NCBI GenBank assembly: GCA_043812195.1
Contig: JBDRML010000001.1
Location: 3,857-67,856 of the forward strand
Direction: 5' to 3'
Source of the DNA: Candidatus Woesearchaeota archaeon
GTDB taxonomy: Archaea > Nanobdellota > Nanobdellia > SCGC-AAA011-G17 > PNOQ01
Length of the DNA: 64,000 bases
The notes under the pieces were generated by a model that was given only the letters and a program-made list of their open reading frames with translations, ran no database searches and was not told the DNA's origin. Shown in pieces: positions 1 to 64,000 of the stretch (its first letter is position 1; each line of letters begins with the position of its first letter). The position numbers were made by a program, and so were the translations under genes.

Positions 1-49
1 ATTAACTTTTTTATTCACATTAATCACTTTAGGAATAATTAGTTATTTA

Positions 50-631
50 GTGTACACAGATGTGAAAGATATAATAGATACACCAAAACTAATCATTTTA
101 GATTCAAACAATAAAATACAAACAGGATACATAATAAATCAAGAAACACAAGATCCAATATCTCCAGATAAACTAAATGAAATAAACGAGAAATATAAGA
201 CAAATTCATTAGCATCTATAACTGAAGGAAAATACAGGCTATTCATTTTAAAATCAACAATATTCAATGAATTACCAGAGCAAATAGGATATAAAAATAT
301 AACATATCCTAAAAAAAGCTTAATTAGATCATTAGATACAAATACATCAGAAGAATTCTTAAATGAACTAGGAGTCTACCAAGAAGATATAATTGGCATA
401 ATTTCGGATACACTTTCAGAAGAAGACATAATAAAATACAAAGCAACAGTAACAGGGATATTATTATTCAAATTAGCAGAAGACCCTAAAAAATTAATAA
501 AACAGATAAACTCAGAAAACTTCAAAATGTACCCAAGCTCAATAACAATAACTATAATAAATCAAATACCTTCAATATTATTAGAATCACAAATTAAAGC
601 CAGACTATCTGGCATAAAAATAGGAGAATAA
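50..631 (+). CDS. hypothetical protein
   Basis: 193-aa ORF in the track with no recognisable motifs; codon usage is typical for the window. Confidence 0.45.
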   Translation: MYTDVKDIIDTPKLIILDSNNKIQTGYIINQETQDPISPDKLNEINEKYKTNSLASITEGKYRLFILKSTIFNELPEQIGYKNITYPKKSLIRSLDTNTSEEFLNELGVYQEDIIGIISDTLSEEDIIKYKATVTGILLFKLAEDPKKLIKQINSENFKMYPSSITITIINQIPSILLESQIKARLSGIKIGE

Positions 632-632
632 T

Positions 633-761
633 ATGCAAGTCTTAAAACCATGTCAAATATGTAAGCAAGCAATAGCAAAACATAATTGCCAAAAATGCGG
701 AGCACATGTTTGCGATTCATGCTTCAACAAAGAAAAGAATATTTGTACAAATTGTAAATAA
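633..761 (+). CDS. small zinc-ribbon protein (42 aa, four CxxC pairs)
   Basis: ATG at 633 with stop TAA at 759-761; translation MQVLKPCQICKQAIAKHNCQKCGAHVCDSCFNKEKNICTNCK; not in the ORF track (<60 aa). Confidence 0.45.
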   Translation: MQVLKPCQICKQAIAKHNCQKCGAHVCDSCFNKEKNICTNCK

Positions 762-779
762 TCAAAAGGAGGTGAACAA

Positions 780-989
780 ATGGCAGAAGCAGCAGCTTTT
801 ACAGCAGGATTTTGGGTATTGTTAATGTTAATCTCTGTTTGGGGATTAATATGGAAAGGATTGGCATTATGGGCATCAGCAAGAAACAAAAGCACAGCAT
901 GGTTTGTAGTGTTATTAATATTCAATACAGCAGGTATCTTACCTATAATTTATTTAGGTTTCTTCAATAAGAAAAAAAGAAGAAAATAG
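780..989 (+). CDS. small membrane protein
   Basis: two hydrophobic helices; strong SD-like aaaggaggtga 6 nt upstream of the ATG. Confidence 0.55.
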   Translation: MAEAAAFTAGFWVLLMLISVWGLIWKGLALWASARNKSTAWFVVLLIFNTAGILPIIYLGFFNKKKRRK

Positions 990-1023
990 ATAACTTTTAA
1001 TTCTTTTATTATCTATCCCAATC

Positions 1024-1548
1024 ATGGAAATAGATGAATACCTAGAAGAAGAACAAGAATCCAAATTAAAGAAAATACTTGTTATTATTGGGGGCATAAT
1101 TCTGATCATCTTAATTATTTCTTATTTAATAGTAAGTTTTCCAATTTTCCAGATATTAGAAAGCCTATCAGAATCAAATATAGCAGAAGATCAAAAAATA
1201 GACATAGACGATTTTTCAATAATATTCACAAAAGAAACATACAACAAATTGCAAGAACTATATCATAAAAACCTTGAGGTAGAATTTGTAGCGTGTTTAC
1301 AAGGAATAAAAGAAACAGATTATAACATCAATCAAATTTATACACCAGAGATAATAGATCAGTCCTTCAACCATGTAAGTTTCAAACCTTGTTCACAAGA
1401 CACATTAATAGTCTTACATTCACATCCTTATCGACACTGCATAGGATCAGAGCAAGATATAAGACATCTTAATGAACTAAAAGAAAGAAATGAAAATAGT
1501 TTAATTATCATTATGTGTGAAGAAAATAGATTCACAGTCTACAATTAG
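1024..1548 (+). CDS. JAB/MPN (JAMM) metalloprotease-like protein with N-terminal TM helix
   Basis: HSHPYRHCIGSEQD fits the JAMM motif HxHx7Sx2D, with an upstream Glu (EVEF). Confidence 0.55.
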   Translation: MEIDEYLEEEQESKLKKILVIIGGIILIILIISYLIVSFPIFQILESLSESNIAEDQKIDIDDFSIIFTKETYNKLQELYHKNLEVEFVACLQGIKETDYNINQIYTPEIIDQSFNHVSFKPCSQDTLIVLHSHPYRHCIGSEQDIRHLNELKERNENSLIIIMCEENRFTVYN

Positions 1549-1597
1549 AAAATCTGTTAACCGAATATCTTAAATAGTTACAATATCTTATAGATCT

Positions 1598-1873
1598 ATG
1601 CCAATAATATCTGATAAAAAAGTCAAAAGAATAAAGGAAGAAGTATTATTTACATTATTTGATTCACCATTAAATCCATTATATACATCTCAAATAGCTG
1701 ATAAATTAATAAGAGATGAAGAGTTTACATTAAGACTACTTAAAGAACTCTTAAAAGATGGTTTAATAGAAGAAATAAATAAAAACACCGACGGTAAACC
1801 ATTATTAAGGAGAAAGAAATGGTTATTAAAACCTCATGTTTATTCTGCATACAAATCGCTTTCTAAGGCCTAA
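1598..1873 (+). CDS. winged-helix DNA-binding protein
   Basis: 91 aa; wHTH-like core (SQIADKLIRDEEFTLRLLKELLKDGLIEE). Confidence 0.4.
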   Translation: MPIISDKKVKRIKEEVLFTLFDSPLNPLYTSQIADKLIRDEEFTLRLLKELLKDGLIEEINKNTDGKPLLRRKKWLLKPHVYSAYKSLSKA

Positions 1874-1990
1874 TCAAGGCCTAATCAATCAATCACTCAA
1901 CGTTTAAGCACTGGCCAATCACTCATCAAGCACATCCTAAGCACTAATCACTCACATAATTTATTTAAACAATCACACACTCACTAATAT
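1861..1990 (+). promoter_or_regulatory. iteron-like cluster of AATCACTCA motifs upstream of the wHTH gene
   Basis: caatcactcaacg, caatcactcatcaag, taatcactcacat and caatcacacactcac within 130 bp; atypically C-rich for this genome. Confidence 0.4.
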
Positions 1991-2575
1991 ATGACAGAAT
2001 CACCAATAAAACATGCATTTTCTAGGGTTAAAGAAGATATAAAGGTCCTAGATGCTAAATTCGAGCTTATTAACTCTAAATTAGACCAAATTCTTCAAAA
2101 AAGAGACCCAAATAAGCCCAATTCTAATGAATTTAACGAAGATAAGCCCCAAAATGTCCAAATTCAACAAATCTCCAGTGGAAATGAAGGGGTCCAATCA
2201 ATCAATCACTCAACAATCACTCAACAATCACTCAACAATCACTCACTCAACAATCAATCAAAAAGAATAGAAGATAGGTTTAAATCACTCACAAATCAAG
2301 AATTCAGAGTATTTCTCACAATTTACAATTTAGAAGACCAATTAGGAAGAGGTATAAATTACGATGATATAGCCTCTAAATTAAATTTATCGACGAGCTG
2401 TATTCGCTCATATATCAGTTCTATGCTCAAAAAGGGTCTCCCTATTACAAAATCAAAACTAAACAATAGATCAACAATACTCATAATTAACCCTCACTTT
2501 CGAGAATTAGGCCTAAAAGATAATCTTACAAAAGTATATTTAGGGCAAGATCCCAATCAAACTACCTTATTCTAA
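1991..2575 (+). CDS. coiled-coil / C-terminal wHTH DNA-binding protein (Rep- or regulator-like)
   Basis: C-terminal wHTH (FRVFLTIYNLEDQLGRGINYDDIASKLNLSTSCIRSYISSMLKKGL); contains an in-frame 11-bp tandem repeat; paralogous architecture to 3031..3594. Confidence 0.55.
   Translation: MTESPIKHAFSRVKEDIKVLDAKFELINSKLDQILQKRDPNKPNSNEFNEDKPQNVQIQQISSGNEGVQSINHSTITQQSLNNHSLNNQSKRIEDRFKSLTNQEFRVFLTIYNLEDQLGRGINYDDIASKLNLSTSCIRSYISSMLKKGLPITKSKLNNRSTILIINPHFRELGLKDNLTKVYLGQDPNQTTLF
2194..2261 (+). repeat. tandem 11-bp repeat (CAATCACTCAA) x ~5 inside the CDS, encoding the SINHSTITQQSLNNHSLNNQS segment
   Basis: direct reading of the sequence at 2194-2261; the same motif recurs upstream at 1861-1990. 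Confidence 0.8.
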
Positions 2576-2919
2576 ACAAATACTCTCACTTTTTCAATAA
2601 AATTAGCCAAAATTATCTAATTTTAGCCATATTTCCCTAGTTTTTCCTCTCACTTAACTAAACCTAGACCGTTTAGTCTCTATTTTTTATATTATACATA
2701 CTCTAACATTAGGTATATTACAAAAATTCTATATTAAAAATCCCAGAGATAAGGATCTCTCACCCACCCACCCTGTGCTAACAAAAAATAGACAAATATA
2801 CTCTAAATACTAATCTCACAATACGAAATCTATACATTTTCAATTAACTAAATAAGTAAATTCTAAAAATAATATACTCTATAAAAAATCATATAAAATT
2901 AATGTTAGAAAACTGTTCG

Positions 2920-2995
2920 GTAATTGTTCGCCGAACATTCGCCGAACGTTCTACGAACAGTCTATAGACGTCTACGAACATTCGCCGAACATTTC
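2920..2995 (+). promoter_or_regulatory. cluster of inverted/direct TTCGCCGAACA / TACGAACA repeats (operator-like)
   Basis: ctgttcgg..gttcgccgaacattcgccgaacgttctacgaacag..gtctacgaacattcgccgaacat; palindromic halves tgttcgg/ccgaaca; lies in a 450-bp intergenic region upstream of the paralogous wHTH gene. Confidence 0.45.
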
Positions 2996-3000
2996 AAAAA

Positions 3001-3010
3001 GTTTATATAG
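3001..3010 (+). promoter_or_regulatory. TATA-like box (gtttatatag) ~25 nt upstream of the 3031 start
   Basis: position and sequence fit the archaeal TATA for a leaderless transcript. Confidence 0.35.
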
Positions 3011-3030
3011 ACAAGATTCTTAAGAAAAGT

Positions 3031-3594
3031 ATGTTAGATTGGTTATTCAAAAAAAGAGAAGATAAGGATTTTACAAAAAAATTTAATGAAGTGGAGTCCA
3101 CTTTAAAGACGTCATTCTCAAATATTAAAGAAGATATGAAAATTTTATTCGAACATACTGAAAAAGCACATTCAAAACACTCAAAACATGAAGAGAATTT
3201 TCAAAAGATACACCAAAGATTATTAGCATTAGAAGCATTAATCTATAAAGACAAAGATATTGAAGAGGTAGTAAATGAAATAGAAGAAATAGAGACAGAA
3301 GAAAGAGATCATCTAACAGAAATTTCACAAAAAATATGCATGGTATTAGCTGCACTAGGTAAAGAAAATCCAGAAAAATTAATACCATTAAAAATACTGG
3401 CAGAAGAAATGTATCCAGATAAGAAGTATCAAGGAATAAGATCCACAATATCACAATACACGACAGAACTAGAGAAATTAGGGTATATTCAAAAGAAAAG
3501 AAGAGGGAGGCAAGTATATATAAAGTCGACAGAAAAGAATCCTTATTTAAAAAAACAAACAAAACAAAAAAAGAAAATAAAAGTTAAAAACTAA
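3031..3594 (+). CDS. coiled-coil / C-terminal wHTH DNA-binding protein (paralog of 1991..2575)
   Basis: same domain order; C-terminal wHTH and basic tail. Confidence 0.55.
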   Translation: MLDWLFKKREDKDFTKKFNEVESTLKTSFSNIKEDMKILFEHTEKAHSKHSKHEENFQKIHQRLLALEALIYKDKDIEEVVNEIEEIETEERDHLTEISQKICMVLAALGKENPEKLIPLKILAEEMYPDKKYQGIRSTISQYTTELEKLGYIQKKRRGRQVYIKSTEKNPYLKKQTKQKKKIKVKN

Positions 3595-3632
3595 AAGTTT
3601 AAATACTATTAATTCTAAAATTAAGTTAAGAG

Positions 3633-3905
3633 GTGTTTACATTGCCCAAAGCTAAAAAGAAAAAAACAACTAAAAAAGCTATTAAAAAGACATTAAAAAA
3701 AGCACCAGCAATACCAATAAACCCAATAAAAAGAAATATCTGTAAAAGCCATACACCCTATGTAAATCCTTTAAGCATAGTTCTTTATTTAATCGGATTG
3801 ATAGTTATCATTTATGGTGCCTGGTTCCGTGAGTTACTCTGGTTAATGTTAGGGTTTGTACCAATAATAGTTGGAGTTTGGTGGGCATATATCATTAAAA
3901 AATGA
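3633..3905 (+). CDS. small basic membrane protein (GTG start)
   Basis: Lys-rich N-terminus followed by two TM helices. Confidence 0.4.
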   Translation: MFTLPKAKKKKTTKKAIKKTLKKAPAIPINPIKRNICKSHTPYVNPLSIVLYLIGLIVIIYGAWFRELLWLMLGFVPIIVGVWWAYIIKK

Positions 3906-4115
3906 AAAACCAAAGAAGAAAAATATTGGATTGGGTCTGGATCAAACAGAATTTCTGGAATGTAGTATTAATATGGATAATATGGCAGATAATAGTTGCA
4001 GTGATTTTTGCAATAATTACTCAATTATTTGGTATTCCAATAGCTTAAAACCTTTAAGCAATGCTTAAAACATAAAAATAGTTAACTTTATAGTTTTTTT
4101 TGTATTTACCTATTT

Positions 4116-4397
4116 ATGGTAAAAATAATAAGCATTTGGTATCATAAATTAGAATCTCATTATGGTATAAATGATAGTCCTTATTCGGAAAGGAAACCAG
4201 ATACTTATTTTATTAAAGAAACAATTAATAATGGTCTAGAATCAAAAGTAATAAAAATGTTAGAAGAAAAAGATTTATTAAAAAGAGGTATAATTGTTCA
4301 ATTATCATATTCTAACGACGAAGAAAAGGAAAAGGTTACCAAATTAGGCCAAATAATGCAAAAAATAAACCCCAAAGTCAAAATTACTAAAGAGTAG
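4116..4397 (+). CDS. hypothetical protein
   Basis: ORF track only. Confidence 0.35.
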   Translation: MVKIISIWYHKLESHYGINDSPYSERKPDTYFIKETINNGLESKVIKMLEEKDLLKRGIIVQLSYSNDEEKEKVTKLGQIMQKINPKVKITKE

Positions 4398-4442
4398 TAA
4401 CAAATAGAAAAGTTTTTAAAGACAAATTACTATAATCATAAC

Positions 4443-5063
4443 ATGACACATGAACAAGATATATTTGATTTAAGTAATATAAGATCGGTTCCAAGAGAGA
4501 GATTAAGAAAGGGTGGCCCAATAAAATTAGCAAATATTCATATAAACTCTTTAGATCCAATAAATTTTAACATAACAGAAATAAGATTTAATGCCGAACA
4601 GAGTTTAGATACACAAATAAAACAAAGAATTTCTCCTATTAGAGATAAATTAACTATTTTGGGGTTTGATGGAGATAAGTTGTATACAGCCATATATGAA
4701 GCAGTAAGAAATGCGCATCAACACGGAAATAAATCAGATCATTCTAAACCAGTTAAAGTTGGTTTGAGATATTCAAAAGACCACATTGAATGCATAGTTT
4801 CAGATTTAGGGCAAGAACTAGATCCCGAATTTGCAAGTTATGTATTATTCCACAGATTAGGTTGTCAAGACGAAGTTAAACCAACAGATTTCTATAGTTT
4901 TACCGGAAGAGAAAAACCAAATCCAAATAATGGAACAGGAACATATTTTATGCATTTATACTCAGATGAAGTTAAATATTGTATATCTCCAGAAGGGGGA
5001 TTACTAGTTTTATTATCCCAAAAGAAAAGAGAGAGAAAAACATCAAACAGAGAATTTACTTAG
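4443..5063 (+). CDS. GHKL/HATPase-like protein (RsbW-type kinase-like)
   Basis: N-box-like EAVRNAHQHG followed by G-rich stretches; weak. Confidence 0.35.
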   Translation: MTHEQDIFDLSNIRSVPRERLRKGGPIKLANIHINSLDPINFNITEIRFNAEQSLDTQIKQRISPIRDKLTILGFDGDKLYTAIYEAVRNAHQHGNKSDHSKPVKVGLRYSKDHIECIVSDLGQELDPEFASYVLFHRLGCQDEVKPTDFYSFTGREKPNPNNGTGTYFMHLYSDEVKYCISPEGGLLVLLSQKKRERKTSNREFT

Positions 5064-5122
5064 AATATTAGATTCTTAAGAAATTTAACAAGTTTAATAA
5101 ATAGCTTGATATTTACTTTTTT

Positions 5123-5404
5123 ATGGCATTAGAAGATAACTTAAAATTATATGAAGTCACCATAACAGCATATTTTCCAGAAATCAGTGATAGAATAGAC
5201 TACAGAATGTACACTCCAGCAACAAACGGAGAAGATATAATAAAGAGGATAGAAAAAGAAAGGAGAAGAATACTTTTTTTAACAAGAACACGAGATGACA
5301 CAATAGGAACAGCAGAAATAACACAATTTGCTGAAGTTCGCATAGAAGGCTATGAAATAACATTAAAAAAGCTAAATACTCAAGAGAAAAGATACCTAAA
5401 ATAA
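5123..5404 (+). CDS. hypothetical protein
   Basis: ORF track; the overlapping antisense ORF 5184..5444 is judged spurious. Confidence 0.4.
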   Translation: MALEDNLKLYEVTITAYFPEISDRIDYRMYTPATNGEDIIKRIEKERRRILFLTRTRDDTIGTAEITQFAEVRIEGYEITLKKLNTQEKRYLK

Positions 5405-5561
5405 ACATAGTTCGCCTAACATACATGAGAACCAGGCTTTTCACCCAAAATAAGCCATTTTATACTCATTCTTACCAAAACACCACACTTCTACCAATTC
5501 TGTGGTGGAAATAAGCCCAAAACACAACATATATAAGCAAGTATTGCGTTTTTTATGTTAA

Positions 5562-6188
5562 ATGGACAAAAAAGAGGCTAATAAAGGTTCTATCAAAAAA
5601 TCCAAACAAAAGTACAATATTTACTATCTCTCTATGGATGATATGAACAAGATAATAAATGTCGCCAAATCACTCAGAGATTCATTAGTATTAAAAATAT
5701 TAGCTAGAACTGGAATGAGGAGATTTGAATTATGCAATCTTAGAATACAAGATGTAGACTTTACTAAAAAGAGGATATATATACCAAAAGCAAAAGGAAA
5801 CAAACCAAGAACAGTACCAATAGATCAAGACACACTCCAAACAGTAAAGTTTTACATTGGGTCAAGGCAACATGGAAAACTCATTCAAAGCAACAAAAAA
5901 GATGTTGATGGGTTGGATGAAAGTAGAATTAATGCAATAATGAAGAATACAGCAGAAAAGGCTGGAATAAAACATCCAGATCCAATTAAAAAACATATGA
6001 ATCCTCATATATTCAGACATAGCTTCATTAGACATCTAATTAAGGTGGGTATGCCTCCGAATTATGTACAACAAATAGCAGGGCACTCAGATATCAGGAC
6101 AACACTACAAATGTATGGGATACCTGGTATAGAAGACATACAAGAGAAATATGATCAAATTGTAGAATCTTTTTACACAACAACATAA
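5562..6188 (+). CDS. tyrosine recombinase/integrase, short form (catalytic domain only)
   Basis: catalytic signature in order: R (ARTGMRRFELCNL), HxxR (HIFRHSF), Y (GHSDIRTTLQMYG); 208 aa, so it lacks a long N-terminal core-binding domain. Confidence 0.75.
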   Translation: MDKKEANKGSIKKSKQKYNIYYLSMDDMNKIINVAKSLRDSLVLKILARTGMRRFELCNLRIQDVDFTKKRIYIPKAKGNKPRTVPIDQDTLQTVKFYIGSRQHGKLIQSNKKDVDGLDESRINAIMKNTAEKAGIKHPDPIKKHMNPHIFRHSFIRHLIKVGMPPNYVQQIAGHSDIRTTLQMYGIPGIEDIQEKYDQIVESFYTTT

Positions 6189-6244
6189 CAAGCTTGCCAA
6201 ACACCGACGGAAAGTATTTAAATTAATAAATCAATTAAGTTAAA

Positions 6245-6607
6245 ATGAAAAATAAAGGAGTATCTAACACAGTAAGAATCAAAATACTAAAAAGAGATAA
6301 CTATGAATGCCAAAAATGCGGAGAAGCAGATAAAACAAGCAAAACACTAGAGATACACCATGTAAATCCATTTTATCAAAGCCACGACGACAGTTTTAAT
6401 AATCTAATCACATTATGTTCAACTTGCCACAAATATGCTCCCAATTCTACAGAAGAGTTTCAAGGGTATATATCTGATCAAATTAGTGCAATCGCGACGG
6501 TATTGTCTAAAATATTTAAAAAAGTTATAGAAGAATATACCGACAAGGAATGGGAAGGACTTGAGCAAGAAATAGAAAAAGAACAGAAACTTCCTATCAA
6601 TACTTAA
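6245..6607 (+). CDS. HNH endonuclease
   Basis: CQKCG...HHVNP...N..LCSTCH HNH/zinc-finger motif. Confidence 0.75.
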   Translation: MKNKGVSNTVRIKILKRDNYECQKCGEADKTSKTLEIHHVNPFYQSHDDSFNNLITLCSTCHKYAPNSTEEFQGYISDQISAIATVLSKIFKKVIEEYTDKEWEGLEQEIEKEQKLPINT

Positions 6608-6783
6608 AACTTATAGGTCTCAAAACTTACTATCAATAATTAAAAGTTATGCACATATATAAAACTAAATAGTTTAATCAAAACTTAAAACTTTAAAACA
6701 TTCAAAAATCCTCGACGGCGTTAATAAGCTTTATATACTAGTAAAATAATAATCAAATATCACTTTAAAAGGGGGTGAATCAT

Positions 6784-6939
6784 TTGGGAAAAGTAATTGC
6801 TAAAAACGTTATCACAAGAAAACCAGGATTTCTTTATTATGTAGACGGACAAGGAAATGTTTGTGAAGCAAAGATGTCTCGTGGTGGCAAAAAAAAGAAG
6901 GTTGCTAAAAAGAAAGTAACAAAGAAAAAGAAGAAGTAA
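6784..6939 (+). CDS. small Lys-rich basic protein (TTG start, 51 aa)
   Basis: aagggggtga SD-like sequence 8 nt upstream; translation LGKVIAKNVITRKPGFLYYVDGQGNVCEAKMSRGGKKKKVAKKKVTKKKKK. Confidence 0.3.
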   Translation: MGKVIAKNVITRKPGFLYYVDGQGNVCEAKMSRGGKKKKVAKKKVTKKKKK

Positions 6940-7051
6940 ATTAATTATTTTATTTTTTTATTTCTTTTAACATAAGAAAGAACTCTAACAATTATTTTTA
7001 TTTATTCAATTTAACAAAAATAATATATACTAGACCTTATTATATTAAACA

Positions 7052-7747
7052 ATGAGAATATTTACAAATATATTTAGGAAAAGAACAGCAAAAAAAGCAA
7101 GATCAACTTTCCAAAACCTAAAACTGATAGATACTACTACTGGAAATTATGAAGATTTTTATGAAAAATTATCAAATAAAAGCCTAATTTTATTAATTAC
7201 AGGAAAAAGAGGAAGTGGCAAAACAGCGTTAGGTATGAAACTATTAGAAATTGCAAATTATACAGGAAAACCATGTTACGCAATCGGATTTCAAGATTCA
7301 AAATTACCAAGATGGATAATAAAATCAAAGAGTTTAGAAGAAGTAACAAATAATTCAGTGGTGCTTGTTGATGAAGGGGGAATAGTATTCAGTTCTAGGG
7401 AAAGCATGGGATCTTCAAATAAATGGCTCAGTAAACTAATGGCAATAGCACGTCATAAAAATATAAGTTTATTCCTAATAACTCAAAATTCAGGAATGAT
7501 AGATCTCAATGTGTTGAGACTTACAGATACAATTATACTAAAAGAACCAAGTCTACTACAATCAACTTTTGAAAGAAAAGCCATAAAGGAAAAATACGAA
7601 GAAGTTAGTAAAATATTCAAAAAACAAGATGAAAAAAGTTCTAAATTTTACATTTGGGATGATGATTTTGAAGGATTAGTAAAATTTGATTTACCTCCCT
7701 TTTGGAATCAATCAATAAGTAAAAGTTTTAGTAAATTAAAAAAATAA
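7052..7747 (+). CDS. P-loop NTPase (Zot-like / plasmid-virus assembly ATPase-like)
   Basis: Walker A GKRGSGKTA and Walker B VVLVDEGG. Confidence 0.55.
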   Translation: MRIFTNIFRKRTAKKARSTFQNLKLIDTTTGNYEDFYEKLSNKSLILLITGKRGSGKTALGMKLLEIANYTGKPCYAIGFQDSKLPRWIIKSKSLEEVTNNSVVLVDEGGIVFSSRESMGSSNKWLSKLMAIARHKNISLFLITQNSGMIDLNVLRLTDTIILKEPSLLQSTFERKAIKEKYEEVSKIFKKQDEKSSKFYIWDDDFEGLVKFDLPPFWNQSISKSFSKLKK

Positions 7748-8146
7748 TTACTTCTTCAAAAATTTATTCAATTCTTGATTCTTTATATCTTGATATTTCT
7801 TAATTTTTCTCCAACCAACTAGATCTAATCTTCTTTTTTCACCACAATTAGGACATTTTGAAGGTTTTTTATTGTCTGTAGTATTAGACATCCATTCCCA
7901 ATTACAACTCTTACACAACATAGTATGTCTAAATAACCCTTCACCATCTGAGGAAGATGCTTCTCCATCATTCATTCTAAATCTAGAGATAAACAAAAAC
8001 AAAATAAGGACAAACAAAGAAAAGATAGCAGCTAATAGGTATTTATTATTAGACATATCCAATAATGACAAAGCAATAAAAGTAAAAATAAACGCAATAA
8101 CATAAACAATCAGATCTTCAACAAGCTGTTTATGAAATTGACCCAT
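7748..8146 (-). CDS. membrane protein with C-terminal zinc ribbon
   Basis: two TM helices, then CKSCNWEW...CPNCGEKRR. Confidence 0.4.
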   Translation of the reverse strand: MGQFHKQLVEDLIVYVIAFIFTFIALSLLDMSNNKYLLAAIFSLFVLILFLFISRFRMNDGEASSSDGEGLFRHTMLCKSCNWEWMSNTTDNKKPSKCPNCGEKRRLDLVGWRKIKKYQDIKNQELNKFLKK

Positions 8147-8176
8147 ATAATAGGGAATCTTACAAAATTTATAAAA

Positions 8177-8884
8177 CTAACCCATATAGCTAATTTCCCT
8201 TTCTTCACTATTTGTTTTTACAACATTAGCTTTTTTAACTATAGTTTTAATCTTTTCTTCGAATTGTTCAGCTTTCTTCAATAAAGGTTTATAATCTACT
8301 CCTAAACCAAGATATTTATCCAAAACCTCAATTATCTTAGCAGCAGCTCTACTATCTGGCAATCCAGTCTTTGTTTCAGCAAATATACACGAAATAGGAA
8401 CTTTATCTGCCTTCAATAATAAGCTCGCACTAACTCCCATAATAATTCCTTCTTCTAAAGGTTTAATTCCAACTTTATCCCACTTCTTAGATTTAATTTT
8501 AGAATAATAATATGCCTCACAACCACCTTTCTCTTTTCCAACTGCACCAACACCCTCAATACTAATAACTTCTTTAGCTTTTAATTTCTTGGCCATCTCT
8601 TCCAAAACATTTGCTAGTTTCCACTCAACACCTTTTATGTTCGTAATAGTATGTAATATAACCAAATTATATTTCTTGTTATAAAAAATTCCCAAAGGAT
8701 CAATCACTTTTTTATCATGAACAGCAACGATAGGGTTCATTTCACTAAACCATATAGAGCCTATCTTAACAGTTTCTAAGTGATCTAATAAAAATTCAGT
8801 AGAAATAGTCCCTACTAATCCAAATCCTGGAAAACCTTCTATAATAGTTACATTTTGTGGTTTTTTCCATAATTCTATTTTCAT
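8177..8884 (-). CDS. PAC2-family proteasome assembly chaperone
   Basis: N-terminal IIEGFPGFGLVGTISTEFLLDHL is typical of the PAC2/COG1938 family. Confidence 0.65.
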   Translation of the reverse strand: MKIELWKKPQNVTIIEGFPGFGLVGTISTEFLLDHLETVKIGSIWFSEMNPIVAVHDKKVIDPLGIFYNKKYNLVILHTITNIKGVEWKLANVLEEMAKKLKAKEVISIEGVGAVGKEKGGCEAYYYSKIKSKKWDKVGIKPLEEGIIMGVSASLLLKADKVPISCIFAETKTGLPDSRAAAKIIEVLDKYLGLGVDYKPLLKKAEQFEEKIKTIVKKANVVKTNSEEREISYMG

Positions 8885-8961
8885 AAAATAACTATTCTTT
8901 CTAATCTTTAAATATCTTTCTATACAAAAACTATATAAAATAGAAAATCAAAATTTCTGCC

Positions 8962-9783
8962 ATGGTTGATAGGGCACTTATAAACTATATTAAAGACGGT
9001 CTTTCTAAAGGATACTCAAAAGAAGAACTTAAAAAAATTCTTTTAGAAAATGGCTGGTCAATAAAAGAAGCAATGGAAGCACTAAGTATAGTATCAAGGA
9101 TGCCAGTTCAACAAAAAACAGGAACACAAACACAACAACCACAAAGAAAATTAGCAGTAACTAGTCTAACAACTATTGAAAGAGATAGATTAGTCCCATT
9201 TATGAAAGCTGCACTAAACAAAGAAATTGATAGAGAAGACATAAAATTTGCACTAATAAAAAAAGGTTGGCCAGAAGACAAAGTTATGGAAGCATTTAGG
9301 TTAGTAGATATTGAAAAAGAAGAAGCAATGCAAAAACCAGTAGAATACGGACAATATAAACCAGAATCTGGATTTGAATTTGATCCAAAAAGAATTATGT
9401 CTTATATTTTAAGTTTTATCCTTATGACTTTAGTAATAGGTGCAACAGTTTCCCTTTTAATGTATGTAATTGCAATAACAGAATATAAAGTTATTGATCC
9501 AAAAACAGGAAGCCTTGTTAAAGGTGCATGTCTTGAAGAAAAATGTGCAGACATGAAACGTCATGCCTTTATGGAAATTGGTTTACATCCAGATGCTACA
9601 GACAGAGGAAATTTATGGACTGCAATAATAATTGGTGCAGTATCAGCATTAATAATTTTATTAGCATTTATATTCGTATCTTTTAGAACAGCATTATTAT
9701 GGGTTGTAAACTTGTTGTATTTCATGTTTATATGTTATATAGCTTATTTATGGATACGCTTTAATTACATAACATTGGGATAA
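8962..9783 (+). CDS. membrane protein
   Basis: soluble N-terminal region, then 3-4 TM helices. Confidence 0.45.
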   Translation: MVDRALINYIKDGLSKGYSKEELKKILLENGWSIKEAMEALSIVSRMPVQQKTGTQTQQPQRKLAVTSLTTIERDRLVPFMKAALNKEIDREDIKFALIKKGWPEDKVMEAFRLVDIEKEEAMQKPVEYGQYKPESGFEFDPKRIMSYILSFILMTLVIGATVSLLMYVIAITEYKVIDPKTGSLVKGACLEEKCADMKRHAFMEIGLHPDATDRGNLWTAIIIGAVSALIILLAFIFVSFRTALLWVVNLLYFMFICYIAYLWIRFNYITLG

Positions 9784-9823
9784 CAAAAGGCTTTTAAACT
9801 AATTCTTTTCAATTTTTAAGTAT

Positions 9824-9898
9824 GGGCCCATAGCTCAGTTTGGCTAGAGCACTTGGCTCTTAACCAAGGGGTCGCGGGTTCAAATCCCGTTGGGCCCA
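9824..9898 (+). tRNA. tRNA-Lys (anticodon CUU)
   Basis: cloverleaf read by hand: acceptor GGGCCCA/TGGGCCC, D-arm GCTC..GAGC, anticodon stem CTTGG/CCAAG with loop CUCUUAA, T-arm GCGGG-TTCAAAT-CCCGT; no encoded CCA. Confidence 0.85.
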
Positions 9899-9947
9899 TT
9901 CACAATCTTAAGTTAATTTTATATATACTTCAATCATTATTATTTCT

Positions 9948-10673
9948 ATGATCAAAAAAGATGAAAAGAAAGTTATAATTGAATTACAAAACGCCTGCAA
10001 ATATTATTATATGGGGCACAATATTTTAAAAGCAGTCAACGGAGTTTCTTTGAAAATTAGAGAAGGAGAATTTGTTGCAATAATGGGGCCATCTGGTTCA
10101 GGCAAATCTACTATGATGAATTTAATAGGTAGTTTAGATGTTCCAACTAAAGGAAAAATATTTCTTGACGGAGAAGATATTTCCACATTAGATGAATCAG
10201 ATCTAGCTCAAATAAGAGGACAAAAAATAGGATTTATCTTCCAATCATTCAATCTCATAAATAATCTTACTGCAAAAGAAAATGTAATGATTCCTATGAT
10301 TTTTCAAGGATATGATATTGATGAAAGAGGATTTAGAGCAGATGAACTAATAAAATTAGTAGAATTAACACCCTGGGCTGCACATTCTCCAGGAGAACTT
10401 TCTGGAGGTCAGCAACAAAGAGTTGCAATTGCTAGAGCCTTAGCAAATTCCCCAGAAGTTGTGTTAGCAGATGAACCTACTGGAAACTTAGATACAAAAA
10501 CTGGCGAAACTGTTATGGATTTTCTCAATGGATTGAACAAAAAAGGAAAAACTATTGTCATGGTCACTCACGATCCAGATTTAGCTAAAGAATATGCGGA
10601 TATTGTATATTGGTTAAGAGACGGAAAAATCGAAAAAGTAACTAAGAAAACAGTTAAACGGAGAATAAAGTAG
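9948..10673 (+). CDS. ABC transporter ATP-binding protein (MacB/LolD-like)
   Basis: Walker A GPSGSGKST, signature LSGGQQQRVAIARAL, Walker B VVLADEPT. Confidence 0.9.
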   Translation: MIKKDEKKVIIELQNACKYYYMGHNILKAVNGVSLKIREGEFVAIMGPSGSGKSTMMNLIGSLDVPTKGKIFLDGEDISTLDESDLAQIRGQKIGFIFQSFNLINNLTAKENVMIPMIFQGYDIDERGFRADELIKLVELTPWAAHSPGELSGGQQQRVAIARALANSPEVVLADEPTGNLDTKTGETVMDFLNGLNKKGKTIVMVTHDPDLAKEYADIVYWLRDGKIEKVTKKTVKRRIK

Positions 10674-10674
10674 G

Positions 10675-11898
10675 ATGATTAAAGATTTTTTTTATTTAGC
10701 TTTCAAAAATCTCAAAAGCAGAGGAATTAGATCATGGTTAACTTTATTAGGAATATTTATTGGAGTAACCGCAGTTGTCTCTCTAATTTCTTTAGGAAAC
10801 GGTTTACAAATGGCTGTAGCGAGTCAATTTGGCATAAGTGAAAATGAATTGATTACTGTTCAGGCAGGTGGTCTAAGTGGATTCGGCCCTCCAGGAAGCA
10901 CAGTTGTAGATCCTCTAACAAGAGAAGATGCAAACGCAATCGAAAGATTAAGCAGCGTAAAAAACACAGTTCTAAGAAATATTGAGGACGGAATAGTTGA
11001 GTACAATAATTATGTAAATTTCAGGTATGTTGGAACCATACCAGAAAATAAAGAAGATATAAAATTAATCAATGCACAATTAGACGCAGAACCATTACTT
11101 GGCAGACTCCTTAAAGAATCTGATTTAGGAAAAGTGGTCTTAGGTTATAATTTTTATAATAAAAAAGAAGAATGGGGCGACAAAGTAATAGAACCAGGTA
11201 AAGCGATACTAGTCAATAATGAAAAATTTGAAGTCATAGGGATTGTAGAAAAGAAAGGAAGCATAATTATGGACAACGTTGTCCTAATGCTTGAAAGTGA
11301 TGCAGATGATTTATTTGGATTTGGAGATGAAGCTGATGTTATCATTGTAGAACCAAAAAATAAAGAAGAAATAGCAAAAACAAAAGAAGATATTGAAAAA
11401 TTATTAAGACAAAGAAGAGATGTAGATGAAGGTGAAGAAAATTTTGAAGTAAGTACTCCAGAAGCAGCATTAGCTTCTGTAAATAGTATTCTTGATGGTG
11501 TACAAATATTCATAGTAATTATTGCTTCCATCTCAATATTCATAGGAGCAATTGGGATTATCAATACAATGATAACTTCTGTCATGGAAAGAAAAAAAGA
11601 GATAGGAATAACAAAATCAGTAGGTGCAAGAAACGAACATGTCTTCTTACAATTTTTCATAGAATCTAGTTTATTAGGTTTAATCGGCGGTGCAGTTGGA
11701 ATTTTATTTGGTACATTAATCGGATTTGCAGGAATCTATGGAATTAATCTATGGTTAGGCACAGAATTGGGATTAAACATTGATTTTATCTTAATTTTTG
11801 GTTCATTATTTGGTAGTTTTTTAATCGGAGGCATAGCCGGAATAGTTCCTGCAATGCAGGCAGCAAAACAAAATCCAGTGGAGGCTTTAAGAGGATAA
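10675..11898 (+). CDS. ABC transporter permease, FtsX/MacB-like
   Basis: N-terminal TM, large periplasmic domain, C-terminal 3-TM FtsX domain; start overlaps the upstream stop (ATGA). Confidence 0.8.
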   Translation: MIKDFFYLAFKNLKSRGIRSWLTLLGIFIGVTAVVSLISLGNGLQMAVASQFGISENELITVQAGGLSGFGPPGSTVVDPLTREDANAIERLSSVKNTVLRNIEDGIVEYNNYVNFRYVGTIPENKEDIKLINAQLDAEPLLGRLLKESDLGKVVLGYNFYNKKEEWGDKVIEPGKAILVNNEKFEVIGIVEKKGSIIMDNVVLMLESDADDLFGFGDEADVIIVEPKNKEEIAKTKEDIEKLLRQRRDVDEGEENFEVSTPEAALASVNSILDGVQIFIVIIASISIFIGAIGIINTMITSVMERKKEIGITKSVGARNEHVFLQFFIESSLLGLIGGAVGILFGTLIGFAGIYGINLWLGTELGLNIDFILIFGSLFGSFLIGGIAGIVPAMQAAKQNPVEALRG

Positions 11899-13100
11899 TG
11901 TTAAGCGGAGAAAGCGTCAAATATTCATTAAAAAATTTGAAAAAACATAAAGCTAGAAGTTTTTTAACAATATTTTCTATCTTAGTCGGTATAGCAACTA
12001 TTTTTATTTTTGTAAGTTTCGGGCTTGGATTATACAATTATATAGAAGAACTATCTTCCAGCTCGTCAGCAGATAAAGTACTAATAATGCCTAAAACTGC
12101 AGGAGGATTTACTTCTAATGCTGTTACTATGAATGATTCTGATATAAATGCAATTGAACGTACTCCAAGAGTTTACGAAGCTACAGGTATGTATTATGGT
12201 GCTGCATTAGTAAAACAAAATAAAAATCAAAAATATACATTTCTTATTTCATACGATCCCAAAAAAGATATGATTCTAGAGTCTTTTGCTGTTGATGCTA
12301 TTGAAGGAAGAGTACTCAAACCAGGAGATACAAATAAAGCATTACTAGGATATAATTATCTAATTCCAAATAAAATATTTCCCAAAGCATTAAAATTAAA
12401 TGATAATATAGAAGTAAATGGAGAAAATCTTAAGATAATTGGATTTTTAGATGAAATTGGAAATCCCCAAGACGATTCTCAAGTATACATTACAAATGAG
12501 CAATATGAATCAATGAATCCTGATACGAATTCTTATGGTCAAATATTTGCTAGAGTAGATATAAAAGATATAAATAAAGTAGTAGAAGATATAGAAAAAA
12601 GTCTAAGAAGATCAAGAGATTTAGAAAAAGGCAAAGAAGATTTCACAGTACAATCTTTTAATGAGTTAATCGAAGCTTATTCTAGCGCATTAAATATAGT
12701 TATCGGATTCGTGCTTCTAATAGCTCTTATCTCTGTTATAGTTTCCACAGTAAACACTGCAAACACAATGATAACCTCAGTTTTAGAAAGGTACAAAGAA
12801 ATTGGAGTCTTAAAAGCTGTAGGAGCAAGAAACTCAGAGATTTTTAGTATATTCTTATTTGAAAGTGCATTCTTAGGATTTGTAGCAGGAGTTTTAGGAT
12901 GTTTATTAGGTTGGACAATAGCAAGTATTGGAGGTTTAATTCTAAAAAATTTAGGTTGGAGTTTCCTGCAACCTTATATTTCAATTTACTTATTTGCAGG
13001 TTTAATTTTATTTGCTGTAGTCACAGGCGCAATTTCAGGCGCTTTACCAGCAAGAAGAGCTTCAAAAACAAATATCGTAGACGCATTAAGAACAGAATAA
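11898..13100 (+). CDS. ABC transporter permease, FtsX/MacB-like (second copy)
   Basis: same architecture, translationally coupled. Confidence 0.8.
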   Translation: MLSGESVKYSLKNLKKHKARSFLTIFSILVGIATIFIFVSFGLGLYNYIEELSSSSSADKVLIMPKTAGGFTSNAVTMNDSDINAIERTPRVYEATGMYYGAALVKQNKNQKYTFLISYDPKKDMILESFAVDAIEGRVLKPGDTNKALLGYNYLIPNKIFPKALKLNDNIEVNGENLKIIGFLDEIGNPQDDSQVYITNEQYESMNPDTNSYGQIFARVDIKDINKVVEDIEKSLRRSRDLEKGKEDFTVQSFNELIEAYSSALNIVIGFVLLIALISVIVSTVNTANTMITSVLERYKEIGVLKAVGARNSEIFSIFLFESAFLGFVAGVLGCLLGWTIASIGGLILKNLGWSFLQPYISIYLFAGLILFAVVTGAISGALPARRASKTNIVDALRTE

Positions 13101-13125
13101 TTATACAAATATATTAAAAAGATTT

Positions 13126-13428
13126 TTAACGGTATTTAAAACTACATGGCTTGAGAAAATATTTGTGAACATTTTCTAATGATACTCTTTCTATAGCCTC
13201 TAGATTTCCGCTTTGGATTGCTCTATCTAATCTCTTATAGTGTGATTCTTGCGCTCGAGCATTTAGTCTATTTTCTAATTCTCTAACTTTTCTTATGTTT
13301 TCCCAATCAATTTCTGCTAATTGAAGTGTTGGAAATATTGCAGTTAAGGTTAAGTTTACCATAAAAATGGTAGTTTTAAAAGGATATTTAAATCTTTCTA
13401 TTTTGTAGTAATATGGTGGTAGTAACAA
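13126..13428 (-). CDS. hypothetical protein
   Basis: ORF track. Confidence 0.3.
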   Translation of the reverse strand: MLLPPYYYKIERFKYPFKTTIFMVNLTLTAIFPTLQLAEIDWENIRKVRELENRLNARAQESHYKRLDRAIQSGNLEAIERVSLENVHKYFLKPCSFKYR

Positions 13429-13495
13429 GAGAAAGGTTCATAAAGGGATTAATAACAATAATTTTATCATATTTAAGATATGAAAATGAGAAAAA

Positions 13496-13705
13496 ATGAG
13501 TAAAAAAATATATAAATATAAAGAATATCTATATGAGACTTATTATTTACCTATAGAGTTTCGTGAGGATGGATTTTATTTAGGTCATGTTGGTATTGAA
13601 GAAATTGATACAAATAATGGGCCTTTAACCTATCCAGAATTGATAGCTGCTTTGATAGATGAGACTAGACCAAATAACCATGGAACTGAATTAAATTTAG
13701 TTTAA
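13496..13705 (+). CDS. hypothetical protein (possibly frameshifted; coding-like continuation to ~13835 in another frame)
   Basis: ORF track; 13717-13835 translates as ...DLSQAEVEGLEGIIKLKNQTGELVRKINETKDLLSDE with no start codon. Confidence 0.3.
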   Translation: MSKKIYKYKEYLYETYYLPIEFREDGFYLGHVGIEEIDTNNGPLTYPELIAALIDETRPNNHGTELNLV

Positions 13706-13925
13706 AATACAATAGACGCGATTTGTCTCAGGCTGAGGTTGAAGGTTTGGAAGGAATTATAAAACTTAAAAATCAAACAGGGGAATTAGTTCGAAAAATA
13801 AATGAAACTAAAGATTTGTTAAGTGATGAATAAAAACCCACTTTTTATTTTTTTTAAAAGATCCATTAATTTAACAATGCAGAATAGTCAAAAACTTTAT
13901 ATACTGAAAAAATACAAAATCAATT

Positions 13926-14825
13926 ATGAAAGGGGTGATAAAATATCAATTTGTATTAATTTTATTCTTAAGTTTGTTTATGATAAATTTTGTTTCTGCT
14001 GCTAGTGTAAATAAACCATGTGATCTAGATGCATCTTTAGTAAATCAAGACCCTTATCCAGCGATACAAGATGGTTATGTTGAAGTATTATTTCAGATAA
14101 ATGGTGTAAATGATAATTGTTATGGTGGTGTTGTTGCAGAATTAGTTTTAGATTATCCATTCTCATTAGACCTAGGAGATTACACAAGAGCCATCAAATC
14201 AAGCACATATGCAGGATATGGCACTAGTTCTCATTGGAATCTATTATATAAGTTAAGAGTTGATAAAAATGCAATAGAAGGAGATTATGAAGTAGAGCTT
14301 AGATATGGTGAAGGAAGTTATTTAGGTTTAAATGGCTATAAATTAAATAAATTCAACATAACTGTAGAAGACGGAAGAACTGATTTTGAAATTCATATTG
14401 ATAATTACAAAATAAAAGACAAAACTATTACTTTTGAAATCTTAAATACGGGAAATCAAGACATTGAAGCATTAACTTTAGAAATCCCTCAACAACCAAA
14501 TATTGATGTAAAAGGATCAAATAGAAATATAGTGGGAGATTTAGATTCAAATGAATACACCACTGCAGATTTTGAAGCAATCCCTTACGATGGAAATATA
14601 AATATTAAAGTTTTTTATACAGATGTCACTAATGAAAGAAGAGTATTAGAAAAAACAGTGTATTATGATTCAAGTTATTTTTTAGACACAATAGAAAACA
14701 AACCAGCAAGTATGACCACAACTTATACAATTCTTGGAATTATAGTTTTGATAATTGCATTCTTTATTTTCAGAAGATTTAGAAAAAATAGTAAGTCAAA
14801 ACACAGAAAAAAATTCAAAATCTAA
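13926..14825 (+). CDS. secreted/cell-surface protein (signal peptide plus C-terminal TM anchor)
   Basis: hydrophobic N-terminal signal; C-terminal TM followed by basic tail RRFRKNSKSKHRKK. Confidence 0.55.
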   Translation: MKGVIKYQFVLILFLSLFMINFVSAASVNKPCDLDASLVNQDPYPAIQDGYVEVLFQINGVNDNCYGGVVAELVLDYPFSLDLGDYTRAIKSSTYAGYGTSSHWNLLYKLRVDKNAIEGDYEVELRYGEGSYLGLNGYKLNKFNITVEDGRTDFEIHIDNYKIKDKTITFEILNTGNQDIEALTLEIPQQPNIDVKGSNRNIVGDLDSNEYTTADFEAIPYDGNINIKVFYTDVTNERRVLEKTVYYDSSYFLDTIENKPASMTTTYTILGIIVLIIAFFIFRRFRKNSKSKHRKKFKI

Positions 14826-14866
14826 TAACCATTATTCTTATAAACACAACTTGATTACCTTTTAAA

Positions 14867-15484
14867 ATGAAATATTTATTCTTAGATATAGAAACAGTCC
14901 CAATAGAAATAAAGGATGAAACTATCAGAGAATACTTAATGGACAAACAGATTAGCAAAGAGATGAGAGCATTTAATCCAAGCTACTCAAAAATAATTAC
15001 AATTTGTATCAAACCCTTAGGAGAAGAAATTATCACATTAACAGGTAATGAAACAGAAATATTAACCAAAATGTGGCAAATCCTAAGCAACGAAAACCAG
15101 AAAGAAAAAATTACTATAGTAACCCATAATGGATATCAGTTTGATATACCTTTTTTAATTTTAAGATCAATAACCAATGATGTAACAATTTCAATAAATA
15201 TAAACACAAACAAATGGTCAATGGAAAATTCAAACCACTTTGACACAATGCTATTCTTTTCTCAATATGGGACCTTCACAAACACAAGACTAACAATATT
15301 AGGAAAAATGTTTGACATAGAAACCCCTGGAGAAGGTGTATCTGGCGCAGATGTAGAAAGATTATATCACGAAGGAAAAATAGAACTAATAAACAAACAT
15401 TGTAAGGAAGATGTAGAACTGCTAGAAAAAGTATTCTCTAAAAAATGTATCAAACATTTAGAAGCAAGAAGAAGTAGATTATAA
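14867..15484 (+). CDS. RNase H-like 3'-5' exonuclease (PolB-exonuclease-like)
   Basis: Exo I motif YLFLDIETVP; downstream HNGYQFDIPFL. Confidence 0.55.
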   Translation: MKYLFLDIETVPIEIKDETIREYLMDKQISKEMRAFNPSYSKIITICIKPLGEEIITLTGNETEILTKMWQILSNENQKEKITIVTHNGYQFDIPFLILRSITNDVTISININTNKWSMENSNHFDTMLFFSQYGTFTNTRLTILGKMFDIETPGEGVSGADVERLYHEGKIELINKHCKEDVELLEKVFSKKCIKHLEARRSRL

Positions 15485-15494
15485 TAATTTTTCT

Positions 15495-15809
15495 TTACCC
15501 AAGAACATATTCACACTTATTATTTACACATTCACAAGTTCCAGGGATACATTGTCCAGAAACAAACATTTTTCCAAAAATAGTAGTTCTTCCAGTTGAA
15601 TAAGATTCACCAATATTAACACAAGTCCCGCAAGATACCAGCTTACAATCAGAATTCACTGAACAAGAATAATCACAATTTTCAGGGTTCCACCTAGAAC
15701 ATCCAACAGCTTCCTTTATCATTATAACCTCAACAACCACAACATAAACAAATATAGGAAATAAAAGTATCACTAAGAATATCTTAACCCATTTTTTCAT
15801 AATTAACAA
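15495..15809 (-). CDS. secreted Cys-rich small protein
   Basis: signal/TM, then 10 Cys. Confidence 0.45.
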   Translation of the reverse strand: MLIMKKWVKIFLVILLFPIFVYVVVVEVIMIKEAVGCSRWNPENCDYSCSVNSDCKLVSCGTCVNIGESYSTGRTTIFGKMFVSGQCIPGTCECVNNKCEYVLG

Positions 15810-15835
15810 TTAAAAATAAAACTATTTAAATTATT

Positions 15836-16114
15836 CTATAACAATAAGTCTTTTATATGTTCTATATGGTCAGCTACTTTCTCACCAGTCTCTGTTAACT
15901 TAATTGTCTTTATTCTTCCCTTTTTTTCAAAATTAACCAATTTATTTTTCTCCATTTCTTGGATAATCTTAACAGCATGAGAATAAGTACAATCAACTTC
16001 CTTAGCTAATACAGAGCCGTATCTTGTCTTAGGATTGTTTCTTAGTGCTACAAGAATCATAGCGGGTTTTCGTCTGAAAAACACTTCAAATATATCTTTT
16101 TTGTCCACTTCCAT
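15836..16114 (-). CDS. winged-helix transcriptional regulator
   Basis: wHTH core YGSVLAKEVDCTYSHAVKIIQEMEKNKLV. Confidence 0.5.
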   Translation of the reverse strand: MEVDKKDIFEVFFRRKPAMILVALRNNPKTRYGSVLAKEVDCTYSHAVKIIQEMEKNKLVNFEKKGRIKTIKLTETGEKVADHIEHIKDLLL

Positions 16115-16223
16115 TACTCCCTATGAATCAGCCATTATATTTAAAGCTTTATATATTCTACTATATATATTTTCTGTAACTTACTTTTAAATAGCCTCTT
16201 TAAATCAGGATATAACGCAACAT

Positions 16224-16231
16224 TTATATAA
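16224..16231 (+). promoter_or_regulatory. TATA-like box (tttatata) ~22 nt upstream of serS
   Basis: sequence and position. Confidence 0.35.
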
Positions 16232-16252
16232 CTATTTTTTATGTCTTAAATT

Positions 16253-17539
16253 ATGTTAGACATAAAATTCATTAGAGAAAATGCAGATTTAGTAAAGAAA
16301 AATCTTGATAAAAGAAATCAGCCTGAAAAAAAAGAGTTGGTAGATACAATTCTAAAGCATGATAAAAAATGGAGATTCCTAAAATTAAAAGCAGACAAAT
16401 TTAGAAATCAAAGAAATGATTTAACAGCCCAAATCCAAAAATTAAAAACACAAAATAAAGATGCAGATTCTAAAATAAAATTAGCTAAAGAAATTCCAGA
16501 AAAGATAAAGGATACAGAAGCAGAGATGGAAGAATTAAAAAAAGAAATAAAATCCTACATAAATAGAATTCCTAATATCTTACATGAAAATGTCCCAAAA
16601 GGAGATTCAGATAAAGATAACAGACCTTTCAGATTTTATGGAAAACAAACTAAACACGATTTTGAATTAAAACCACACGGAGAATATTTAGAAGAATCTG
16701 ACTTAGCAGACTTTGATCAAGCAGCAAAAGTTGCAGGATCAGGATTCTATTATTTAAAAGGAGACTTAGCATTATTAGATATTGCAATACAAAGATACGG
16801 AATAGACTTCTTATTAAAAAAAGGATTCACATTAATATCACCACCAATCACTCTTAATAAAGCTGCAATAAGCTGCGTAATTAATTTCGAAGATTTCAGA
16901 GATGTTATATATAAAATAGAAGGAGAAGATTTATACATTATTCCAACAGCAGAACACACACTAGTTGTCATGTATAAAAATAAAACTCTAAAAAAAGAAG
17001 ATCTTCCAATTAAAATATGTGCCCTAACACCTTGCTTCAGAAAAGAAATTGGAAGCCATGGAGTAGACACAAGAGGATTATTCAGAGTACATCAATTCTA
17101 TAAAGTAGAACAAGTCGTTTTATCAACAGAAGAAGATTCCTATTCCCATTTAGAAGAGATGCAGAAAATCTCAGAAGACTTCTTTAAATCACTCAAAATC
17201 CCATTTAGAGTAATTGAGATATGTTCAGGAGATTTAGGCCCTAAAATGTCAAAGCAATACGATATAGAAGCATGGTTTCCAAGACAAAATGATTACAAAG
17301 AAGTAACCTCAGCAGGAAATACAACAACATATCAAGCAGCATCACTAGGAGCAAAATATATAGATGGAGAAGAAAAAAAATACATTCACATGCTCAATAA
17401 TACAATGGTCGCCACTTCAAGAACTATAGTTGCTATAATTGAAAATTTCCAGAAAAAAGATGGAACAATCACAATTCCAAAACCATTAAGAAGATACATG
17501 AACGGCAAAAGGAAAATCATGGGGGTTAAAAATGCCTAA
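16253..17539 (+). CDS. serS: seryl-tRNA synthetase
   Basis: N-terminal coiled-coil arm (MLDIKFIRENADLVKKNL...) and class II catalytic core (FRKEIGSHGVDTRGLFRVHQF..., ...GNTT...). Confidence 0.95.
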   Translation: MLDIKFIRENADLVKKNLDKRNQPEKKELVDTILKHDKKWRFLKLKADKFRNQRNDLTAQIQKLKTQNKDADSKIKLAKEIPEKIKDTEAEMEELKKEIKSYINRIPNILHENVPKGDSDKDNRPFRFYGKQTKHDFELKPHGEYLEESDLADFDQAAKVAGSGFYYLKGDLALLDIAIQRYGIDFLLKKGFTLISPPITLNKAAISCVINFEDFRDVIYKIEGEDLYIIPTAEHTLVVMYKNKTLKKEDLPIKICALTPCFRKEIGSHGVDTRGLFRVHQFYKVEQVVLSTEEDSYSHLEEMQKISEDFFKSLKIPFRVIEICSGDLGPKMSKQYDIEAWFPRQNDYKEVTSAGNTTTYQAASLGAKYIDGEEKKYIHMLNNTMVATSRTIVAIIENFQKKDGTITIPKPLRRYMNGKRKIMGVKNA

Positions 17540-17822
17540 AGACGAAGATACAGATGAATTTGAGGTTGTTAGTGGAAAAGAAAAAGATATCTATAATGAA
17601 GATAAAAATGAAGAACTTGAAGAATCAGACGAGATAGATGAAGCAGAAGAAGGATTCATGAAAGGATACAATGAAGATGTAGATTTAAATAAATGCTCAA
17701 ATTGTGACAAACTTTTAGATAACGAAGAAGATTTCTTTGAAAGAGAATTTAAAAATACAACTTACAGATTCTGTTCACAAAGTTGCGCTGATCAATTCGA
17801 ATCAAGACAGAAAAAAATTTAA
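17532..17822 (+). CDS. acidic small protein with C-terminal zinc-binding motif
   Basis: CSNCDKL...FCSQSC; overlaps the serS stop. Confidence 0.45.
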   Translation: MPKDEDTDEFEVVSGKEKDIYNEDKNEELEESDEIDEAEEGFMKGYNEDVDLNKCSNCDKLLDNEEDFFEREFKNTTYRFCSQSCADQFESRQKKI

Positions 17823-18542
17823 TCATTTCTTCCCACGAATATAATCTTCATATTTTTCCCATTTTTTTACAAATTGAAGATAATTTTTATTCCAACGTTT
17901 ATTTTTCTCACTTTTTGAAAAAATAGCATCACCAGTAATACTCCCTTCATGGAATACAAACACCTTCGGTTGAACATAGACTGCATAATTTTTAGAATAT
18001 AATGTATAAAGCATATCTAAATCTTCAGCAGAAGCCTGTTTATAATCTTCACAATAACCACCAACATCTTTCAGCACTTTTCTTGTAAATAAATTAAACT
18101 CACCCCAAACACCCTGTCTCCAACGAGGTATTTTAAAAGGTTTACTAAGACTTTTTATTCTCCCAATTTTAAAGTTATATCTTAATACACTTCCATTAGT
18201 TAAGGGATAAACCATTCCAACATTCTTCTTTTTCTCAAAAACTTCTTTCATAGGCTGAAACCAATTTGGAGGCACAACAGTATCATTATTTGCAATAAGA
18301 ACATATTTTCCTTTAGAAAGTTCTATTCCTTTGTTCCACGCTTTAGAAAGATCAGTGATTTTTTCAAAACGATAATAAACATCTGAATTTTCTTTTAAGT
18401 ACTTTATAGTTTTTTTATCTTTACTACCATTATCAATAATAATTAATTCATAATTCTCTTTAGTATTATCTCTAATACTTGATACAAATCTTTGAGTTCT
18501 AGATAGCTGATCAATAACCACAGCAACGATTGAAAGTTCCAT
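17823..18542 (-). CDS. family 2 glycosyltransferase
   Basis: IIIDNGSKD near the N-terminus, DxD-like EDLD; GT-A fold pattern. Confidence 0.7.
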   Translation of the reverse strand: MELSIVAVVIDQLSRTQRFVSSIRDNTKENYELIIIDNGSKDKKTIKYLKENSDVYYRFEKITDLSKAWNKGIELSKGKYVLIANNDTVVPPNWFQPMKEVFEKKKNVGMVYPLTNGSVLRYNFKIGRIKSLSKPFKIPRWRQGVWGEFNLFTRKVLKDVGGYCEDYKQASAEDLDMLYTLYSKNYAVYVQPKVFVFHEGSITGDAIFSKSEKNKRWNKNYLQFVKKWEKYEDYIRGKK

Positions 18543-18643
18543 AAATTTTATTTAAATTAGCCATATATAAATTTTTACATAGCTCTAAATCCAATTCTCT
18601 TCGACCCAAAGCTTTTTAAAAGCACCTTTAGAGCACTAAGTGC

Positions 18644-20704
18644 ATGGTAGAGTTAATAATCTGCGAAAAACCTGCACAGTCAGCAAAGATAGCTGAAGCT
18701 CTAGCAGATACTAAACCAATCAAAAAAGAAAGAAATAAAGTTCCTTATTATGAATTAACACATAAAAAGAACAAAATCTTAATTGGATGTGCAGTTGGCC
18801 ATCTATATAACTTAGCCAAAATCAAAAATGGACCATATCCAAATTTTAATATTGATTGGAAACCAAAATATGAAATGGATAAAAAATCAGCCTACATTCA
18901 AAAATACGCAATAATTCTAAAAGAACTAGCTAAAAGAGCAGATAAATTCACAGTAGCTACAGACTATGACACAGAAGGTTCTGTTATAGGTCACAATGTT
19001 GTCAAATTTATTTGCAATCAAAAAGACGCTAGTAGAATGAAATTCTCAACTTTAACAAAAGACGAATTAATTGAATCATATGAACATAAAAATAAACACT
19101 TAAACTTTGGAATGATTAATGCAGGAGAAACAAGACATCACCTAGATTGGTATTATGGTATCAATACATCAGCAGCACTAACAAATTCAATAAAAGCAGC
19201 TAATGGCGGATATAAACAAATGTCATCTGGAAGAGTTCAAGGGCCCACTTTAAAATTAATAGTAAAAAGAGAAGAAGAGATATCGGCATTCAAACCAGAA
19301 ACATACTGGGAAATATTCTTACAAGGAATTTTAAATTCAAAACCAATTAAAGCTAAACACCAAAAAGACAGATTCACAAAAAAAGAAGATATTACAAAAA
19401 TATTAACCAAAACAAAAAACAAAAAAGCAATAGTAGAAAAAGTAACCAAAAAAGAAGTTAAAGTTGAACCACCAGTTCCTTTTGATTTAACTACATTACA
19501 AATAGAAGCATACAGAACACTAAGAGTCTCACCTAAAGAAACATCTAACTTAGCTCAAGACCTTTATACTTCAGGATTAATTTCATATCCAAGAACAAGT
19601 TCTCAAAAATTACCAGACTCAATAGGCTATGACAAAATCTTTAAAAAATTATCAAAACAAAAAACATACACAAAATTATGTGAAACTTTAATTGGCAAAA
19701 AACTAAAACCAAAAGAAGGTAAAAAAATAGATCCTGCCCATCCAGCTATTTATCCAACAGGAGAAGCTAGTGCTATCACAGGAAAGAAAGCAAGATTATA
19801 TGATTTAATAGTAAGAAGATTCTTGTCTGTGTTTGGAGAATTCGCAGTAAAAGAATTAACACATATTCAAATAGATGTTAACACAGAAAAATTTGTCTTA
19901 TCTGGTTCAAGAGTATTAAAGCCTGGTTGGCAAACTTATTATGGAGTCTATGCAGAACATAAAGAAGAAGATCTTCCAGAAACTAAAAAAGATGATGAAG
20001 TTAAAAAACCTAAAGTTTCATCAGAAGAAAAAGAAACCCAACCACCAAAAAGATACACAGAAGCTTCTATAATCAGATTAATGGAATCTAAAGGATTAGG
20101 AACTAAATCTACAAGAGCATCAATAGTAGATAAATTATCTGAAATAGGATACATAAAATTAAAACCAATCAAAGCCACAGAACTAGGAATTAAAATCATA
20201 AAAACTTTAGAAAAATATGTTCCAGAAATCATAGATGAAAAATTAACAAAACAATTAGAAAAAGACATGGAATTAATTAGAGAACATAAGAAAAAAGAAG
20301 AAACAGTATTAGATAATGCTAAAAAATTCTTGACTAAAGTTTTCAAAACTTTCAAACAACATGAAGTAAAAATCGGAGAAGAATTATTAGAAGCAGCTAA
20401 AGATCAAAACGTAGTTGGAACATGTCCAAAATGTAAAAAAGGAAGTTTGAGAATATTATATTCAAAGAAAACAAGAAAAAGATTTTGCTCATGTGATCGT
20501 TATCCTAAATGTAAAAATATATATGGAATACCTCAAAACGGGCTAGTTAAACCAATGGAATTTGTTTGTAAAGAATGCGGATATCCTCAAGTTCTAGTTA
20601 TTAGAGCAGGAAAAAGACCTTGGCAATTATGTTTAAGTCCAACTTGTAAAACAAAAGACTTCATGAAAAATAAAAATTGGAAAAAATCAAGTAAGTCTCC
20701 ATAA
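18644..20704 (+). CDS. topA: DNA topoisomerase I (type IA) with C-terminal zinc ribbons
   Basis: Toprim (IICEKPAQSAKIAEAL...TDYDTEG), catalytic region ISYPRTSS, C-terminal CPKC/CSCD and CKEC/C..C ribbons. Confidence 0.9.
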   Translation: MVELIICEKPAQSAKIAEALADTKPIKKERNKVPYYELTHKKNKILIGCAVGHLYNLAKIKNGPYPNFNIDWKPKYEMDKKSAYIQKYAIILKELAKRADKFTVATDYDTEGSVIGHNVVKFICNQKDASRMKFSTLTKDELIESYEHKNKHLNFGMINAGETRHHLDWYYGINTSAALTNSIKAANGGYKQMSSGRVQGPTLKLIVKREEEISAFKPETYWEIFLQGILNSKPIKAKHQKDRFTKKEDITKILTKTKNKKAIVEKVTKKEVKVEPPVPFDLTTLQIEAYRTLRVSPKETSNLAQDLYTSGLISYPRTSSQKLPDSIGYDKIFKKLSKQKTYTKLCETLIGKKLKPKEGKKIDPAHPAIYPTGEASAITGKKARLYDLIVRRFLSVFGEFAVKELTHIQIDVNTEKFVLSGSRVLKPGWQTYYGVYAEHKEEDLPETKKDDEVKKPKVSSEEKETQPPKRYTEASIIRLMESKGLGTKSTRASIVDKLSEIGYIKLKPIKATELGIKIIKTLEKYVPEIIDEKLTKQLEKDMELIREHKKKEETVLDNAKKFLTKVFKTFKQHEVKIGEELLEAAKDQNVVGTCPKCKKGSLRILYSKKTRKRFCSCDRYPKCKNIYGIPQNGLVKPMEFVCKECGYPQVLVIRAGKRPWQLCLSPTCKTKDFMKNKNWKKSSKSP

Positions 20705-21838
20705 ATGAGCACCACCCTTTCCATTACCAACAATTTTAAAATTCCTAACTTTGCCAAGAGAATTCAAATAAACTAATCTTTTCCACAATAAATTAGATCT
20801 AACTTTCAATTCTTTTGATAATTCAACAAGATTGAGATTAGAAACCCCTAAATTGCTCAATATCTCTTCATTTAAATTTTTAAACGATTTTCTAGAATTG
20901 GCTAGTTCAATACCTAGTTCAAGTCTTTCTTGTTTTTCCTTTATTGGAATCTTTTCAATTTTCATGAAATCTTCGTAGATCTTCTCAAAACTTTCAGAGT
21001 AAGTTTCCAAATAGTAAGTTCTATTACTTTTTCTAATTTTTCCAGTCTTATAGGATAAATTATTACAAATTTGCTTTAAATCATTAAGTAAATCTTTATT
21101 TCCAGAACTAAAAGATAATTTTCTATCTCTCACAGAGCCTTCATCTATAAAAAAAGCCCTGACAAAAGCTACTAAAAGTATTTGTTTTCCTTGAAAAAAT
21201 TCGTTTGGAATTCTACTTTTATTCCATGTAAAATCTATTCTAAATCTATTAATCAGGATCTTAGCAATTGATTTAGGAAAAGAATATCTATACATAAAAT
21301 ATTTTCTATCTTTATGCCAAATTTTACTCAAATCTTTTTTTGAAATATCACCAAAACACCTAAATCTATCTATAAATTCTTCAACAGCTTCTTTGCTACT
21401 ATTATCATACTTGCAAGTTCTATATTTGACGTTCTGAGCAGTACCATCTCCTAGCAAATGTGCAAAAATTGCCCTCAAATCAATGGAATCTTTTATGGGC
21501 AAAATTGGGTTATCAACTCTGAGGAAGCCATGTATTGCTTTATAAGATTTAATATTATGGTTTATATCTTCATAATTAATATCCCATAATTCAGAATGTT
21601 TAGAATAATCAAAAATCTCTTTTATGTGTTTAACAGAACAGAATTGAGGTAACCCACAGGACTTTCCTCTTCTCCAAGAAAGCATTGTAGGATTTGCTAC
21701 TCCAATTTTTTTGGCAAGATGCCTATAACTTCTATTAATCTTCCAAGCAGTTTTAAAAAATTTAGCTCTGAAGCCATCCTTCAATAAAATAAAGACATCA
21801 TCAGGAAAGTCTTTTAAACCAATAGATATTTCTTTCAT
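20687..21838 (-). CDS. LAGLIDADG-type homing-endonuclease-like protein with N-terminal HTH
   Basis: two LAGLIDADG-like blocks, AHLLGDGTAQ and VAFVRAFFIDEGSV; its 3' end overlaps the topA 3' end by 18 nt. Confidence 0.4.
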   Translation of the reverse strand: MKEISIGLKDFPDDVFILLKDGFRAKFFKTAWKINRSYRHLAKKIGVANPTMLSWRRGKSCGLPQFCSVKHIKEIFDYSKHSELWDINYEDINHNIKSYKAIHGFLRVDNPILPIKDSIDLRAIFAHLLGDGTAQNVKYRTCKYDNSSKEAVEEFIDRFRCFGDISKKDLSKIWHKDRKYFMYRYSFPKSIAKILINRFRIDFTWNKSRIPNEFFQGKQILLVAFVRAFFIDEGSVRDRKLSFSSGNKDLLNDLKQICNNLSYKTGKIRKSNRTYYLETYSESFEKIYEDFMKIEKIPIKEKQERLELGIELANSRKSFKNLNEEILSNLGVSNLNLVELSKELKVRSNLLWKRLVYLNSLGKVRNFKIVGNGKGGAHLWRLT

Positions 21839-21912
21839 ATAACTTATATTAATTTTTATTTATAAATCACTTTCGCTGGTGGTTGTCGACCTTGTCAACC
21901 TGTAGTATAAAA

Positions 21913-22512
21913 TTATCCAAAAACTAAACCAGAATCTTCAATCTTAAACTTCAAAATCTTCTCTTCAGGCTTTAAAATAACAGCTTTCCTAGGTTCCTTT
22001 TTTAATTCAACTAAAAACTTAGCAAAACCCAAAACCATCTTTCCACCTAAATATTTTTGCTCACCTTCCATATTAGAATAAACTTGATTAGTCATAATAA
22101 TAGGAATATCAAGATCTTCTGCAACATGTGTTAATTTCCTTAAATTAAGCAAAAGTCTTTTATTAACCTCTCCATAATCTCCATCCTGCAAAGCCTTTCT
22201 ATACTGCATTCCTATTGTATCTATAATAATCAAACCAAAATCACCATTCTTAGTTATTTCTTCAATATTATTCAGAAAATTAACCTGCTCATCAAAATTC
22301 TTAGCTCTATAAACTAAAATATTAGCCAATTCTTTTTCAAAATCAGGTTTCATTTGCTTTAATCTATCTGTTGAAAACCCCCCTTCTGTATCTACAAATA
22401 AAACTTTTTTATTTTCTGCTGCCTTTAATGATAACTGCATACATAGAGTTGTCTTTCCAGTAGCTGCAGGGCCGAATATCATACTTATTTTTTTCTTTGG
22501 AAAATCTAGCAT
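21913..22512 (-). CDS. radB: RadB (archaeal RecA-family ATPase)
   Basis: IFGPAATGKTTLCMQL and FVDTEGGFSTDRLKQM closely match archaeal RadB blocks; length ~200 aa. Confidence 0.8.
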   Translation of the reverse strand: MLDFPKKKISMIFGPAATGKTTLCMQLSLKAAENKKVLFVDTEGGFSTDRLKQMKPDFEKELANILVYRAKNFDEQVNFLNNIEEITKNGDFGLIIIDTIGMQYRKALQDGDYGEVNKRLLLNLRKLTHVAEDLDIPIIMTNQVYSNMEGEQKYLGGKMVLGFAKFLVELKKEPRKAVILKPEEKILKFKIEDSGLVFG

Positions 22513-22552
22513 TAGTATTGGATATAAGTTTAGAATTAAAAATGTTTGTAAT

Positions 22553-22580
22553 GTAGCGAGAGGTGTCTCGCACTCTTATT
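22553..22580 (+). repeat. palindromic cassette-boundary repeat, copy 1 (GTAGCGAGAGGTGTCTCGCACTCT...)
   Basis: matches consensus GTAAGCGAGAGGTGTCTCGCGCTCTCTTTTAGATAAG; hairpin GCGAGA-GGTG-TCTCGC. Confidence 0.85.
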
Positions 22581-22634
22581 TAACAAGTTTTTTAAATTTC
22601 ATTTTTTTACTTAAAAAAGGTAATACTTTAGAAA

Positions 22635-24101
22635 ATGAACAGAATATCAAAAAAAAGCAAAATAACTCTTGTAGAGTTAGCTCCAACTCAATATGGAGTT
22701 TTAAATGGAGAACCCTCTTTTGATGTTTCTAGTCTAACTAGTTTTCCTGCTAGGGCTATACATCATTTAGAAGCAATTTTAACAGAAGCAGGATATGAAG
22801 ATGTTCAATCAATAAATCAAAAGTGTCATGGAAGAGATGGGAGATTAAGTGTAGACAATCAAAAAAGAATATACAGCTCAGACATCCTATTAACATCTTC
22901 AATAACAAGAACATCCCCTCAATCAATTATGCTAGGAAGAACCTACAAATCTCTCAATCCAAATGGAATAGTAATAGCAGGTGGTCAAGATCCAACATTT
23001 AGATATAAAGAATGGCTAGATCAAATAGGGGCAGATATCATTGTGGTTGGTGAAGGCGAAAAAACTCTTGAATTATTAATGGAAAGATTAGAAAAACAAC
23101 CAGATTATTTAGATGATATAGATGGTATAGCATTTAGAAATGGAGACACAATAAAAGTTACAAATACAAGAAAACGTTTAACATCAGAAGAGTTAGGTCA
23201 ACTCCCACATCCCTGTTATGATGAAATTACAAGAAAATTAACTACACCCGCCATTGAGACTAGCAGGGGATGCCCATGGGGCTGCGATTTTTGTAGCGAA
23301 ACGGAATTTAATGGAGGAAAATATAGAACAAAACCAAATAAATACACACTCAAAGACATGGTAACAGCAAAATCCTGGAAAAAACCACCATTTTATGTAG
23401 ACAATAATTTTGCAGCCTCTCAAAAAAGAACAATGGATTTATGCAACCAAATTTATGAAGCAGGTCTAAGTATCCCAAAAAGTTCTGTGCAAGTTACAGT
23501 AAAAGCAGCCCAAAATCCAGAACTGTTAAAATCATTAAAAAGAGCAGGCATAAATTTAGTAAATATAGGAATAGAATCAATTATAGATGAAAGTTTAAAA
23601 GATCTTGGGAAATCATTTAATGCAGAACAGAACAAAGAAGCAGTTAAAATATTCAAAGAAGCAGGTTTTTGGGTTCATGGAATGATGATGCCAGGCGGTG
23701 AAGGAGATACAATTGAAACATTAAAAGAAACTTCAGAATGGATAAATAAAAACTTAGATAGTGTACAACTATTTCCTCCAATACCTGGACCAGGAACAAG
23801 ACTAAGGAAAAGAATGGAATCAGAAGGAAGAATTCTTTCAGATGATTGGTCTTTATATGATGGGCAGCATGTTTTAATAAGACCAAAACACATCACACCA
23901 TACAAACTCCAAACCACAGTATTTGATATGTACAAATCATTTTATACATTTAAAAATAATTTAAGAAGATTAAGAAATTCTCCACAAAGAAATTTTTCTT
24001 GGCAAATACTTCTATACACTAATCTCTTAAATGGTATAACAAAAGTTACAAATGCACCACAAACAAGAGATCATTTAGAATTTTTAAAATCTATCAATTG
24101 A
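22635..24101 (+). CDS. B12-binding-domain radical SAM protein
   Basis: CPWGCDFC = CxxxCxxC; N-terminal Rossmann-like B12-binding region. Confidence 0.7.
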   Translation: MNRISKKSKITLVELAPTQYGVLNGEPSFDVSSLTSFPARAIHHLEAILTEAGYEDVQSINQKCHGRDGRLSVDNQKRIYSSDILLTSSITRTSPQSIMLGRTYKSLNPNGIVIAGGQDPTFRYKEWLDQIGADIIVVGEGEKTLELLMERLEKQPDYLDDIDGIAFRNGDTIKVTNTRKRLTSEELGQLPHPCYDEITRKLTTPAIETSRGCPWGCDFCSETEFNGGKYRTKPNKYTLKDMVTAKSWKKPPFYVDNNFAASQKRTMDLCNQIYEAGLSIPKSSVQVTVKAAQNPELLKSLKRAGINLVNIGIESIIDESLKDLGKSFNAEQNKEAVKIFKEAGFWVHGMMMPGGEGDTIETLKETSEWINKNLDSVQLFPPIPGPGTRLRKRMESEGRILSDDWSLYDGQHVLIRPKHITPYKLQTTVFDMYKSFYTFKNNLRRLRNSPQRNFSWQILLYTNLLNGITKVTNAPQTRDHLEFLKSIN

Positions 24102-24107
24102 TTTTAT

Positions 24108-24135
24108 TTAGCGAGAAGTTTCTCGCGCTCTCCCC
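24108..24135 (+). repeat. palindromic cassette-boundary repeat, copy 2
   Basis: TTAGCGAGAAGTTTCTCGCGCTCTCCCC, 7 nt after the stop codon. Confidence 0.85.
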
Positions 24136-24173
24136 TTAGGAAGTTTTATATATAAAATTATTTAAATAAAAAT

Positions 24174-25166
24174 ATGAAAAAAGTAGCCATATTACTGATT
24201 ATATGCATCTTAATGGTTTCTCCAATTGTTCACGCTCAAACCTATTCTAATTTCGAAGGCTTTGTAGATAATGTAAAGCTGTTCTTTGCCTCTGGAGATA
24301 AAAAAGTAAGTCTTTCTTCAGAAATAAGGGAGAAAGAAGTTAATTCTGCAATTGAAAGCACAAAAAAAGGAGATATTAATAAAGCTAACCAAAATCTTGA
24401 AAGAGCAAGAGAAAAACTCCAATTTATACAAGAAAAAGTTTCTTTAAATACTGCTGATGAAATAAAAGAGAGTGTTAATAATGTTGTAGAAAATATAGTA
24501 GTAGAAGAAAATCTTCCAAACACTTTTGATGTGTATGTTATGGAAGAGCAAAAAACACAATTAATCGCAGAACTTGTTATAGTGGTTGAAGGTAAAGAAG
24601 GGCAAGATAAAGTAAGAGTAGTAGAGGGAGCATTAGGAGAAATTAATAATGAGATCAAAGGTTGGGTAGTTGAAAACACTGTTGCAGAAGGTGAAAATTC
24701 TATGGATAATGGTTTAACCTGGGAAATAAAAACAGATATAGATTCTGGGAATTACGGTGGAGATGATGGTTTAACCACTATAGTAAAAGAATATATTGAA
24801 GGAGATGGAACATTAAAAATTGAAGATGTTAAAAAAGTTATTGAAAAAGGAAAAAATCAGATTGATAGTGCACCTATGACAAAAGACAATGAAGACGTAA
24901 CCCCTGCTCCAAATATAGTTGATGATGATATGTGTGAAGAAGGAGAAGAAAATTGTAATAATGATGACATGGCTCCAGGACCACAAGGAATTGTAGGACA
25001 AGTTGATGATAGTAATTCAAATGAAGAAAATTCTGAAAATTCTGGTAGTGAAAATAATGATGGAGAAGATTCTGGAGGAGATAGCGGAGAAGAGATAACA
25101 GGAGAGATAGTAAGAACTCAAAAAACAAGTTTTTTAGAACAAATTTTCAATTTCTTTTTTAGTTAA
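24174..25166 (+). CDS. secreted acidic protein
   Basis: signal peptide; D/E/N/G-rich C-terminus. Confidence 0.5.
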   Translation: MKKVAILLIICILMVSPIVHAQTYSNFEGFVDNVKLFFASGDKKVSLSSEIREKEVNSAIESTKKGDINKANQNLERAREKLQFIQEKVSLNTADEIKESVNNVVENIVVEENLPNTFDVYVMEEQKTQLIAELVIVVEGKEGQDKVRVVEGALGEINNEIKGWVVENTVAEGENSMDNGLTWEIKTDIDSGNYGGDDGLTTIVKEYIEGDGTLKIEDVKKVIEKGKNQIDSAPMTKDNEDVTPAPNIVDDDMCEEGEENCNNDDMAPGPQGIVGQVDDSNSNEENSENSGSENNDGEDSGGDSGEEITGEIVRTQKTSFLEQIFNFFFS

Positions 25167-25197
25167 GTTTAAAAACAAGTAATTCTAAAATTAATTC

Positions 25198-26196
25198 ATG
25201 AAAAAAAGTGTGATATTAATTATTCTATCAATTTTAATTAGTGGTTGTGCCACAGAAGAACCAAGAGAAACTGAGATTTTCTGCCCAGATTATGATGGAG
25301 ATGAAGAAGTATGTTTGTCTCACTCAGAATGTGAATGGGATACAGAAGAAAACAATTGTGATTCAATTGGAAACATAAATGAAAATGATGAAAATGAAAA
25401 TGATAATGATGAAAATGATGATGGGGGAATTAATCAAGAATTAGAAAATATTGTTGTTCCAGATAATCCTTCAAATACTCTCTGCAAAAAAATACCTTTT
25501 TCAGATGGACTAACTTATAGTTCAAGATATCATTGTCTTGCTCTTGTAAATAATGATGAAAAATTTTGTGAAGGGGTTGATACAACAAATGATAAATATA
25601 TTTGTTTAGCTCATGCAAATGCAGATTCTTCTTATTGTGAAAAAATTGAAGATCAGGATGCAAACCATGTTGGTGATGATGCAAACCATGTTTGTTATTT
25701 TATGCTCGCTGTATCAAGTGAAAATGCTGATTTTTGTAATGACATTGATTATTTAGATACAGCACAAGAAAACAAAGAGGAAAAAGAAAAATGTTATTTT
25801 AGTTTTATGAGTAATTTATATCAGTGGGACAAATCTGATGAAATAACTACAGAAATTTGTGGTCATCTGGAAGATGAGATGGAAAAAACTTGTCTTGCAT
25901 TAAAAGCAAGAGATATTTCTATGTGTGAAAGTAATCCTAACTGTTTGAGTTTTTTTGAACAGCCATTATCTTTTTGCGATGAACGTCCAGATTTTGTTTC
26001 TTGTATGAAAGATAGAGCAAAAACAGATAAGAATGTTTCAATCTGTGAACTGCTTTCTCAACCAGATAGGGATGTTTGTGTTGGGGTTTATTGTACCCAT
26101 ACAGAGCTTAATGCAAACATTTGTGATACAATTGAAAATGTTCAAAAAAGGCAAGAATTTTATGTAGAACTTGCAATGAATTTAGCTAATAAATAA
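25198..26196 (+). CDS. Cys-rich acidic lipoprotein
   Basis: lipobox-like LISGC; many paired Cys. Confidence 0.5.
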   Translation: MKKSVILIILSILISGCATEEPRETEIFCPDYDGDEEVCLSHSECEWDTEENNCDSIGNINENDENENDNDENDDGGINQELENIVVPDNPSNTLCKKIPFSDGLTYSSRYHCLALVNNDEKFCEGVDTTNDKYICLAHANADSSYCEKIEDQDANHVGDDANHVCYFMLAVSSENADFCNDIDYLDTAQENKEEKEKCYFSFMSNLYQWDKSDEITTEICGHLEDEMEKTCLALKARDISMCESNPNCLSFFEQPLSFCDERPDFVSCMKDRAKTDKNVSICELLSQPDRDVCVGVYCTHTELNANICDTIENVQKRQEFYVELAMNLANK

Positions 26197-26327
26197 AAAT
26201 TCCTCCAGACATCATTTCTGGAATAATTAAAAATTGGCATATAAATTTGGAAAAGAAAATTTTCTAAAAGAGGGTTAGATATTATTTTCCAAAAAATACT
26301 TAAAACATAGACAATTCCTATTAAAAC

Positions 26328-27560
26328 ATGGGAATTTTCAAATTTTTAAAAAAGCTTTCCAGCAAGGAAGAAGAAATAAGAGAGATTAAACTAGAAGAAT
26401 TAAACCAATTTATCGATTCCTTATCTAAAAAAATAGTTGGAAATGCAGATTTAAAGTTAGTAGAGATAAAAGAGAAGATAATCAAAGAAAAAAGGGAAAT
26501 GGAAGAAAACATTCAAAAATTAAATGATACAAAATTAAAAAATCCAAATATTCCAGAAAGAGCTAAACAGATAGCAATAGGTAACAAGGAAGTATATCTA
26601 CAAAAAATCAATATATTTCTACAAGAAGTTAATCTCTTTAAAAATTTTGATGAAAGCATAAATTTCTATGACTCAATTGATAAAAATTTATACATTTTTG
26701 ATAAAGCAACTACTAAAAGCAATAAAATTCTATCTGAATTTTTCCCTGATGAAATGATGAGCATTTCTAAAAATATAAAGAATTTATGTGATTTAGCAAA
26801 AAAAATAAAAAAATTAGTAGATGATGCAGAAATAGAGAAATACAGTAAATTAAAAGATAAAGTTAATGAAATACAACAGAAAATAAAACAACAAGAAAAT
26901 ATAACAAAAGAAATAGAACTAATAAAAACAGAATTACAAACTCAAATTAAAAAGATAAATGAAAAAGAAAATAAAATAAAAGAACTTGAGGAAAATGATG
27001 AGTACAAAAAATTTTCTGAGTTAACAAATAAAAAAGAAACATTAGAATTAGAAGCAGAAGAGATTGAAAAACAGCCATTTAATTATTTTTATAATATTAA
27101 ACCTGCTTTAAAGAAATACGAAAGGCTGACTTTAGATTATATGCTAATAAACGAATATTTAGATAATCCTCTGAAAGCTTTATTGAAAGATAAGGAGCTA
27201 AAAATACTAGAACATATTGGCAAAATTAAAGAATTTATTATTAATGAAAAATTTGAGATAAAAGAAAAAAAGAAAAGTAGAATATTAAAAGAATTAGATG
27301 AACTTACTAAAAATAATCTTGAAATATTTTTAAGCAAGTATTATGAATCAAACAAAAAATTAAATGAAGTAAATTTAGAAATAGAAAAAATAGAAGTTAT
27401 TAAAGAAATCAAAAAGATAAAAGAACAATTTAATCAAGATAAAAGTAGATTAGAAGAAAATGAATCCAAAATTGAGAATATGAAAGAACAATTAAGAATG
27501 ATTAATATTGAGAATTTAAAATTAGTTTTAGAAGAAGAGCTAAAAATAAAAATAATTTAA
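26328..27560 (+). CDS. coiled-coil protein
   Basis: K/E-rich heptad-like composition throughout. Confidence 0.45.
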   Translation: MGIFKFLKKLSSKEEEIREIKLEELNQFIDSLSKKIVGNADLKLVEIKEKIIKEKREMEENIQKLNDTKLKNPNIPERAKQIAIGNKEVYLQKINIFLQEVNLFKNFDESINFYDSIDKNLYIFDKATTKSNKILSEFFPDEMMSISKNIKNLCDLAKKIKKLVDDAEIEKYSKLKDKVNEIQQKIKQQENITKEIELIKTELQTQIKKINEKENKIKELEENDEYKKFSELTNKKETLELEAEEIEKQPFNYFYNIKPALKKYERLTLDYMLINEYLDNPLKALLKDKELKILEHIGKIKEFIINEKFEIKEKKKSRILKELDELTKNNLEIFLSKYYESNKKLNEVNLEIEKIEVIKEIKKIKEQFNQDKSRLEENESKIENMKEQLRMINIENLKLVLEEELKIKII

Positions 27561-27577
27561 TATTTTGTAGAGAAATT

Positions 27578-27826
27578 TCATTTTTTCTTAATCAATAAAA
27601 CTATCATCCCAATTAAACCAATTATAAATGCTATGGGTGCTATTGGAACCGAAACAAAGAAAAATATTGTGCTTAAAATCTCAAATAAATATTTTAATAT
27701 AAATATATCTTCAAATATTATTCCTAAAGCATAAAATAAGTTATGTAGTAATACTGAAACAAAAAATAAAATAACAGATCCAACAGTTAAGATTACAAAC
27801 TTTCTAAATTTACTCAACTTTTTCAT
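27578..27826 (-). CDS. small membrane protein
   Basis: two TM helices. Confidence 0.4.
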   Translation of the reverse strand: MKKLSKFRKFVILTVGSVILFFVSVLLHNLFYALGIIFEDIFILKYLFEILSTIFFFVSVPIAPIAFIIGLIGMIVLLIKKK

Positions 27827-28137
27827 TTTAATTTAACGGCAGTACCATAAGCTAATATTTCTGCAGCACCAGTCATAACCATTGAAGTCATAAATCTTAC
27901 ATTTATGATTGCATCTGCGTTTAGTTTTTCAGCTTTATCAGTCATTCTTTTCAGTGCAATCTCTCTTGCTTCGCTTAACATTTCAGTATATTGCTTTATT
28001 TCTCCACCAATTATTTGTTTAAAGCCAGCTATAATATCTTTTCCTATATGTTTTGCTTGAATAACATTTCCCTTTACTAATCCTAAGTTTTCTGTTACCT
28101 TTTTATTTGGTATATAATCTATGTTTGTTATTATCAT
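27823..28137 (-). CDS. YbjQ/UPF0145-family protein
   Basis: MIITNIDYIP...GKDIIAGFKQIIGGEIKQYTEMLSEAREIALKRM...ADAIINVRF matches the UPF0145 family. Confidence 0.8.
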   Translation of the reverse strand: MIITNIDYIPNKKVTENLGLVKGNVIQAKHIGKDIIAGFKQIIGGEIKQYTEMLSEAREIALKRMTDKAEKLNADAIINVRFMTSMVMTGAAEILAYGTAVKLK

Positions 28138-28397
28138 GGTTTTAAATCCTCCTTGTTTATTTTTTTAAGATCTTTATCATCTTGAATTCTTTCTTTTATT
28201 AGAGAGATTAATATTAAGATAGTTCCTATTCCCATTAATACAAAACTTATTCTTAGTATAAATAAGAATAGACCATCATCTTCCATTTCTCCATCCTCTT
28301 CAAAATCTCCGAAAAAAATTGGATAAAATGAAACTAATATGATTATTATTAAGCCTAAAAGAAAGATTATTGCTCCTGTAACTGTTAGTTTGTTCAT
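28134..28397 (-). CDS. small membrane protein (start trimmed to the internal Met)
   Basis: the first 22 codons of the track ORF are the reverse reading of repeat copy 3 (MRARDTSRLL), so the true start is probably MNKLTV at 28397. Confidence 0.4.
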   Translation of the reverse strand: MNKLTVTGAIIFLLGLIIIILVSFYPIFFGDFEEDGEMEDDGLFLFILRISFVLMGIGTILILISLIKERIQDDKDLKKINKEDLKP

Positions 28398-28435
28398 AAT
28401 TTTAGTATTTAAAGATATGTTTAAAAATGTTTTGA

Positions 28436-28465
28436 GTAAGCGAGAAGTATCTCGCGCTCTCACAA
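28436..28465 (+). repeat. palindromic cassette-boundary repeat, copy 3
   Basis: GTAAGCGAGAAGTATCTCGCGCTCTCACAAG. Confidence 0.85.
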
Positions 28466-28472
28466 GAGGTTT

Positions 28473-28754
28473 GTGCTTAGAAAAGGATATTCAGATTACT
28501 CAAAAAAGAAAAAATCTGTAGAAATAGGGAAGGTATGTATAAAAAAAGGAGATAAGATACTATTAATTGATGATATTTTTGAAAGCGGAGGCGTTGGTAG
28601 GGCAACTATACATCTAATTGAAAAACTTGGAGGAGAAGTGAAAGGAATTTTTACAGTATTTAATAAGTTAGATAAAACAGGTGAAAAATATTTTAAAAAA
28701 TATAATTATCATTATTTAATAAAATTAGAAAAAAAGAAGAAAGATATTAAGTAA
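28473..28754 (+). pseudogene. phosphoribosyltransferase C-terminal fragment (truncated at the repeat)
   Basis: PRPP-binding motif ILLIDDIFESGG is present but the N-terminal ~100 aa of a PRTase are missing; the fragment begins directly after repeat copy 3. Confidence 0.55.
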
Positions 28755-28780
28755 GCGAGAAGTATCTCTCGCTCTCCTAA
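28751..28780 (+). repeat. palindromic cassette-boundary repeat, copy 4
   Basis: GTAAGCGAGAAGTATCTCTCGCTCTCCTAAG. Confidence 0.8.
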
Positions 28781-28821
28781 GAACCAAAAGATTTATATAG
28801 TTAGTAAGATTAGTCTTACTT

Positions 28822-29097
28822 GTGATTAAAATGGATATTGCTATAACAAAAATGAGTTCAAAAGGACAGATTGTAATACCGTCTGAGATGAGAGAAGATA
28901 TACCAGAAGGTGAAAAAATGATAATAATAAAAGATAAAGGAAAGATAATAATGAAAAAAGCAAGCGACATGGACAAACAACTAAACGAAGATTTAGAATT
29001 CGCTAGAAGGACTGAAGAAGCATACCAAAGAATTGAGAGAGGAGAAGGAATCAAGATGGATTTTGATAACTTTATTAAAGAGATAAAGAAATGGTGA
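28822..29097 (+). CDS. AbrB/MazE/SpoVT-type antitoxin
   Basis: MSSKGQIVIPSEMREDI swapped-hairpin motif; overlaps the downstream toxin gene. Confidence 0.6.
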   Translation: MIKMDIAITKMSSKGQIVIPSEMREDIPEGEKMIIIKDKGKIIMKKASDMDKQLNEDLEFARRTEEAYQRIERGEGIKMDFDNFIKEIKKW

Positions 29098-29336
29098 ATG
29101 TTATATTTGATCCTATTTTTAAAAAGAAATTTATGAAAATAAAAGATAAACAATCAAAAAATAAGATAATAAAACAAATCCAAAAAATAAAAGAAAACAC
29201 AGAGATTGGAAAACCAATGAAATATAGCAGAAAAGGCAGTCGAGAACTTTATGTTTTTCCATTTAGACTATCTTATATGATTAAAAGTAGCGAATTAATT
29301 TATATTTTAGACATTTATCATAAAGATGAACAATGA
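29091..29336 (+). CDS. RelE/ParE-family toxin
   Basis: 81 aa; ...RELYVFPFRLSYMIKSSELIYILDIYHKDE resembles the RelE/ParE C-terminal pattern; a 7-nt overlap with the antitoxin gives a typical type II TA operon. Confidence 0.55.
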   Translation: MVNVIFDPIFKKKFMKIKDKQSKNKIIKQIQKIKENTEIGKPMKYSRKGSRELYVFPFRLSYMIKSSELIYILDIYHKDEQ

Positions 29337-29397
29337 TAAAGATTTATTTACTATTCTCAAAACCAACATAGATTCTAAATATTAATTTTTATAATAA

Positions 29398-29428
29398 GTA
29401 AGCGAAAGGTTTCTCGCGTCCTCTTAGA
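29398..29428 (+). repeat. palindromic cassette-boundary repeat, copy 5
   Basis: GTAAGCGAAAGGTTTCTCGCGTCCTCTTAGAAAG. Confidence 0.8.
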
Positions 29429-29469
29429 AAGCTTTTTAAGCTTTTTTTAAACTCTATAAAAAGGGTAAG

Positions 29470-29477
29470 GAGGAATT
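29470..29477 (+). promoter_or_regulatory. Shine-Dalgarno-like aaggagga upstream of 29482
   Basis: taaggaggaatttaaaATG. Confidence 0.4.
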
Positions 29478-29481
29478 TAAA

Positions 29482-29949
29482 ATGAATGGAATACAAAAAG
29501 GATTAGCAACATTAGCTACTGTAGGAACATTAGGATTAGGTTTGAGTTGTGGTAAACCAACTAAACCAAGAGATACAAACAGCGGCAATAATAATACTAG
29601 TTATACTTTAGACACAAAAATTAAGAAATTAGAAGTAGTACATCGTGGTGGAGGATTGTATTACCTTAACGTTATAGTTGAAGGAACACCACATAATAAA
29701 GTAGACAAATTCCTTGTTTATATTGATAATGAAGATGATAGACATGCATTTGGTGGATCAGATTATACTTTTAGTAATGGAACTGCTTCAGCTCGTATGT
29801 TTATCCACTGTGGAAGTATTGAATATCCATATTATCAAGATGAAACAGCTAGCTGTCCAGGAACACATAATTTTGTAATTGCAGCATATAACATAATGGA
29901 TATAAATGCAGATAAAACACCGGCAAGAAAAACATATAGGATACCTTAA
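29482..29949 (+). CDS. lipoprotein
   Basis: signal peptide plus lipobox LGLSCG. Confidence 0.55.
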   Translation: MNGIQKGLATLATVGTLGLGLSCGKPTKPRDTNSGNNNTSYTLDTKIKKLEVVHRGGGLYYLNVIVEGTPHNKVDKFLVYIDNEDDRHAFGGSDYTFSNGTASARMFIHCGSIEYPYYQDETASCPGTHNFVIAAYNIMDINADKTPARKTYRIP

Positions 29950-29996
29950 AAATCTTGAGTTCAAACTGGAAATTATAACTGTGATGACTGAAATTG
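29950..29996 (+). pseudogene. remnant 3' end of a Cys-rich precursor-peptide gene
   Basis: aactgtgatgacTgaaattgtagtgattaaatat versus the intact gattgtgatgacGgaaattgtagtgattaaatat at 44145-44180; a G>T change creates a stop. Confidence 0.5.
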
Positions 29997-30153
29997 TAGT
30001 GATTAAATATAGATTAAAGCCAACTAAAGATAAAAGATTAAAATCCAATTTTATTAGAAAATTAAATAGTTATTTGAATAGATTGGAAAGATAGTAAGTA
30101 ACATACATTCAATTTAATAAAATTTTTATATTATACAAAATTCATCTTTTCAT

Positions 30154-30345
30154 ATGACAGATAAGAAAATAGAAGATATACTTTCTGAATGCGAATATTG
30201 TGAAAAAAAAGAAGCTAGAGAAATAAAAAGAGAATGGAAAGAGTTAATTTCACCATATTATACAGAGCTTGTGGCAGATTATGAATGCAAATCCTGCGGT
30301 AAAAACTATTCAAGAATTCTAAAAAGGGATATGCGCTATAAATAA
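30154..30345 (+). CDS. small zinc-ribbon protein
   Basis: CEYC...CKSC. Confidence 0.45.
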   Translation: MTDKKIEDILSECEYCEKKEAREIKREWKELISPYYTELVADYECKSCGKNYSRILKRDMRYK

Positions 30346-30390
30346 GCCCAAAAAAATCCCAACCTTTAAAAAACCAACCAATCTCAAAGT

Positions 30391-33300
30391 ATGATGGACT
30401 GGAGTTTATTCAATAAAAAAGAGTATTTAGAACCTTTAGTATTTTCTAATGGAAAATCACAATTAGATGTTGTTAAAGAAGTAATACAAGCAATTAAAGA
30501 AGGACATAAGATAATTTTCATAAAAGGTATCTGTGGCACAGGTAAATGTCTAGAAAGAGATTCCAGCGTATTTTGTAAACCAAATAATGAAAATCATTTT
30601 AGTTATCATAAAATTTCGGAGTTAGTTGGGAAGGGAGGAGATATTTTAGCTCTTGATAGAATGGGAAAAATCACAGAGTCTAAGTTTAAAAATGTGAGAA
30701 ATACTGGTATTAAAAAATTATACAAGATAAAAACAAGAACTGGAAGAGAAATAGTTGCTTCAGCAAATCATCCATTACTTACTATAACAAAAGAAGGGAT
30801 AGAATGGCTGCCCTTAGAAAAACTAAATAATTATTCCTATATTTGTCTTCCAAATAAAATTTCTTTTGGAAGAGAATTAGATTATGATAATGATAAGATT
30901 AAAATTCTTGCCCATTTAATTGCAGAAGGTAAATTAGGGGACAAGGCTGGGTCTCCAATTTATTTTCAAAGTCCAAGTAAAAACCCAGAAATAAGAAAAG
31001 ATTATATCTCTTCATTAAGAAGAGCATTCCCAGATGGAGAAATAAAAAGCTATTGTGAAAAAGATGTTGCTATTGTTTTTAGAAATATGAACACAACTAA
31101 AGGAGCCACAAACAAACTAAGACTTTTCATTAGGGAGCATGGGTTGGATAAAAAAAAGTCCAGCCAAAAATTTATACCCAAAATAATATTTAATTTAAAA
31201 AAAGAAAAAATTTCTTTATTTTTAAGTAGATTGTTTTCTTGTGATGGAAGTATCTATCAAAAAAAGAAGGATGGCCAAATAACTATTGAATATTCTTCTA
31301 TCTCAAAAAGATTAATTCAAGACGTTTCTCTTTTACTTCAAAGATTTGGGATCCAACATACAATTACTTCGAAAAAATTTAAAGAAAATAAAGAATATGC
31401 TTGGATAATTTGTATTTCAAATCACAACTCTCTTAGAAAATACATAGATGAAATTGGCTTTGTTGGTAGAAAACAAAGATTAGCTTTGAAATTATACAAC
31501 AAACTAAAAATACATAAATTTACCAATATTGATAAAGTTCCAAGAGTCATACGTGAATATTTAAAAAAGAAGGGATATAACTATACTGAACTCGATAGAT
31601 TTTTAAATTACGAAAAAATTGAAGAATCTAGAAAGAAAAAAAGTTTTAAACAGATAAGAAAAGATAAATCAATAGAAACTCCTTTTGTATTTAATCAACA
31701 AAAAATTGATTTTTTAAGAAGCCATATTAAAAAAATAAATAATTATATCAAAGATGACACTCTTTCTTTTATTTGCAATGAAGATATCTTTTGGGATAAA
31801 GTAAAATCAATTGAATATATAAAAAAAGATGAAACTTATGATTTAGAAGTTCCAAAAAATCACAATTTTATTGCGAATGGAATCATTGTTCATAATTCTG
31901 CCATTGCATTAAATATAGCTAAAGAAATCGGTAAAACATCTATTGTAGTCCCAGTTAAACCATTGCAAAAACAATACGAAGAAGATTACACAGATAAAAT
32001 GTATGTTCTAAAAAAAGATGGTAAAAAATTAAAAATAGCCATTATTGATGGAAGAAACAACCATAGATGTATCTTTAAATCAAATTGCATGGCAGATGAC
32101 AGATATATTCCATGTACTATTGAAATAAAAGAAGATAACCTTAACTTACTAAAAGAATACCTACACCAAAATAAATTTGTAAACACCAAAGGCTTCAAAA
32201 AATTAAAAGACATCAGAAGAAAATCCATAGCACCTGCATGCCCTTATTGGTCTCCAATTTTACACAAAGATATGTTTGAACAAGATTATAGCATAGAAGA
32301 CGCAGAAGAAATAAATTATCAAGGTCTTCAAAACAAAACATTCACTTATTTCCAAAGAGAAAAAGGCTGCAAGTATTACAACCAATTCTTAAATTACCTT
32401 AATTCAGATGTTATTGTATTTAATAGTAAGAAATACGAACTTGAAAATTTAATGGATAGAAAACCAGCAACAGAAATAGAAATAATAGATGAATGTGATG
32501 AATTTTTAGATAATCTTGCAAATGAAAAAAAAATAAACCTAGATAGACTATCACTGGTGCTTTCAAATGTAAAAACTAAAGATTTCGATTTAAAAGAAAT
32601 AACAATAGAAATTAACGATTTAGTTCTTGAATTATTAAATGATAAAAAAATCTCTGAAAAAGAAATATTTCCAATCAAAAAAACTAAAATCTATCCATTA
32701 TTAAAACATTTCACATCAAATGCAGGATTAATCGATTTAGAAGAAGAAGAAACAGATTATTTATACAATGTATATCAAACAGGAAAATCTTTTGAAGATT
32801 ACTTTGATGAAACCTATGTAACATTTTATAGAAATGATAGAAATGAATTATTAGTTAATATAATTACAGTAGATCTTGAAAAAAAATTAAAAGAGTTCTT
32901 AGATAAAAATAAGGCTTTTGTAATGATGAGCGGAACTATCCATTCTGAAATGATATTAAAAGAAGTTTTCGGAATTAAAGATTTTAAGATAATAGAAGCA
33001 GAAGTAAATCCAATTGGCAAAATCAAAAAAATAAGAACAAAATTAGAAAAATGTTTTGATTATCAAACTTTAAAACAAAATGGAGCTAGAGAAGCATACT
33101 TAGATGCTCTTTCTAGAGCTGTAGAAGTAGCTGAAAAACCGGTTTTGGTTCATGTGAATGCATTTAAGGATTTGCCATCTAAGGAAGAGTGTTTACGGTT
33201 TAATATTTCAAATTTGAAAACCAAAGAAGAGCTTATGATCGAACAAAATGAATATAGGCGTGGTGAATTAGTCAAAAAATTTAAAGATAAGGAAATTGAA

Positions 33301-33576
33301 GTTCTTTTTTCAACTAAATGTAATAGGGGCGTAGATTTTCCAGGTGAAATTTGTAATAGTATTATATTCACAAAATATCCATATCCTAATGTAAGTTCTT
33401 TATTTTGGCAAATATTAAAGAAAAGTAAGCCTGAATATTATAGTATGTTCTATAAAGATAAAGCTGAAAGAGAATTCTTGCAGAGAGTTTACAGGGGTCT
33501 TAGGTCAGAAAAAGATCATATAAACATTTTAAGCCCGGATATTAGGATTTTGAATTCCATTGGGTTGGTTAAGTGA
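30391..33576 (+). CDS. XPD/Rad3 (DinG)-like Fe-S SF2 DNA helicase, intein-containing
   Basis: Walker A GICGTGK|...|S is interrupted by an intein; 4-Cys cluster (HRC, SNC, IPC, PAC); DEAH-like IIDECDEF; C-terminal RGVDFPG helicase motif. Confidence 0.7.
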   Translation: MMDWSLFNKKEYLEPLVFSNGKSQLDVVKEVIQAIKEGHKIIFIKGICGTGKCLERDSSVFCKPNNENHFSYHKISELVGKGGDILALDRMGKITESKFKNVRNTGIKKLYKIKTRTGREIVASANHPLLTITKEGIEWLPLEKLNNYSYICLPNKISFGRELDYDNDKIKILAHLIAEGKLGDKAGSPIYFQSPSKNPEIRKDYISSLRRAFPDGEIKSYCEKDVAIVFRNMNTTKGATNKLRLFIREHGLDKKKSSQKFIPKIIFNLKKEKISLFLSRLFSCDGSIYQKKKDGQITIEYSSISKRLIQDVSLLLQRFGIQHTITSKKFKENKEYAWIICISNHNSLRKYIDEIGFVGRKQRLALKLYNKLKIHKFTNIDKVPRVIREYLKKKGYNYTELDRFLNYEKIEESRKKKSFKQIRKDKSIETPFVFNQQKIDFLRSHIKKINNYIKDDTLSFICNEDIFWDKVKSIEYIKKDETYDLEVPKNHNFIANGIIVHNSAIALNIAKEIGKTSIVVPVKPLQKQYEEDYTDKMYVLKKDGKKLKIAIIDGRNNHRCIFKSNCMADDRYIPCTIEIKEDNLNLLKEYLHQNKFVNTKGFKKLKDIRRKSIAPACPYWSPILHKDMFEQDYSIEDAEEINYQGLQNKTFTYFQREKGCKYYNQFLNYLNSDVIVFNSKKYELENLMDRKPATEIEIIDECDEFLDNLANEKKINLDRLSLVLSNVKTKDFDLKEITIEINDLVLELLNDKKISEKEIFPIKKTKIYPLLKHFTSNAGLIDLEEEETDYLYNVYQTGKSFEDYFDETYVTFYRNDRNELLVNIITVDLEKKLKEFLDKNKAFVMMSGTIHSEMILKEVFGIKDFKIIEAEVNPIGKIKKIRTKLEKCFDYQTLKQNGAREAYLDALSRAVEVAEKPVLVHVNAFKDLPSKEECLRFNISNLKTKEELMIEQNEYRRGELVKKFKDKEIEVLFSTKCNRGVDFPGEICNSIIFTKYPYPNVSSLFWQILKKSKPEYYSMFYKDKAEREFLQRVYRGLRSEKDHINILSPDIRILNSIGLVK
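30547..31896 (+). other. intein (450 aa) with LAGLIDADG homing-endonuclease domain, inserted in the helicase P-loop
   Basis: starts with Cys after GTGK, ends ...IIVHN followed by Ser; LAGLIDADG blocks ILAHLIAEGKLGD and LFLSRLFSCDGSIY. Confidence 0.8.
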
Positions 33577-33616
33577 TTTATTTTAGCGAGAGGTGTCTCG
33601 CGCTCTCTTTTAGATA
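33514..33616 (+). repeat. palindromic cassette-boundary repeat, copy 6 (long form; 5' part is the helicase 3' end)
   Basis: core TTAGCGAGAGGTGTCTCGCGCTCTCTTTTAGATAAG at 33583-33616; the upstream 60 bp is shared with copies 7, 12, 13 and 17. Confidence 0.85.
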
Positions 33617-33656
33617 AGTTTTTATATGTTTGGATACTATGCTATGATATATTAAA

Positions 33657-33974
33657 ATGGGAAAAAGAACAACAGAATTTGTTTTGGGACTGCTTGGAGG
33701 AATTTTTGGTTTTGGAACTGCTTTCTTTGGGTTTTTTTTTAGTTTAATTGCTACAGAAATAGGTGGCTCTATCCCTTGGATATTTGCTGGTTCTATAGTT
33801 GCTATTGTTGGGTCTGTATTTGTTAAATCAAAAGCTAAAATCGGAGGGATTATAATGCTCCTAGGTGGGATTACAATACTTATTTCTAGTGGTTTATTTG
33901 GAATATTACCTTTTGTATTATTATTTATAGCTGGTCTTATGGGATTAATTAAGAAGGATGGCAAAAGAAAATGA
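33657..33974 (+). CDS. small Gly-rich membrane protein
   Basis: 3 TM helices; + strand preferred over the overlapping antisense ORF 33578..33964 because of the ATGA coupling to the next gene. Confidence 0.45.
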   Translation: MGKRTTEFVLGLLGGIFGFGTAFFGFFFSLIATEIGGSIPWIFAGSIVAIVGSVFVKSKAKIGGIIMLLGGITILISSGLFGILPFVLLFIAGLMGLIKKDGKRK

Positions 33975-34720
33975 AACTTAATCTTTTAATATTTTTATTT
34001 TTAATTATGGTTGGTTTATTTTTTATAAGTGGTTGTCAACCTAATGTTAATCCTGAAATTAAAGAAGGATGTACTTCAGATAGTTGTATAAGTTCAGAAT
34101 TTATTTCATGCGAACAACAACAAAATGGGATTTATATAGGAATAAATAAAGGTAAAGTTGTTGGAAAATGTGAAGTTGAATGTTTATCAAATGATGACTG
34201 TTTAAGTAATCAAGAATGTGTAGATAGTAAATGTCAGATAATTGAAGAAAGTATAATACAAGGTCCAGGATTTAATAGAGACACTCCATTATCTTTAAAT
34301 ACTCTCGGAGAAATTACAATGGGTTATGAATGGAGTCAGTTAGCAAATATAAAAATAACTATAAGTGGAATTAAGAGGGGAAGTTCTGCATGGTCTATGA
34401 TTGAAGAAGCTAATATGTTTAATGATGAACCCCCTTCTGGAAAAGAATATTTATTAACTAAAATTAAAGTTGAAGTTATAAGTACTTCCGATAATAATGC
34501 ATATGACCTAAGTTCTTATAATTTTGATGCAGTTTCTAGTAGCGGAATTGTTTATGATAAAACTTATGTTGTTGAACCCGAACCTAGTTTCGGCGGAGAA
34601 ATTTACTCTGGAGGCATGAAGGAAGGTTGGAAAACTTTTGAAGTAAATGTCGGAGATACAACACCTTTATTGAGAGTAAGTGGTGCTAATGATAAAGATT
34701 TGTGGTTTAAACTTTATTAA
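33971..34720 (+). CDS. lipoprotein
   Basis: lipobox FISGC; Cys-rich N-terminal region. Confidence 0.55.
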   Translation: MKLNLLIFLFLIMVGLFFISGCQPNVNPEIKEGCTSDSCISSEFISCEQQQNGIYIGINKGKVVGKCEVECLSNDDCLSNQECVDSKCQIIEESIIQGPGFNRDTPLSLNTLGEITMGYEWSQLANIKITISGIKRGSSAWSMIEEANMFNDEPPSGKEYLLTKIKVEVISTSDNNAYDLSSYNFDAVSSSGIVYDKTYVVEPEPSFGGEIYSGGMKEGWKTFEVNVGDTTPLLRVSGANDKDLWFKLY

Positions 34721-34810
34721 AATTAAAAAGAAAAAAAAGAATCATTTTCTATAGCCCTAACTGTTCATAATATTGTGAGTTCCTCCTGGGGCTTCGAACA
34801 AAATTAAAAA

Positions 34811-34908
34811 GATAATATAAATATTTTAAGTCCAGATATTAGGATTTTGAATTCTATTGGATTGGTTAAGTAAGCGAAATGTGTCTAGCGCTCTCTTTTA
34901 GATAATCT
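34811..34908 (+). repeat. palindromic cassette-boundary repeat, copy 7 (long form, intergenic)
   Basis: gataatataaatattttaagtccagatattaggattttgaattctattggattggttaagtaagcgaaatgtgtctagcgctctcttttagataatc. Confidence 0.85.
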
Positions 34909-34936
34909 ATATAAATCAAATTAAATAATTTATTTT

Positions 34937-35377
34937 ATGACCCCAAAATACCTATGGCATGGCTCCACAAAAAAAGTTAATATCATTAAACCTTCAAAAG
35001 CCATAGATTTATCTAAACATCCAGATAGTAATAGAAAAGGAGTCTATGCTACCGATTTAAAAGAGCTTGCAATAGAATTTGGTTTAGCAGATAAAAAATT
35101 ACATAAATATGCAGATTATAGTAAAAAACCAGTTCAAATTGTACTTATAGAAGGAGATATAAGAAAAGGCAAGAAATTTTATTTATATAAACTTAAAAAT
35201 AAAGGATTCAAAGAAATGCCCAAAAAATCACATCAATGGGTATCTTTCAAAGAAATAAAACCATTAAAAATTGAAGAATTAAATGTTGATGATTATTTAC
35301 ATTTGATTAGAAAAGCAAATAAAAAAGATAAAGAGTATTATTTTAGTCTTATAGGAAAGTTTAAAAAAGTTAAGTAA
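34937..35377 (+). CDS. hypothetical protein
   Basis: ORF track; the cassette ends at repeat copy 8. Confidence 0.4.
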   Translation: MTPKYLWHGSTKKVNIIKPSKAIDLSKHPDSNRKGVYATDLKELAIEFGLADKKLHKYADYSKKPVQIVLIEGDIRKGKKFYLYKLKNKGFKEMPKKSHQWVSFKEIKPLKIEELNVDDYLHLIRKANKKDKEYYFSLIGKFKKVK

Positions 35378-35410
35378 GCGAGAGGTGTCTCGCGCTCTCT
35401 TTAGTAAGCT
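35374..35410 (+). repeat. palindromic cassette-boundary repeat, copy 8
   Basis: GTAAGCGAGAGGTGTCTCGCGCTCTCTTTAGTAAGC overlapping the stop codon. Confidence 0.85.
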
Positions 35411-35522
35411 TTTTAAGTTCTTCTAGATTTCCAATTTCATGCAAAGAAAAAGACGGTTTGATAAGATAGACATATGCATAATATCTACAATTTATGCTGG
35501 GAGTAGATTTTATATGTAAAAA

Positions 35523-36881
35523 ATGATGAAAGAAGACAAACCAAAAAAGTTCGGCCTTAAATCGCCATTAAATGCTCAGTTTGAACTTACTTTTGCATGC
35601 CCCAGCCTATGTTCACATTGCTATAATTATTGGAGATATTTAGAAGAAAAAGAAATGGTCAAAATTGAAAAAGAACTTGGCCCACACCATTTTTTAAGTA
35701 TTGCAGATAAGATAGCAGAAGCAGAAATTTTTTCTATAACGCTTACTGGGGGAGAACCTTTATTAAGAAGAGATATTCTTTATGGTGTAATAGAAAGATT
35801 AAATTCTAAAAATGTTGAAACCAACATTAATTCAAATTTAATGTTAATTACGGATGAAGATTTGGCTAGAATGGAAAGCTTACAAGTAGGGGGGTTTCTC
35901 ACTTCATTCCACACATATGATGAAGAAAAATTTGATAAAATTTCTAATTTAAATGGAGCATTTAGAAAAACAATTAGAGGGATAAGTTTGGTAAGGAGAA
36001 ATAAAAGAAATCCAAGCACGAATATGGTTGTTTCTCAAATAAATAAGGGAGATGTGTACCAAACTGGAAAATTTTTATATAGCAACTTTGGAATAAAACG
36101 TTTTAGTGCTACACCTATTAATCCCTGTACAAATGCAAAAGCTCATCTTGATATGAGATTAAGCAAAGAAGAAACCATAGAAACACTAGAGGATTTAGTA
36201 AGGTTAGAGCAAGATTTAGGAATCTCTACCGAAGTTCTTGAACCAATTCCTTATTGTTTAATTTATGATAATCCAAGCTTTGAGAAGTTTATGAAAAAAA
36301 CTTGTACAGCAGGCAAATCAACAATTGCAATAGACCCCACAGCAAATGTTAGAGCATGCATACATCTAACAAAAAATTATGGTTCTTTATTAGAAGAAAG
36401 TTTAGAAGATATCTGGGGTAGAATGGCAGAGTGGAGGCAAAGTGGATATTACCCTGATGAATGCAAATCTTGTTCTGTAATAGATAAGTGCAAAGGAGCC
36501 TGTAGATCTGAAGCAGAATCTGTTTATGGAGACATAACCTCCAGACCACCCCTGATGACATCTCCTCTAGATACAAAATTAGAATCGACACACCAAAATA
36601 CAGAAATTTCACTAAAAGGATTTGATAATAGTTATTTAACTACTAATAATGTAAGATATAGGAAAGAACATGGGGGGTATATATTATTTTCACCATCAAA
36701 AAAGTATTTATTTTTAAACCAAGGAGAATTTGAAGCATTAACAGAATTAACTGAAAAACAAACATTTAAATTATCTGATCTATTACCAAATACAGATCAA
36801 AACGACCACAAAATCACCAATTTTTTAAAAAAGATGGTTGGAGCAAATATTATTGTTCCTAAGGAGGAAAAAATAAAATGA
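35523..36881 (+). CDS. radical SAM/SPASM-domain peptide-maturase-like enzyme
   Basis: CPSLCSHC (CxxxCxxC) near the N-terminus; C-terminal Cys-rich SPASM-like region (CKSCSVIDKCKGAC). Confidence 0.8.
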   Translation: MMKEDKPKKFGLKSPLNAQFELTFACPSLCSHCYNYWRYLEEKEMVKIEKELGPHHFLSIADKIAEAEIFSITLTGGEPLLRRDILYGVIERLNSKNVETNINSNLMLITDEDLARMESLQVGGFLTSFHTYDEEKFDKISNLNGAFRKTIRGISLVRRNKRNPSTNMVVSQINKGDVYQTGKFLYSNFGIKRFSATPINPCTNAKAHLDMRLSKEETIETLEDLVRLEQDLGISTEVLEPIPYCLIYDNPSFEKFMKKTCTAGKSTIAIDPTANVRACIHLTKNYGSLLEESLEDIWGRMAEWRQSGYYPDECKSCSVIDKCKGACRSEAESVYGDITSRPPLMTSPLDTKLESTHQNTEISLKGFDNSYLTTNNVRYRKEHGGYILFSPSKKYLFLNQGEFEALTELTEKQTFKLSDLLPNTDQNDHKITNFLKKMVGANIIVPKEEKIK

Positions 36882-37099
36882 TACAAGATTTAAAGGAAGT
36901 CATTGCAAACAGTTCAAAAAAGACAGAAAGATTACAAATTATGACTACAAGCGGAGACTTAAAATTAAGTTTATACCAAAAATTATCTAAGACCAATGAC
37001 ATTGAAGGAGCCTACTCAGTTGATTCGTGCACATGTGATTGTGTCTGCGATGGAGACTGTGAAGTGTGTGATTGCGATACCTGTTACACAAGATACTAA
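36878..37099 (+). CDS. Cys-rich precursor peptide (RiPP-like)
   Basis: ATGA overlap with the rSAM gene; leader with conserved SKTNDIEG; core DSCTCDCVCDGDCEVCDCDTCYTRY. Confidence 0.6.
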   Translation: MIQDLKEVIANSSKKTERLQIMTTSGDLKLSLYQKLSKTNDIEGAYSVDSCTCDCVCDGDCEVCDCDTCYTRY

Positions 37100-37113
37100 C
37101 AACCTAACTAATT

Positions 37114-37809
37114 ATGAGCAATAAAAAAGTATATTTTGAAAAAAGCAGAGAAAAAGAAGAAAGAAATTATTATATGATGGCTAATTTTAAATGTGGCCCT
37201 ATTTCTCGTGGTAATTTTTTTGATGAAGAATTTACTAAAAAAATAAAAAATAAAAAATTCGAAGACGTAAGAGATATAATAAAACAAAAAATAAAAAAAG
37301 ATTACGAATCGCTGACATTCGATTTAGATGGGTTTCTTAGAAATGCTAAAAAAGAATGGAGCAAGGTCGAAGAAGAATATCTTAAAAAATTAGAAAAGAT
37401 TATGCAAAAGCCATTTTTAGCCAACAAAGTAATTTGCTACTCAACAATTCTCCCAAGATGCAATTATTGGTATAAACTGCCTTGTCCATGGTTTAAGCTT
37501 AGTATCCTCTATCCTAAAAAAAAATGGAACCAGGTGTGTATGCACGAAATAATGCATTTTATGTTCCATTGGCACTACTGGGATTCCTGTAGAAAACATT
37601 TAAATGAAGAGAAAACTTGGCACTTAAAAGAAGCATTAACATTTATACTCAATGAAGAATTTTCAGATTTATTAAAAGAAAAAGATATTGGATATCCTCC
37701 ACATCAAGAATTAAGAAAGAAATTACTTAAGATTTGGAAAAAAGATAAGGATTTTAAAAGTTTTTTAGATAAAAGTATCAAAGTTATGAAAATGTGGAAA
37801 ATTGAGTAA
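37114..37809 (+). CDS. HExxH-motif protein (putative metallopeptidase)
   Basis: HEIMHFMFHWH; occupies the same position as the HExxH gene in the paralogous module at 44180. Confidence 0.45.
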   Translation: MSNKKVYFEKSREKEERNYYMMANFKCGPISRGNFFDEEFTKKIKNKKFEDVRDIIKQKIKKDYESLTFDLDGFLRNAKKEWSKVEEEYLKKLEKIMQKPFLANKVICYSTILPRCNYWYKLPCPWFKLSILYPKKKWNQVCMHEIMHFMFHWHYWDSCRKHLNEEKTWHLKEALTFILNEEFSDLLKEKDIGYPPHQELRKKLLKIWKKDKDFKSFLDKSIKVMKMWKIE

Positions 37810-37835
37810 GCGAGAGGTTTCTCGCGCTCTCTGAA
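37806..37835 (+). repeat. palindromic cassette-boundary repeat, copy 9
   Basis: GTAAGCGAGAGGTTTCTCGCGCTCTCTGAAAAG overlapping the stop codon. Confidence 0.85.
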
Positions 37836-37868
37836 AAGATTTATAAAAATGAATATCCTACCAAAAAT

Positions 37869-38549
37869 ATGAAAAAATCCTATATTATTACTGGATTGCT
37901 TATTGTTATATTTTTATTAATATTAAATACACTTAATATAATCGCAGAACTTAATCCCTTTGTAAATAATATTGGAAATACTAAAGAAGATGAAATCCCT
38001 ATTAATGGGATTCCATATACTGAAAAAGAATTGAAAGATATACTTATTTTAGAAACTAAAAATATAGAAGTTCAGGATAAAACTTTAGACGAGATTATAA
38101 GTGAGATAAGACCAAGAATAAAAACATTCACTGGAAACAAATATAAATTATTTGAACCTGTACTTTCTGTAGATAGAGGTTCTCCAGAAGCTACGGTCTT
38201 TCTTTTGAGTGGTAATGGATATATTGATGATAATGCATATGATGGTTATTATATATTAATTAGGTGGGATGAAGAATCTGCAGATATTATAGAAGAATCT
38301 ATTGCTTGGAGAGGCATTCCTATTGAATATAAAAAAATGGCTGAGAAAATAGCTAGAGAGAATGAAGAAATTATGAATAAAACCCCCTATTTAATAGATG
38401 TTAGATGGATACCAGAAAAATTAGGGCAGGTACAACTATTTTTTGATGATATGTCTGCAATTCCAGAAAGCCCCATGGCATTTATCATAGTAGATTTAAA
38501 TACAAAAGAAATTATTTCTATCGAGAAAAGATATTGGGATGGTTGGTAA
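37869..38549 (+). CDS. secreted protein
   Basis: N-terminal signal/TM. Confidence 0.45.
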   Translation: MKKSYIITGLLIVIFLLILNTLNIIAELNPFVNNIGNTKEDEIPINGIPYTEKELKDILILETKNIEVQDKTLDEIISEIRPRIKTFTGNKYKLFEPVLSVDRGSPEATVFLLSGNGYIDDNAYDGYYILIRWDEESADIIEESIAWRGIPIEYKKMAEKIARENEEIMNKTPYLIDVRWIPEKLGQVQLFFDDMSAIPESPMAFIIVDLNTKEIISIEKRYWDGW

Positions 38550-38573
38550 GCAAGTGCTCTCTTTGAGATAAAT
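38541..38573 (+). repeat. degenerate cassette-boundary repeat, copy 10 (hairpin deleted)
   Basis: ggttggtaagcaagtgctctctttgagataaat keeps the GGTTGGTAAG and CTCTCTTT-AGATAA flanks. Confidence 0.55.
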
Positions 38574-39094
38574 TAATCTACATATGCTTTTAAATACCCT
38601 GTTTTTGTATGAGGAAGACCACCAACCCCTACATAATCAAATACAATATCAGCTTTAAATAAACTTCCAGGTATCCCAATATATCCATCGCCACAATCGT
38701 CTGATCTCCAGGTAGTTAATACATCAGCTGGCATAGTATCTGATTCTGTTCCCATGCATCCTGTAACACATGAGAGTGTACAAATAACTTCACCACCATC
38801 AAATCTTATTACGGCCGGGGTTGTTATTATCACATTTACAGAGTAGATATCATCACCAATACCATTTCTTAAATCAAGCGTTATTCTATCATTATAACCA
38901 TCTAGGTATTTTACTAAATAGTCATCACAAAAGATTCCAGGTGTTATCACACATTTTCCAGATGCAAGAGTTGGGTAACTATTTTGGAGATTTGATATTT
39001 TATTTTCTGATTCAAATGAAATTGCCAGCACAATAAAAGGTATAACAAGAATAGAAATTATAATAATAGGCAATATAAAGTATCTTTTTTTCAT
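38573..39094 (-). CDS. secreted protein
   Basis: signal peptide. Confidence 0.45.
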   Translation of the reverse strand: MKKRYFILPIIIISILVIPFIVLAISFESENKISNLQNSYPTLASGKCVITPGIFCDDYLVKYLDGYNDRITLDLRNGIGDDIYSVNVIITTPAVIRFDGGEVICTLSCVTGCMGTESDTMPADVLTTWRSDDCGDGYIGIPGSLFKADIVFDYVGVGGLPHTKTGYLKAYVD

Positions 39095-39137
39095 GTTATT
39101 AATTTGAATTTTGATTTATTTAAGGATTATGGTATTA

Positions 39138-39175
39138 GTAAAGCGAGAAGTGTCTCGCGCTCTCAATAGTAAGGT
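39138..39175 (+). repeat. palindromic cassette-boundary repeat, copy 11
   Basis: GTAAAGCGAGAAGTGTCTCGCGCTCTCAATAGTAAGG. Confidence 0.85.
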
Positions 39176-39211
39176 TTATAAATAGTAATTTGGTTTTGAA
39201 TTTTAGTAAAA

Positions 39212-39481
39212 ATGAAAAAATATACACCAATAATAAAAAATATAGTTGCAATAGTTGATTTAGAAACTAGTTTAGATTTAGAGAGCCTATCAACTCAACT
39301 AGAAAATGTTAGTGAATACAATAAAACAAAATTTCCAGGATTATGTTTAAAATCAAAAATCCCCGGATTATCTTATCTTCTATTTGAAAATGGAAAGGTT
39401 GTTTTAACAGGGGCTAAATCTGAAGAAGAATTACAACAGGGAACTGAATATATATTACACATTTTGAAGGATAATCTTTAA
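39212..39481 (+). CDS. single-repeat TBP-domain protein (half-TBP)
   Basis: IKNIVAIVDLETSLDLESLSTQL...FPGLCLKSKIPGLSYLLFENGKVVLTGAKSEEE matches one TATA-binding-protein repeat (IxNIVa..dL...ldL....FPGL..r...p.....iF.sGK.v.TGAKs.e); only 89 aa, so it is a single repeat. Confidence 0.6.
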   Translation: MKKYTPIIKNIVAIVDLETSLDLESLSTQLENVSEYNKTKFPGLCLKSKIPGLSYLLFENGKVVLTGAKSEEELQQGTEYILHILKDNL

Positions 39482-39508
39482 TAGTTAATAAAACTTTTCT
39501 CTAACAAA

Positions 39509-39596
39509 CATATAAACATTTTAAGTCCTGATATTAGAATTTTTAATTCTAAGTTGGTTAAAAGTAAGCGAGAGGTTTCTTGGGTTCTCTTAAAAA
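39509..39596 (+). repeat. palindromic cassette-boundary repeat, copy 12 (long form, right hairpin arm degenerate)
   Basis: catataaacattttaagtcctgatattagaatttttaattctaagttggttaaaagtaagcgagaggtttcttgggttctcttaaaaaaagc. Confidence 0.8.
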
Positions 39597-39743
39597 AAGC
39601 AAAAAGCTTTAAAAGTTAATTTCCTTGCTATTAAACAAAAGATATGATAGATTTGGTTGTAATATGGAAAATGACAAAAACAATATACTTAAACAAGGAT
39701 TTTAAACCAAAACTATTGGCAGTGGCAGATAAACTTAGAAATA

Positions 39744-41045
39744 ATGAAGATGAATAAAAAAGAAATTTCAGAACTTATAAAAACAGGAGAAGGATATACT
39801 CTTGAATTCAAAGAAAGTTTAAGTAGTTCTATTGGAAAGACAATATGCGCTTTTGCAAATTCTTCAGGAGGAAAAATTATTTTAGGAGTTACAGATAATG
39901 GGGTTGTTAGGAGTTATAATCTAAATAACGCTGACCGTTCAAAAATTGAAAATATTGTAAGGAATATGGATCCTTCATTTCGAGTAAATATAGAACAGGT
40001 TTCAGATTTAGTTGTGATTTATGTTCCTGAAGGTAAAGAGAAACCTTACGCCATAAACGGGCATTTTTATTTAAGGCAAGGAGCAAATTCACAACAATTA
40101 AGGCGGGATGAAATTAGATCATTATTCCAGAGAGAGAATTTAATTAGATTTGATCGTAAAGCCAATCAAGAATTTGATATGAAAGAAGATTTTGATAAGA
40201 AAAAATTCAAATCATTCATTACCAAAACTGGGATTGACAGTTCTTTGCCTAAACAACATATCTTAAAGAATTTAGGTTTAATTACTGAAAATAAGCTTAA
40301 TAATACAGGAGTTTTATTTTTTTCACATCGCATTTCTAAGTTTTTCTTAAATTCTGTCATCACCTGTGTGTTATATAGCGGGAGAACAAAAACAAAGATT
40401 TTGGATAAAAAAGAATTTGATGCAGATTTTGTTTCTAACTTCAATAATGCCGTCATTTTTGCATTAAAAACACTTAAAACAGAATATGTTATTGAAAAAG
40501 TTGAAAGGGAAGAAAAACATGAAATCCCTGAAAAAGTTTTGCGTGAATTAATAATCAATGCAATGATTCACAGAAATTATTTTTCAGAAGGCCGTATTTT
40601 AATTGAGATTTATGCAGATAGAATTGAAATTACTAATCCAGGAGAGCTATTATTTAAGAAAAGTGATTTGGGGAAAAGAAGCCTTGCCAGAAATCCTCTT
40701 TTAGTTGATTTAGTTCACAGGCTGCAATTTGTGGAAAAAATAGGCTCAGGTATTAAAAGAGTCAAAGAATTAATGGGGAGTAAAATTAAATTTGATATAG
40801 ATTCTGACTGGTTTGGAGTGATTATTAAGAGAAATGACACTGTAAATGACACTGTAAATGACACTGTAAAAATCATTTTATCTGAATTAAGAATTAATCC
40901 TAATATTACTTATGATGAACTAGGAAAGAAAATTGGTAAAAGCAGGAGCACAATTATTCGTCATATTGACAAACTAAAAGAAAAGGGTATTGTAAAGAGA
41001 ATTGGCTCAGATAAAGGAGGACATTGGGAAGTGGTTGGAAAATGA
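39744..41045 (+). CDS. AlbA_2 (Schlafen-like) + HATPase_c_4 + wHTH putative regulator (COG2865-like)
   Basis: N-terminal LEFKESL...ICAFANSSGGKIILGV (AlbA_2); mid NAMIHRNY; C-terminal HTH; contains a 9-bp x3 tandem repeat. Confidence 0.65.
   Translation: MKMNKKEISELIKTGEGYTLEFKESLSSSIGKTICAFANSSGGKIILGVTDNGVVRSYNLNNADRSKIENIVRNMDPSFRVNIEQVSDLVVIYVPEGKEKPYAINGHFYLRQGANSQQLRRDEIRSLFQRENLIRFDRKANQEFDMKEDFDKKKFKSFITKTGIDSSLPKQHILKNLGLITENKLNNTGVLFFSHRISKFFLNSVITCVLYSGRTKTKILDKKEFDADFVSNFNNAVIFALKTLKTEYVIEKVEREEKHEIPEKVLRELIINAMIHRNYFSEGRILIEIYADRIEITNPGELLFKKSDLGKRSLARNPLLVDLVHRLQFVEKIGSGIKRVKELMGSKIKFDIDSDWFGVIIKRNDTVNDTVNDTVKIILSELRINPNITYDELGKKIGKSRSTIIRHIDKLKEKGIVKRIGSDKGGHWEVVGK
40833..40868 (+). 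repeat. tandem 9-bp repeat AATGACACTGTA x3 (encodes NDTV x3)
   Basis: read directly from the sequence. Confidence 0.8.
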
Positions 41046-41102
41046 AAGATCTAAAGAAGAATTTAAAGAGAGTTGTGTGCACGTTTATGGTAAACTACTA
41101 CT

Positions 41103-41675
41103 ATGAAAAAGAAAAGGCAAAAACCATGGGAAACAAAATTAATTGAAAAAATTATTGATGTTACTGGTTATTGTTTTCCTGGAGCGGAAGAAGAAGCATT
41201 GAAGCAGTTTAACAAAGTAAAAGCTAAAGAAATTTCTGTAATGCGAACTAAAGTAGATTTTGATCGTGGTTTTCAAACATGGTTTTTATTAAAATATTTA
41301 ATCGAAGAAAAATTTACACCAATGGAAGTTATTTCTGGAAACCCGTCAAATTATTTTACAAAAAGAGAATTGCAAATGGTTGATAACTTTCTCAATAATA
41401 AAGAGGGCTTTTATGAAATAATATCCATCTCAAGAGACAAAAAAGACTTTACCATAAAGAATGTTATGAATAGCGAGATTATTTCTGTAAAAACAATTGA
41501 TTTTCCCAACAAATTAAGTAAAGGAGAACATATTTATACAATTCCTGTGCAAAAGCTTGATGGAAACTATTTCTTTTACGGCAATGTAACATGTTATTCA
41601 AAAGAGAATTGTGTAGATATTGTAAATCTTACAAAGATAGAAAAAGCACATAGGTTAAGTTTATATGAGAGATGA
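41103..41675 (+). CDS. hypothetical protein
   Basis: ORF track. Confidence 0.4.
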   Translation: MKKKRQKPWETKLIEKIIDVTGYCFPGAEEEALKQFNKVKAKEISVMRTKVDFDRGFQTWFLLKYLIEEKFTPMEVISGNPSNYFTKRELQMVDNFLNNKEGFYEIISISRDKKDFTIKNVMNSEIISVKTIDFPNKLSKGEHIYTIPVQKLDGNYFFYGNVTCYSKENCVDIVNLTKIEKAHRLSLYER

Positions 41676-41985
41676 ATTAGTCAAAAAATTTAAAGATAAG
41701 GAAATTGAAGTTCTTTTTTCAACTAAATGTAATAGGGGTGTAGATTTTCCAGGTGAAATTTGTAATAGTATTATATTCACAAAATATCCATATCCTAATG
41801 TAAGTTCTTTATTTTGGCAGATATTAAAGAAAAGTAAGCCTGAATATTATAGTATGTTCTATAAAGATAAAGCTGAAAGAGAATTCTTGCAAAGAGTTTA
41901 TAGAGGTCTTAGGTCAGAAAAAGATCATATAAATATTTTAAGTCCAGATATTAGGATTTTGAATTCCATTGGGTTGGTTAAGTAA
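41665..41985 (+). pseudogene. duplicated 3' fragment (106 codons) of the XPD-like helicase gene
   Basis: translation is identical to the last 104 aa of 30391..33576; nucleotide near-identity with 33259-33576; followed by repeat copy 13. Confidence 0.75.
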
Positions 41986-42015
41986 GCGAGAGGTTTCTCG
42001 CGCTCTCTTAATTAA
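41983..42015 (+). repeat. palindromic cassette-boundary repeat, copy 13
   Basis: GTAAGCGAGAGGTTTCTCGCGCTCTCTTAATTA. Confidence 0.85.
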
Positions 42016-42622
42016 AATAACCTTCATACTGTTCTAAATGTTCAAAGAACTTTTTAGCATATACCTCGCAATTTGGTTGCAATTGGGCATCAAGATCTCC
42101 ATGGCACCCAAAATTTGCATATGCATTTCCATATATTTTATCATATTCAATAATTTTCTTTATAGTATTGGGAGGAACTATTAAAGGAATTCCTTCGTTT
42201 TGATAGTATTCTACAGAATGAGGAGGCATCATATTAATTTCTGAATAATTATACCAAACTTCAAAATCTCCTAAATTTTCAACTTTGCCCCTTTTCTTCA
42301 CTTTTTCAGTTTCTTGATAATATAGATTATCTTTATTAAAAACCAAAACAGTAGCCACGATTCCAGCATAATAAAAAGTATTCTCATTTGTAATGTTCCT
42401 ATTTTTATCCTCAGCAATCAGCATAGAATAATATCCCCATTCATCACCTTCCAGTCCTGCCCCTCCTACTTCTGAATTAGGAATATACCCTTCAGGAAGT
42501 TCGGTATTAACAAAACTTAAAAATAAATTATTATCCTTTTCTATATCAAGTTTAGAAAACTTACATCCTGAAATAGGCAAGATAATTAAAATAATTAAAA
42601 TAAATAATAACTTCTTTTTCAT
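42008..42622 (-). CDS. lipoprotein
   Basis: lipobox ISGC; the gene is inverted relative to the repeats. Confidence 0.5.
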   Translation of the reverse strand: MKKKLLFILIILIILPISGCKFSKLDIEKDNNLFLSFVNTELPEGYIPNSEVGGAGLEGDEWGYYSMLIAEDKNRNITNENTFYYAGIVATVLVFNKDNLYYQETEKVKKRGKVENLGDFEVWYNYSEINMMPPHSVEYYQNEGIPLIVPPNTIKKIIEYDKIYGNAYANFGCHGDLDAQLQPNCEVYAKKFFEHLEQYEGYFN

Positions 42623-42666
42623 AGTAAAATATTAATACTTTACTATTTAAATATTTCCAAATTAGT

Positions 42667-42700
42667 CTTAGCGAGAGCTTCTCCCGCGCTCTCTTTAGTA
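42667..42700 (+). repeat. palindromic cassette-boundary repeat, copy 14
   Basis: TTAGCGAGAGCTTCTCCCGCGCTCTCTTTAGTAA. Confidence 0.8.
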
Positions 42701-42762
42701 AAAAACCTAAAAAAACCCAAAATTAGTTCCTTTTATATATTTTTCTAATATTTCTATTTTAG

Positions 42763-44025
42763 ATGAAAATACTAAAAAGCCCTATTTCAGTTCACTATGA
42801 ATTAACTGAAAATTGCAATCATCGTTGCGAACATTGTTATAATCCCTTTGCGCATATTTCTGAAGAAGTTCCAAAATTAACAAGAGATAGAATAATAGAA
42901 GAATTAGTACAAAATGAAGTATTTCATGTTATCCTTACTGGAGGAGAACCATTATTTTATCAAGATATGGCTGTAGATGCTGTAAAAAGATTAAATAAAA
43001 ATGGAGCTGTTGTTTCTTTAAATTCAAATTTAACTTTAATGGATAGAAATACTGCAGTCTCACTTAAAAAAGCAGGTCTAAAAAGTGCCCTAACTAGCAT
43101 AACTCACTATGATCCAAATATTCATGATAAAATTACTAAAATAGATGGAAGTTTAGAAAGATGTATTTCTGGAATTAATTATCTTGTAAATCAAGAAATA
43201 CCTGTCTCAGTAAATATGGTCGTAACAAAAGACAGAGTTGACGATGTTTACAAAACAGGAGAAATGTTAGTAGATTTAGGTATTACAGGTTTTTCAGCAA
43301 CAAGAATGGCGCCAAACAGAGATAATCTAAAAGAAATTTTAGATGCTCAAGAAGTAAAACATATGTTAGATCAATTATTATTATTAAAAGAAAAATACGG
43401 CATTAATGTTTCAAGCTTAAACAATCTTCCAAGATGTTTTAGTTCTGACAAAAAATATGGGATATTTATGAATAGATCTTGTAATGGTGGAAGAACAAGT
43501 GCAACAATAACTCAGATAGGTGGATTAAAATCTTGTCATCATTTAGATGAAGTTGTTGGAAATATAATAGAGGAAGGATTATCAACAGTTTGGGAAAAGG
43601 CTCCAGTATTAAAAGATGAAAGATTGCCAAAAGGATGTTTAGCATGTGATGTAAATGAAAACTGTGCAGGAGGCTGTAGACAAACTGCAGAAGTTGTTAG
43701 AAACAAAAAAACAGGCCTAGATCCAATTGCAAGAGGAAAAGAACAAATAATAACCTTAGATCCACCAGAACTGCCAAATAAAGATAGCACATTAAGATTT
43801 ATGAAAGATACATTATATAGAAAAGAAAAAAATGGAGGGGTTTTATTTAGAAATCCAAGAAATTATGCAATATTAAATGAATCACAATATCAGTTAGCTT
43901 TAAAACTGTCAAACAACTCTTTTTCAATAAATGAATTGAAAGATTTATTTGGAAATGAATTAAGTTCCTTTATGGAAAGATTATACCAAAAAGGTTTAAT
44001 AGGGGAGGCAAAATGGAAAAATTAG
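42763..44025 (+). CDS. radical SAM/SPASM-domain peptide-maturase-like enzyme (paralog of 35523..36881)
   Basis: CNHRCEHC (CxxxCxxC); C-terminal CLACDVNENCAGGC SPASM-like. Confidence 0.8.
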   Translation: MKILKSPISVHYELTENCNHRCEHCYNPFAHISEEVPKLTRDRIIEELVQNEVFHVILTGGEPLFYQDMAVDAVKRLNKNGAVVSLNSNLTLMDRNTAVSLKKAGLKSALTSITHYDPNIHDKITKIDGSLERCISGINYLVNQEIPVSVNMVVTKDRVDDVYKTGEMLVDLGITGFSATRMAPNRDNLKEILDAQEVKHMLDQLLLLKEKYGINVSSLNNLPRCFSSDKKYGIFMNRSCNGGRTSATITQIGGLKSCHHLDEVVGNIIEEGLSTVWEKAPVLKDERLPKGCLACDVNENCAGGCRQTAEVVRNKKTGLDPIARGKEQIITLDPPELPNKDSTLRFMKDTLYRKEKNGGVLFRNPRNYAILNESQYQLALKLSNNSFSINELKDLFGNELSSFMERLYQKGLIGEAKWKN

Positions 44026-44177
44026 TTACTAACGAAAAAAGAATTGACTTAAAATATGAGCCAGCAGGCAAGTTAGCAGAGATTAAAGAATTGACTTCAA
44101 AAGCAAATGTAATAGAAGAATTAAATTATTTAAGAACAATAGATTACGATTGTGATGACGGAAATTGTAGTGATTAA
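44013..44177 (+). CDS. precursor peptide (54 aa) with C-terminal DYDCDDGNCSD
   Basis: start overlaps the rSAM stop; leader SKANVIEELNYLRTIDYDC is similar to SKTNDIEGAYSVDSC of the 36878 peptide. Confidence 0.55.
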   Translation: MEKLVTNEKRIDLKYEPAGKLAEIKELTSKANVIEELNYLRTIDYDCDDGNCSD

Positions 44178-44179
44178 AT

Positions 44180-44767
44180 ATGATTTATAACTTAAATGAA
44201 GTAAATGAAAAAGAACTAAAAGAGTTCTTAGATACCTCATTAGAAGAACTAAAAGAGTTTTACAAATTAGGGGAATTTCAAACTCCTAATTTATTTATTT
44301 TAAAAGATAGAAAAACTATAGATCAATTAAAAGGGAAAAAAACAGAGGATTGGTTAGTTGGTTGGTCTGTCCCAGAGCTTAATTCAATTTTTGTTCTAGA
44401 AAAATCTAAATTCGGAACAGAAAGCAAAAAAGTATACAGCGATAATATGTACAATAAATTACTGAAACATGAATTAGTTCATATTATATATCATAAAATT
44501 TCTAAAAATAGAAAACCAGTTTGGCTTAGTGAAGGTATAGCAATTTATCTTTCAGGCCAATATCTTAAAAAAACTAGACCAGAAAAATTCAAAAATTTCC
44601 TAAATTTTTATAATGAAGGAGGATCTGAAGTTTATGAAGAAAGCGGATTTGCTGTTGAATTATTAATCAACAAATTTGGAAAAGAAAAATTATTAACTTT
44701 AATTAAATCTTTAAACGGAATAGAATCAGATAAAGAATTTTTAAAGAAATATACAAAGTTGAGCTAA
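44180..44767 (+). CDS. HExxH zinc-metallopeptidase-like protein
   Basis: HELVHIIYH; starts 3 nt after the peptide stop. Confidence 0.5.
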   Translation: MIYNLNEVNEKELKEFLDTSLEELKEFYKLGEFQTPNLFILKDRKTIDQLKGKKTEDWLVGWSVPELNSIFVLEKSKFGTESKKVYSDNMYNKLLKHELVHIIYHKISKNRKPVWLSEGIAIYLSGQYLKKTRPEKFKNFLNFYNEGGSEVYEESGFAVELLINKFGKEKLLTLIKSLNGIESDKEFLKKYTKLS

Positions 44768-44795
44768 ATTACAATCTTTTTAATAATTAAAAATT

Positions 44796-44830
44796 TTAGA
44801 AAGAGAGTGCTCTCTTTAGATAGATTTTTA
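44796..44830 (+). repeat. variant cassette-boundary repeat, copy 15
   Basis: TTAGAAAGAGAGTGCTCTCTTTAGATAGATT, with palindrome GAGAG-TG-CTCTC. Confidence 0.6.
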
Positions 44831-44857
44831 TATTTCAATTAATTAATAAAAATAAAA

Positions 44858-45832
44858 GTGGTGAACAAAACTAGGAGGAATGATATAATGAAAAAGGGTT
44901 TGTTAGTTTTATTTTTGTTTAGTGTTTTAGTTCTTGCTTCAACATCAACTTCAGCAGCTAATTGTGGTGGTAATATTTCTTGTAATTGCGGAGATACAGT
45001 TGTTGAGGATTATGTTTTGGACAGAGACTTATTTTGCGAATCTACCTACTGGCCACCAACTTCTATAGGTTTGATGGTTGGTTCTGAAGGTATTAATATA
45101 GATTGTAATGGTCATAGTATAACTAGTGATAATAATGAACCAAACTTTAATATTGCTAATTATGCAATACACACTCTGAATAAAGATAACATAACTATAA
45201 AAAACTGCCATTTTCATTACTTTTTTTGTGGCATATATGCAAATTCTAAAAATAATTTTATCCATAACAACGAATTTAATGACTCTGCATTGGGTATTTG
45301 GACTACGGGCCCTAACAATACAATTAGAAATAATGAAATGCATCACAATTATAGAGCAATTTGGATTAATGGCAATGGTAATCTAATTTCAAACAACAAT
45401 ATATATAATAATTATCAAGGCATTTCATTCTATTCTATATCTCCACCAGGACCATTTACTAATAATACATTCTGGATTAACAGGTTTGTAAACAATGATA
45501 TTGTTGTTGATGAAGATAACACAATTGGTAATCATTGGAATAATAGTAATGTAGGAAACTTCTGGGATGATTTTGATGATAATATTGGATATCCAGATTA
45601 TTACTTGGTTCCAGGCAACGCTGGTTCTGTGGATTATCATCCAATCTGGTTCTGTAAAGAGGGAATAGAACCAGAAGTATGTTCTGAACAAACACCATTC
45701 TGTTGTAGATATGGAGAATTAGTAGCTGATTGTCAACAATGTGGCTGCCCTTCTGATAGACCAAAATGTCAAGAAAATGGACATTGCACAAAAGCAGATA
45801 AACCAACTTTGCCGTTCATTATAGCAAATTAA
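44858..45832 (+). CDS. secreted right-handed parallel beta-helix repeat protein
   Basis: signal peptide; repeated NNxxxNN/IxNN blocks (NNEFND..IRNNEMHHN..ISNNNIYNN). Confidence 0.6.
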   Translation: MVNKTRRNDIMKKGLLVLFLFSVLVLASTSTSAANCGGNISCNCGDTVVEDYVLDRDLFCESTYWPPTSIGLMVGSEGINIDCNGHSITSDNNEPNFNIANYAIHTLNKDNITIKNCHFHYFFCGIYANSKNNFIHNNEFNDSALGIWTTGPNNTIRNNEMHHNYRAIWINGNGNLISNNNIYNNYQGISFYSISPPGPFTNNTFWINRFVNNDIVVDEDNTIGNHWNNSNVGNFWDDFDDNIGYPDYYLVPGNAGSVDYHPIWFCKEGIEPEVCSEQTPFCCRYGELVADCQQCGCPSDRPKCQENGHCTKADKPTLPFIIAN

Positions 45833-45847
45833 ATACCAATGGTTAAA

Positions 45848-46861
45848 CTATTGTTCTGGGCTAAAAACCTTCAATTGTCCACTATTGAATAAAATAGGTA
45901 ATTGTTTAAAAATCCCTCCTTGGGCATCATAACAATTACAAAGAAATCTCAACCCAGTAATGCCGTCCTCTATGGTATAATTGCTTCCTCTGCAAAAGTC
46001 TGAACATTCTTGTATTTGTTCTTCTGTTGGTTCAGATGGTTTAGCCAAATAACTACTCGCTTCAACATTCATAACTTTTCCAGTATAAATAGGAACAACT
46101 TCTGGATAATCATATCTATCAAAAAGATTAACCGAACCTATGGTTCCAGGTCCAGTAGACTCAACAAAACAATAATCAGTTTCAAAATTACCTTTATTAC
46201 ATTGAATTCCAACAGTCATATGCTCTTTTTCATCAAATAAAAATAAAGCTACACCATATCCCATTCTCTTTAAAATCTTCCCAAGTAATAAGGATTTATC
46301 AGCACACATTCCTGTATTATCATATAATGTTTCATAAGGATATCTTACAGAATACACTCTATAATTAATTGTTTCATCATAAGGTATTCTTCTAACTAAA
46401 TAAATTAAATCTCTAACGAGATTATCTCCTTCATTGCCTGTTCTTTCTTTTGCATTTTCTATAAGTTGATCTATTACATATAAATCATTATCATCTTCAA
46501 GATACATCAGCCAAATTTCTGCTTCCGCTTCTTTACTTATTTCATCTGGATAATACCAAAAATTTTGAGGAGCATCAAAAACAAAATGATTATATACACT
46601 ATGATGTAATTCTATATTAAAATAACCCAATCTTACCTTTAAATCCTCGGATATTATACTACTAGTATGTTCTACTAACTCTACAGTTTCACTTTCATTA
46701 TTATCTCCTTCTAAATTATCCACACTTATTAATTCTGTATAATCTTCTGGATCAGTATAATTTACTAAAGCTAAAGCTATCACAATAATCAAAAGAATAA
46801 CCCATGGTGTTGTATTTGGTGTTTTATTTTTTTTACTCATCTTATTTATCTTCTGTTTCAA
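45848..46861 (-). CDS. transglutaminase-like cysteine protease domain protein, N-terminal TM
   Basis: GMCADKS (Cys) ... EHMTVG (His) with a downstream Asp; spacing is transglutaminase-core-like. Confidence 0.55.
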   Translation of the reverse strand: MKQKINKMSKKNKTPNTTPWVILLIIVIALALVNYTDPEDYTELISVDNLEGDNNESETVELVEHTSSIISEDLKVRLGYFNIELHHSVYNHFVFDAPQNFWYYPDEISKEAEAEIWLMYLEDDNDLYVIDQLIENAKERTGNEGDNLVRDLIYLVRRIPYDETINYRVYSVRYPYETLYDNTGMCADKSLLLGKILKRMGYGVALFLFDEKEHMTVGIQCNKGNFETDYCFVESTGPGTIGSVNLFDRYDYPEVVPIYTGKVMNVEASSYLAKPSEPTEEQIQECSDFCRGSNYTIEDGITGLRFLCNCYDAQGGIFKQLPILFNSGQLKVFSPEQ

Positions 46862-46940
46862 ATACTTAGTAATTCTATTTTTTAAGCTTCTTCATTCCAT
46901 TATTTAAAACAAAATAAATGTATAAAAATGTTTGTGTTGA

Positions 46941-46975
46941 GTAAGCGAGAAGTGTCTCGCGCTCTCTTTAAGAAA
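46941..46975 (+). repeat. palindromic cassette-boundary repeat, copy 16
   Basis: GTAAGCGAGAAGTGTCTCGCGCTCTCTTTAAGAAAG. Confidence 0.85.
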
Positions 46976-47008
46976 GTATATAAATCAATTAAATAACATA
47001 ATCCTAAC

Positions 47009-47878
47009 ATGTTAGGAAGAAATCATGTTTCAATTTCATTAGCTACAATTATGCCTTTCTTAATACCTCTTATCTTTTTAGAATCAAATAATTCAATAAT
47101 ATATGGTTTTGCTTTTTTAATATCTATTCTTGTTGGATCTCTGCTACCCGACGCAGACTGTGGAGGAAAATCAAAACTCTATTACGATTTTAACATATTC
47201 TACCAATTAATTATTCCAATTACCAAATTAACTGTTTGGACATTTAAACTTTCAAGTGTTAAAAAAAAGTTGTCTACAAAGTTTTCAGAATTACAAGATG
47301 TAAATCATGAACATAGAGGGATAATGCATTCACCCATAGGAACGATAGTCAGTTCTTTTTTGTTAACTTTAATTATTCTTATCATAATGACACTTATTGC
47401 TAAAACTAATCTATTATTAGTTTTAATTATCTTTCTAGGATTAATTATTGGACAAATTCTACATTTATTAGAAGATTCCTGCACTGTTACTGGGATAAAT
47501 TGGATGTTTCCATTTGGAAAAAAAGAATTAAAAGGGCAAATATACACATTTGAGTGGAAATATCAAAATAAAAAAGATATCCGGCCGATGATTTATGTTT
47601 ATTCCCTGGTGGCTGTGTCCATTATATCCTTATTAGTAAACTCATTTGGGGCTGTGAATAATCTTTTTTTATATTATTTAATAACAACAATCGCAGTTTT
47701 GATAATTTGGATAATAATTATCAAGATATCTCAAAGTCAGTCTATTTTTTGGTATAGAGACGCCGAAAAAATAAAACAAATACAAAAAAAACAAAGAAAA
47801 GCTTTAAAAAAATTTACAGGAATAAAAAGAAAAAAACACAAAAAAAGATCATATAAACATTTTAAGTCCAGATATTAG
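47009..47878 (+). CDS. polytopic membrane protein (metal-dependent hydrolase-like?)
   Basis: 6+ TM helices; LLPDADCGG; the 3' end runs into the long-form repeat. Confidence 0.4.
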   Translation: MLGRNHVSISLATIMPFLIPLIFLESNNSIIYGFAFLISILVGSLLPDADCGGKSKLYYDFNIFYQLIIPITKLTVWTFKLSSVKKKLSTKFSELQDVNHEHRGIMHSPIGTIVSSFLLTLIILIIMTLIAKTNLLLVLIIFLGLIIGQILHLLEDSCTVTGINWMFPFGKKELKGQIYTFEWKYQNKKDIRPMIYVYSLVAVSIISLLVNSFGAVNNLFLYYLITTIAVLIIWIIIIKISQSQSIFWYRDAEKIKQIQKKQRKALKKFTGIKRKKHKKRSYKHFKSRY

Positions 47879-47940
47879 GATTTTGAATTCTATTGGGGTA
47901 GTTAAGTAAGCGAGAAGTGTCTCTCACTTTCTTTTAGAAA
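47838..47940 (+). repeat. palindromic cassette-boundary repeat, copy 17 (long form)
   Basis: gatcatataaacattttaagtccagatattaggattttgaattctattggggtagttaagtaagcgagaagtgtctctcactttcttttagaaa. Confidence 0.85.
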
Positions 47941-47979
47941 AATATTTATACACCCCAAAATAATCAAAATTATAAAAAA

Positions 47980-48102
47980 ATGGCAAACATATGTGAAAAA
48001 TGCGGAAAATTAGTAAATGAATGGACTAAAATAACGCATGATGAAGATGGAGAAAACAAATACTTTTGTAATGGAGACTGCTTTAGTGAATACATTAATT
48101 AA
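47980..48102 (+). CDS. small zinc-ribbon protein (40 aa)
   Basis: MANICEKCGKL...FCNGDCF; not in the track. Confidence 0.4.
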   Translation: MANICEKCGKLVNEWTKITHDEDGENKYFCNGDCFSEYIN

Positions 48103-48120
48103 AAAAGGAGGCAATTTAAA

Positions 48121-48273
48121 ATGGATGAAATAAAACACATATATTCGATGGTTATGCAAAGAGATGACAAATCTCTAAAAAACTACTTAAAAAATAAAAG
48201 AAATCAGGAAAAAGCAAGAGCTAGAAAAATAAGAATAGTAGCAAATGCAGTTCATAGGATTTATACAGCTTAA
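48121..48273 (+). CDS. small basic protein (50 aa)
   Basis: aaaggagg 8 nt upstream; not in the track. Confidence 0.35.
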   Translation: MDEIKHIYSMVMQRDDKSLKNYLKNKRNQEKARARKIRIVANAVHRIYTA

Positions 48274-48312
48274 ATAATAAATAATTAGAAGTATATTAAA
48301 TTTTATGTTTTT

Positions 48313-48349
48313 GTAGCGAGAGGTTTTTCGCGCTCTCTTTTAGATAAGA
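48313..48349 (+). repeat. palindromic cassette-boundary repeat, copy 18 (last + strand copy)
   Basis: GTAGCGAGAGGTTTTTCGCGCTCTCTTTTAGATAAG. Confidence 0.85.
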
Positions 48350-48933
48350 AAGGCTATTACATTATTTACAAAATGCCCTATCATAGCAGGCAATAAATTT
48401 CTTTTATCAACTAAATAAAGAATCCCAAACAATAGACCTCCAAGATATCTTAAATCAATTTTTCCTGCATGTTGCAAAGAAAAAAACAAAGATATTATCA
48501 ATAACCCAAAAAGAATTACAGGCAATCTATATTTTTTAAAACCAATAAATTTAGTTGATACAGTAAAATAATCAAAGGAAAAAATTACAAACAATCCCAA
48601 TAAAATTCCTCTAAATATAACTTCTTCACTGAATGGAGCTAAAAAAACAGAAGAAAATAATTCATAAAACCCAGTATAGTGCACAAAAGAAGAGTTAGTA
48701 ATAGACAAAATTACCAACCAATAAATCAAAACTAAAACAATCGGCAGCAAAATAGAAGTGTAAATATTATTATATCTTATCTTACAAGAGTCTTTTAATC
48801 CATTCCACCATTTTTCTAAATTCTTATTTGATTTAAATTTATTCGAAATCTTATTTCTAAATAAAAATAATAAAAGATATATTAAAATAATAAAAAAATC
48901 CCAAAATAATCCACTCCAAAAATTTACAGACAT
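48340..48933 (-). CDS. CPBP-family (CAAX) intramembrane metalloprotease
   Basis: EExxxR (FSEEVIFRG) and a distal HxxxN/H (IGHFVNNVIAF). Confidence 0.7.
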   Translation of the reverse strand: MSVNFWSGLFWDFFIILIYLLLFLFRNKISNKFKSNKNLEKWWNGLKDSCKIRYNNIYTSILLPIVLVLIYWLVILSITNSSFVHYTGFYELFSSVFLAPFSEEVIFRGILLGLFVIFSFDYFTVSTKFIGFKKYRLPVILFGLLIISLFFSLQHAGKIDLRYLGGLLFGILYLVDKRNLLPAMIGHFVNNVIAFLI

Positions 48934-48955
48934 TCTTCTTTCTTATAAAAATTAA

Positions 48956-49303
48956 TTAAGTCTTTCCGCCACATTTTAGCCATAATCTCTTAAATTCTAT
49001 TTTTTCTTTTTTAAGTTCTTCATTTAGTATTTTTCTGTGTTCTCTTTCTTCTTCTCTTTCTTTTTCTTTTAGTTTTTTTGAGAATTCTATTGAACCAGGA
49101 TTTAATTCATTAAAAATCGCTTCCCATTCTTTTGGATATTTCCTTTCTAAATCATTTTGCATATATCCTGCATGTATACCCATATATTTTCCAAAAACAA
49201 ATAACTCAATATCCATTAAATCTCTAATATAATCTGCATTCTTCTCATTCCATTTAAGGCCTTTTATTTTGTTTCTTACAAATTTTGATTTTATTTTTTT
49301 CAT
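48956..49303 (-). CDS. hypothetical protein
   Basis: ORF track. Confidence 0.4.
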   Translation of the reverse strand: MKKIKSKFVRNKIKGLKWNEKNADYIRDLMDIELFVFGKYMGIHAGYMQNDLERKYPKEWEAIFNELNPGSIEFSKKLKEKEREEEREHRKILNEELKKEKIEFKRLWLKCGGKT

Positions 49304-49357
49304 TTCTACAACCCAAATATCTCTTACCTATCTGTTAATTTTTCTTGTTTCAAGCTT

Positions 49358-49888
49358 TTACCATTCCTTTAGTTTTTCAATACTTTTTCTATCTAATATC
49401 CTAATCAACTGAAGTTCAGGATCATTTGTATAACTTTGGCTTAAAGCATGCTCTTTTATTTTTTCTGAAATAAATTCTAAATCAATGAAATTTGTTTTTA
49501 ACTCTTTCAATGTTTTTAGTATTTTATCTTCTTCTTTTATTGGCAGTTTTCTTGAAAAAATGTAAAATTTAAAATCACTCCCATATTTATCTTTGATATA
49601 TTTTTCAGTTTTTTCACGATCTTCAAAAACAGCTTTAAACTTCCCTTGATGTTTTTTATTTTTTTCTTCAATATTATTATTTGACATATGCAATAATCTT
49701 GGGCTCCAACTCTTAACCTCACCCACAATCTTATCTGGAAGGCCATCATTTCTTTTTTTAGGCCTAATAGCTATAATATCAATTTCTAGTTTTCTATTTT
49801 TTTCAGCTTTAAATTTTTCATTCATTCTTACAAAGAATCCTTTAGATTCTAAATACAATTTAACCAATTTTTCATTTGCTTCTTCCAT
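49358..49888 (-). CDS. PD-(D/E)xK-like nuclease-fold protein
   Basis: EIDIIAI ... VGEVKSW fits the D..(D/E)xK spacing; weak. Confidence 0.35.
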   Translation of the reverse strand: MEEANEKLVKLYLESKGFFVRMNEKFKAEKNRKLEIDIIAIRPKKRNDGLPDKIVGEVKSWSPRLLHMSNNNIEEKNKKHQGKFKAVFEDREKTEKYIKDKYGSDFKFYIFSRKLPIKEEDKILKTLKELKTNFIDLEFISEKIKEHALSQSYTNDPELQLIRILDRKSIEKLKEW

Positions 49889-49892
49889 TTTT

Positions 49893-50150
49893 TTACCCCA
49901 AATAACTTTTTCTTTTATTTAATTCTTTTTTAGTTTCTTCTTCAAAAGGAACAACTTCACCTGCAACATCATCTAGATCTACTTCATCAAATTCTTCTAT
50001 TTTAGCTTTTTTTCCTTTATTTGCTAAAAAATGAGGTTCTACTTGCCTAACTTTTCTTATTGTTATTCCTTTATCATCAACAATCATTGCTACTGCTATT
50101 GGTGCTCCAAAAGTTTGCTTTAAAGATTTTAATTTTTGTTCTATTTTCAA
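49893..50150 (-). CDS. hypothetical protein
   Basis: ORF track. Confidence 0.35.
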   Translation of the reverse strand: MKIEQKLKSLKQTFGAPIAVAMIVDDKGITIRKVRQVEPHFLANKGKKAKIEEFDEVDLDDVAGEVVPFEEETKKELNKRKSYLG

Positions 50151-50289
50151 GGTTATTGGGATATATAAGTTATTTATAAGCTTTTCTATCCTTTTATAGA
50201 TATTTCTTATATTTTATAGAAAGATATATAAACTTTATTAATTTCTTAAAAAAGAAAGCTTTTTAAGTAAAAATAAAGGCTTCAAAATC

Positions 50290-50892
50290 ATGAATAAAAA
50301 AGTACTAATCGCAACACTGTATTCACCAGAACCAGTGTTATTAGCTGCCAATAGGCTTGGCCCAGATAGATTAATACTATTAATAGATAAAAAATCTAAT
50401 AAACACCAAGAAGATTCTCTAAAAGTGATTAATAACTCTCTGGGTAGAATTATAGATGTTAAACCAATTAAAGTTGATGTTTATGACATTGTAGGGGTTG
50501 CTAAAAAGGTTGTAGAAGTCATAGATATGCAGCCTAGAGATGATAGATTATTTGTAAATGTAACCTCTGGTAGAAAAACACAAGCTCTTGGTTTGTTATT
50601 TGGAGCTTATGCTAGACATGATAGAATTAATAAAATAGCTTATAATCCTGAAGAAGATAAGAATTCTGTTGTTTATTTGCCTAGATTGTCTTTTAAGTTA
50701 AATGAGAGCCAAAAAAAGATATTAGATGTAGTTTCAGAAGTTCCAGGTGGTAATTATGCTGAATTAGCTGAAAAGGCCGGTGTTTCAAAAGCAATGTTTT
50801 ATAGGGCTACAGATGAGTTAAAAGACATGGATCTTGTATTAAATGAAGATGGTTTAAAATTAACAGATGCAGGAGAGATAGCGAGGTTGTAG
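50290..50892 (+). CDS. Rossmann-like (CARF/Csa3-like?) + C-terminal wHTH regulator
   Basis: N-terminal KVLIATLYSPEPVLLAANRLGPDRLILLI; C-terminal wHTH ILDVVSEVPGGNYAELAEKAGVSKAMFYRATDELKDMDLV. Confidence 0.4.
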   Translation: MNKKVLIATLYSPEPVLLAANRLGPDRLILLIDKKSNKHQEDSLKVINNSLGRIIDVKPIKVDVYDIVGVAKKVVEVIDMQPRDDRLFVNVTSGRKTQALGLLFGAYARHDRINKIAYNPEEDKNSVVYLPRLSFKLNESQKKILDVVSEVPGGNYAELAEKAGVSKAMFYRATDELKDMDLVLNEDGLKLTDAGEIARL

Positions 50893-50908
50893 GGGGGCTA
50901 AATTAAAA

Positions 50909-53773
50909 TTGACAAACGAAAGATTGACAAAATCACAAAGTACTGCAGTAAAATATTTTGCAAATCCTTTGGTAATTGTTGCTGGACCAGGATCTGGAAA
51001 GACAAAGGTCCTAATAAATAAAGTAAAATATCTTATTGAAAGTAAAAAAATGGAGCCTTCAAAAATAGTATTAACAACATTTACAATAAAAGCAGCAGAA
51101 GAATTAAGAAAAAAGATACAAAATTTGATAAAAACAGAAGATATTAGTTCAATGTTTATTGGGACTATTCATTCATATTGTGACAATATTATTAAACAAT
51201 ATGGCGGAACAAAAAATATTCCATTAGATTATTCAGTTCTTGATGATATTCAAAGATATATTTTTTTAAGAAAACATTTCAAAGTGCTTGGGTTGGATAA
51301 AGAAGAATTAAAATTATTAAAAAAACCTAGAAGTGATGGAGAACAAATTGGAGATGTTCTTAGATTTTATGATGAATTAACGGAGAATTTAGCAGATATT
51401 CCCGAATTATTAGAATATATCAAAGAAAATAAATCTGAGCTATTTGAGAACACCGAAGAAAAATATGATTCTGCAATCAATTTAATAAATTCCTATGAGA
51501 AATATGTTGAATTATTAAAAAAATATAAATTGATCGATTTTGCATTTCTTGAAAAAACAACTTATAATTTATTAAATGACAAAGCTATTTTAGAAAGTAT
51601 TAGAATTAAAACTGAATATGTTTTAATAGATGAGTTTCAAGATATTAATCCCCTTCAATGGAAATTATTTTCCAAAATTGTTGAAAAAGATAAAAAGATT
51701 ACCGTGGTGGGAGATAAAAACCAAAGTATTTATGGGTTTAGGGGGGCAAATCCTAATATTTTTGATAAGTTCAAAGTTGAATTTAAGGAAGCAAAACAAA
51801 TCGAACTCGATGTAAATTTTAGATCAAAGAAAAATATAATTGATTTTGGTAATGATTTTCTTTCTGGAAGAGAAACAATTAAGATAAAGGCAGATAGGGA
51901 GAATGAAAAAACAAGAATATATATGATTGATGGAGATTATGAATCTGATTCTGCAGAAAGAATATTAGAATTAATAAAAAATTTATACAAAGAGAAAAAA
52001 ATAAAAAAATATGGTGATGTAGCACTATTATTTAGAAGTGTAAAGAATCATGGTAAGAAATTTATTGAACTATTAGATAAAAAATTTCCAGGAATACCTT
52101 ACTCTGTCAGCGGCGGAACAAATTTTTTAGAAAATGAAGAAATACGTTCAACAATATTTTTTATGTCTTATCTTTATGGTATCGAGGATGAAAAAATATC
52201 TAAGACTTTAATAAGTTATGATAATTTTATTGATGCTCTCGATACAGAATTATTTAAAATATCTAAGAATACTATAAAAATATTAAAAGAAAATCCAAAT
52301 TTAGACACAAAAAATATTGCTAATGTAAATATATTAACAAAAAAAGGCATTAGTGAAAAAGATGCAATAAAAATAATTTCAATACATAAATTAAAAAATA
52401 AAAATGCTAGTAAAAAATTATCTATTGAGGAGACTTTTTACAAGTTTTTAAGTGAAACAGAATGTATAGTAGATTACAAGAAAAAAATTTCTGCAATGAC
52501 TAAAAAAATGATGTTCAATCTTGGTTATTTTTCACAATTAATACAAGACTATTCAACATATTATAAAAAAAGTAATTTCAAGGGATTTTTATATGTATTA
52601 AAAGATTTGCCGGAAAATTTGAAACTAGAAGGAGAAAATGATTCATTCATAGCAGACAATCCAGAAAATTTAAAATTAATGACTATTCATCAAGCAAAAG
52701 GACTTGAATTTCCAGTGGTTATAATCCCTTCTTTAGTTACGAGAAGATTTCCAAATAAGATGTTAACTAGAAATTTAATAGATCTTCCAGAAAAATTTAA
52801 TTTATATGAACCTTATGATAGATTAAAAGAAGAAGAAAATTTGTTTTATGTTGCAGCCACAAGAGCCCAGGATAGTTTAATTCTATCAAAATTTAAAAAC
52901 CATAGAACTACGAGGGTTAGTGCATCAGAATTTGTTGATAGAATTGAAAAAAATCTAGTCGAAATAAAAAAATTAGAAGATTATTCGGAAAAAATAAAAG
53001 AAAGAAAAATAGAAGACGAGGGATTTCATGTAATAGATTATAGCTCAATTAGCACATTTATAGACTGCCCAGAGCGTTTCAATTTGAGATATATTTATGG
53101 GTTTGTTGCTGGAGAAATTTATGTCCAAAAAATTGGAAAGATCTATCATAATGCTCTTGCAAAATTAAATTCTAATATTAAAGAGAAGAAGAAAATAGAT
53201 GATAAATTAATAAAAGAGATTTTAGATGATTCTTGGATAACTTTGAAGAAAGATGAACGTCAAGATGAGATTATGAAGAAAAAATTTCTTAGAGAAATAA
53301 AAAGATATTATCAAACAATGACTAATAATGAGTTAAAAAAAATAAAAGAAATAGAAAAACCTATTGGTTTAAATGTTGATAATATTCGCATACGTGGTAG
53401 GTTGGATCTACTTTATGAAAATGAAAATGGAGAAAATGTTTTGATGGACTTTAAATCAAGAAAATTAGATGCGATCGGTGAAACGCATGTTGATAAACAA
53501 TTAATAACATATGCAATGGCTTTGGAAAAGGAAGGTTGGAATATAAATAAATTAATTGCATATCCTATTCAAGAAAATAATTTTAAACCAGTAGAGGGAG
53601 AAATAAGTTTTGGCAATGACGATAAGAAAAAAATCAAATCATCTGTAAAAAAGTTTGTTGGTGCAGTAAAAAACGAAACATTTAATACTTCAGAAGTAAA
53701 ATCAGGATTCTGTGAAAAATGTCCCTATAAATTGATCTGTTTATATAATAAATCAAGGAGTCTAAATGATTGA
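50909..53773 (+). CDS. UvrD-family SF1 helicase fused to a Cas4/RecB-like Fe-S PD-(D/E)xK nuclease
   Basis: GPGSGKT, DEFQD, VGDKNQSIYGFRGA, TIHQAKGLEFP, ATRAQ; C-terminal DCPERF...LDLLY...MDFKSRK...QLITYAMAL and CEKCPYKLIC (Cys cluster). Confidence 0.8.
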   Translation: MTNERLTKSQSTAVKYFANPLVIVAGPGSGKTKVLINKVKYLIESKKMEPSKIVLTTFTIKAAEELRKKIQNLIKTEDISSMFIGTIHSYCDNIIKQYGGTKNIPLDYSVLDDIQRYIFLRKHFKVLGLDKEELKLLKKPRSDGEQIGDVLRFYDELTENLADIPELLEYIKENKSELFENTEEKYDSAINLINSYEKYVELLKKYKLIDFAFLEKTTYNLLNDKAILESIRIKTEYVLIDEFQDINPLQWKLFSKIVEKDKKITVVGDKNQSIYGFRGANPNIFDKFKVEFKEAKQIELDVNFRSKKNIIDFGNDFLSGRETIKIKADRENEKTRIYMIDGDYESDSAERILELIKNLYKEKKIKKYGDVALLFRSVKNHGKKFIELLDKKFPGIPYSVSGGTNFLENEEIRSTIFFMSYLYGIEDEKISKTLISYDNFIDALDTELFKISKNTIKILKENPNLDTKNIANVNILTKKGISEKDAIKIISIHKLKNKNASKKLSIEETFYKFLSETECIVDYKKKISAMTKKMMFNLGYFSQLIQDYSTYYKKSNFKGFLYVLKDLPENLKLEGENDSFIADNPENLKLMTIHQAKGLEFPVVIIPSLVTRRFPNKMLTRNLIDLPEKFNLYEPYDRLKEEENLFYVAATRAQDSLILSKFKNHRTTRVSASEFVDRIEKNLVEIKKLEDYSEKIKERKIEDEGFHVIDYSSISTFIDCPERFNLRYIYGFVAGEIYVQKIGKIYHNALAKLNSNIKEKKKIDDKLIKEILDDSWITLKKDERQDEIMKKKFLREIKRYYQTMTNNELKKIKEIEKPIGLNVDNIRIRGRLDLLYENENGENVLMDFKSRKLDAIGETHVDKQLITYAMALEKEGWNINKLIAYPIQENNFKPVEGEISFGNDDKKKIKSSVKKFVGAVKNETFNTSEVKSGFCEKCPYKLICLYNKSRSLND

Positions 53774-56675
53774 CAAAGAAAAATTAAAAAAATTTAAAGA
53801 ACAACTTAGAAAAATGTTTAGAAGTGATGAACCAGATTTCAACTGGGGGGTTTATAGGATAATAAAACAAAAGAATCAAGATGTTGATGATTTTATTGAA
53901 AATGAGATTCCAAATATAATCAAAGATAATTTAAAAGTTTTATATGCAAAAAGTGTTGAAAGTTTAGAAAAAGAACTTGATGAGATTAAATCAGATTGTC
54001 AAAAATTGGGTGTTGATTATGAAACAAATGAGAGGCATAAAGAAAAATTAAAAGAAAAGAAAGAATTAACAGAAATTGGAGATATTGAATCCCAAATTTA
54101 TAATGATTTATTGGAATTTTTTTCTAGGTATTTTATAGATGGGGATTTTATTTCTAAATTCTATTACAAAAATGACCAATACATGGTTCCTTACGATGGT
54201 TCTGAAACTTATTTGCACTGGGCAACAAAAGATCAGTATTATATAAAAACCTCTGATGTTTATAATAGATTAAGTATCAATGCAGGAAAATTTAATATAA
54301 TATTTAGGGTTGTTCAAGCAGATCAAGAAAAAGGCAATGTTAAAGCTAAAGGTGATAAATTTTTTGTTTTAGATAAAAATGCTTTTGAACTTAATAAAGA
54401 TACAAATGAGTTTTTTGTTAATTTAAATAATATTGTTGGTGATGATGAAATAAAAGAAAAAGGTAAAAATAAATCTGAAATACAGGAAAAATTAAACGAA
54501 GAAATACTTAATGAATTAAAAAATGAACTAGAAAAGAATAATATCAAATGTAATGAAGATTTTGAAAAGGTTTTGAAAACTTTCCAAAAAAGATATACTA
54601 AAGATTTTTTCATACATAAAAATTTGAAAGAATTTTTAAGTGGTGAGCTAAAAACTTATGTAAAAAATGAGATTTTTGATCTTGATAAAGTTATAGATAT
54701 AGAGATAAAGATAAATAAAGAGTTGATAGTTCAATCTCAAACTTTGAAAAAGATTGCAGATAAAATAATTGAAAGACTTGCATCTATTGAAGATCTTAAA
54801 AGGAAAGTTTGGGAAAAGAAAAAGTTTATTTTTGATACGGGATACTGCATGACTTTAGATTATATAAATAAAAAATATTATAAAGATGTTTTAAAGAATA
54901 AAAAACAAATAGCCGAATGGGTCTCTTTAGGTTTTATAAAAGAAAGCATGTTAAATGAGAAATATTTAGAAGAAAATCCCACTTTAGTTATTGATACTGC
55001 TTTTTTTGATATTGACTTCAAATACAAAATATTATCTGAAATTGATGATTTGGATGAAAAAATTAATGGTATTTTAATTAATTCGGAAAATTTCCAGGCA
55101 TTGAATCTGTTATTAAATAAATACAAAGAGAAAATTAAGTGTTGTTATATAGATCCGCCATATAATACTGGAAATGATGGGTTCTTGTATAAAGATGGAT
55201 TTAATCACAGCAGTTGGCTAAGTTTAATGAATGATAGATTAATATTAACGAAAGAATTATTGAATAATAATGGGGTTTTTTTTAGTAGTATTAATGATAT
55301 TGAGTTAAAAAATTTAAATAAAATAGCAGACTCCATATTTGGAAATGAAAATTTCATCGTAAATTTAGTCTGGGAGAATAAAGAAGGGGGAGGTAGTTCT
55401 GATAGTAGATTTTTCAGAATCAAGCACGAATATGTTACTTCTTATTCAAAAAATACAAATACATTAAAACTTGATGGAGATATTAAAGAAGAAGACGAAG
55501 CTTATAATTATAATGATAGGTTTGTAAAAGAAAGAGGCAAATATAAATTAATAAAATTAAATAGCTTCAGTATAAGATCTTCACCTAGCCTACAATATGA
55601 AATTGAACTTCCCAATGGTGAAAAAATTACTCCTCATGAAGGCGGAAAAAAAGGTTGTTGGAGATGGAATGAAGATCAATTTAAGTGGGGTTTAAAGAAC
55701 GAATTTATTGAATTCAAAAAAAATGCTGAAGGAAAACTTTGGGTTTATACAAAACAATACTTTAAAGTGGATCATAAGGGAAATGAGATAATTAGAAGTG
55801 TTCCATATAGGGCGGTTATATCTAAGTTTTCTAGTACCCAAGCAACAAAACAATTAGAAAAATTATTTGGAGATAAACCATTTGCATACTCAAAACCAAC
55901 CGATTACATTAAGTTTTTATTAAACTTAAGCATAAATCAGAAATTAAATGATAATTTTTTAGACTTTTTCGCTGGTTCAGGAACTACAGGTCATGCAGTA
56001 TTAAAACTAAATAAAGAAGATAGAGGAAATAGAAAATTTATTCTCGTAGAAATGGGGCAATATTTCGATACTGTTCTTAAACCCAGAATATTAAAGGTAA
56101 TTTTCTCTGATAATTGGAAAGAGGGAAAACCATTAGACAATAAGGGATCTGAAAAACAAATTATAAAATATCAAACACTAGAACAATATGAAGATTCATT
56201 AGAAAACATACAATTCAAACAAACAGATTTAAGGGGATTGGATAAAGTGGACAAGGAAACACTATTTAAATATGATTTCAATGAAGTACCAAAAAAAAGT
56301 AAAACTTTTCTTGGAGCAGATATAGAAAAAAATTGGAGAGATTTTAGTATTTTAACACTAGATAAAAACTTAAAAGCAAATCCAATAAAAGTTGACCTAA
56401 TTGAAACTTTTAATTACTTAATAGGGATGTGGATTGATAAATATCAAATAAAGGAAGACAAACAAAGAGAATATATTGTAATAAAAGGTAAGATAAAGGA
56501 TAAACCTTCCATAATCATTTGGAGGGACAACAAAAATTTGATTCCAGAAAAAGATAAAAAATTCATAGAAGAAGAAATAATTGAAGGTGAGAAAGTTGAA
56601 AATATCTTTGTAAATTCAGATTGTATGATAAAAGGAGCAAAACATATTTTTAATGAGATGAGAAAAAGATTATAA
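53766..56675 (+). CDS. Type III restriction-modification Mod subunit (beta-class N6-adenine methyltransferase) with ~430 aa N-terminal extension
   Basis: motif IV CYIDPPYN precedes motif I DFFAGSGTTGHA (beta-class order); overlaps the upstream gene by 8 nt. Confidence 0.8.
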   Translation: MIDKEKLKKFKEQLRKMFRSDEPDFNWGVYRIIKQKNQDVDDFIENEIPNIIKDNLKVLYAKSVESLEKELDEIKSDCQKLGVDYETNERHKEKLKEKKELTEIGDIESQIYNDLLEFFSRYFIDGDFISKFYYKNDQYMVPYDGSETYLHWATKDQYYIKTSDVYNRLSINAGKFNIIFRVVQADQEKGNVKAKGDKFFVLDKNAFELNKDTNEFFVNLNNIVGDDEIKEKGKNKSEIQEKLNEEILNELKNELEKNNIKCNEDFEKVLKTFQKRYTKDFFIHKNLKEFLSGELKTYVKNEIFDLDKVIDIEIKINKELIVQSQTLKKIADKIIERLASIEDLKRKVWEKKKFIFDTGYCMTLDYINKKYYKDVLKNKKQIAEWVSLGFIKESMLNEKYLEENPTLVIDTAFFDIDFKYKILSEIDDLDEKINGILINSENFQALNLLLNKYKEKIKCCYIDPPYNTGNDGFLYKDGFNHSSWLSLMNDRLILTKELLNNNGVFFSSINDIELKNLNKIADSIFGNENFIVNLVWENKEGGGSSDSRFFRIKHEYVTSYSKNTNTLKLDGDIKEEDEAYNYNDRFVKERGKYKLIKLNSFSIRSSPSLQYEIELPNGEKITPHEGGKKGCWRWNEDQFKWGLKNEFIEFKKNAEGKLWVYTKQYFKVDHKGNEIIRSVPYRAVISKFSSTQATKQLEKLFGDKPFAYSKPTDYIKFLLNLSINQKLNDNFLDFFAGSGTTGHAVLKLNKEDRGNRKFILVEMGQYFDTVLKPRILKVIFSDNWKEGKPLDNKGSEKQIIKYQTLEQYEDSLENIQFKQTDLRGLDKVDKETLFKYDFNEVPKKSKTFLGADIEKNWRDFSILTLDKNLKANPIKVDLIETFNYLIGMWIDKYQIKEDKQREYIVIKGKIKDKPSIIIWRDNKNLIPEKDKKFIEEEIIEGEKVENIFVNSDCMIKGAKHIFNEMRKRL

Positions 56676-56676
56676 A

Positions 56677-59600
56677 ATGGAAAAAAAATATAGTGAAGAC
56701 CTAAGTAATTTGTTATCAACTTCAAGAATACTTTCAAAATTATTGGGTTTTGATGATCAACATCAAATACTGAAAAAATTTAATGATGCTAATTTAACAT
56801 ATGATTTTTTAGAAGGAAAAAGTAATTTAATAGATTTATTAATAGGATATAAAAAAACAAAAGAAATTGATTTAGATATCATAACAGAATCAATGTTGTT
56901 AATGTTTGATGAAAATATAAGAAAACATTTAGATCACATAAATAAGTATAGAGAAGATAAAATAGAACCAAGAAACTTTCAATATCTTGCTTTATTGTTT
57001 TCTGAAATTTTTTTGTATTTTAAATTTAATGAAAATGATTTTTTAGAGATTTTAAATGAGTATGTAGACTTACTAAATAAAAATAGCATTGAAAAATTTG
57101 ATTATTATAAAAAAGAAGATTTAAATAAAATTTGTTTTTGGATGGCGACAGGATCTGGAAAAACAATAATCATGCACATTAACTTCTTACAATACTTACA
57201 TTACAATCCAAAAATAAATAAAATAATTTTAATAACTCCCAATGAAGACATGTCTAAACAACATAAAGATGAATGTGATGAAGATAATATAAACTCTTCA
57301 ATAATTGACAGTTCAAATTTAAGATATTCGTCACTCAAAAACTCCATAAATATTTTTGATATAAATAAAATTAAAGATAAATCCGAAAAAATAACAAAAA
57401 ACAAAGGGAAGACAATAGATTACAAATCATTTGGAAAAAATAATTTAATTCTTGTTGATGAAGGGCATAGAGGTTCAAAGGGAGATAAGTGGATGAAATT
57501 AAGAAAAGGAATTTCAGAAGAAGGTTTTACCTTTGAATATAGTGCAACATATAATGATTTCCTTGATGAAAAAAATAAAAATAACACAGATGATTACAAA
57601 AGAACAATTATTTTTGATTTTTCATATAAGTATTTTTATCATGAAGGCTACGGCAAAGATTATGATATTTCATATGTAACTGAGAAAGATAAATATACCA
57701 ATAAGATGAGAGAATATATAATGTTGGGGAATCTATTAAGTTTTTATGAACAAAAAAAATACTTTAAAGAATATAACAAAGAATTAGAAGATTTCAATAT
57801 TGAAGATCCATTATGGTTGTTGGTTGGTTCAAGAGTAAAAGAAGATAATAAGTTAGATGGCACAACAAAATCAGATATTGCAAAATTTGTATATTTTTTA
57901 AATGAACTAACGAACGAAGGATTAGACGAAAAAATAGAAAAAATATTGACTCAAAAAACCGGAGTAAAAAAGAAAAATACCAACAAAGATATTTTTACAA
58001 ACAGATATAATTACTTGAGAGAACTATTAAAAAATAGATTCAATGAAAACTATTCTAAATTGATTGATGATATTTTTAAAGTTGTTTTCTATGCAACACC
58101 AAATTCTGATCTAATTTTAACAGATATAAAAAATGGAGAGGGGGAATTAGCATTGAGTTACTCAAGTGGAAAAAAACCATTTGGTTTAATTTATGTTGGC
58201 AAGGGAAGTGAAAAGGACTTGATTAAAAAAATTAGTGAGAATCATAAAAATATAAGAAAAGAAAGTGATAAAATTGGTAATTCTTTATTTCCTAGTCTAA
58301 AAGAAACAAAGGAAGAAATCTATCCACTTAATTTATTAATTGGTGCAAAAAAATTTATAGAAGGGTGGAATAATTTTAGAGTTTCTTCAATATTACTCCT
58401 TAACTTTGCAAAGGGTGCGGGTGCATCAGCAATTCAATTATTTGGAAGAGGAATAAGATTGAGGGGATATGATCGTAGTTTAAAAAGATCTGGTTTTAAT
58501 AATATTGAAGCACCAAAGAATATTAAAATAATAGAGACACTAAACATTTATGGGATTGAAGCTCACTATATGCAAAAATTTCTAGATGATATTGGAACAG
58601 ATTTAGAAATTACTAGCACAATTGAAAAAGACATACAAGTAATCCCAGATAAATACGGATTAAAAAAAGAATTCGGAAAAGAGTTGTACTACATAGATAA
58701 CCCCACAGAAAAAGAAGTAGAGTTGACAAATAGATTAACAATATGTGGTTTGAAAAAGATGCAAATAACTTTAGATACGTATAATTATGGTATGTCTTCA
58801 AAATCTAAAGGAATTAGCAAAGAAGAAGCAAAAGAAAAAAAACAAACAGTTTCTAAACAAACATACTATAATAACTTTAAAGATTTTATAGATTGGAATG
58901 AAATATACTCAAATGTATTAGAATACAAAAGAAATGTCGGTTCTAGACAAACAACAAATAATTATTATTCGAATTTCTATATTGATGGAATAGATGATTT
59001 GAAAAATGTATTTGAGAATAAAGATATAGCGATAACTGTATACGGGGAAGAAAAGGAATTTTATATGGATAATAAATCTATAAAAGAATTGTATGAAATG
59101 AGAGAGAAAATCCAGAACATATATACTGACATAATTAAAAAATTGATAAAGTTAACTCATACTGCAAAAATAAGAGGTAAAACAGAAGCAGCATATAAAT
59201 TGACTAAATTAGAAGATAAACACATGATTGATGATTATAAATTAATAATTGAACTAAAAGAAAATAAAGTGTTGGCGGAAGATCTTGGTTTAAAAAATAT
59301 TTTCGATAAATTCATTGAAAAAGAAAGAATATTAGATTTAGAGGATGATGAATTAAATGACTTTGTAGAAAAAGAACAAGATAAAAAAGAGTTTATATTA
59401 AAATTTAATAAACATTTATATTTTCCTCTTTTAGTTTCTCATGAAAAAGAAAAATATTCTTTGTCTCCAAAAGGTTTGATTTCTTCCGAAGAATCTTTTG
59501 TAAGAAAACTAAAAAAATACATTGAAACTAATGAGAAATCGATAAAAAATAAAAAAGTGATGTTGTTGAGAAATCATGAAAATAAAGGCATAGGATTTTA

Positions 59601-59934
59601 TATGAAAACAAAAAAATTCTATTATGACTTTATTTTATGGGTGATTGATGAAAATGAAAAACAAAAAATATCATTTATAGATCCAAAGGGATTAGTTCAT
59701 GGGGATGAAGAAAAAGAAGAATTCAACAAAAATGAAATAAAAAAAATAGAAGAAAAAATCAAAGAAAAAGAAAATAAGGATTTTGAATTGCTTACATATA
59801 TTATAACTCCAACGTCAAAAGAGGATATAGCTAGTGCCATGATAAGAGAAGATCCGATTGGCTCAAATGTTTATTTAGAAGAAGATATTTACGATTTATT
59901 TAATAAACTGTTTGAGATTAATCAAGAAGATTAG
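56677..59934 (+). CDS. Type III restriction Res-like subunit (SF2 helicase + C-terminal PD-(D/E)xK)
   Basis: MATGSGKT, LVDEGHRG, QLFGRGIRL; C-terminal ...VIDENEKQKISFIDPKG; start is 2 nt after the Mod stop. Confidence 0.7.
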   Translation: MEKKYSEDLSNLLSTSRILSKLLGFDDQHQILKKFNDANLTYDFLEGKSNLIDLLIGYKKTKEIDLDIITESMLLMFDENIRKHLDHINKYREDKIEPRNFQYLALLFSEIFLYFKFNENDFLEILNEYVDLLNKNSIEKFDYYKKEDLNKICFWMATGSGKTIIMHINFLQYLHYNPKINKIILITPNEDMSKQHKDECDEDNINSSIIDSSNLRYSSLKNSINIFDINKIKDKSEKITKNKGKTIDYKSFGKNNLILVDEGHRGSKGDKWMKLRKGISEEGFTFEYSATYNDFLDEKNKNNTDDYKRTIIFDFSYKYFYHEGYGKDYDISYVTEKDKYTNKMREYIMLGNLLSFYEQKKYFKEYNKELEDFNIEDPLWLLVGSRVKEDNKLDGTTKSDIAKFVYFLNELTNEGLDEKIEKILTQKTGVKKKNTNKDIFTNRYNYLRELLKNRFNENYSKLIDDIFKVVFYATPNSDLILTDIKNGEGELALSYSSGKKPFGLIYVGKGSEKDLIKKISENHKNIRKESDKIGNSLFPSLKETKEEIYPLNLLIGAKKFIEGWNNFRVSSILLLNFAKGAGASAIQLFGRGIRLRGYDRSLKRSGFNNIEAPKNIKIIETLNIYGIEAHYMQKFLDDIGTDLEITSTIEKDIQVIPDKYGLKKEFGKELYYIDNPTEKEVELTNRLTICGLKKMQITLDTYNYGMSSKSKGISKEEAKEKKQTVSKQTYYNNFKDFIDWNEIYSNVLEYKRNVGSRQTTNNYYSNFYIDGIDDLKNVFENKDIAITVYGEEKEFYMDNKSIKELYEMREKIQNIYTDIIKKLIKLTHTAKIRGKTEAAYKLTKLEDKHMIDDYKLIIELKENKVLAEDLGLKNIFDKFIEKERILDLEDDELNDFVEKEQDKKEFILKFNKHLYFPLLVSHEKEKYSLSPKGLISSEESFVRKLKKYIETNEKSIKNKKVMLLRNHENKGIGFYMKTKKFYYDFILWVIDENEKQKISFIDPKGLVHGDEEKEEFNKNEIKKIEEKIKEKENKDFELLTYIITPTSKEDIASAMIREDPIGSNVYLEEDIYDLFNKLFEINQED

Positions 59935-60625
59935 CTTCTCTAAAACTATAATAATTCCTTTTATGCTGATCGCCAATAATAATATGGTCACTTAATTTTA
60001 TGTCAAATAATTCACCTATTTTTTTCAAACGATTTGTAATTCTTCTATCATCCGTAGAAGGTTTAGAATCTCCAGAAGGATGATTATGAACTAATATTAT
60101 AGAATTAGCACTTTCTTTTATTGCTTCTTTAAAAACTTCTCTAGGATGCACCAAACTACTGTCTAAAGTGCCTATAGAAATAACTTTTTCTTTAATAACC
60201 TTGTTTTTAGTATCTAAATATAAACATAATAAATATTCTTTTTTCTTACTTCCATACTTATCTATAAAATAATCATAAACATCCTTAGCACTTCTAATAT
60301 ATCTTTTATAACCTTTATTTTTTAATCTATTATGCCTTTTACTTAGCTCTATCAGACTCTGCAATTTCATAACCTTCATAAAATCTGGATGATCTGCCCT
60401 CTTGCCTTTACAAATAAAATTGACCAACTCTCTGTACCCAAGATGCTCAATCTCATCTAACTTATATTTTTTTAAAATTCTATTGCTGATCTCTAAAGAA
60501 TTATCTTCTTTTGTATTATCCCAAAATAAGATAGATAATAACTCCACATCATCTAAACTTTCAACGCCATTTTTTGTCAGTTTAAACTTAGGAAGGTTAT
60601 ACCAGGGAATATCACTATTTTTCAT
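59918..60625 (-). CDS. radC: RadC-family JAB-domain protein
   Basis: ELLSILF... plus JAMM motif HNHPSGDSKPSTDD. Confidence 0.8.
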   Translation of the reverse strand: MKNSDIPWYNLPKFKLTKNGVESLDDVELLSILFWDNTKEDNSLEISNRILKKYKLDEIEHLGYRELVNFICKGKRADHPDFMKVMKLQSLIELSKRHNRLKNKGYKRYIRSAKDVYDYFIDKYGSKKKEYLLCLYLDTKNKVIKEKVISIGTLDSSLVHPREVFKEAIKESANSIILVHNHPSGDSKPSTDDRRITNRLKKIGELFDIKLSDHIIIGDQHKRNYYSFREANLLD

Positions 60626-60918
60626 AAGATTTTAGAAACCTAAACCAGTTTATATAAATTTATGAGAAGAAATAGCAACTAAATGATCATCTTTAAATAT
60701 CCCAAAAACAATATACTCTCATGTTAGATGAAGAAACAATCAAATCATTAAAAAAAGAATGGTTAAACAGACTACAAAACAAAGGCGGAATAATCTACAA
60801 ATATATTCAAGAAGAATTAATAGACTCTTTTATTGAAGATATTAAAACTCCCAATTGATATAATTTAAGCATATAATAAAACTTATAAACCAAGAAAAAA
60901 CACGTAAAAACAGTAAAT

Positions 60919-61641
60919 ATGGTAAAAAAACACACATCCGGATTCGCAATCGCTTCCTTAATTTTGGGACTCCTAGGTGTATGGGGGATAGGTTCAATTT
61001 TAGCTATAATTTTTGGAGCTGTAGCACTAAACCAGATAAAAAAAGACAAAAATCTGGGAGGGGAAGGAATGGCAAAATGGGGATTAGCTTTAGGGATTAT
61101 AGGTCTTATAGTCTATACTATAATATTTGCTAGCCTTGGAACTCTTTTTGGAATTGGTAGTTTAATTTCAGCAACTGATGCAACAGGTTATGCTGTTGTA
61201 GATAATAGTGAAAATTCAGAAATTAAAGATTCAGAAATTTCAACAAAACAACAAGAGGACCAACCAGAAGAAAATGAGCCTGAACAAAAAATTAAGAGCG
61301 CAACAATAAATATTGATAAAGTTCAAATCCAATTAGCCAACTTATATCCAATTAGAGTTACTGTGGCAAACACAGGAGATGTAACTGTCCGTCCAAAATT
61401 TGATATTTATGTTTATGATTCCGGAGATAATGAAGTTTGTTATGGCAGTCCAATGATAGATGAATTTACTAGTATTTATTCTGGCAATGACAAAACTGGA
61501 GAATTGACTCTAATGGGTTGTATGTTTACTAAAGATGGAACTTATACTCTAAAAATAGAATTATTAGACTCTGACTATAATAAATTAGATACAGATACAA
61601 AAGACTTTTCAGTTGATTATTGGGACCAATTTAATCTATAA
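60919..61641 (+). CDS. DUF4190-like membrane protein with extracellular C-terminal domain
   Basis: FAIASLILGLLGVWGIGSILAIIFGAVALNQIKKD pattern. Confidence 0.5.
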   Translation: MVKKHTSGFAIASLILGLLGVWGIGSILAIIFGAVALNQIKKDKNLGGEGMAKWGLALGIIGLIVYTIIFASLGTLFGIGSLISATDATGYAVVDNSENSEIKDSEISTKQQEDQPEENEPEQKIKSATINIDKVQIQLANLYPIRVTVANTGDVTVRPKFDIYVYDSGDNEVCYGSPMIDEFTSIYSGNDKTGELTLMGCMFTKDGTYTLKIELLDSDYNKLDTDTKDFSVDYWDQFNL

Positions 61642-61698
61642 AAGAGATGTGAAGTACTTTAGATCACCAACAACATTTAAAAACATAAATATTCACTT

Positions 61699-62514
61699 AT
61701 GATTATGACAAATCTAAAAATTCCTGAAAAAATAAGAAATTTAGACAATATGTTCTGGAAGAATAGAAGATTATTCAAAAAAAAAGTGAAAAATATTAAC
61801 AAAATATTTGAACTAAAGAAAAATAATGATTTGTTCAAAGATGATCATCCGCCAACATTTTTCAGTGGAAACATACACTCAAAAAAAATAAAATATATCT
61901 TCATTGGATTAAATCCAGGTTATAATGAGGAACATAACAAAAAAGAGTATAATTGGAGAAAAAATAGCAAAGAAAAATCTAAAAAACAAATGGAAGATTG
62001 CATAAATTTATTTGAGTATTTTTATGAAAATAAATGGCCAGGATATTATACAAGAATATTAAATATAGTAAAAGATTTTTCAAAAAAAGAGAAAAAGAAA
62101 GAAAGGTATGAATACTGTAAAAAATATCTAATCAACATCGATGCTTTCCCATTTCATTCAAAAAGTTTTAAAATTAAGATAGATAACTTAACCCCTCAAC
62201 AATATATAGAATTTTTTAAATACTGGAATTCTTCAAAAGAACTTATTAAAATGATTAAATCTAAATATATAATAATTTTTGGAAAAGCAAATTTGAAGCT
62301 TTTTATGATGGACCCATCAATAGACAAAACAAAATTAAAACTTATAAAAAAATTTAAAAAAGAAAGAGGGGGATTTGTGCATATTTACAAAATTATCTTT
62401 GCTGATAAAAAAACAATATTAGTAGACACATTTTTAGGGGGTGGAAAAAATATGTCCTTGAACAAGAAAAATATTAAAGAAATTAGCAATTATATAAGAA
62501 GTATATTAAAATAA
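61699..62514 (+). CDS. hypothetical protein
   Basis: ORF track. Confidence 0.4.
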   Translation: MIMTNLKIPEKIRNLDNMFWKNRRLFKKKVKNINKIFELKKNNDLFKDDHPPTFFSGNIHSKKIKYIFIGLNPGYNEEHNKKEYNWRKNSKEKSKKQMEDCINLFEYFYENKWPGYYTRILNIVKDFSKKEKKKERYEYCKKYLINIDAFPFHSKSFKIKIDNLTPQQYIEFFKYWNSSKELIKMIKSKYIIIFGKANLKLFMMDPSIDKTKLKLIKKFKKERGGFVHIYKIIFADKKTILVDTFLGGGKNMSLNKKNIKEISNYIRSILK

Positions 62515-62560
62515 CTCTTACAATAAAAAATCTTGTTTCCTCAAATTAAAAACAATTAAT

Positions 62561-63016
62561 CTAAATATTTTGAATTTGTTTTTCAAATCCATATTTTAAA
62601 ATCACTCCTTGTAAATTAGATTTGGTAATACTAACACCCCACTCAGGTTCACTCTTTTTTCCATTATAGTCATTCCCAACTAGGAAAGAAGAAGGTTTAT
62701 TCTCCCAATCTAAAGATGGTACGAGGAGCGATATTGGTTCCTTCCCATTCTCAAATAAAACTAATGCAAGCAATAGATTTTTACTAAGATGAAAATGTTT
62801 CTTTTTCATAAATGTATAATTATAATTTCTTACAGATTTAACTTGGATATCAAAATACTCATCTTTATTTTCCCTTACAATAAAATCTATACCTTTATCA
62901 TCTATTTCTGAAGAATAAACATCAAAACCAAGCTTTGTAAACTCCATTTTAGCAAAATATTCTCCAAATCTCCTTAATTGTAAGTGGTTTAAATCAGACC
63001 ATTTATTATTTGGCAT
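62561..63016 (-). CDS. PD-(D/E)xK-like nuclease-fold protein
   Basis: GIDFIV ... FDIQVKS motif spacing; weak. Confidence 0.35.
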   Translation of the reverse strand: MPNNKWSDLNHLQLRRFGEYFAKMEFTKLGFDVYSSEIDDKGIDFIVRENKDEYFDIQVKSVRNYNYTFMKKKHFHLSKNLLLALVLFENGKEPISLLVPSLDWENKPSSFLVGNDYNGKKSEPEWGVSITKSNLQGVILKYGFEKQIQNI

Positions 63017-63055
63017 AAAATTGCTATAATCATCAAATATAAATAACTTCCACTC

Positions 63056-63090
63056 TCAAAAGAGAGCGCGAGAAACCTCTCGCTTACTAA
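63056..63090 (-). repeat. palindromic cassette-boundary repeat, copy 19 (inverted orientation)
   Basis: reverse complement reads GTTAGTAAGCGAGAGGTTTCTCGCGCTCTCTTTTGA; abuts the truncated radC copy. Confidence 0.85.
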
Positions 63091-63587
63091 CAACAATCTC
63101 TAGGATGTACTAAACTACTATTCAAAGTCCCCACACTAACAACTTCTTCTTTAATAATTCTATTTTTAGTATCTAAACACAAACAAATAAAATACTCTTT
63201 CTTCTTATTTCCATATCTATCTCTTAATAACAAATAAACATCTTTAGCACTTCTAATAACTCTTTTATACCCATTATTTTTAGTTTTATTATATCTTTTA
63301 CTTAACTCAATCAAACTTAATAATTTCATAAGTTTCACATAATCTTTAGTTTCAACTTTATTTCTTTTATTTTTAATAAAATCTAAAATTTCCCTATTTC
63401 CCAATTCATCTATTTCATTTAAATTATAATTTTTAAGCAGTCTATTGCTTAATTCTAAAGCAGATTCACCTTTTTCCCCAATTCCAAAGATAATAGACAA
63501 TAATTCCGCACTATCTAAAGATTCAGCCCCATTTTTAAGAATTTTTGAACTAGGTCTGTTATAATTTGGAAGATCAAAGATTTTCAT
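63087..63587 (-). pseudogene. truncated second copy of radC (lacks the JAMM catalytic region)
   Basis: N-terminal 160 aa is paralogous to 59918..60625, including ~65 bp of shared 5' flank (ttcataaga(g/t)tttagaaacctaaaccagtttatataaatttatgagaagaaatagcaactaaa); the ORF ends exactly at the repeat. Confidence 0.6.
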
Positions 63588-63652
63588 AAGAGTTTAGAAA
63601 CCTAAACCAGTTTATATAAATTTATGAGAAGAAATAGCAACTAAAAAATCAG

Positions 63653-63982
63653 TCACTTAAACTTCGCGTTCTTATTTCCCAAAATTGTTTGTCCTTGCAT
63701 ATTATTCCATAATACCATCATAGAAGCCATCGTACAAGGTTCCTTTTCAACTTTCATCAATTTCATCATATTCTTCTTCATCATATTCAAAGATTTGTCA
63801 AAAGCATCTTCAGCTCTATTCCCTTTTAATAAAGAAATAGCTATTAAATTAGAAGGTTCAAGAAATAATTTTGCAGTTTTATCATTAAGTGGTTTAGCAG
63901 ACCATCTTTCATCAATCAAAAAACTAAAGGGAGTTCTATACCCAATAAAACACCCTTTCTTTCCAATGCAATTTTCTCCCAA
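63653..63982 (-). CDS. hypothetical protein
   Basis: ORF track; close to the window edge. Confidence 0.3.
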   Translation of the reverse strand: MGENCIGKKGCFIGYRTPFSFLIDERWSAKPLNDKTAKLFLEPSNLIAISLLKGNRAEDAFDKSLNMMKKNMMKLMKVEKEPCTMASMMVLWNNMQGQTILGNKNAKFK

Positions 63983-64000
63983 AGAAAGACCAGAATAACA

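Follow-up and report, generated by a model that had tools for sequence, protein, structure and literature searches.

A putative mobile gene-cassette array bounded by a short palindromic element in a Woesearchaeota chromosome

The chromosome of a groundwater archaeon of the Woesearchaeota (DPANN) carries an array of about 15 gene cassettes. We favor, at a probability of roughly 0.55, a reading in which recombination inside a short palindromic element, an exchange that would be site-specific, adds, removes and reorders these cassettes. Related strains hold the cassettes in differing order, so that they appear as swappable modules, each with the same short palindromic boundary. The array looks like an integron-like gene-shuffling platform, with parts that differ from those of bacterial integrons.

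The element and its distribution

The window, meaning the whole 64-kb stretch of DNA analyzed, was examined by a mismatch search and, with a profile trained on the copies, by nhmmer. Sixteen copies lie on the plus strand within 22549-48348 and one lies on the minus strand outside this range, and nhmmer gave no further match at E<=10 in the whole window. An earlier sequence-only reading had described a same-orientation repeat array with cassette units, which both searches bear out; its count of 18 copies becomes 16 in its range and one outside, all 16 being on the plus strand as it had stated. By chance the 22-nt core is expected 0.00 times (100 shuffles), the probability that at least 16 of 17 uniformly spread copies fall within 40% of the window is 5e-6, and a shared orientation in 16/16 copies has p=3e-5. 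Spacings between elements range from 315 to 4329 nt. The element is not a dispersed family, with 16 of 17 copies in the 26 kb of the array and a single copy in the remaining 38 kb. Across the entire metagenome collection only 12 low-GC contigs contain it, and nearly all of these can be placed in this array or in a second one that begins at about 63 kb. It appears to be rare outside arrays, genome-wide scarcity being gauged indirectly from the 64-kb window and the metagenome contigs.

The consensus from 23 copies (AAGTAAGCGAGAGGTnTCTCGCGCTCTCTTTnA) agrees with the one proposed from the first reading; the conserved element is AGTAA-GCGAGA-RGTN-TCTCGC-GCTCTC-TTTTAG, and near-identity among copies spans about 37 nt. 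Each junction holds one full element of 37-55 nt made up of three parts. An optional GT-rich left arm ending in ...AGTAA often gives the upstream ORF its stop codon. It is followed by the 22-nt core (GCGAGA-RGTN-TCTCGC-GCTCTC), and then by a T-run and purine-rich stretch that passes directly into a TATA box, located at a near-fixed distance of 8-15 nt past the core in 11-12 of 16 copies. A GTAR tag is conserved 5' of the hairpin, and TTAG is found 10-12 nt beyond the stem on its 3' side. Conserved pairing is limited to this 6-bp stem, closed by a 4-nt loop; the hairpin is predicted to be weak (about -6 kcal/mol), and no compensatory substitutions in the stem were found among the copies, which leaves a structural or protein-recognition role unproven. 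The hairpin and T-run follow a stop codon by 0-9 nt in 7/16 copies, and the orientation of the element stays fixed also where it lies 5' of minus-strand genes (copies E1, E3, E10, E13 and E14).

A homologous element, GCGAGAG-N10-CTCTC-N2-4-AGATAA, was identified in Woesearchaeota RIFCSPLOWO2_01_FULL_33_9b, where it bounds helicase+radC', MNT/HEPN, RelE-like and Fic cassettes. In this case, other cassettes surround the same helicase gene, and the helicase is only 60% identical. The element was present in none of 79 other related helicase loci examined. The outer motif GCGAGAG...CTCTC...AGATAA is kept across the two species while loops and flanks diverge, which suggests recognition by a protein.

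Cassettes along the array

A cassette consists of the core, its own promoter, one to six functionally coherent genes and the left arm of the next site; the coherence is evident in a toxin-antitoxin pair and in units combining a radical SAM (rSAM) enzyme with a peptide and accessory genes. All cassettes and copies E1 to E16 are in plus orientation. Pfam agrees with the gene contents read earlier, including the MazE/AbrB-ParE/RelE pair, the single-repeat TBP and two rSAM-SPASM + Cys-rich-peptide modules, and likewise with the PRTase 3' fragment, the helicase 3' fragments and six minus-strand genes.

The first copy, E1 (22549-22588, core 22556-22577), was recovered by mismatch search and nhmmer, is slightly degenerate (...TCTCGCACTCTT) and lies between the divergent radB gene (21913-22512, minus strand) and cassette 1. 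Cassettes 1-2 (22578-28439) begin with a B12-binding radical SAM enzyme (22635-24101), with E2 (24104-24141, core 24111-24132; left part TGATTTTATTTA) 9 nt past its TGA. Cassette 2 encodes a secreted 330-aa protein, a 332-aa lipoprotein and a 410-aa coiled-coil protein, and on the minus strand an 82-aa membrane protein, YbjQ and a ~90-aa membrane protein; it ends at E3 (28432-28468, core 28440-28461). Cassettes 3-4 (28462-29401) hold the PRTase 3' fragment (28473-28754; Pfam profile positions 80-141 of 158), which takes its stop codon from the GTAA of E4 (28747-28783, core 28755-28776), and the MazE/AbrB antitoxin (28822-29097) with its ParE/RelE toxin (29091-29336), followed by E5 (29395-29432, core 29402-29423).

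Cassette 5 (29424-33585) encodes a 155-aa lipoprotein, a 63-aa Zn-ribbon protein and a Rad3/XPD-like helicase (30391-33576) that contains a LAGLIDADG intein, with E6 (33579-33617, core 33586-33607) 9 nt past the helicase stop codon. The 3' end of this gene (final codons ...SIGLVK*) is similar to the element's GT-rich left arm. Cassettes 6-9 (33608-39142) comprise a DUF4064 membrane protein and DUF4352 lipoprotein (cassette 6), a 146-aa DUF6886-like protein (cassette 7), an rSAM-SPASM enzyme with a 73-aa Cys-rich peptide and a 231-aa protein (cassette 8), and a 226-aa secreted protein with a minus-strand 173-aa secreted protein (cassette 9). The corresponding boundaries are E7 (34866-34905, core 34874-34895), directly preceded by a 68-nt helicase 3' fragment (34806-34873), E8 (35370-35408, core 35378-35399) and E9 (37802-37839, core 37810-37831), which supply the stop codons of the 146-aa and 231-aa ORFs, respectively, and E10 (39136-39173, core 39143-39164).

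Cassettes 10-11 (39165-41985) form a 2.8-kb unit, recovered in three contexts, in which a helicase 3' fragment ends each cassette. The single-repeat TBP (39212-39481) is followed by a ~59-nt fragment (39509-39567) and E11 (39562-39598, core 39568-39589), whose right arm is degenerate; a Schlafen/AlbA_2-HATPase-wHTH protein (39744-41045) and a 190-aa ORF are followed by a 324-nt fragment (41662-41985; 96% identical to 33253-33552) and E12 (41978-42017, core 41986-42007).

Cassettes 12-15 (42008-48315) start with a minus-strand 204-aa lipoprotein. The next copy, E13 (42668-42703), is degenerate (GCGAGAGCTTCTCCCGCGCTCTCTTTAG) and lies 5' of a minus-strand gene, having lost the inner hairpin and retained the outer GCGAGAG...GCTCTC. 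Cassette 13 encodes an rSAM-SPASM enzyme, a 54-aa peptide, a peptidase-MA-like protein, a NosD beta-helix protein and a minus-strand 337-aa protein up to E14 (46937-46977, core 46945-46966), which has a GT-rich left arm (AAAAATGTTTGTGTTGAGTAA). Cassette 14 encodes a YdjM membrane hydrolase and ends in a 68-nt helicase 3' fragment (47842-47909), with the same first base as the E7 fragment, before E15 (47902-47941, core 47910-47931). A 40-aa Zn-ribbon ORF (47980-48102) and a 50-aa ORF make up cassette 15. In the last copy, E16 (48313-48348, core 48316-48337), the TTTTAGATAAG tail overlaps the stop codon of a convergent CPBP/Rce1-like gene (48340-48933, minus strand). The minus-strand copy, E17 (63054-63090), cuts short a RadC paralogue (63087-63587, 166 aa, compared with 235 aa for the full-length RadC at 59918-60625) and is the first member of the second array, which has the opposite orientation and runs past the window end in contigs L003 and L014.

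Rearrangements at the element

Polymorphism in cassette presence, absence and order had been set beforehand as the decisive test, and it was found exactly at the repeats in a comparison of independent metagenome assemblies of the same population (contigs labelled L). These variant junctions back the earlier proposal that the elements are cassette boundaries and recombination breakpoints rather than passive terminators. The TBP cassette has three left neighbors across assemblies, every join falling exactly at E10, with the same core and idiosyncratic 3' flank AATAG in all three contexts. In the window and L015 the order is the minus-strand 173-aa gene, E10 and TBP. In L009 it is the 190-aa gene with its fragment, the same core, TBP, E11 and the 433-aa gene. 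The window order is thereby circularly permuted, with 41985 joined to the E10 core, as an excised circle or a tandem duplication would predict; instead of a circle, L009 could represent a tandem duplication or a strain variant. In L019, a k141 assembly, the full helicase and the same core are joined to TBP at 100% identity, without the 5.5 kb (cassettes 6-9) that stand between them in the window.

Two independent assemblies (L016/L118 and L117) carry an alternative cassette on the left side of E3, and here the break falls to the left of GAGTAA. Other cassettes are also found to the right of E6 in L010, past TTTTAG, and to the right of E17 in L001. For the TBP and PRTase cassettes, the core remains in full with the downstream cassette, loop variant and atypical 3' flank included, which places the exchange at or left of GCGAGA. 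The E6/L010 and E17/L001 pairs diverge only at the 3' edge of the element, and L014 and L003 have a common downstream cassette with a different loop. Junctions map within the element, and the comparisons do not place the breakpoints at one single position.

The helicase gene and its fragments show mosaic SNP haplotypes. These are direct evidence that the repeats exchange sequence by homologous recombination or gene conversion, so part of the reshuffling needs no dedicated enzyme. Homologous recombination between repeats demonstrably contributes and is a serious rival to site-specific exchange.

Candidate enzyme and alternative readings

Site-specific exchange would be a conservative recombination between two element copies, one on a circle and one in the array. 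The enzyme, a recombinase encoded elsewhere than in the array, would act in trans, and the crossover would lie between the GTAA tag and the loop, at the core's 5' edge. Occasional secondary-site recombination, along with homologous recombination between the longer helicase fragments, would account for the mosaic haplotypes and for the truncated remnants of radC, helicase and PRTase. No recombinase was found in or adjoining the array, as the sequence-only reading had noted for tyrosine recombinases, but one does exist in the window. This XerA-like gene (5562-6188, plus strand; 208 aa, catalytic domain only), 16 kb upstream of the array, matches NCBIfam XerA_Arch (4.7e-44) and is the only recombinase gene in the window. 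Its family, mini-XerA, has 837 members, the best 120 of which are 53-81% identical, and is a conserved core gene of Woese- and Nanoarchaeota found in many species without the element. In another species it shares synteny with Cdc6, PAC2, SerRS, topA and radB, and there a Na/Ca exchanger, with no array, comes after radB. Mini-XerA is the best available candidate for the trans-acting enzyme. If it acts, the system would work like Xer-exploiting elements (IMEX) or integron cassettes, yet the array is neither. Known dif sites have an ATAA-N6-TTAT core, to which the element bears no likeness.

The main competing explanation, possible though doubtful, is a REP-like "mobile intergenic module", a short GTAR-tagged palindrome that, combined with a T-run resembling a terminator and with a promoter or operator, spreads within a variable island. 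Ordinary homologous recombination, gene conversion or slippage among the copies would then generate the cassette polymorphism incidentally, with no dedicated site-specific recombinase, consistent with the mosaic haplotypes and the lack of a recombinase beside the array. A GTAA/GTAG tag directly 5' of the 6-bp stem and the donation of stop codons to upstream ORFs are both known for bacterial GTAG-type REPs, which also form clusters including flanking DNA of variable length (PMC3733652). The near-fixed TATA box makes the element part of a terminator/promoter module, and it could be an operator. However, REPs number tens to thousands of dispersed copies, mostly as inverted dimers and rarely head-to-tail (PMC3733652), as against the clustered, directly oriented copies here, and no RAYT/HUH gene occurs in the window. 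Homologous recombination covers loss and duplication, but not the element-bounded arrival of unrelated cassettes (L016, L010, L001 and all of L025), and the outer motif shared by two species points to protein recognition.

Single-strand "peel and paste" by an HUH/Y1 transposase (IS200/IS605-TnpA or RAYT-like), recognizing the hairpin and cleaving at GTAA/TTAG, is improbable. The tag and TTAG positions, the confinement of every array copy to one strand and the apparent breakpoints at both edges (left of GTAA/GCGAGA and right of TTTTAG) would fit, but a TnpA/RAYT gene is absent from the window and all element-bearing contigs, and IS200/IS605-type units have two subterminal hairpins each where this array has one per junction. 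The hairpin, without compensatory changes, is also lost in E13 and not significant in the L025 version (z=0.12), the outer inverted repeat being kept in both.

Passive terminators or 3'-UTR hairpins, with rearrangements as assembly artefacts, make a very improbable account that is already contradicted. Several hairpins do lie right past stop codons, and metagenome assemblies can break or mis-join at repeats, but 5/17 copies lie 5' of minus-strand genes with nothing to terminate, and the near-identity far exceeds what a terminator needs. Independent contigs (L004, L008, L015, L017 and L115) confirm the window order at 99-100% identity, and the L019 and L117 junctions were assembled with k=141 over ~24-40 nt of shared sequence.

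A canonical integron or CALIN, with attC sites and an IntI encoded elsewhere like the archaeal integrons reported in 2022, is effectively refuted and carries the least weight. The same-orientation array with toxin-antitoxin pairs, unknown genes and some ORFs ending inside the site would suit it, and Nanoarchaeota MAGs are reported to contain integrons and CALINs (PMC9668308). The sequence-only reading had leaned this way, but an R''(RYYYAAC)/R'(GTTRRRY) pair within 47-150 nt surrounds 0/16 copies, no extended bulged hairpin is common to them, so that attC architecture is absent, and no IntI was found among the window genes. The GGTTAAGT that had been placed inside the element as an R' core match belongs to the helicase 3' end or fragments that precede five copies. 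The XerA-like recombinase falls far under the integron-integrase cut-offs (87.5 vs 265 bits; 44 vs 435 bits). Sites of the attC type are 57-141 nt long, and the conserved part of the element is shorter. The cassettes are not promoterless, each having its own TATA promoter after the element, and most of the site moves with the downstream cassette in the two best-resolved cases, the opposite of attC.

Copies, sequence and cargo of the array

The array is punctuated by a short palindromic element, which was searched with its 22-nt core (GCGAGAGGTGTCTCGCGCTCTC, up to three mismatches) and then with looser searches and an nhmmer profile made from its own copies. The core query matched the window 13 times against 0.00 expected, and the looser searches and profile identified 16 + strand copies from 22549 to 48348 (E1 to E16, the copy at 42668 being degenerate) and one on the - strand (E17, 63054-63090). 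At E ≤ 10 the profile gave no further match in the window. The sequence-only reading had counted 18 copies in the array range, where there are 16, with one more outside it. The copies are clustered (p = 5e-6) and share a single orientation (p = 3e-5), with successive elements 315-4329 nt apart. The only Rfam match at gathering thresholds across the window was tRNA-Lys.

Alignment of 23 copies from the window and related contigs gave the consensus AAGTAA-GCGAGA-RGTN-TCTCGC-GCTCTC-TTTnA. The element extends beyond the 22-nt core to ~37-55 nt in all, of which ~37 nt are conserved. Many copies have a GT-rich left arm, exemplified by E14 (AAAAATGTTTGTGTTGAGTAA), and similar arms are found in E1, E3, E16, E17 and the copies on the related contigs L003 and L014. 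A GTAA/GTAG tag abuts the 5′ side of the 6-bp stem in all 23 aligned copies, with register shifts of 1 nt. In four copies the TAA of the upstream ORF abuts the core start, and two others have a TGA 9 nt 5′ of it, inside the left-arm variant TGATTT(T)ATTT(T)A. The core is followed on its 3′ side by TTTTAG-RWAAG and then by a TATA-like box.

The hairpin consists of a 6-bp stem and a 4-nt loop (~-6 kcal/mol folded as DNA). Compensatory changes are absent from the six stem pairs in the 23 copies, where variants merely disrupt the stem, and the inner hairpin is missing altogether from E13 and from the element of a second species (contig L025), both of which keep the outer GCGAGAG-N10-CTCTC arrangement. 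Conservation is therefore at the level of sequence, as expected of a duplex site recognized by a protein or of copies of recent common origin. The central GT of the loop is present in 21 of the 23 copies, which we mention only as a feature that might suggest a serine recombinase. Loop variants were not significantly shared between neighboring elements (three adjacent identical pairs against ~2.2 expected).

A TATA-like box begins 8-15 nt past the core in 11-12 of the 16 copies and the start codon of the next gene lies 37-58 nt past it, so each unit appears to carry its own archaeal BRE/TATA promoter abutting the element. Units hold functionally coherent sets of one to six genes, with 27 array ORFs on the + strand and six on the - strand, in a window of 24-33% G+C. 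Their cargo includes a B12-radical-SAM enzyme, a MazE/ParE pair, two modules of rSAM-SPASM with Cys-rich-peptide and accessory genes, a Schlafen/AlbA_2-ATPase-HTH protein with a partner ORF, a single-repeat TBP, YbjQ, YdjM and several lipoproteins or secreted proteins. The TBP gene (39212-39481, + strand; 89 aa, PF00352 3e-22) is carried on a mobile cassette with three genomic contexts, and a half-TBP is unusual as accessory cargo.

Cassette exchange among related contigs

Comparison of the window with other contigs indicates that the elements delimit cassettes that are exchanged at the element, a reading to which we assign a probability of roughly 0.85. An exact-pattern scan of a metagenome collection returned 18 contigs, 12 of low and six of high GC content. 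The latter (L006, L007, L011-L013 and L018) were chance matches within coding sequence of unrelated organisms. The 12 low-GC contigs came from two JGI samples (Ga0180007 and Ga0180009), ENA assemblies of the same population were added through protein look-ups, and junctions were compared by BLAST against the window and by junction alignments. Exact-protein look-ups with radB, CPBP, the 146-aa ORF and radC′ gave no match. The order seen in the window was corroborated at 99-100% identity over E1/E2, E3, E4/E5, E10 and E14 by contigs L017, L004, L115, L015 and L008.

The TBP cassette has three distinct left neighbors, and every joint is at the element. In the window and L015 the order is a 173-aa gene on the - strand, E10 and TBP. 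In L009, sequence matching window positions 41505-41985 (98.6%), which comprises a 190-aa gene and a 324-nt helicase fragment, is followed by the same core, TBP, E11 and the start of a 433-aa gene. In L019, from a k141 assembly, a full helicase gene (97.5%) precedes the same core and TBP at 100%, and four cassettes (5.5 kb) are missing. All three contexts share one core sequence, with loop variant AGTG, and one atypical 3′ flank, AATAG, which places the exchange either at GCGAGA or to its left. Relative to the window order E10-TBP-E11-433aa-190aa-E12, L009 is circularly permuted, and its junction is exactly what excision of a 2.84-kb circle or a tandem duplication would produce.

Further breaks were found elsewhere. 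Left of E3, different sequence is present in L016/L118 and independently in L117, with the break left of GAGTAA, while different cassettes lie right of E6 in L010 and right of E17 in L001, divergence starting in both past TTTTAG. Presence/absence and order polymorphism of cassettes at the repeats, which the sequence-only reading had put forward as the decisive test of its interpretation, is established by these contig junctions. An assembly artefact was ruled out because the variant junctions share just ~24-40 nt and two of them were assembled at k=141.

E17 opens a second, minus-oriented array (L001, L003 and L014) whose cargo comprises a PLD-like nuclease, a coiled-coil protein, small ORFs and pieces of radC. 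The last + element (48316) and the first - element (63083) are inverted to each other and flank a 15-kb defense/radC segment, so their recombination would invert it; the inverted form was not seen in the few contigs available. The defense-like island proposed past the array was confirmed between the two arrays (50290-59934). It encodes a CARF-wHTH (Csa3/CasR-like) protein, a UvrD/GajB-like helicase with a C-terminal Cas4-like nuclease, and type III restriction-modification Mod (969 aa) and Res (1085 aa) proteins. Beyond it, the ORF at 61699-62514 has a weak match to Brig1-like DNA glycosylase (6.5e-7, far below cut-off).

The exact core had no match in 185,579 species-representative genomes, a set that does not include the source MAG, indicating that the element is lineage-specific. 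Three scans of viral contigs with window-type, relaxed and L025-type patterns also returned no match, and there is no sign of a viral or plasmid vehicle. Among 80 loci carrying relatives of the array's helicase, a related element was found at one, in Woesearchaeota RIFCSPLOWO2_01_FULL_33_9b (L025), where the helicase is 60% identical to that of the window. This element (AGAAGAGCGAGAGAAACTYGTGTCTCTCAAAG) occurs as three full copies and two left halves in one orientation, and its cassettes carry a truncated radC with the helicase, an MNT/HEPN pair, a RelE-like pair and a Fic gene. The elements of both species align over the outer motif GCGAGAG-N10-CTCTC-N2-4-AGATAA. With a homologous element bounding other cargo in L025, the system exists in two species with different cargo. 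Closer helicase relatives (L021-L024, 64-68% identity) are without the element.

A de novo k-mer search for analogous boundary repeats over the same 80 helicase loci found such an array in L025 only. Candidates in L047 and L082 proved to be paralogous Cas4-like gene starts and a tandem repeat, respectively. The Pacearchaeota MAG SO_2017_LW4_63 (L081) has an unrelated ~90-nt palindrome-containing repeat (…CCGGGTAACCTACACTCTGCCAGAGGGTGTTGAACACCCGG…) in three copies at 19198, 20209 and 21620, 1-1.4 kb apart and 8 kb downstream of the helicase gene, which may be another cassette-boundary or RNA element. L105 and L119 have split or frameshifted helicase genes and are not arrays. L101-L104, from another Nanoarchaeota species with short helicase-C-terminal ORFs, lack the element. 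These four independent assemblies all end within the helicase 3′ end, and beside the break (713-1234) they encode a 173-aa protein with a Zn-ribbon and an isolated serine-recombinase 'Recombinase' domain (PF07508) without a catalytic domain, which is unrelated to the present finding.

Candidate recombinase and the role of homologous recombination

We lean slightly towards conservative site-specific recombination by a trans-acting recombinase as the mode of exchange. It is the most economical reading because unrelated cassettes always bring the element, the outer motif is kept across species and orientation is strictly uniform. Searches against Pfam, NCBIfam, PHROGs and PADLOC found no recombinase, transposase or HUH protein in the array or right-flank ORFs and no hidden recombinase among the unassigned ORFs of the array. 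No recombinase was found between positions 7 and 64 kb of the window, and the related contigs likewise have no recombinase, transposase or HUH protein. The sequence-only reading was right that no tyrosine recombinase lies beside the array, but the window does encode one further upstream.

This gene (5562-6188, + strand) encodes a 208-aa protein (Pfam Phage_integrase 6.5e-36) that aligns with positions 83-263 of the 263 in NCBIfam XerA_Arch (151 bits, cut-off 220), covering just the catalytic half of archaeal XerA, and is here called mini-XerA. Its family comprises 837 proteins of about 200-220 aa. The best 120 of these are 53-81% identical to mini-XerA, and the taxon-named members among them are all from Woesearchaeota or Nanoarchaeota MAGs. 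Synteny is kept in another species (L112) in the order Cdc6/Orc1 … xerA-PAC2 … SerRS-topA-radB, with a Na/Ca exchanger next to radB where the window has the array. The wide family and conserved synteny indicate that mini-XerA is a core gene and make it a plausible candidate for the trans-acting enzyme. The family is also found in many element-free species. No convincing att repeats were found near the XerA-like gene and tRNA-Lys.

In the window mini-XerA is followed by genes for an HNH endonuclease (6245-6607) and a Zot/nSTAND-like P-loop ATPase (7052-7747). These two look like an insertion, since L112 has xerA beside PAC2 without them. In place of the HATPase_c_2 gene at 4443-5063, L107-L109 have short ORFs.

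The main rival, which we regard as unlikely, is that a REP-like intergenic module is shuffled by homologous recombination. Several elements adjoin gene fragments. A Rad3/XPD-like helicase gene (30391-33576, + strand) ends 9 nt short of E6 and contains a LAGLIDADG intein placed in the P-loop (Intein_splicing 1.6e-26, LAGLIDADG_3 2.8e-17) that is absent from the 600-aa L025 homologue; its nearest relatives are in Woesearchaeota/Nanoarchaeota MAGs at ≤68% identity. Stretches from the 3′ end of the gene recur before E7 (68 nt), E11 (about 59 nt), E12 (324 nt, 96% identity) and E15 (68 nt), those at E7 and E15 sharing the same starting position. The 315-nt unit between E3 and E4 consists entirely of a PRTase 3′ fragment. 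A RadC paralogue is cut by E17 past codon 163, its 166-aa ORF closing with three element-derived codons and a stop; homology to the full-length radC (59918-60625) stops 14 nt before the E17 core, at the start of the GT-rich arm. L003 has a further radC copy, truncated past about 80 codons.

Over the last 310 nt of the gene, the helicase allele of L019 matches the L009 fragment haplotype at 11 of 13 variable sites, and the 324-nt fragment of the window (41662-41985 compared with 33253-33576) is a mosaic of the L009/L019 haplotype and the window's own helicase allele. Because these SNP haplotypes are mosaic, gene conversion or homologous recombination has occurred between the helicase gene and its fragments, and some rearrangements, such as that from the L009-type to the L019-type order, could be purely homologous. 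Circles bearing part of a gene might also insert in Campbell fashion, which would leave 3′ fragments behind a full helicase and 5′ radC fragments ahead of a full radC. The helicase and radC fragment patterns match such a product.

REPs have to our knowledge not been described in archaea, and we know of none that delimit exchangeable multi-gene cassettes. The element resembles the GTAG-tagged REPs of bacteria in its GTAR tag, stem size and donation of stop codons. Those REPs are palindromes of 20-40 nt with a GTAR tag, a stem of 5-13 bp and a short loop, they often abut ORFs and give the stop codon, and their clusters may include bits of flanking DNA (PMC3733652). Such REPs are dispersed in many copies, chiefly as inverted dimers, and go with RAYT genes (PMC3733652), whereas the element shows no such dispersal across the window and related contigs and forms no inverted dimers in the window, and no RAYT (HUH Y1) gene lies in the window or related contigs. 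Outside the array there is one copy in 38 kb of the window, and 9-11 of the 12 low-GC element-bearing contigs of this population map to the two arrays, a solo copy behind a TldD-like gene being found in L002. That nearly all lie in two arrays argues against a dispersed REP-type family.

Comparison with known cassette systems and neighboring features

Integron attC sites are imperfect bulged palindromes of 57-141 nt with R''(RYYYAAC)-L''…L'-R'(GTTRRRY) boxes and extrahelical bases, integron cassettes are mostly promoterless and driven by a common Pc, and the integrase IntI is a tyrosine recombinase with an insertion of its own, encoded beside attI/Pc. Like integrons and CALINs, the array has one site per junction, all in the same orientation with occasional reversed genes, and small coherent units (toxin-antitoxin pairs, unknown genes and secreted proteins) whose order and content vary between strains exactly at the sites, with a circle-type junction present. 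As in a CALIN, the recombinase, if any, would act in trans. Unlike attC, the array site spans ~37-55 nt, has no R/L boxes and forms a perfect 6-bp stem around a 4-nt loop. R''/R' pairs within 47-150 nt were found around none of the 16 copies, and folding revealed no extended bulged hairpin common to them, just the short stem and loop. Unlike integrons, the cassettes have their own predicted TATA promoters and do not depend on Pc, the bulk of the site remains with the downstream cassette, and the array carries fragments of neighboring core genes (helicase and radC). Archaeal integrons with canonical attC and IntI have been published (Ghaly et al. 2022, PMC9668308). No IntI was found in the window, and mini-XerA, whose best match is XerA_Arch, scores 87.5 bits against an integron-integrase cut-off of 265, and 44 against 435. 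The array works like an integron or CALIN but lacks what defines them. Of the integron-like array first described, the exchangeable same-orientation cassettes stand, and membership of the integron family does not.

Pdif modules of Acinetobacter plasmids are bounded by 28-bp 11-6-11 sites in alternating (inverted) orientation. They too are discrete gene modules (resistance genes and toxin-antitoxin pairs) bounded by short Xer-type sites in different contexts; unlike them, all 16 array copies are direct repeats, differently built and on an archaeal chromosome. IS200/IS605-type units and PATEs have two subterminal hairpins (LE and RE), with TnpA in autonomous copies, unlike the single hairpin per junction seen here and the lack of TnpA in the window.

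In a dif site a 6-bp spacer separates two imperfectly inverted arms of ~11 bp, and we take the element not to resemble known dif cores. Read as 12-2-12 around the central GT, its arms agree at 8 or 9 of 12 positions and are only loosely dif-like; the site can also be read as 6-4-6 or as an outer 5-N10-5. As with IMEX, in which integrase-less units use a host tyrosine recombinase to integrate at a short imperfect palindrome and form direct-repeat tandem arrays, the genome has a conserved Xer-like gene (5562-6188), whose role on the element is that of a candidate only. Unlike IMEX at a single dif locus, there are at least two arrays and a solo site, and the array lies in a conserved Orc1/Cdc6 neighborhood, by synteny with L112, and not in an obvious terminus. 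IMEX stacked at dif include the CTX/TLC arrays of Vibrio (PMC5357621), and a review of archaeal tyrosine recombinases does not mention archaeal IMEX.

The locus is a DPANN archaeal cassette array with sites of a new type. More tentatively, and at rather less than an even chance, the locus would represent a previously undescribed, IntI-independent cassette platform of DPANN (Woesearchaeota), the first archaeal analogue of IMEX and a functional analogue of integrons of independent origin. Cassettes with their own promoters, bounded by the ~37-55-nt GTAA-tagged palindrome, would be cut out as circles, and a host-encoded recombinase, possibly mini-XerA, would re-insert them. DPANN archaea have tiny genomes and are host-dependent, and little is understood of the ways in which they gain and reshuffle accessory genes (surface proteins, toxin-antitoxin, peptide modification and defense). 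The array offers a concrete, sequence-defined shuffling platform with population-level evidence of activity. Should a dedicated or hijacked recombinase act on the element, integron-like capture would have evolved at least twice with unrelated sites, and the exploitation of housekeeping Xer by mobile DNA would extend to archaea. The small site and promoter module would suit as a ready-made genetic tool for archaea. Even if homologous recombination does the work, the element would be the first REP-like repeat reported to delimit cassettes in archaea.

An intrinsic-terminator-like element, which should lie downstream of its gene and in the same orientation, was rejected: as noted from the sequence, repeat orientation is fixed despite mixed gene strands, tracking the array and not the adjoining gene, and five copies (E1, E3, E10, E13 and E14) lie 5′ of minus-strand genes; the other copies may have a secondary terminator role.

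Three other features of the window were recorded. A free-standing gene resembling LAGLIDADG homing endonucleases (20687-21838, - strand) separates topA from radB. L017, from the same population, is without it, having 19313-20676 joined to 21906-26472 by about 320 nt, a presence/absence polymorphism. Short iteron-like tandem repeats of CAATCACTCAA(C) units occupy 1886-2268, partly within the ORF at 1991-2575, and iteron-like CGAACATTCGC units lie in the intergenic region at 2921-3012, before the ORF at 3031-3594.

Follow-up and report, generated by a model that had tools for sequence, protein, structure and literature searches.

Recurring copies of a helicase gene end beside a short palindromic repeat in a variable module region of a Woesearchaeota archaeon

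Little is understood about the acquisition and exchange of accessory genes in DPANN archaea, which are host-dependent and have very small genomes. The window analysed here, a stretch of 64 kb taken as a whole, comes from a tiny-celled Woesearchaeota archaeon. It raises the following question: why does the 3' end of one helicase gene recur four more times in the window, each time directly upstream of the same short repeat, hereafter R? An earlier note on this DNA had suggested either that the element spread from the helicase end or that the recombination site is longer (~95 bp) than its palindromic core.

The repeat R and the modules that it joins

The R core is a 23-nt palindromic repeat (AGCGAGARGTDTCTCGCGCTCTC), which extends to ~36 bp (TTRAGTA-AGCGAGA-RGTD-TCTCGC-GCTCTC-TTTTAG). 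Using nhmmer, we found 17 copies in the 64-kb window (Table 1); core matches at ≤3 mismatches number 13, against 0 expected. Sixteen of the 17 copies lie between 22.5 and 48.3 kb and are + oriented regardless of gene orientation: the R copies at 41985, 48315, 39142 and 46944 keep this orientation beside minus-strand genes. R was not seen in the core-gene parts of the window (1-22 kb and 49-62 kb). Every copy is located at a joint between modules, at least 16 of which occur in the region, with lengths of 0.3-5 kb, a cargo of accessory genes and gene fragments, and a TATA-like box just after R in each. Moreover, ORFs of unrelated kind end at R, three of them stopping within its TAA. The right boundary of R is fixed (~+10-14 nt), while subsets of copies have left flanks in common over 12, ~20, ~25, 58-68 or 323 nt. 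A constant 3' side with a variable 5' extent, as the earlier note described it, thus holds at the level of the whole R family.

Outside the window, R was not found in 185,579 reference genomes, among whose representatives the source species does not figure, and the viral contigs scanned gave 0 matches. A data set in which R does occur is the Logan assembly SRR19174375. For GCGAGANNNNTCTCGCGCTCTC, 53 single matches in reference genome contigs, all from unrelated and mostly GC-rich genomes, were set aside as chance. With Rfam 15 at gathering score, a tRNA-Lys was the sole match in the window, and no match overlapping R appeared at E up to 10 between 33300 and 35600. A literature search returned no description of such repeats in DPANN archaea.

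R could be an ordinary intergenic signal, either a hairpin and T-run terminator or a regulator site upstream of promoters, and the rearrangements and helicase copies would then be passive by-products of homologous or slipped recombination between repeats. A simple terminator scan indeed finds R terminator-like (6-bp GC-rich stem, 4-nt loop, T-run). In 10 of 13 cases the next + strand start codon follows 38-59 nt after the end of R, the TATA-like box standing between, and most genes next to R are on the + strand. We nevertheless give this explanation a rather small chance. The copies are near-identical even in the loop-adjacent and non-palindromic parts and in the flanks, which argues for common descent and not for convergent signals; no compensatory variation was found, and R keeps its + orientation beside minus-strand genes. 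It is missing from the core-gene parts of the window and from relatives at ≤69% identity, and between two species it is better conserved (~96-100%) than the helicase gene (77%).

Table 1. Coordinates of the helicase gene, of the gene ends found upstream of R, and of the 17 R cores in the window.
Feature	Position	Strand	Remark
Rad3/XPD-like helicase gene	30391-33576	+	1061 aa; Pfam Helicase_C_2
Recurring helicase 3' end	33253-33576	+	Repeat finding and alignment
Helicase tail, 67 nt, and decayed R	34806-34895	+	Intergenic, between ORFs 33971-34720 and 34937-35377
Helicase tail, 58 nt, and decayed R	39509-39589	+	Most degenerate tail
Helicase tail, 323 nt, and intact R	41662-42007	+	ORF 41665-41985, 106 codons, protein MFH1376061.1
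Helicase tail, 67 nt, and decayed R	47842-47931	+	YdjM-like ORF 47009-47878 reads tail out of frame
5'-truncated phosphoribosyltransferase tail	28473-28776	+	Pfam Pribosyltran, profile positions 80-141 of 158 only
R core	22555-22577	+	Left edge of array; between RadB-like gene and B12/radical-SAM gene
R core	24110-24132	+	Left flank TGATTTTATTT common with R33585
R core	28439-28461	+	Left flank differs in population contig L061
R core	28754-28776	+	TAA inside is stop of phosphoribosyltransferase gene tail
R core, degenerate	29401-29423	+	Upstream of helicase
R core	33585-33607	+	Directly after helicase stop; derived left flank TGAtttatttT
R core, decayed	34873-34895	+	3 mismatches; after intergenic helicase tail
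R core	35377-35399	+	TAA is stop of ORF 34937-35377 (...GTTAAGTAA)
R core	37809-37831	+	TAA is stop of ORF 37114-37809
R core	39142-39164	+	Partner of R41985 in L059 hybrid junction
R core, decayed	39567-39589	+	After 58-nt helicase tail
R core, intact	41985-42007	+	After 323-nt helicase tail
R core, degenerate, with indel	42670-42692	+	
R core	46944-46966	+	~20 nt left flank common with R28439
R core, decayed	47909-47931	+	4 mismatches; after out-of-frame helicase tail
R core	48315-48337	+	Right edge of array; adjoins 3' end of minus-strand CAAX-protease gene
R core	63062-63084	-	Sole minus-strand copy; cuts short second RadC copy (63087-63587)

Helicase ends upstream of R

The helicase is conserved in Woesearchaeota and Nanoarchaeota, and we call it essential. 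Its 2193 homologues are ~600 aa long without the intein, which in the window lies in the P-loop (~nt 30547-31896; Pfam Intein_splicing) and contains a LAGLIDADG domain (LAGLIDADG_3). The ORF in the window is complete and keeps its conserved C-terminus, where the tail residues RSxxDHIxLLSPDxRVL are retained in all 39 of the 39 homologue C-termini inspected.

Alignment and repeat finding bear out the earlier observation of five stretches colinear with the helicase 3' end, each followed by an R core (33585, 34873, 39567, 41985 and 47909). The similarity is not confined to the core, and the extensions are true helicase sequence with its conserved residues. The claimed contexts are also correct: one copy is intergenic, another is fused out of frame to the end of a gene for a YdjM-like membrane protein, and the 106-codon ORF matches the helicase C-terminus without a difference for 104 codons. 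The copies were said to be nested truncations; their lengths do vary, but they form no graded series, as three have the same start, one begins ~8 nt later and one is 323 nt long. A sixth instance of the tail lies in a new context on a related metagenome contig (L054), and the tails at 39509 and 41662 are reproduced in an independent JGI contig (L059).

The long tail and the helicase end form a ~300-bp pair with 96% identity, and the 323-nt tail differs from the resident gene by 8 synonymous and 0 non-synonymous changes (estimated P ~6e-6). In the short tails, 8 changed codons are synonymous and 2 non-synonymous (for example 3 and 1 in the tail at 34806), a bias that is modest once GC-to-AT mutation bias is allowed for (estimated P ~0.01). 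Given this almost purely synonymous divergence, the tails appear to derive from working helicase alleles.

This pattern also bears on a diversity-generating retroelement, in which the helicase end would be the variable repeat and the copies template repeats with an IMH-like hairpin. Such elements are common in DPANN archaea, and the gene-end copies do adjoin a GC-rich hairpin. The mismatches, however, are not adenine-specific (of 8 sites, A stands in the copy at 3 and in the gene at 1), which effectively refutes the reading. All changes in the 323-nt copy are synonymous, the target would be a conserved helicase motif, and no reverse transcriptase was found in the window; we regard the idea as scarcely conceivable.

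The left boundary of the short tails, X, is sharp and falls at 33509/33510 of the helicase (GAA|AAA GAT). The tails at 34806, at 47842 and in L054 share their first nucleotide, 67-68 bp ahead of the stop, and read xAA AAA GAT... where the helicase has GAA. Upstream of X, local alignment against shuffles detected no helicase homology next to the tails, which rules out decay in place of a true junction. The sequences left of X have no common motif and no inverted-repeat core of the kind expected of a tyrosine-recombinase site. Tail junctions fall in A-runs, and the genes upstream of two tails are truncated or fused: the tail at 39509 starts 27 nt after a single-repeat TBP ORF (a TBP half), and the other gene is YdjM. 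These truncated and fused genes fit untidy copying or repair better than clean site-specific integration.

Other accounts of X were considered. A pseudo-R site there (11/18 resemblance to the R left half) was dropped, the junctions being without the R-left signature. A ~100-bp MITE running from X to R was rejected on two grounds: the tail consists of ancestral coding sequence of the helicase, and the genes interrupted there do not continue beyond R. The 8-mer GGTTAAGT upstream of the 323-nt copy is found at unrelated places too and is put down to chance.

The tails do not behave as part of an extended recombination site of ~95 bp. No significant fold was detected in the extension, attC-like folding having been proposed for it (z from -1.8 to +0.6 against shuffles), and a 7-sequence alignment contains 0 compensatory pairs. 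Moreover, three of the four displaced tails are carried on the most decayed R cores (3-4 mismatches). Spread of R from the helicase end fares no better: 12 of the 17 copies are without helicase sequence, and others carry ends or fragments of other genes, namely a truncated RadC and the phosphoribosyltransferase tail, which is the "gene tail plus R" of a second gene.

Comparison with relatives indicates which arrangement is older. In a strain contig (L062) whose helicase is 97% identical, R follows the helicase stop directly, as in the window. In a sister species (L063), R contains the stop TAA of the helicase and flanks the gene on both sides. All displaced tails have this ancestral TAA-inside-R arrangement, while the working gene has a derived one; its own end reads ...GTTAAGTGAtttatttTAGCGAG, against ...GTTAAGTAAGCGAG in all tail copies. 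Relatives at 67-69% identity (L064, L066, L068, L069 and L070) contain no R, tail copies or repeat arrays. A search for the ancestral flank found nothing in the window that corresponds to the gene following the L063 helicase. On longer contigs, three short proteins of the helicase C-terminus (P0129, P0134 and P0154) proved to be frameshifted or contig-end-cut genes and not displaced tails. A 48-nt hairpin common to L066 and L068 is single-copy.

Exchange at R in population contigs

At four R joints, the window and contigs of the same population (JGI Ga0180007 and Ga0180009) do not agree. The left flank of R28439 is different in L061; L062 diverges right after R33585, with only 48 nt of alternative flank; and L054 diverges at R63062, beyond which it has a different R array, minus-oriented and with a helicase tail in it. 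In L059, the end of module B (41505-42007) runs into the beginning of module A (39165-39822), which precedes B in the window. The switch maps to 8 nt, AAGCGAGA, inside the R core, which also speaks against a longer site; it is the sole resolvable junction. The L059 hybrid keeps the upstream partner's GTTAAGT, so this motif is not the crossover point. A second contig from the same sample (L060) has the normal junction, in which the gene at 38573-39094 is followed by R39142 and module A, and the L059 junction is compatible with an excised circle. Together, these contigs show that DNA is exchanged, inserted or lost at R and suggest that the site immediately behind the helicase stop codon is a hot spot of such events, the alternative junctions being those of short metagenome contigs in which assembly chimeras through the 25-36-nt repeat are possible.

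No recombinase was found among the 30 ORFs between 20.7 and 48.9 kb, and the modules and their immediate surroundings are devoid of integrase, transposase, reverse-transcriptase and HUH genes; Rep and Y1 transposase genes were likewise not found in the window. The only tyrosine recombinase in the window is a 208-aa Phage_integrase catalytic domain (5562-6188; MFH1376015.1) in a plasmid-like region, 16 kb from the first R. A free-standing ORF for a double-motif LAGLIDADG endonuclease of 383 aa (20687-21838) lies at the left edge of the array. These two are candidate catalysts. LAGLIDADG homing endonucleases have a target of ~22 bp that is a pseudo-palindrome, and R, with 6-9 bp arms around a 4-nt centre (TAAGCGAGA-GGTG-TCTCGCGCT), has a layout that would suit such a target. 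Exact-protein look-ups of the window ORFs 34937-35377 and 33657-33974 returned no record.

Given these observations, our preferred explanation, to which we give about even chances, is a cassette region bounded by R and restricted to one lineage, where the 3' end of the helicase was duplicated or displaced by insertions made there. R would be a ~36-bp sequence-specific joint between small accessory modules, and the region a strain-variable one surrounding the helicase gene of one narrow Woesearchaeota lineage. The long-form copies would not be an extended site; they would be 3' ends, once in use or imported, of functional helicase alleles. Each insertion beside the helicase may have brought, or left behind, the last 67 bp (once 323 bp) together with R, so that the gene was kept intact while the superseded end was pushed downstream, where the R copies pushed aside would then decay. 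One breakpoint probably lies inside R, in the AAGCGAGA arm, and the other at the sharp point 67-68 bp upstream of the stop. By analogy with islands in the 3' ends of tRNA and protein genes, we infer serial insertion with direct repeats left behind. The same first tail nucleotide in three different contexts speaks for this explanation; the lack of any recombinase-type gene in or next to the modules and of recombinase core symmetry left of X speaks against it. Also against it is the occurrence of the same 67-bp block in modules with different cargo, which would require either a second recombination point or common ancestry followed by cargo turnover.

Polar copying is an alternative with a substantial minority chance. 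Recurrent nicks or breaks at R, made by a homing-type endonuclease or a rolling-circle-type nickase, would lead to repair or strand transfer from another R, with copying leftward over a variable distance and untidy joining to a resected recipient, and the tails would be co-copied donor flanks. It would fit the fixed right boundary of R with its variable common left flanks, the junctions in A-runs, the LAGLIDADG ORF at the array edge and the truncated or fused YdjM, TBP half and RadC2 upstream of tails and some R copies; the synonymous-only divergence would suit copying from working alleles. Nevertheless, three independent events would have to stop at the identical nucleotide, the donor's left context expected in copies of copies is not seen, and the window holds no HUH, Rep or reverse-transcriptase gene.

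Known systems and the meaning of the region

Genomic islands that use gene 3' ends are among the closest comparisons, above all for serial insertion beside the helicase. In SGI1 the target is the 3' end of trmE (PMC8409611); PAISt, which excises in modules, occupies a palindrome at the bacA 3' end (PMC4057263). As in these islands, direct repeats of the target gene 3' end bracket the inserts and leave the gene intact, blocks stand in series with internal site copies that allow modular loss or gain, and the site includes a short palindrome at the gene end. Unlike them, the R blocks measure only 1.3-5.9 kb and are without integrase or transfer genes, an integrase gene at the element end being absent among the 30 ORFs; 12 further R cores, on both sides of the gene, have no helicase sequence; and the left junctions are without recombinase core symmetry.

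In integrons, attC sites consist of inverted 7-nt core sites (RYYYAAC ... GTTRRRY) around an imperfect hairpin, with a total length of ~57-141 nt. The single (bottom) strand folds into a hairpin spanning the site, and crossover occurs at G|TT of the 3' core site. That the array is an archaeal integron or CALIN, with R (or R and its 67-nt extension) as an attC recombined by IntI, is very improbable in our view. The likenesses are real: one-directional imperfect palindromes follow one to few accessory ORFs, whose ends fall within the site; strains differ in the order; and one junction is circle-compatible. Moreover, GTTAAGT left of some R copies matches GTTRRRY. However, R is a site of 23-36 nt with a conserved unit of ~36 nt and no paired R''/R' boxes around the hairpin; GTTAAGT is on its wrong side (5') and has no RYYYAAC partner; only the 6-bp core hairpin folds, the extension does not; and exchange maps to the left hairpin arm instead of G|TT. 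No IntI, which a CALIN may lack, was found in the window, where the sole tyrosine recombinase is the distant catalytic domain described above. In addition, R modules have their own promoter-like boxes, and near-identical R copies are common to only two species. Integrons and attC clusters without integrase (CALINs) are nonetheless on record in Archaea, including Nanoarchaeota (PMC9668308).

The region can also be set beside short-palindrome mosaics. In these, as in the R array, short GC-rich intergenic palindromes are mosaic module joints and rearrangement substrates. They include REP/BIME elements with RAYT transposases, the dRS3/NIME mosaics of Neisseria and the pdif modules of Acinetobacter plasmids. 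REP is an extragenic palindrome after a conserved GTAG-like tetranucleotide, found genome-wide and co-occurring with a RAYT (IS200-like) gene. GTAAG or GTAG stands before the R hairpin. In contrast to these mosaics, R has no RAYT/IS200-type gene in the window, is single-oriented and not mixed or alternating, forms a cluster in a single variable region over the 64 kb analysed, and has an archaeal host.

A bolder reading, to which we give a modest chance, is that the R modules are an undescribed integron-like capture and shuffling system of DPANN archaea, with a 36-bp site that is not attC and an enzyme yet to be recognised, which might be a minimal tyrosine recombinase or a homing endonuclease that has been domesticated. 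If this were so, new cassettes would be gene 3' ends joined to R, and the helicase, phosphoribosyltransferase and RadC fragments would be snapshots of cassette birth, a process that to our knowledge is still unexplained for integrons.

On our best reading, the R region is a variant of insertion-hotspot and cassette systems that are already known. In a compact region, at least 16 modules are joined by one precise short repeat; there is population evidence that the joint is used, and the fossil gene ends would be the record of repeated insertion next to an essential gene. Should R have an enzyme of its own, the region would amount to a second kind of cassette platform, independent of integrons, in which intermediates of cassette formation can still be seen. 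Without such an enzyme, it would illustrate clearly how a short repeat can shape a variable island in an archaeon that has not been cultured.

Copies of the helicase gene end

The window, with a G+C content of 28%, comes from an NCBI metagenome-assembled genome (MAG) labelled Candidatus Woesearchaeota archaeon, and carries a Rad3/XPD-like helicase gene with >2,000 homologues of ~600 aa each in Woesearchaeota and Nanoarchaeota. The terminal 324 nt of this gene recur at 41662-41984 (96% identity across a 300-nt ungapped repeat pair) and its terminal 58-68 nt at 34806, 39509 and 47842, each copy or "tail" being directly followed by the short palindromic repeat R (AGCGAGARGTDTCTCGCGCTCTC). An earlier note had described the copies as colinear with the helicase 3' end, which these repeats confirm; it also correctly placed the copy at 34806 between genes, found that at 47842 out of frame (in a YdjM-like ORF) and equated the 106-codon ORF with the helicase C-terminus. 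Its term "nested" is imprecise, since the truncations do not form a graded series: the tails at 34806 and 47842, and one on the population contig L054, start at the identical nucleotide, 67-68 nt ahead of the stop, upstream of which no resemblance to the helicase is seen. The resident gene ends in GTTAAGTGAtttatttTAGCGAG and all tail copies in GTTAAGTAAGCGAG, an arrangement also found 3' of the helicase (73% identical) in the sister species L063.

The tail-encoded residues YRGLRSxxDHIxLLSPDxRVL are kept in 39/39 homologue C-termini inspected; the extension is therefore helicase DNA of ancestral origin rather than a piece of a mobile repeat. Between the 323-nt copy and the resident gene, 8 codons differ, all synonymously (estimated P ~6e-6, synonymous sites being roughly 22%), and the changed codons of the short tails comprise 8 synonymous and 2 non-synonymous ones (P ~0.01, an estimate that allows for GC-to-AT bias). 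Thus, the copies diverged while within working helicase genes, and were either detached later or imported from other strains. The earlier interpretation is right in part, as the copies do come from the helicase; they are not neutral duplicates.

Repeat R and its cargo

R yields 13 matches at ≤3 mismatches where none is expected, and a profile search finds 17 copies, 16 on the + strand (22.5-48.3 kb) and one on the - strand (63.06 kb), and none falls among the core genes (1-22 kb and 49-62 kb of the window). The finding is real and beyond chance. The orientation of R remains + beside minus-strand genes, the stop codons of three unrelated ORFs are the TAA of R, and the next + strand start codon usually lies 38-59 nt from the end of R, with a TATA-like box between. 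Variation is found at loop positions 8 and 11, while the central GT, the arms and a non-palindromic GCTCTC are invariant. A simple terminator scan scores R as a hairpin plus T-run; R may additionally act as a plain terminator or operator, but such a role alone would not account for its orientation, clustering, near-identity and population junctions.

No compensatory variation was seen in the R/tail alignment, R has no match in Rfam, and the 67-nt extension does not fold. The site is not the suggested ~95-bp structure resembling attC, the integron cassette site. R itself fails as attC on length, core sites, folding and crossover position.

Subsets of R copies share other left flanks (TGATTTWATTTT, AAAAATGTTT...TTGAGTA and ATTTAAGGATTATGRT...TTAGTAA). 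Contrary to the earlier proposal, the helicase end is not the source from which R spread. A polar copying or repair process starting at R would account for these flank families and for truncated genes, but leaves the repeated use of one start nucleotide unexplained, and we regard it as rather unlikely.

The accessory cargo between R copies includes three radical-SAM enzymes, a MazE-like antitoxin, a Schlafen/AlbA protein, a NosD-like protein and membrane proteins; no recombinase gene was found inside the array. Gene fragments also lie between the R copies, namely the phosphoribosyltransferase tail, the TBP ORF and a RadC: this second RadC copy is cut short precisely at the minus-strand repeat (R63062) and is missing its JAB catalytic portion. 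The free-standing LAGLIDADG protein is a candidate R-cutting enzyme.

Just 3' of a radical-SAM/SPASM gene (42763..44025), a small ORF that looks like a RiPP precursor has a Cys-rich end (...DYDCDDGNCSD*) encoded at 44143-44181. This 39-nt stretch recurs with 90% identity and a frame-breaking change at 29972-30010, 400 nt upstream of the helicase, and is a further stray gene tail. A plasmid- or virus-like block occupies 1-8150 and 9823-9899, close to the sole tRNA gene of the window (Lys-CTT), and a defence-like block (50290-59934) lies between the R array and the RadC genes.

Features of the helicase region and neighbouring blocks
Feature	Position	Strand	Remark
Rad3/XPD-like helicase gene	30391..33576		Pfam Helicase_C_2
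Intein, ~450 aa, with LAGLIDADG domain	30547-31896		within helicase P-loop / Walker A loop (GTGK|C...HN|S)
106-codon ORF, helicase C-terminus	41665..41985		MFH1376061.1, on 70,662-bp contig
5'-truncated phosphoribosyltransferase tail	ends in R28754		gene fragment
Single-repeat TBP ORF, 89 aa	39212-39481		half a normal TATA-binding protein; 27 nt ahead of helicase tail
RadC, two copies	59918-60625, 63087-63587 (-)		77-78% identical DNA
Free-standing 383-aa ORF, two LAGLIDADG motifs	20687-21838	-	adjoins RadB-like gene, directly left of first R (22555)
Iteron-like tandem repeats	2199-2265, 2921-3012		plasmid-/virus-like block
Winged-helix ORFs			plasmid-/virus-like block
Tyrosine integrase, 208 aa	5562..6188		plasmid-/virus-like block
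HNH endonuclease	6245..6607		plasmid-/virus-like block
Zot/STAND-like ATPase	7052..7747		plasmid-/virus-like block
CARF + winged-helix protein			defence-like block, 50290-59934
UvrD helicase fused to PD-(D/E)XK/Cas4-like nuclease			defence-like block, 50290-59934
Two ~1000-aa ORFs			defence-like block, 50290-59934; resemble methylase + restriction helicase (by eye)

Relatives and population contigs

A scan of 185,579 species, each represented by one genome, produced no match to R beyond chance, and R was likewise missing from viral contigs. R bounds the helicase gene on both sides in the window and in L063, where the stop codon lies within R; neither R nor tail copies occur in relatives at 67-69% identity. 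Between the two R-bearing species, the 23-nt core is 96-100% identical and the helicase DNA 77%. In two of the 67-69% relatives, gene content 3' of the helicase likewise varies from genome to genome.

A single-copy 48-nt hairpin element (TAGAAGTTCACTTCTTCTAC) directly follows the helicase stop in two other Woesearchaeota genomes, L066 (11840-11910) and L068 (4080-4125); different genes come after it, and the helicase 3' flank may therefore be a variable spot more widely. In another Nanoarchaeota MAG (L073/L074, 713-1234), the helicase is followed at a distance of 0.5 kb by a 173-aa large serine recombinase fragment (PF07508). Among helicase homologues from outside this population, the closest ones (P0002-P0010; 604-617 aa) have no intein. 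The gene order is topoisomerase, helicase, RadB in the relative L071 (6040-11970), and topoisomerase, RadB, 8 kb of modules, helicase in the window (18644-33576); the helicase gene itself may have relocated.

Strain variation was followed in the seven low-GC contigs that a metagenome scan found, all from two related JGI samples (Ga0180007 and Ga0180009). Three of them (L055, L058 and L060) are 99.8-99.9% identical to the window. In L059, the end of one R-bounded block, module B (41505-42007), is joined to the start of its neighbour, module A (39165-39822), and then runs into B again, as would be expected of a tandem duplication or of the junction of a circle. The ordinary junction (gene 38573..39094, R39142, module A) is found in L060, which stems from the same sample as L059. 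The hybrid R of L059 takes its left flank and AAGCGAGA from R41985, and its loop, right arm and flank from R39142. Since exact identity between these two copies in the window extends over just 8 and 12 nt around the switch point, a k-mer chimera is unlikely, unless that strain's R copy differs. At R28439, the left flank in L061 is not that of the window; L062 (helicase 97% identical) diverges immediately after R33585, and L054 diverges at R63062, continuing into a minus-oriented R array that includes the further helicase tail mentioned above.

Proposed serial insertion at a gene end

In a region that varies between strains, R forms a conserved, sequence-specific joint between small modules, and the site just 3' of the helicase stop is one R hot spot. 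The best reading of the long forms is that serial insertions duplicated or displaced the end of the helicase gene. Islands that target a gene's 3' end leave direct repeats of that end (PMC8409611, PMC4057263), as with the helicase tails, whereas the modules here carry no integrase. Serial insertion is favoured by the occurrence of one 67-nt block in different contexts, the coding-type divergence of the tails, their retention of the ancestral stop-in-R form, and the position of the most decayed R cores at three of the four tails. The missing integrase, the lack of a symmetric core at the tails' 5' boundary and the truncation or fusion of upstream genes fit it poorly. The mismatch pattern and the missing reverse transcriptase speak decisively against a diversity-generating retroelement.

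The R system is a lineage-restricted variant of insertion-hotspot and cassette systems already known; high interest would depend on a dedicated recombination system being shown to act on R.

Follow-up and report, generated by a model that had tools for sequence, protein, structure and literature searches.

A putative radical SAM/SPASM peptide-maturation module in a Woesearchaeota genome, with relatives in archaea and bacteria

We suggest that a three-gene module from a metagenome-assembled genome, labelled Candidatus Woesearchaeota archaeon by NCBI and known here from sequence alone, is on balance probably a compact biosynthetic unit for a RiPP, working through the steps set out below. The module (module A) occupies positions 35523-37809 of the 64,000-nucleotide stretch of DNA that was analysed, hereafter the window, and encodes, all on the + strand, a radical SAM/SPASM enzyme, a 73-aa ORF and an HExxH protein. 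We posit that the 73-aa product would be a precursor in which a leader of ~48 aa precedes a Cys/Asp core of 25 aa, that the enzyme would bind the leader, probably via an extra C-terminal winged-helix domain, and that, on cleaving SAM, it would abstract hydrogen from core residues, whereupon Cys sulfurs would be joined to carbons of neighbouring residues in several intramolecular thioether cross-links. The leader would then be removed by the adjoining gluzincin. Judged by sequence comparison, module A is part of a gene family without a name or a characterised member, found in both archaea and bacteria.

The module, its precursor peptide and related loci

The three reading frames have the bounds that the original prediction had assigned to them (Table 1), and the enzyme gene and the 73-aa ORF do meet in the ATGA junction it described, the ATG at 36878-36880 lying over the enzyme's TGA at 36879-36881; 14 nt separate the 73-aa ORF from the HExxH gene. 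The interval between the two hairpin repeats that flank the module holds no transporter or immunity gene, which counts against the RiPP reading. A compositional anomaly was considered and rejected, the module having a GC content of 30.7% against 28.3% for the window as a whole. A viperin or defence reading was likewise unsupported, PADLOC returning a weak generic match of the radical SAM core (residues 20-178) to pVip and no match for the 73-aa peptide or the zincin, as we call the HExxH protein.

Table 1. Features of the two modules and the flanking repeats (positions in the window)
Feature	Position	Strand	Basis or remark
22-nt hairpin repeat, upstream copy GCGAGAGGTGTCTCGCGCTCTC	35378-35399	+	Exact motif match; left boundary; abuts stop of ORF 34937-35377
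Radical SAM/SPASM enzyme, 452 aa, putative peptide maturase	35523-36881	+	Pfam and NCBIfam domain matches
C-terminal domain of the enzyme, residues ~366-452, winged-helix, candidate leader-binding (RRE-like)	36618-36878	+	DSSP of model and PDB profile match
Shine-Dalgarno-like GGAGG	36863-36867	+	Inside enzyme gene, 10 nt 5' of the ATG of the 73-aa ORF; read from sequence
Putative precursor peptide, 73 aa	36878-37099	+	
Putative leader, residues 1-48	36878-37021	+	N-terminal motif M-[IV]-x-x-L-x-[ED]-x-[VI]
Putative core DSCTCDCVCDGDCEVCDCDTCYTRY and stop codon	37022-37099	+	8 Cys, 6 Asp, 1 Glu
HExxH protein, 231 aa, stand-alone gluzincin (MA-clan) domain, putative leader peptidase	37114-37809	+	H144, E145, H148, E173, Y194 invariant
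22-nt hairpin repeat, downstream copy GCGAGAGGTTTCTCGCGCTCTC	37810-37831	+	Right boundary; abuts stop codon of zincin gene
Module B radical SAM/SPASM enzyme, 420 aa	42763-44025	+	28% identity full length, C-terminal domain included
Module B putative precursor, 54 aa, ends DYDCDDGNCSD	44013-44177	+	Overlaps module B enzyme gene by 13 nt
Module B HExxH zincin, 195 aa, Peptidase_MA_2 type (HELVH...EGIA)	44180-44767	+	PF13485 8.6e-7

The peptide ends in the Cys-rich stretch that had been claimed for it, with 8 Cys in 19 residues (positions 51, 53, 55, 57, 61, 64, 66 and 69). The background frequency of Cys in the long ORFs of the window is 1.27%, and only 4 of the 211 ORFs of 30 aa or more in the window's six frames contain a 19-aa stretch with at least 5 Cys. 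Within the core CTCDCVCDGDCEVCDCDTC, Asp or Glu sits 1-3 residues after most of the cysteines, so that Cys-Xn-Asp/Glu units are present. The leader motif listed in Table 1 is common to six archaeal-type precursors (those of module A, L004, L001, L010, L011 and L022), while SK[TA]N[DV]IE, which the original prediction had offered as a marker of homologues, proved to be confined to the two paralogous peptides of the window and is missing from the L004 and L022 orthologues. A word-indexed search with the peptide as query recovered nothing but the peptide itself, and an exhaustive phmmer search of 1.84 billion representatives returned a single true relative, the L004-type peptide P0141; two further matches were rejected as spurious repeat proteins, driven by "GAYSVDS". 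NCBIfam precursor models gave no match to the peptide at E <= 0.1, nor to six related precursors at E <= 1.

The enzyme has roughly 46 full-length relatives. Related loci were sought with an alignment of seven sequences, and the counts that follow refer to 16 distinct loci, in archaea and bacteria, that encode full-length relatives of the enzyme. The small ORF, whose conservation the original prediction had depended on, does recur beside the enzyme: in 14 of the 16, a short ORF that ends in a Cys repeat lies ~0-110 nt from the enzyme gene, often overlapping it. The closest case is the marine contig L004, which carries all three genes in unchanged order (enzyme 60% identical, HExxH protein 70%) and a core, CTCDCYCDSSCVVCDCDSCY, that keeps all 8 of the 8 Cys positions and four core Asp positions, even though the 26 codons compared show 7 synonymous and 10 non-synonymous changes. 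It could be argued that three ORFs adjoin by chance, without functional link, in a hypervariable cassette array, and the region is indeed a patchwork of unrelated genes between repeats; however, the trio stands in this order in an unrelated marine contig free of the repeats, and the enzyme-peptide pair recurs across archaea and bacteria as just described. Chance adjacency is already contradicted by this conserved synteny, and we give it practically no credence. That the 73-aa peptide is the enzyme's substrate we regard as very probable.

The cores of the family are diverse. Further examples are CNDCDSCDYSTCNCDDGDECMCDC (L024), CNCFTCDGSCHCECDG (L021), CHCDCACAC (L020) and CIDCNSCVNCQGC (L014); the number of cysteines varies from 2 to 8, module B and L022 having only two, and the Cys repeat is the only feature common to all precursors. 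In other clades Asn, Ser, Thr, Val or Gln stands between the cysteines instead of Asp, and hence Cys-Asp chemistry cannot hold for the family as a whole, which counts against it. The CxC and CxxC repeats with Asp and Gly do resemble metal-chelating sequences, and the interval has no transporter, as might be expected if the small protein were an unmodified, metallothionein-like peptide binding metal or Fe-S, with the radical SAM enzyme adjoining it as cluster donor, redox partner or regulator. The variation in Cys count, however, fits variable RiPP cores and not a fixed metal site, and a long conserved leader with a motif, an extra winged-helix domain and an adjoining protease are hallmarks of leader-guided maturation. 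We consider a metallothionein-like role very unlikely and retain the RiPP reading.

The enzyme, its C-terminal domain and the zincin

Both Cys signatures attributed to the enzyme are there. The radical SAM motif CPSLCSHC has the form CX3CX2C at residues 26-33 (C26, C30, C33), and its three cysteines are kept in at least 90% of 42 homologues; the C-terminal SPASM-like Cys cluster is recognised above cut-off by Pfam SPASM (PF13186, 25.1 bits, cut-off 21.5) and by the NCBIfam SPASM domain (TIGR04085, 42.6 bits, cut-off 27), as is the core domain by Pfam Radical_SAM (PF04055, 61.4 bits, cut-off 29.5). Among the same 42 homologues the cysteines of the SPASM motif (C-x9-15-G-x4-C ... CX2CX5CX3C ... 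C), C245, C261, C279, C314, C317, C323 and C327, are invariant or nearly so. The last, eighth, SPASM Cys is missing in the clade of module A and kept by about half of the family, which counts against the RiPP reading. The AF2 model of the enzyme (pLDDT 90.9) has the fold of solved SPASM enzymes, with anSME, ChlB, SuiB, CteB, SkfB and PqqE as best structural matches, and SkfB is also its best sequence-profile match in the PDB (2e-21). None of the named NCBIfam maturase models (PapB, SCIFF, sactisynthase, ACGX, anSME) reaches its threshold, the best 25 matches of the enzyme all falling far below the cut-offs.

The enzyme carries an extra domain at its C-terminus. In the model, DSSP assigns strands 370-373, 378-382, 385-389 and 395-398, followed by helices 400-412, 417-420 and 429-440; this succession of a strand sheet and three helices, a winged helix, is an RRE-like topology. 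Compared with the PDB, a profile of the domain built from 32 homologues retrieves winged-helix domains (eS25 at 2.6e-5, and AdcR/MarR). None of 32 family members matches PqqD (PF05402) at E <= 1, and hhalign against the bona fide PqqD domains at the N-termini of P0106 and P0066 gave probabilities of 20% (colinear over 75 columns, weak) and 1%; the failure to find a significant PqqD/RRE match in Pfam or with hhalign counts against the RiPP reading. The domain would probably bind the leader. The comparisons show the gene content, the domain identities, the folds and the conservation of both the enzyme-peptide pairing and the Cys pattern; we infer leader binding, the role of the protease, the peptide's status as substrate, the thioether chemistry with its regiochemistry and any biological activity of the product.

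In the third protein the HExxH motif is present as had been claimed (MHEIMH, residues 143-148). With HExxH+24+E, an invariant Tyr and an M1-like fold, it belongs with the gluzincins of the MA clan. It differs from the M1 gluzincins (ERAP1, APN, LTA4H) in being only 231 aa long and made up of no more than a catalytic domain, whose N-terminal part is helical, and no exopeptidase motif of the GxMEN type was seen in it. It matches no curated peptidase family in Pfam (E <= 1) or NCBIfam (E <= 0.1). A zincin gene adjoins in 10 of the 16 loci, and two more have an adjoining candidate only, a 212-aa ORF on the P0004 contig and a 444-aa HExxH ORF without a peptidase match in L013. The zincins of the family are of two types unrelated in sequence, which looks like functional replacement; there is no detectable sequence homology between the module A zincin and the Peptidase_MA_2 proteins of the sister modules, a relationship that was rejected after BLASTP aligned them only over HExxH and hhalign gave a probability of 10%. 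A paralogue of the zincin, P0126, is encoded in the same MAG.

The HExxH protein might instead be something other than a leader peptidase, whether an alpha-ketoglutarate/Fe(II) oxygenase that hydroxylates Asp (compare ChlH), an immunity factor or an unrelated protease. Distant relatives without any radical SAM gene nearby (L007/L008) count against the RiPP reading; the alpha-KG HExxH oxygenases of the ChlH/BpmH type are not its closest relatives in sequence or in fold. We judge such a role decidedly unlikely and continue to favour removal of the leader.

Candidate chemistry and comparison with known systems

We incline slightly towards thioether cross-linking as the modification. Within the clade of module A the most likely link would run from the Cys sulfur to Asp at its beta-carbon or to Glu at its gamma-carbon, as with PapB and QhpD, and this specific linkage we put forward tentatively, as a rather doubtful proposal; alternatively, the sulfurs might be joined to alpha-carbons (sactionine type). 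The same enzyme and substrate could also be paired in another chemistry, such as conversion of Cys to formylglycine or thioaldehyde as by anSME, C-C or C-O cross-linking, or epimerisation. Against this, a C/S-x-P/A-x-R motif is missing from the peptide, and the 46 window ORFs scanned include no sulfatase, the presence of which would have pointed to an anSME; module A differs from anSME in having neither a sulfatase nor a CxPxR target motif, and anSME for its part lacks a C-terminal winged-helix domain. More generally, the Cys repeat shared by all precursors goes with thioethers in characterised SPASM systems (PMC8326336). We regard other chemistries as unlikely, and thioethers remain our preferred reading.

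The original prediction had matched the architecture to ranthipeptide, SCIFF and sactipeptide-type systems. The related loci support the RiPP reading behind this comparison, but the enzyme could not be assigned to those families, all named NCBIfam models scoring far below cut-off and no precursor model matching. The nearest precedents are freyrasin (PapA/PapB) and QhpD/QhpC, where a radical SAM/SPASM enzyme likewise acts on Cys interleaved with Asp or Glu. PapB makes Cys-Xn-Asp/Glu thioethers with n = 0-6 (PMC9413430), a range that would cover the CD, CxD and CxxD spacings of the module A core. Nevertheless, the PapB model NF047865 gives the enzyme 47.8 bits against a cut-off of 340; unlike PapB, the enzyme has no N-terminal RRE, its extra domain being C-terminal; its core consists of CxC/CxxC repeats and not of the six CX3D units of freyrasin; and Asp is absent from the cores of the family's other clades. 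The acceptors in ranthipeptides are Asp, Asn and Thr (PMC8326336), which are residues that stand between the cysteines here.

The SCIFF systems (CteA/CteB, Tte1186) are clostridial and highly conserved, whereas the cores of the present family vary. No SCIFF precursor or maturase model reaches threshold here, the maturase model not being among the best 25 NCBIfam matches of the enzyme, and CteB has an N-terminal RRE, residues 15-157 of the module A enzyme aligning to residues 101-249 of CteB. Of the six cysteines of SCIFF peptides, no more than one is known to take part in a cross-link (PMC8326336), so that a high Cys count does not imply many cross-links, which counts against dense cross-linking here. 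The sactipeptide synthases (SkfB, AlbA, StsB) would share the Cys-to-carbon thioether chemistry, but the StsB model NF045574 gives 60.7 bits against a cut-off of 625, and SkfB differs from the module A enzyme by its twitch domain and by its RRE at the N-terminus. In sactipeptide cores the Cys donors are clustered apart from the acceptors, unlike the alternating pattern seen here. Finally, the ACGX-repeat system (TIGR04340/TIGR04341) and other predicted Cys-repeat/SPASM pairs likewise combine a leader, a regular Cys repeat and a SPASM enzyme. The rSAM_ACGX model TIGR04340 gives 63 bits against a cut-off of 400, and the peptide has no ACGX repeats. The ACGX-repeat system and similar pairs are known from bioinformatic prediction only.

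Flanking repeats, a second module and significance

Module A does end at a repeat, as predicted, the downstream copy lying directly at the zincin stop codon. The repeat motif has 16 copies in the window and none in 100 shuffles; as single-stranded DNA, either strand forms a stem of 6 bp only, to which some copies add 3-4 bp. An integron attC reading was rejected, a 22-nt core with a 6-bp stem not being attC-like: an attC site is an imperfect long palindrome of 57-141 nt with R''/L''/L'/R' boxes. No recombinase or integron integrase was found in the 46 ORFs scanned across the window, the motif has no match in IMG/VR, Rfam or 18 related loci (L001-L018), the orthologous marine module included, and neither the enzyme nor the module A zincin matches phage and plasmid collections. 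Of the mobile cassette originally proposed, the flanking repeats are therefore real, but the absence of a recombinase among the window ORFs scanned and of attC-like repeats, the repeat-free marine module and the lack of phage or plasmid matches speak against mobility, and the packaging of module A as a mobile cassette is only suggested.

A paralogous module, module B, lies at 42763-44767 in the same window. In the Woesearchaeota locus L022 the core of its precursor is conserved as DYECDDGNCSDD. Its zincin aligns with those of L001, L014 and L015 and scores 29.4 bits with PF13485, below the 32.4 cut-off; the PapB model NF047865 gives its enzyme 71.4 bits (cut-off 340). The expectation that such a module would be out of place in a small-genome archaeon was not borne out, at least four family modules coming from Woesearchaeota-labelled sequence (the two of the window, L018 and P0016/L022), and a survey reports rSAM-type RiPP clusters in DPANN (PMC12144867).

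In one respect this kind of find is unsurprising, Cys-rich peptide/SPASM pairs being a familiar theme with many members that still lack characterisation. To our knowledge, no identified archaeal RiPP product is radical-SAM-modified. A survey of archaeal RiPPs underlines that the number of identified products is small (PMC12144867). At its fullest, the present case would amount to an undescribed RiPP class extending from DPANN archaea to Clostridia and Bacteroidota, with a leader-binding domain that is C-terminal and not N-terminal on its SPASM maturase, a dense thioether ladder, of up to eight in 19 residues, on an acidic CxC-repeat core, the first radical-SAM-modified archaeal peptide, and genes duplicated in an insertion hot-spot bounded by a new short hairpin repeat; as one joint claim, we think it possible, though improbable. 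The family offers a compact three-gene target, testable in a heterologous host, and the enzyme, with its unusual domain order and a core that is nearly half cysteine, might provide highly rigid, cross-linked scaffolds and serve peptide engineering as a new maturase. DPANN archaea are host-dependent and have very small genomes, and the upkeep of two copies of the pathway in such an organism suggests that the peptide matters for its lifestyle.

A three-gene module and its relatives

The three open reading frames of module A, which encode a radical SAM/SPASM enzyme, a cysteine-rich peptide and an HExxH protein (zincin), have the layout of the original prediction, at the same coordinates and all on the plus strand. 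The enzyme and peptide genes overlap at ATGA, the 73-aa ORF starting within the stop codon of the enzyme gene, with GGAGG 10 nt ahead of that start; 14 nt separate it from the HExxH ORF, whose stop codon lies directly against a copy of a 22-nt repeat. The module comes from a MAG labelled Candidatus Woesearchaeota by NCBI, where the contig measures 70.7 kb, and the module's composition is no different from that of the window (G+C ~28%).

Features of the window discussed in the text
Feature	Position	Strand	Details
Rad51/RadA-like N-terminal ORF, then LAGLIDADG-containing ORF	20687-22512	-	199 aa; 383 aa
Repeat copies	22556-48337	+	15 copies, regardless of neighbour-gene orientation
B12-binding radical SAM protein	22635-24101		488 aa; alone between two repeat copies
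XPD/Rad3-like helicase gene	30391-33576		LAGLIDADG-domain intein
Helicase 3'-end duplicates	34806-34873, 39509-39567, 41662-41985, 47842-47909
Module A radical SAM/SPASM enzyme	35523-36881	+	452 aa
Module A precursor-like peptide	36878-37099	+	73 aa
Module A HExxH protein	37114-37809	+	231 aa
Single TBP (TATA-binding protein) repeat	39212-39481		89 aa; inside variable array
Schlafen AlbA_2, HATPase_c_4, winged-helix protein	39744-41045
Module B (enzyme, peptide, HExxH protein)	42763-44767
NosD-like beta-helix protein	44858-45832		directly 3' of module B
Defence-like block	50290-59934
RadC gene	59918-60625	-
Repeat copy	63062-63083	-	1 copy
Truncated RadC copy	63087-63587	-

The peptide ends in DSCTCDCVCDGDCEVCDCDTCYTRY, with 8 Cys within 19 residues (background Cys frequency 1.27%). 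Searches with its sequence returned a single cluster of relatives, and gene-context searches were more informative. On a TARA marine scaffold (L004) the same three genes stand in the same order, the enzyme 60% and the HExxH protein 70% identical to their module A counterparts and the 71-aa peptide ending in QDCTCDCYCDSSCVVCDCDSCYEQF. Since all eight Cys positions are conserved between the two peptides, and the 26 core codons differ by 7 synonymous and 10 non-synonymous changes, we conclude that selection acts on the protein. The leader motif once proposed, SK[TA]N[DV]IE, is not conserved in orthologues; six archaeal-type leaders have in common an N-terminal M-[IV]-x-x-L-x-[ED]-x-[VI].

A short ORF ending in a Cys repeat adjoins the enzyme gene in 14 of the 16 distinct loci with full-length relatives, a 60-aa ORF on one further contig being counted outside these. 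The precursors share a layout in which 25-50 leader residues precede a stretch with a Cys every 2-4 residues, the cysteines being spaced by small residues or by Asp, Asn, Thr, Ser, Glu or Gln, and no NCBIfam precursor model matches any of these peptides. In some sister modules, at locus L001 (4697-5950) and on the P0004 contig, the precursor gene is followed by another radical SAM/SPASM gene and by one for an APH-type kinase, which suggests further tailoring steps in those clades.

Core sequences of precursors at related loci
Locus	Core
L001	CESDGCCYSGGSCYSNCDM
L010/L018	CNSCAGCNNGGPTCVSCVCVS
L011	CTSCVSCNAGSPACVSCVCVS
L013	CDNCQCGNCQH
L014	CIDCNSCVNCQGC
L015	CTNTCNTCVRCNSC
L019	CNCCQTC
L020	CHCDCACAC
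L021	CNCFTCDGSCHCECDG
L022	DYECDDGNCSDD
L023	CDWCEGSSCEGGQC
L024	CNDCDSCDYSTCNCDDGDECMCDC

The window itself holds a paralogous module B. Its 420-aa enzyme is 28% identical to that of module A over the full length, including the C-terminal domain; its 54-aa peptide overlaps the enzyme gene and ends in DYDCDDGNCSD, a core kept in a second Woesearchaeota contig (L022); and its HExxH protein (195 aa) is of the Peptidase_MA_2 type. The neighbouring NosD-like protein begins with a stretch resembling a signal peptide and ends in a Cys-rich tail.

The module A HExxH protein has 17 relatives besides itself, one of them a paralogue from another part of this MAG. H144, E145, H148, E173 and Y194 are invariant, a gluzincin pattern of HExxH, Glu 24 residues on, and Tyr. 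A zincin gene adjoins in 10 of 16 loci, and the zincins of sister modules are mostly of the Peptidase_MA_2 type (HExxH+17+E), with no detectable sequence relatedness to that of module A. The occurrence of two unrelated zincin types in the same position argues that the system would need a protease. The family is not limited to the radical SAM peptide system, since distant relatives (39% identity) stand among PIN and MazG genes without a radical SAM gene. One distant homologue, at L007, lies 3.4 kb from a 71-aa Cys/Gly-rich ORF at the contig end (8625-8840; ...CAQCGGCGCGGGCTAGCGGCTSCGGCGSSF...), which matches the heterocycloanthracin family weakly and may be another modified-peptide precursor.

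The putative maturase and its proposed chemistry

The module A enzyme has a CX3CX2C motif (C26, C30, C33) and exceeds the Pfam Radical_SAM, Pfam SPASM and NCBIfam SPASM domain thresholds, but falls far under the cut-off of every NCBIfam equivalog: 96.6 bits against 500 for NirJ2, the top match, 47.8 against 340 for PapB, 60.7 against 625 for StsB and 63 against 400 for the ACGX-system enzyme. About 46 full-length relatives (420-460 aa, 27-38% identity) are found in public data, from Woesearchaeota, Saprospiraceae, Youngiibacter and metagenomes. Across 42 aligned relatives C245, C261, C314, C317, C323 and C327 are invariant and C26, C30, C33 and C279 almost so; the usual final SPASM cysteine is kept in roughly half of the family and absent in the module A clade.

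A sequence-profile search returned the same list as the structural matches of the confident AlphaFold model (pLDDT 90.9), with SkfB at 2e-21. In SkfB, TigE, SuiB and CteB the aligned region starts at residues 101-125, because these enzymes carry an N-terminal RiPP recognition element (RRE), whereas in the module A enzyme it starts at residue ~10. At residues ~366-452 the model shows an extra domain, built from four short strands and three helices. Its profile matched winged-helix domains (eS25, AdcR/MarR) and not Pfam PqqD, and when set against true N-terminal PqqD domains from distant relatives it aligned colinearly but weakly (probability 20%). We therefore term the predicted domain RRE-like in topology and position, without demonstrated homology.

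The best-supported reading, inferred throughout, is that the SPASM enzyme would mature the peptide, guided by its leader, and that the leader would then be removed by proteolysis. By analogy we favour thioether cross-links, although the fold likeness of the enzyme would fit C-S, C-C or oxidation chemistry alike: the SPASM enzymes characterised with Cys-rich RiPP precursors as partners form thioethers, as in sactipeptides and ranthipeptides (PMC8326336), the residues interleaved with Cys here are known ranthipeptide acceptors, and PapB forms Cys-Xn-Asp/Glu links for n = 0-6 (PMC9413430). In SCIFF peptides, by contrast, a reaction is known for only one cysteine out of six (PMC8326336).

A repeat-bounded, variable array

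The repeat (GCGAGARGTNTCTCGCGCTCTC) occurs in 16 copies in the window, where none is expected. Most copies lie directly against a stop codon, with a TATA-like box within the next 10-20 nt. Two bracket module A exactly, and module B lies in a 5-kb inter-repeat interval with three other genes. The idea of a mobile cassette stands in part: module A does reside in a variable, cassette-like array between repeats, but its mobility is at most suggested. Against a defined mobile cassette, the 46 window ORFs scanned held no recombinase domain, the repeat motif did not occur in the orthologous L004 module, IMG/VR or Rfam, and phage and plasmid collections gave no match to the enzyme or the zincin. Integron arrays are known from Nanoarchaeota (PMC9668308); the repeat folds only into a 6-bp hairpin, which sets it apart from integron attC sites. 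The 3' end of the helicase gene is duplicated downstream four times, each copy decayed and then followed by a repeat; one duplicate, of 300 nt, is 96% identical. Duplicates of this kind beside repeats would be expected if insertions had occurred serially at the end of the helicase gene, which is how the region looks.

Other genes of the window may be noted here. The B12-binding radical SAM protein weakly matches the PADLOC candidate defence protein PDC-M51A, and the Schlafen-domain protein resembles pAgo-associated and CARF/Csa3-type regulators in PADLOC. The defence-like block comprises a CARF-HTH protein, a UvrD helicase-PD-(D/E)XK nuclease fusion, an N6/N4 DNA methylase (969 aa) and a ResIII/SNF2 helicase (1085 aa). 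The RadA-like ORF pair probably represents a radA gene that is split or carries an intein. The two RadC copies are 77-78% identical, the truncated one being followed by the sole minus-strand repeat.

Comparison with known RiPP systems

A Cys-rich peptide with a SPASM maturase is a familiar theme in kind, and a survey of archaeal genomes has already reported radical-SAM-type RiPP clusters in DPANN (PMC12144867). With that report, and since the module family recurs in Woesearchaeota, the host is no surprise, contrary to what had been expected. As far as the literature and databases were searched, however, the module A family is undescribed, as are the build of its enzyme, which lacks an N-terminal RRE and bears a winged helix at the C-terminus, the acidic or polar cores of CxC/CxxC repeats with 2-8 Cys, a small stand-alone gluzincin partner, and the spread of such a system over both archaea and bacteria.
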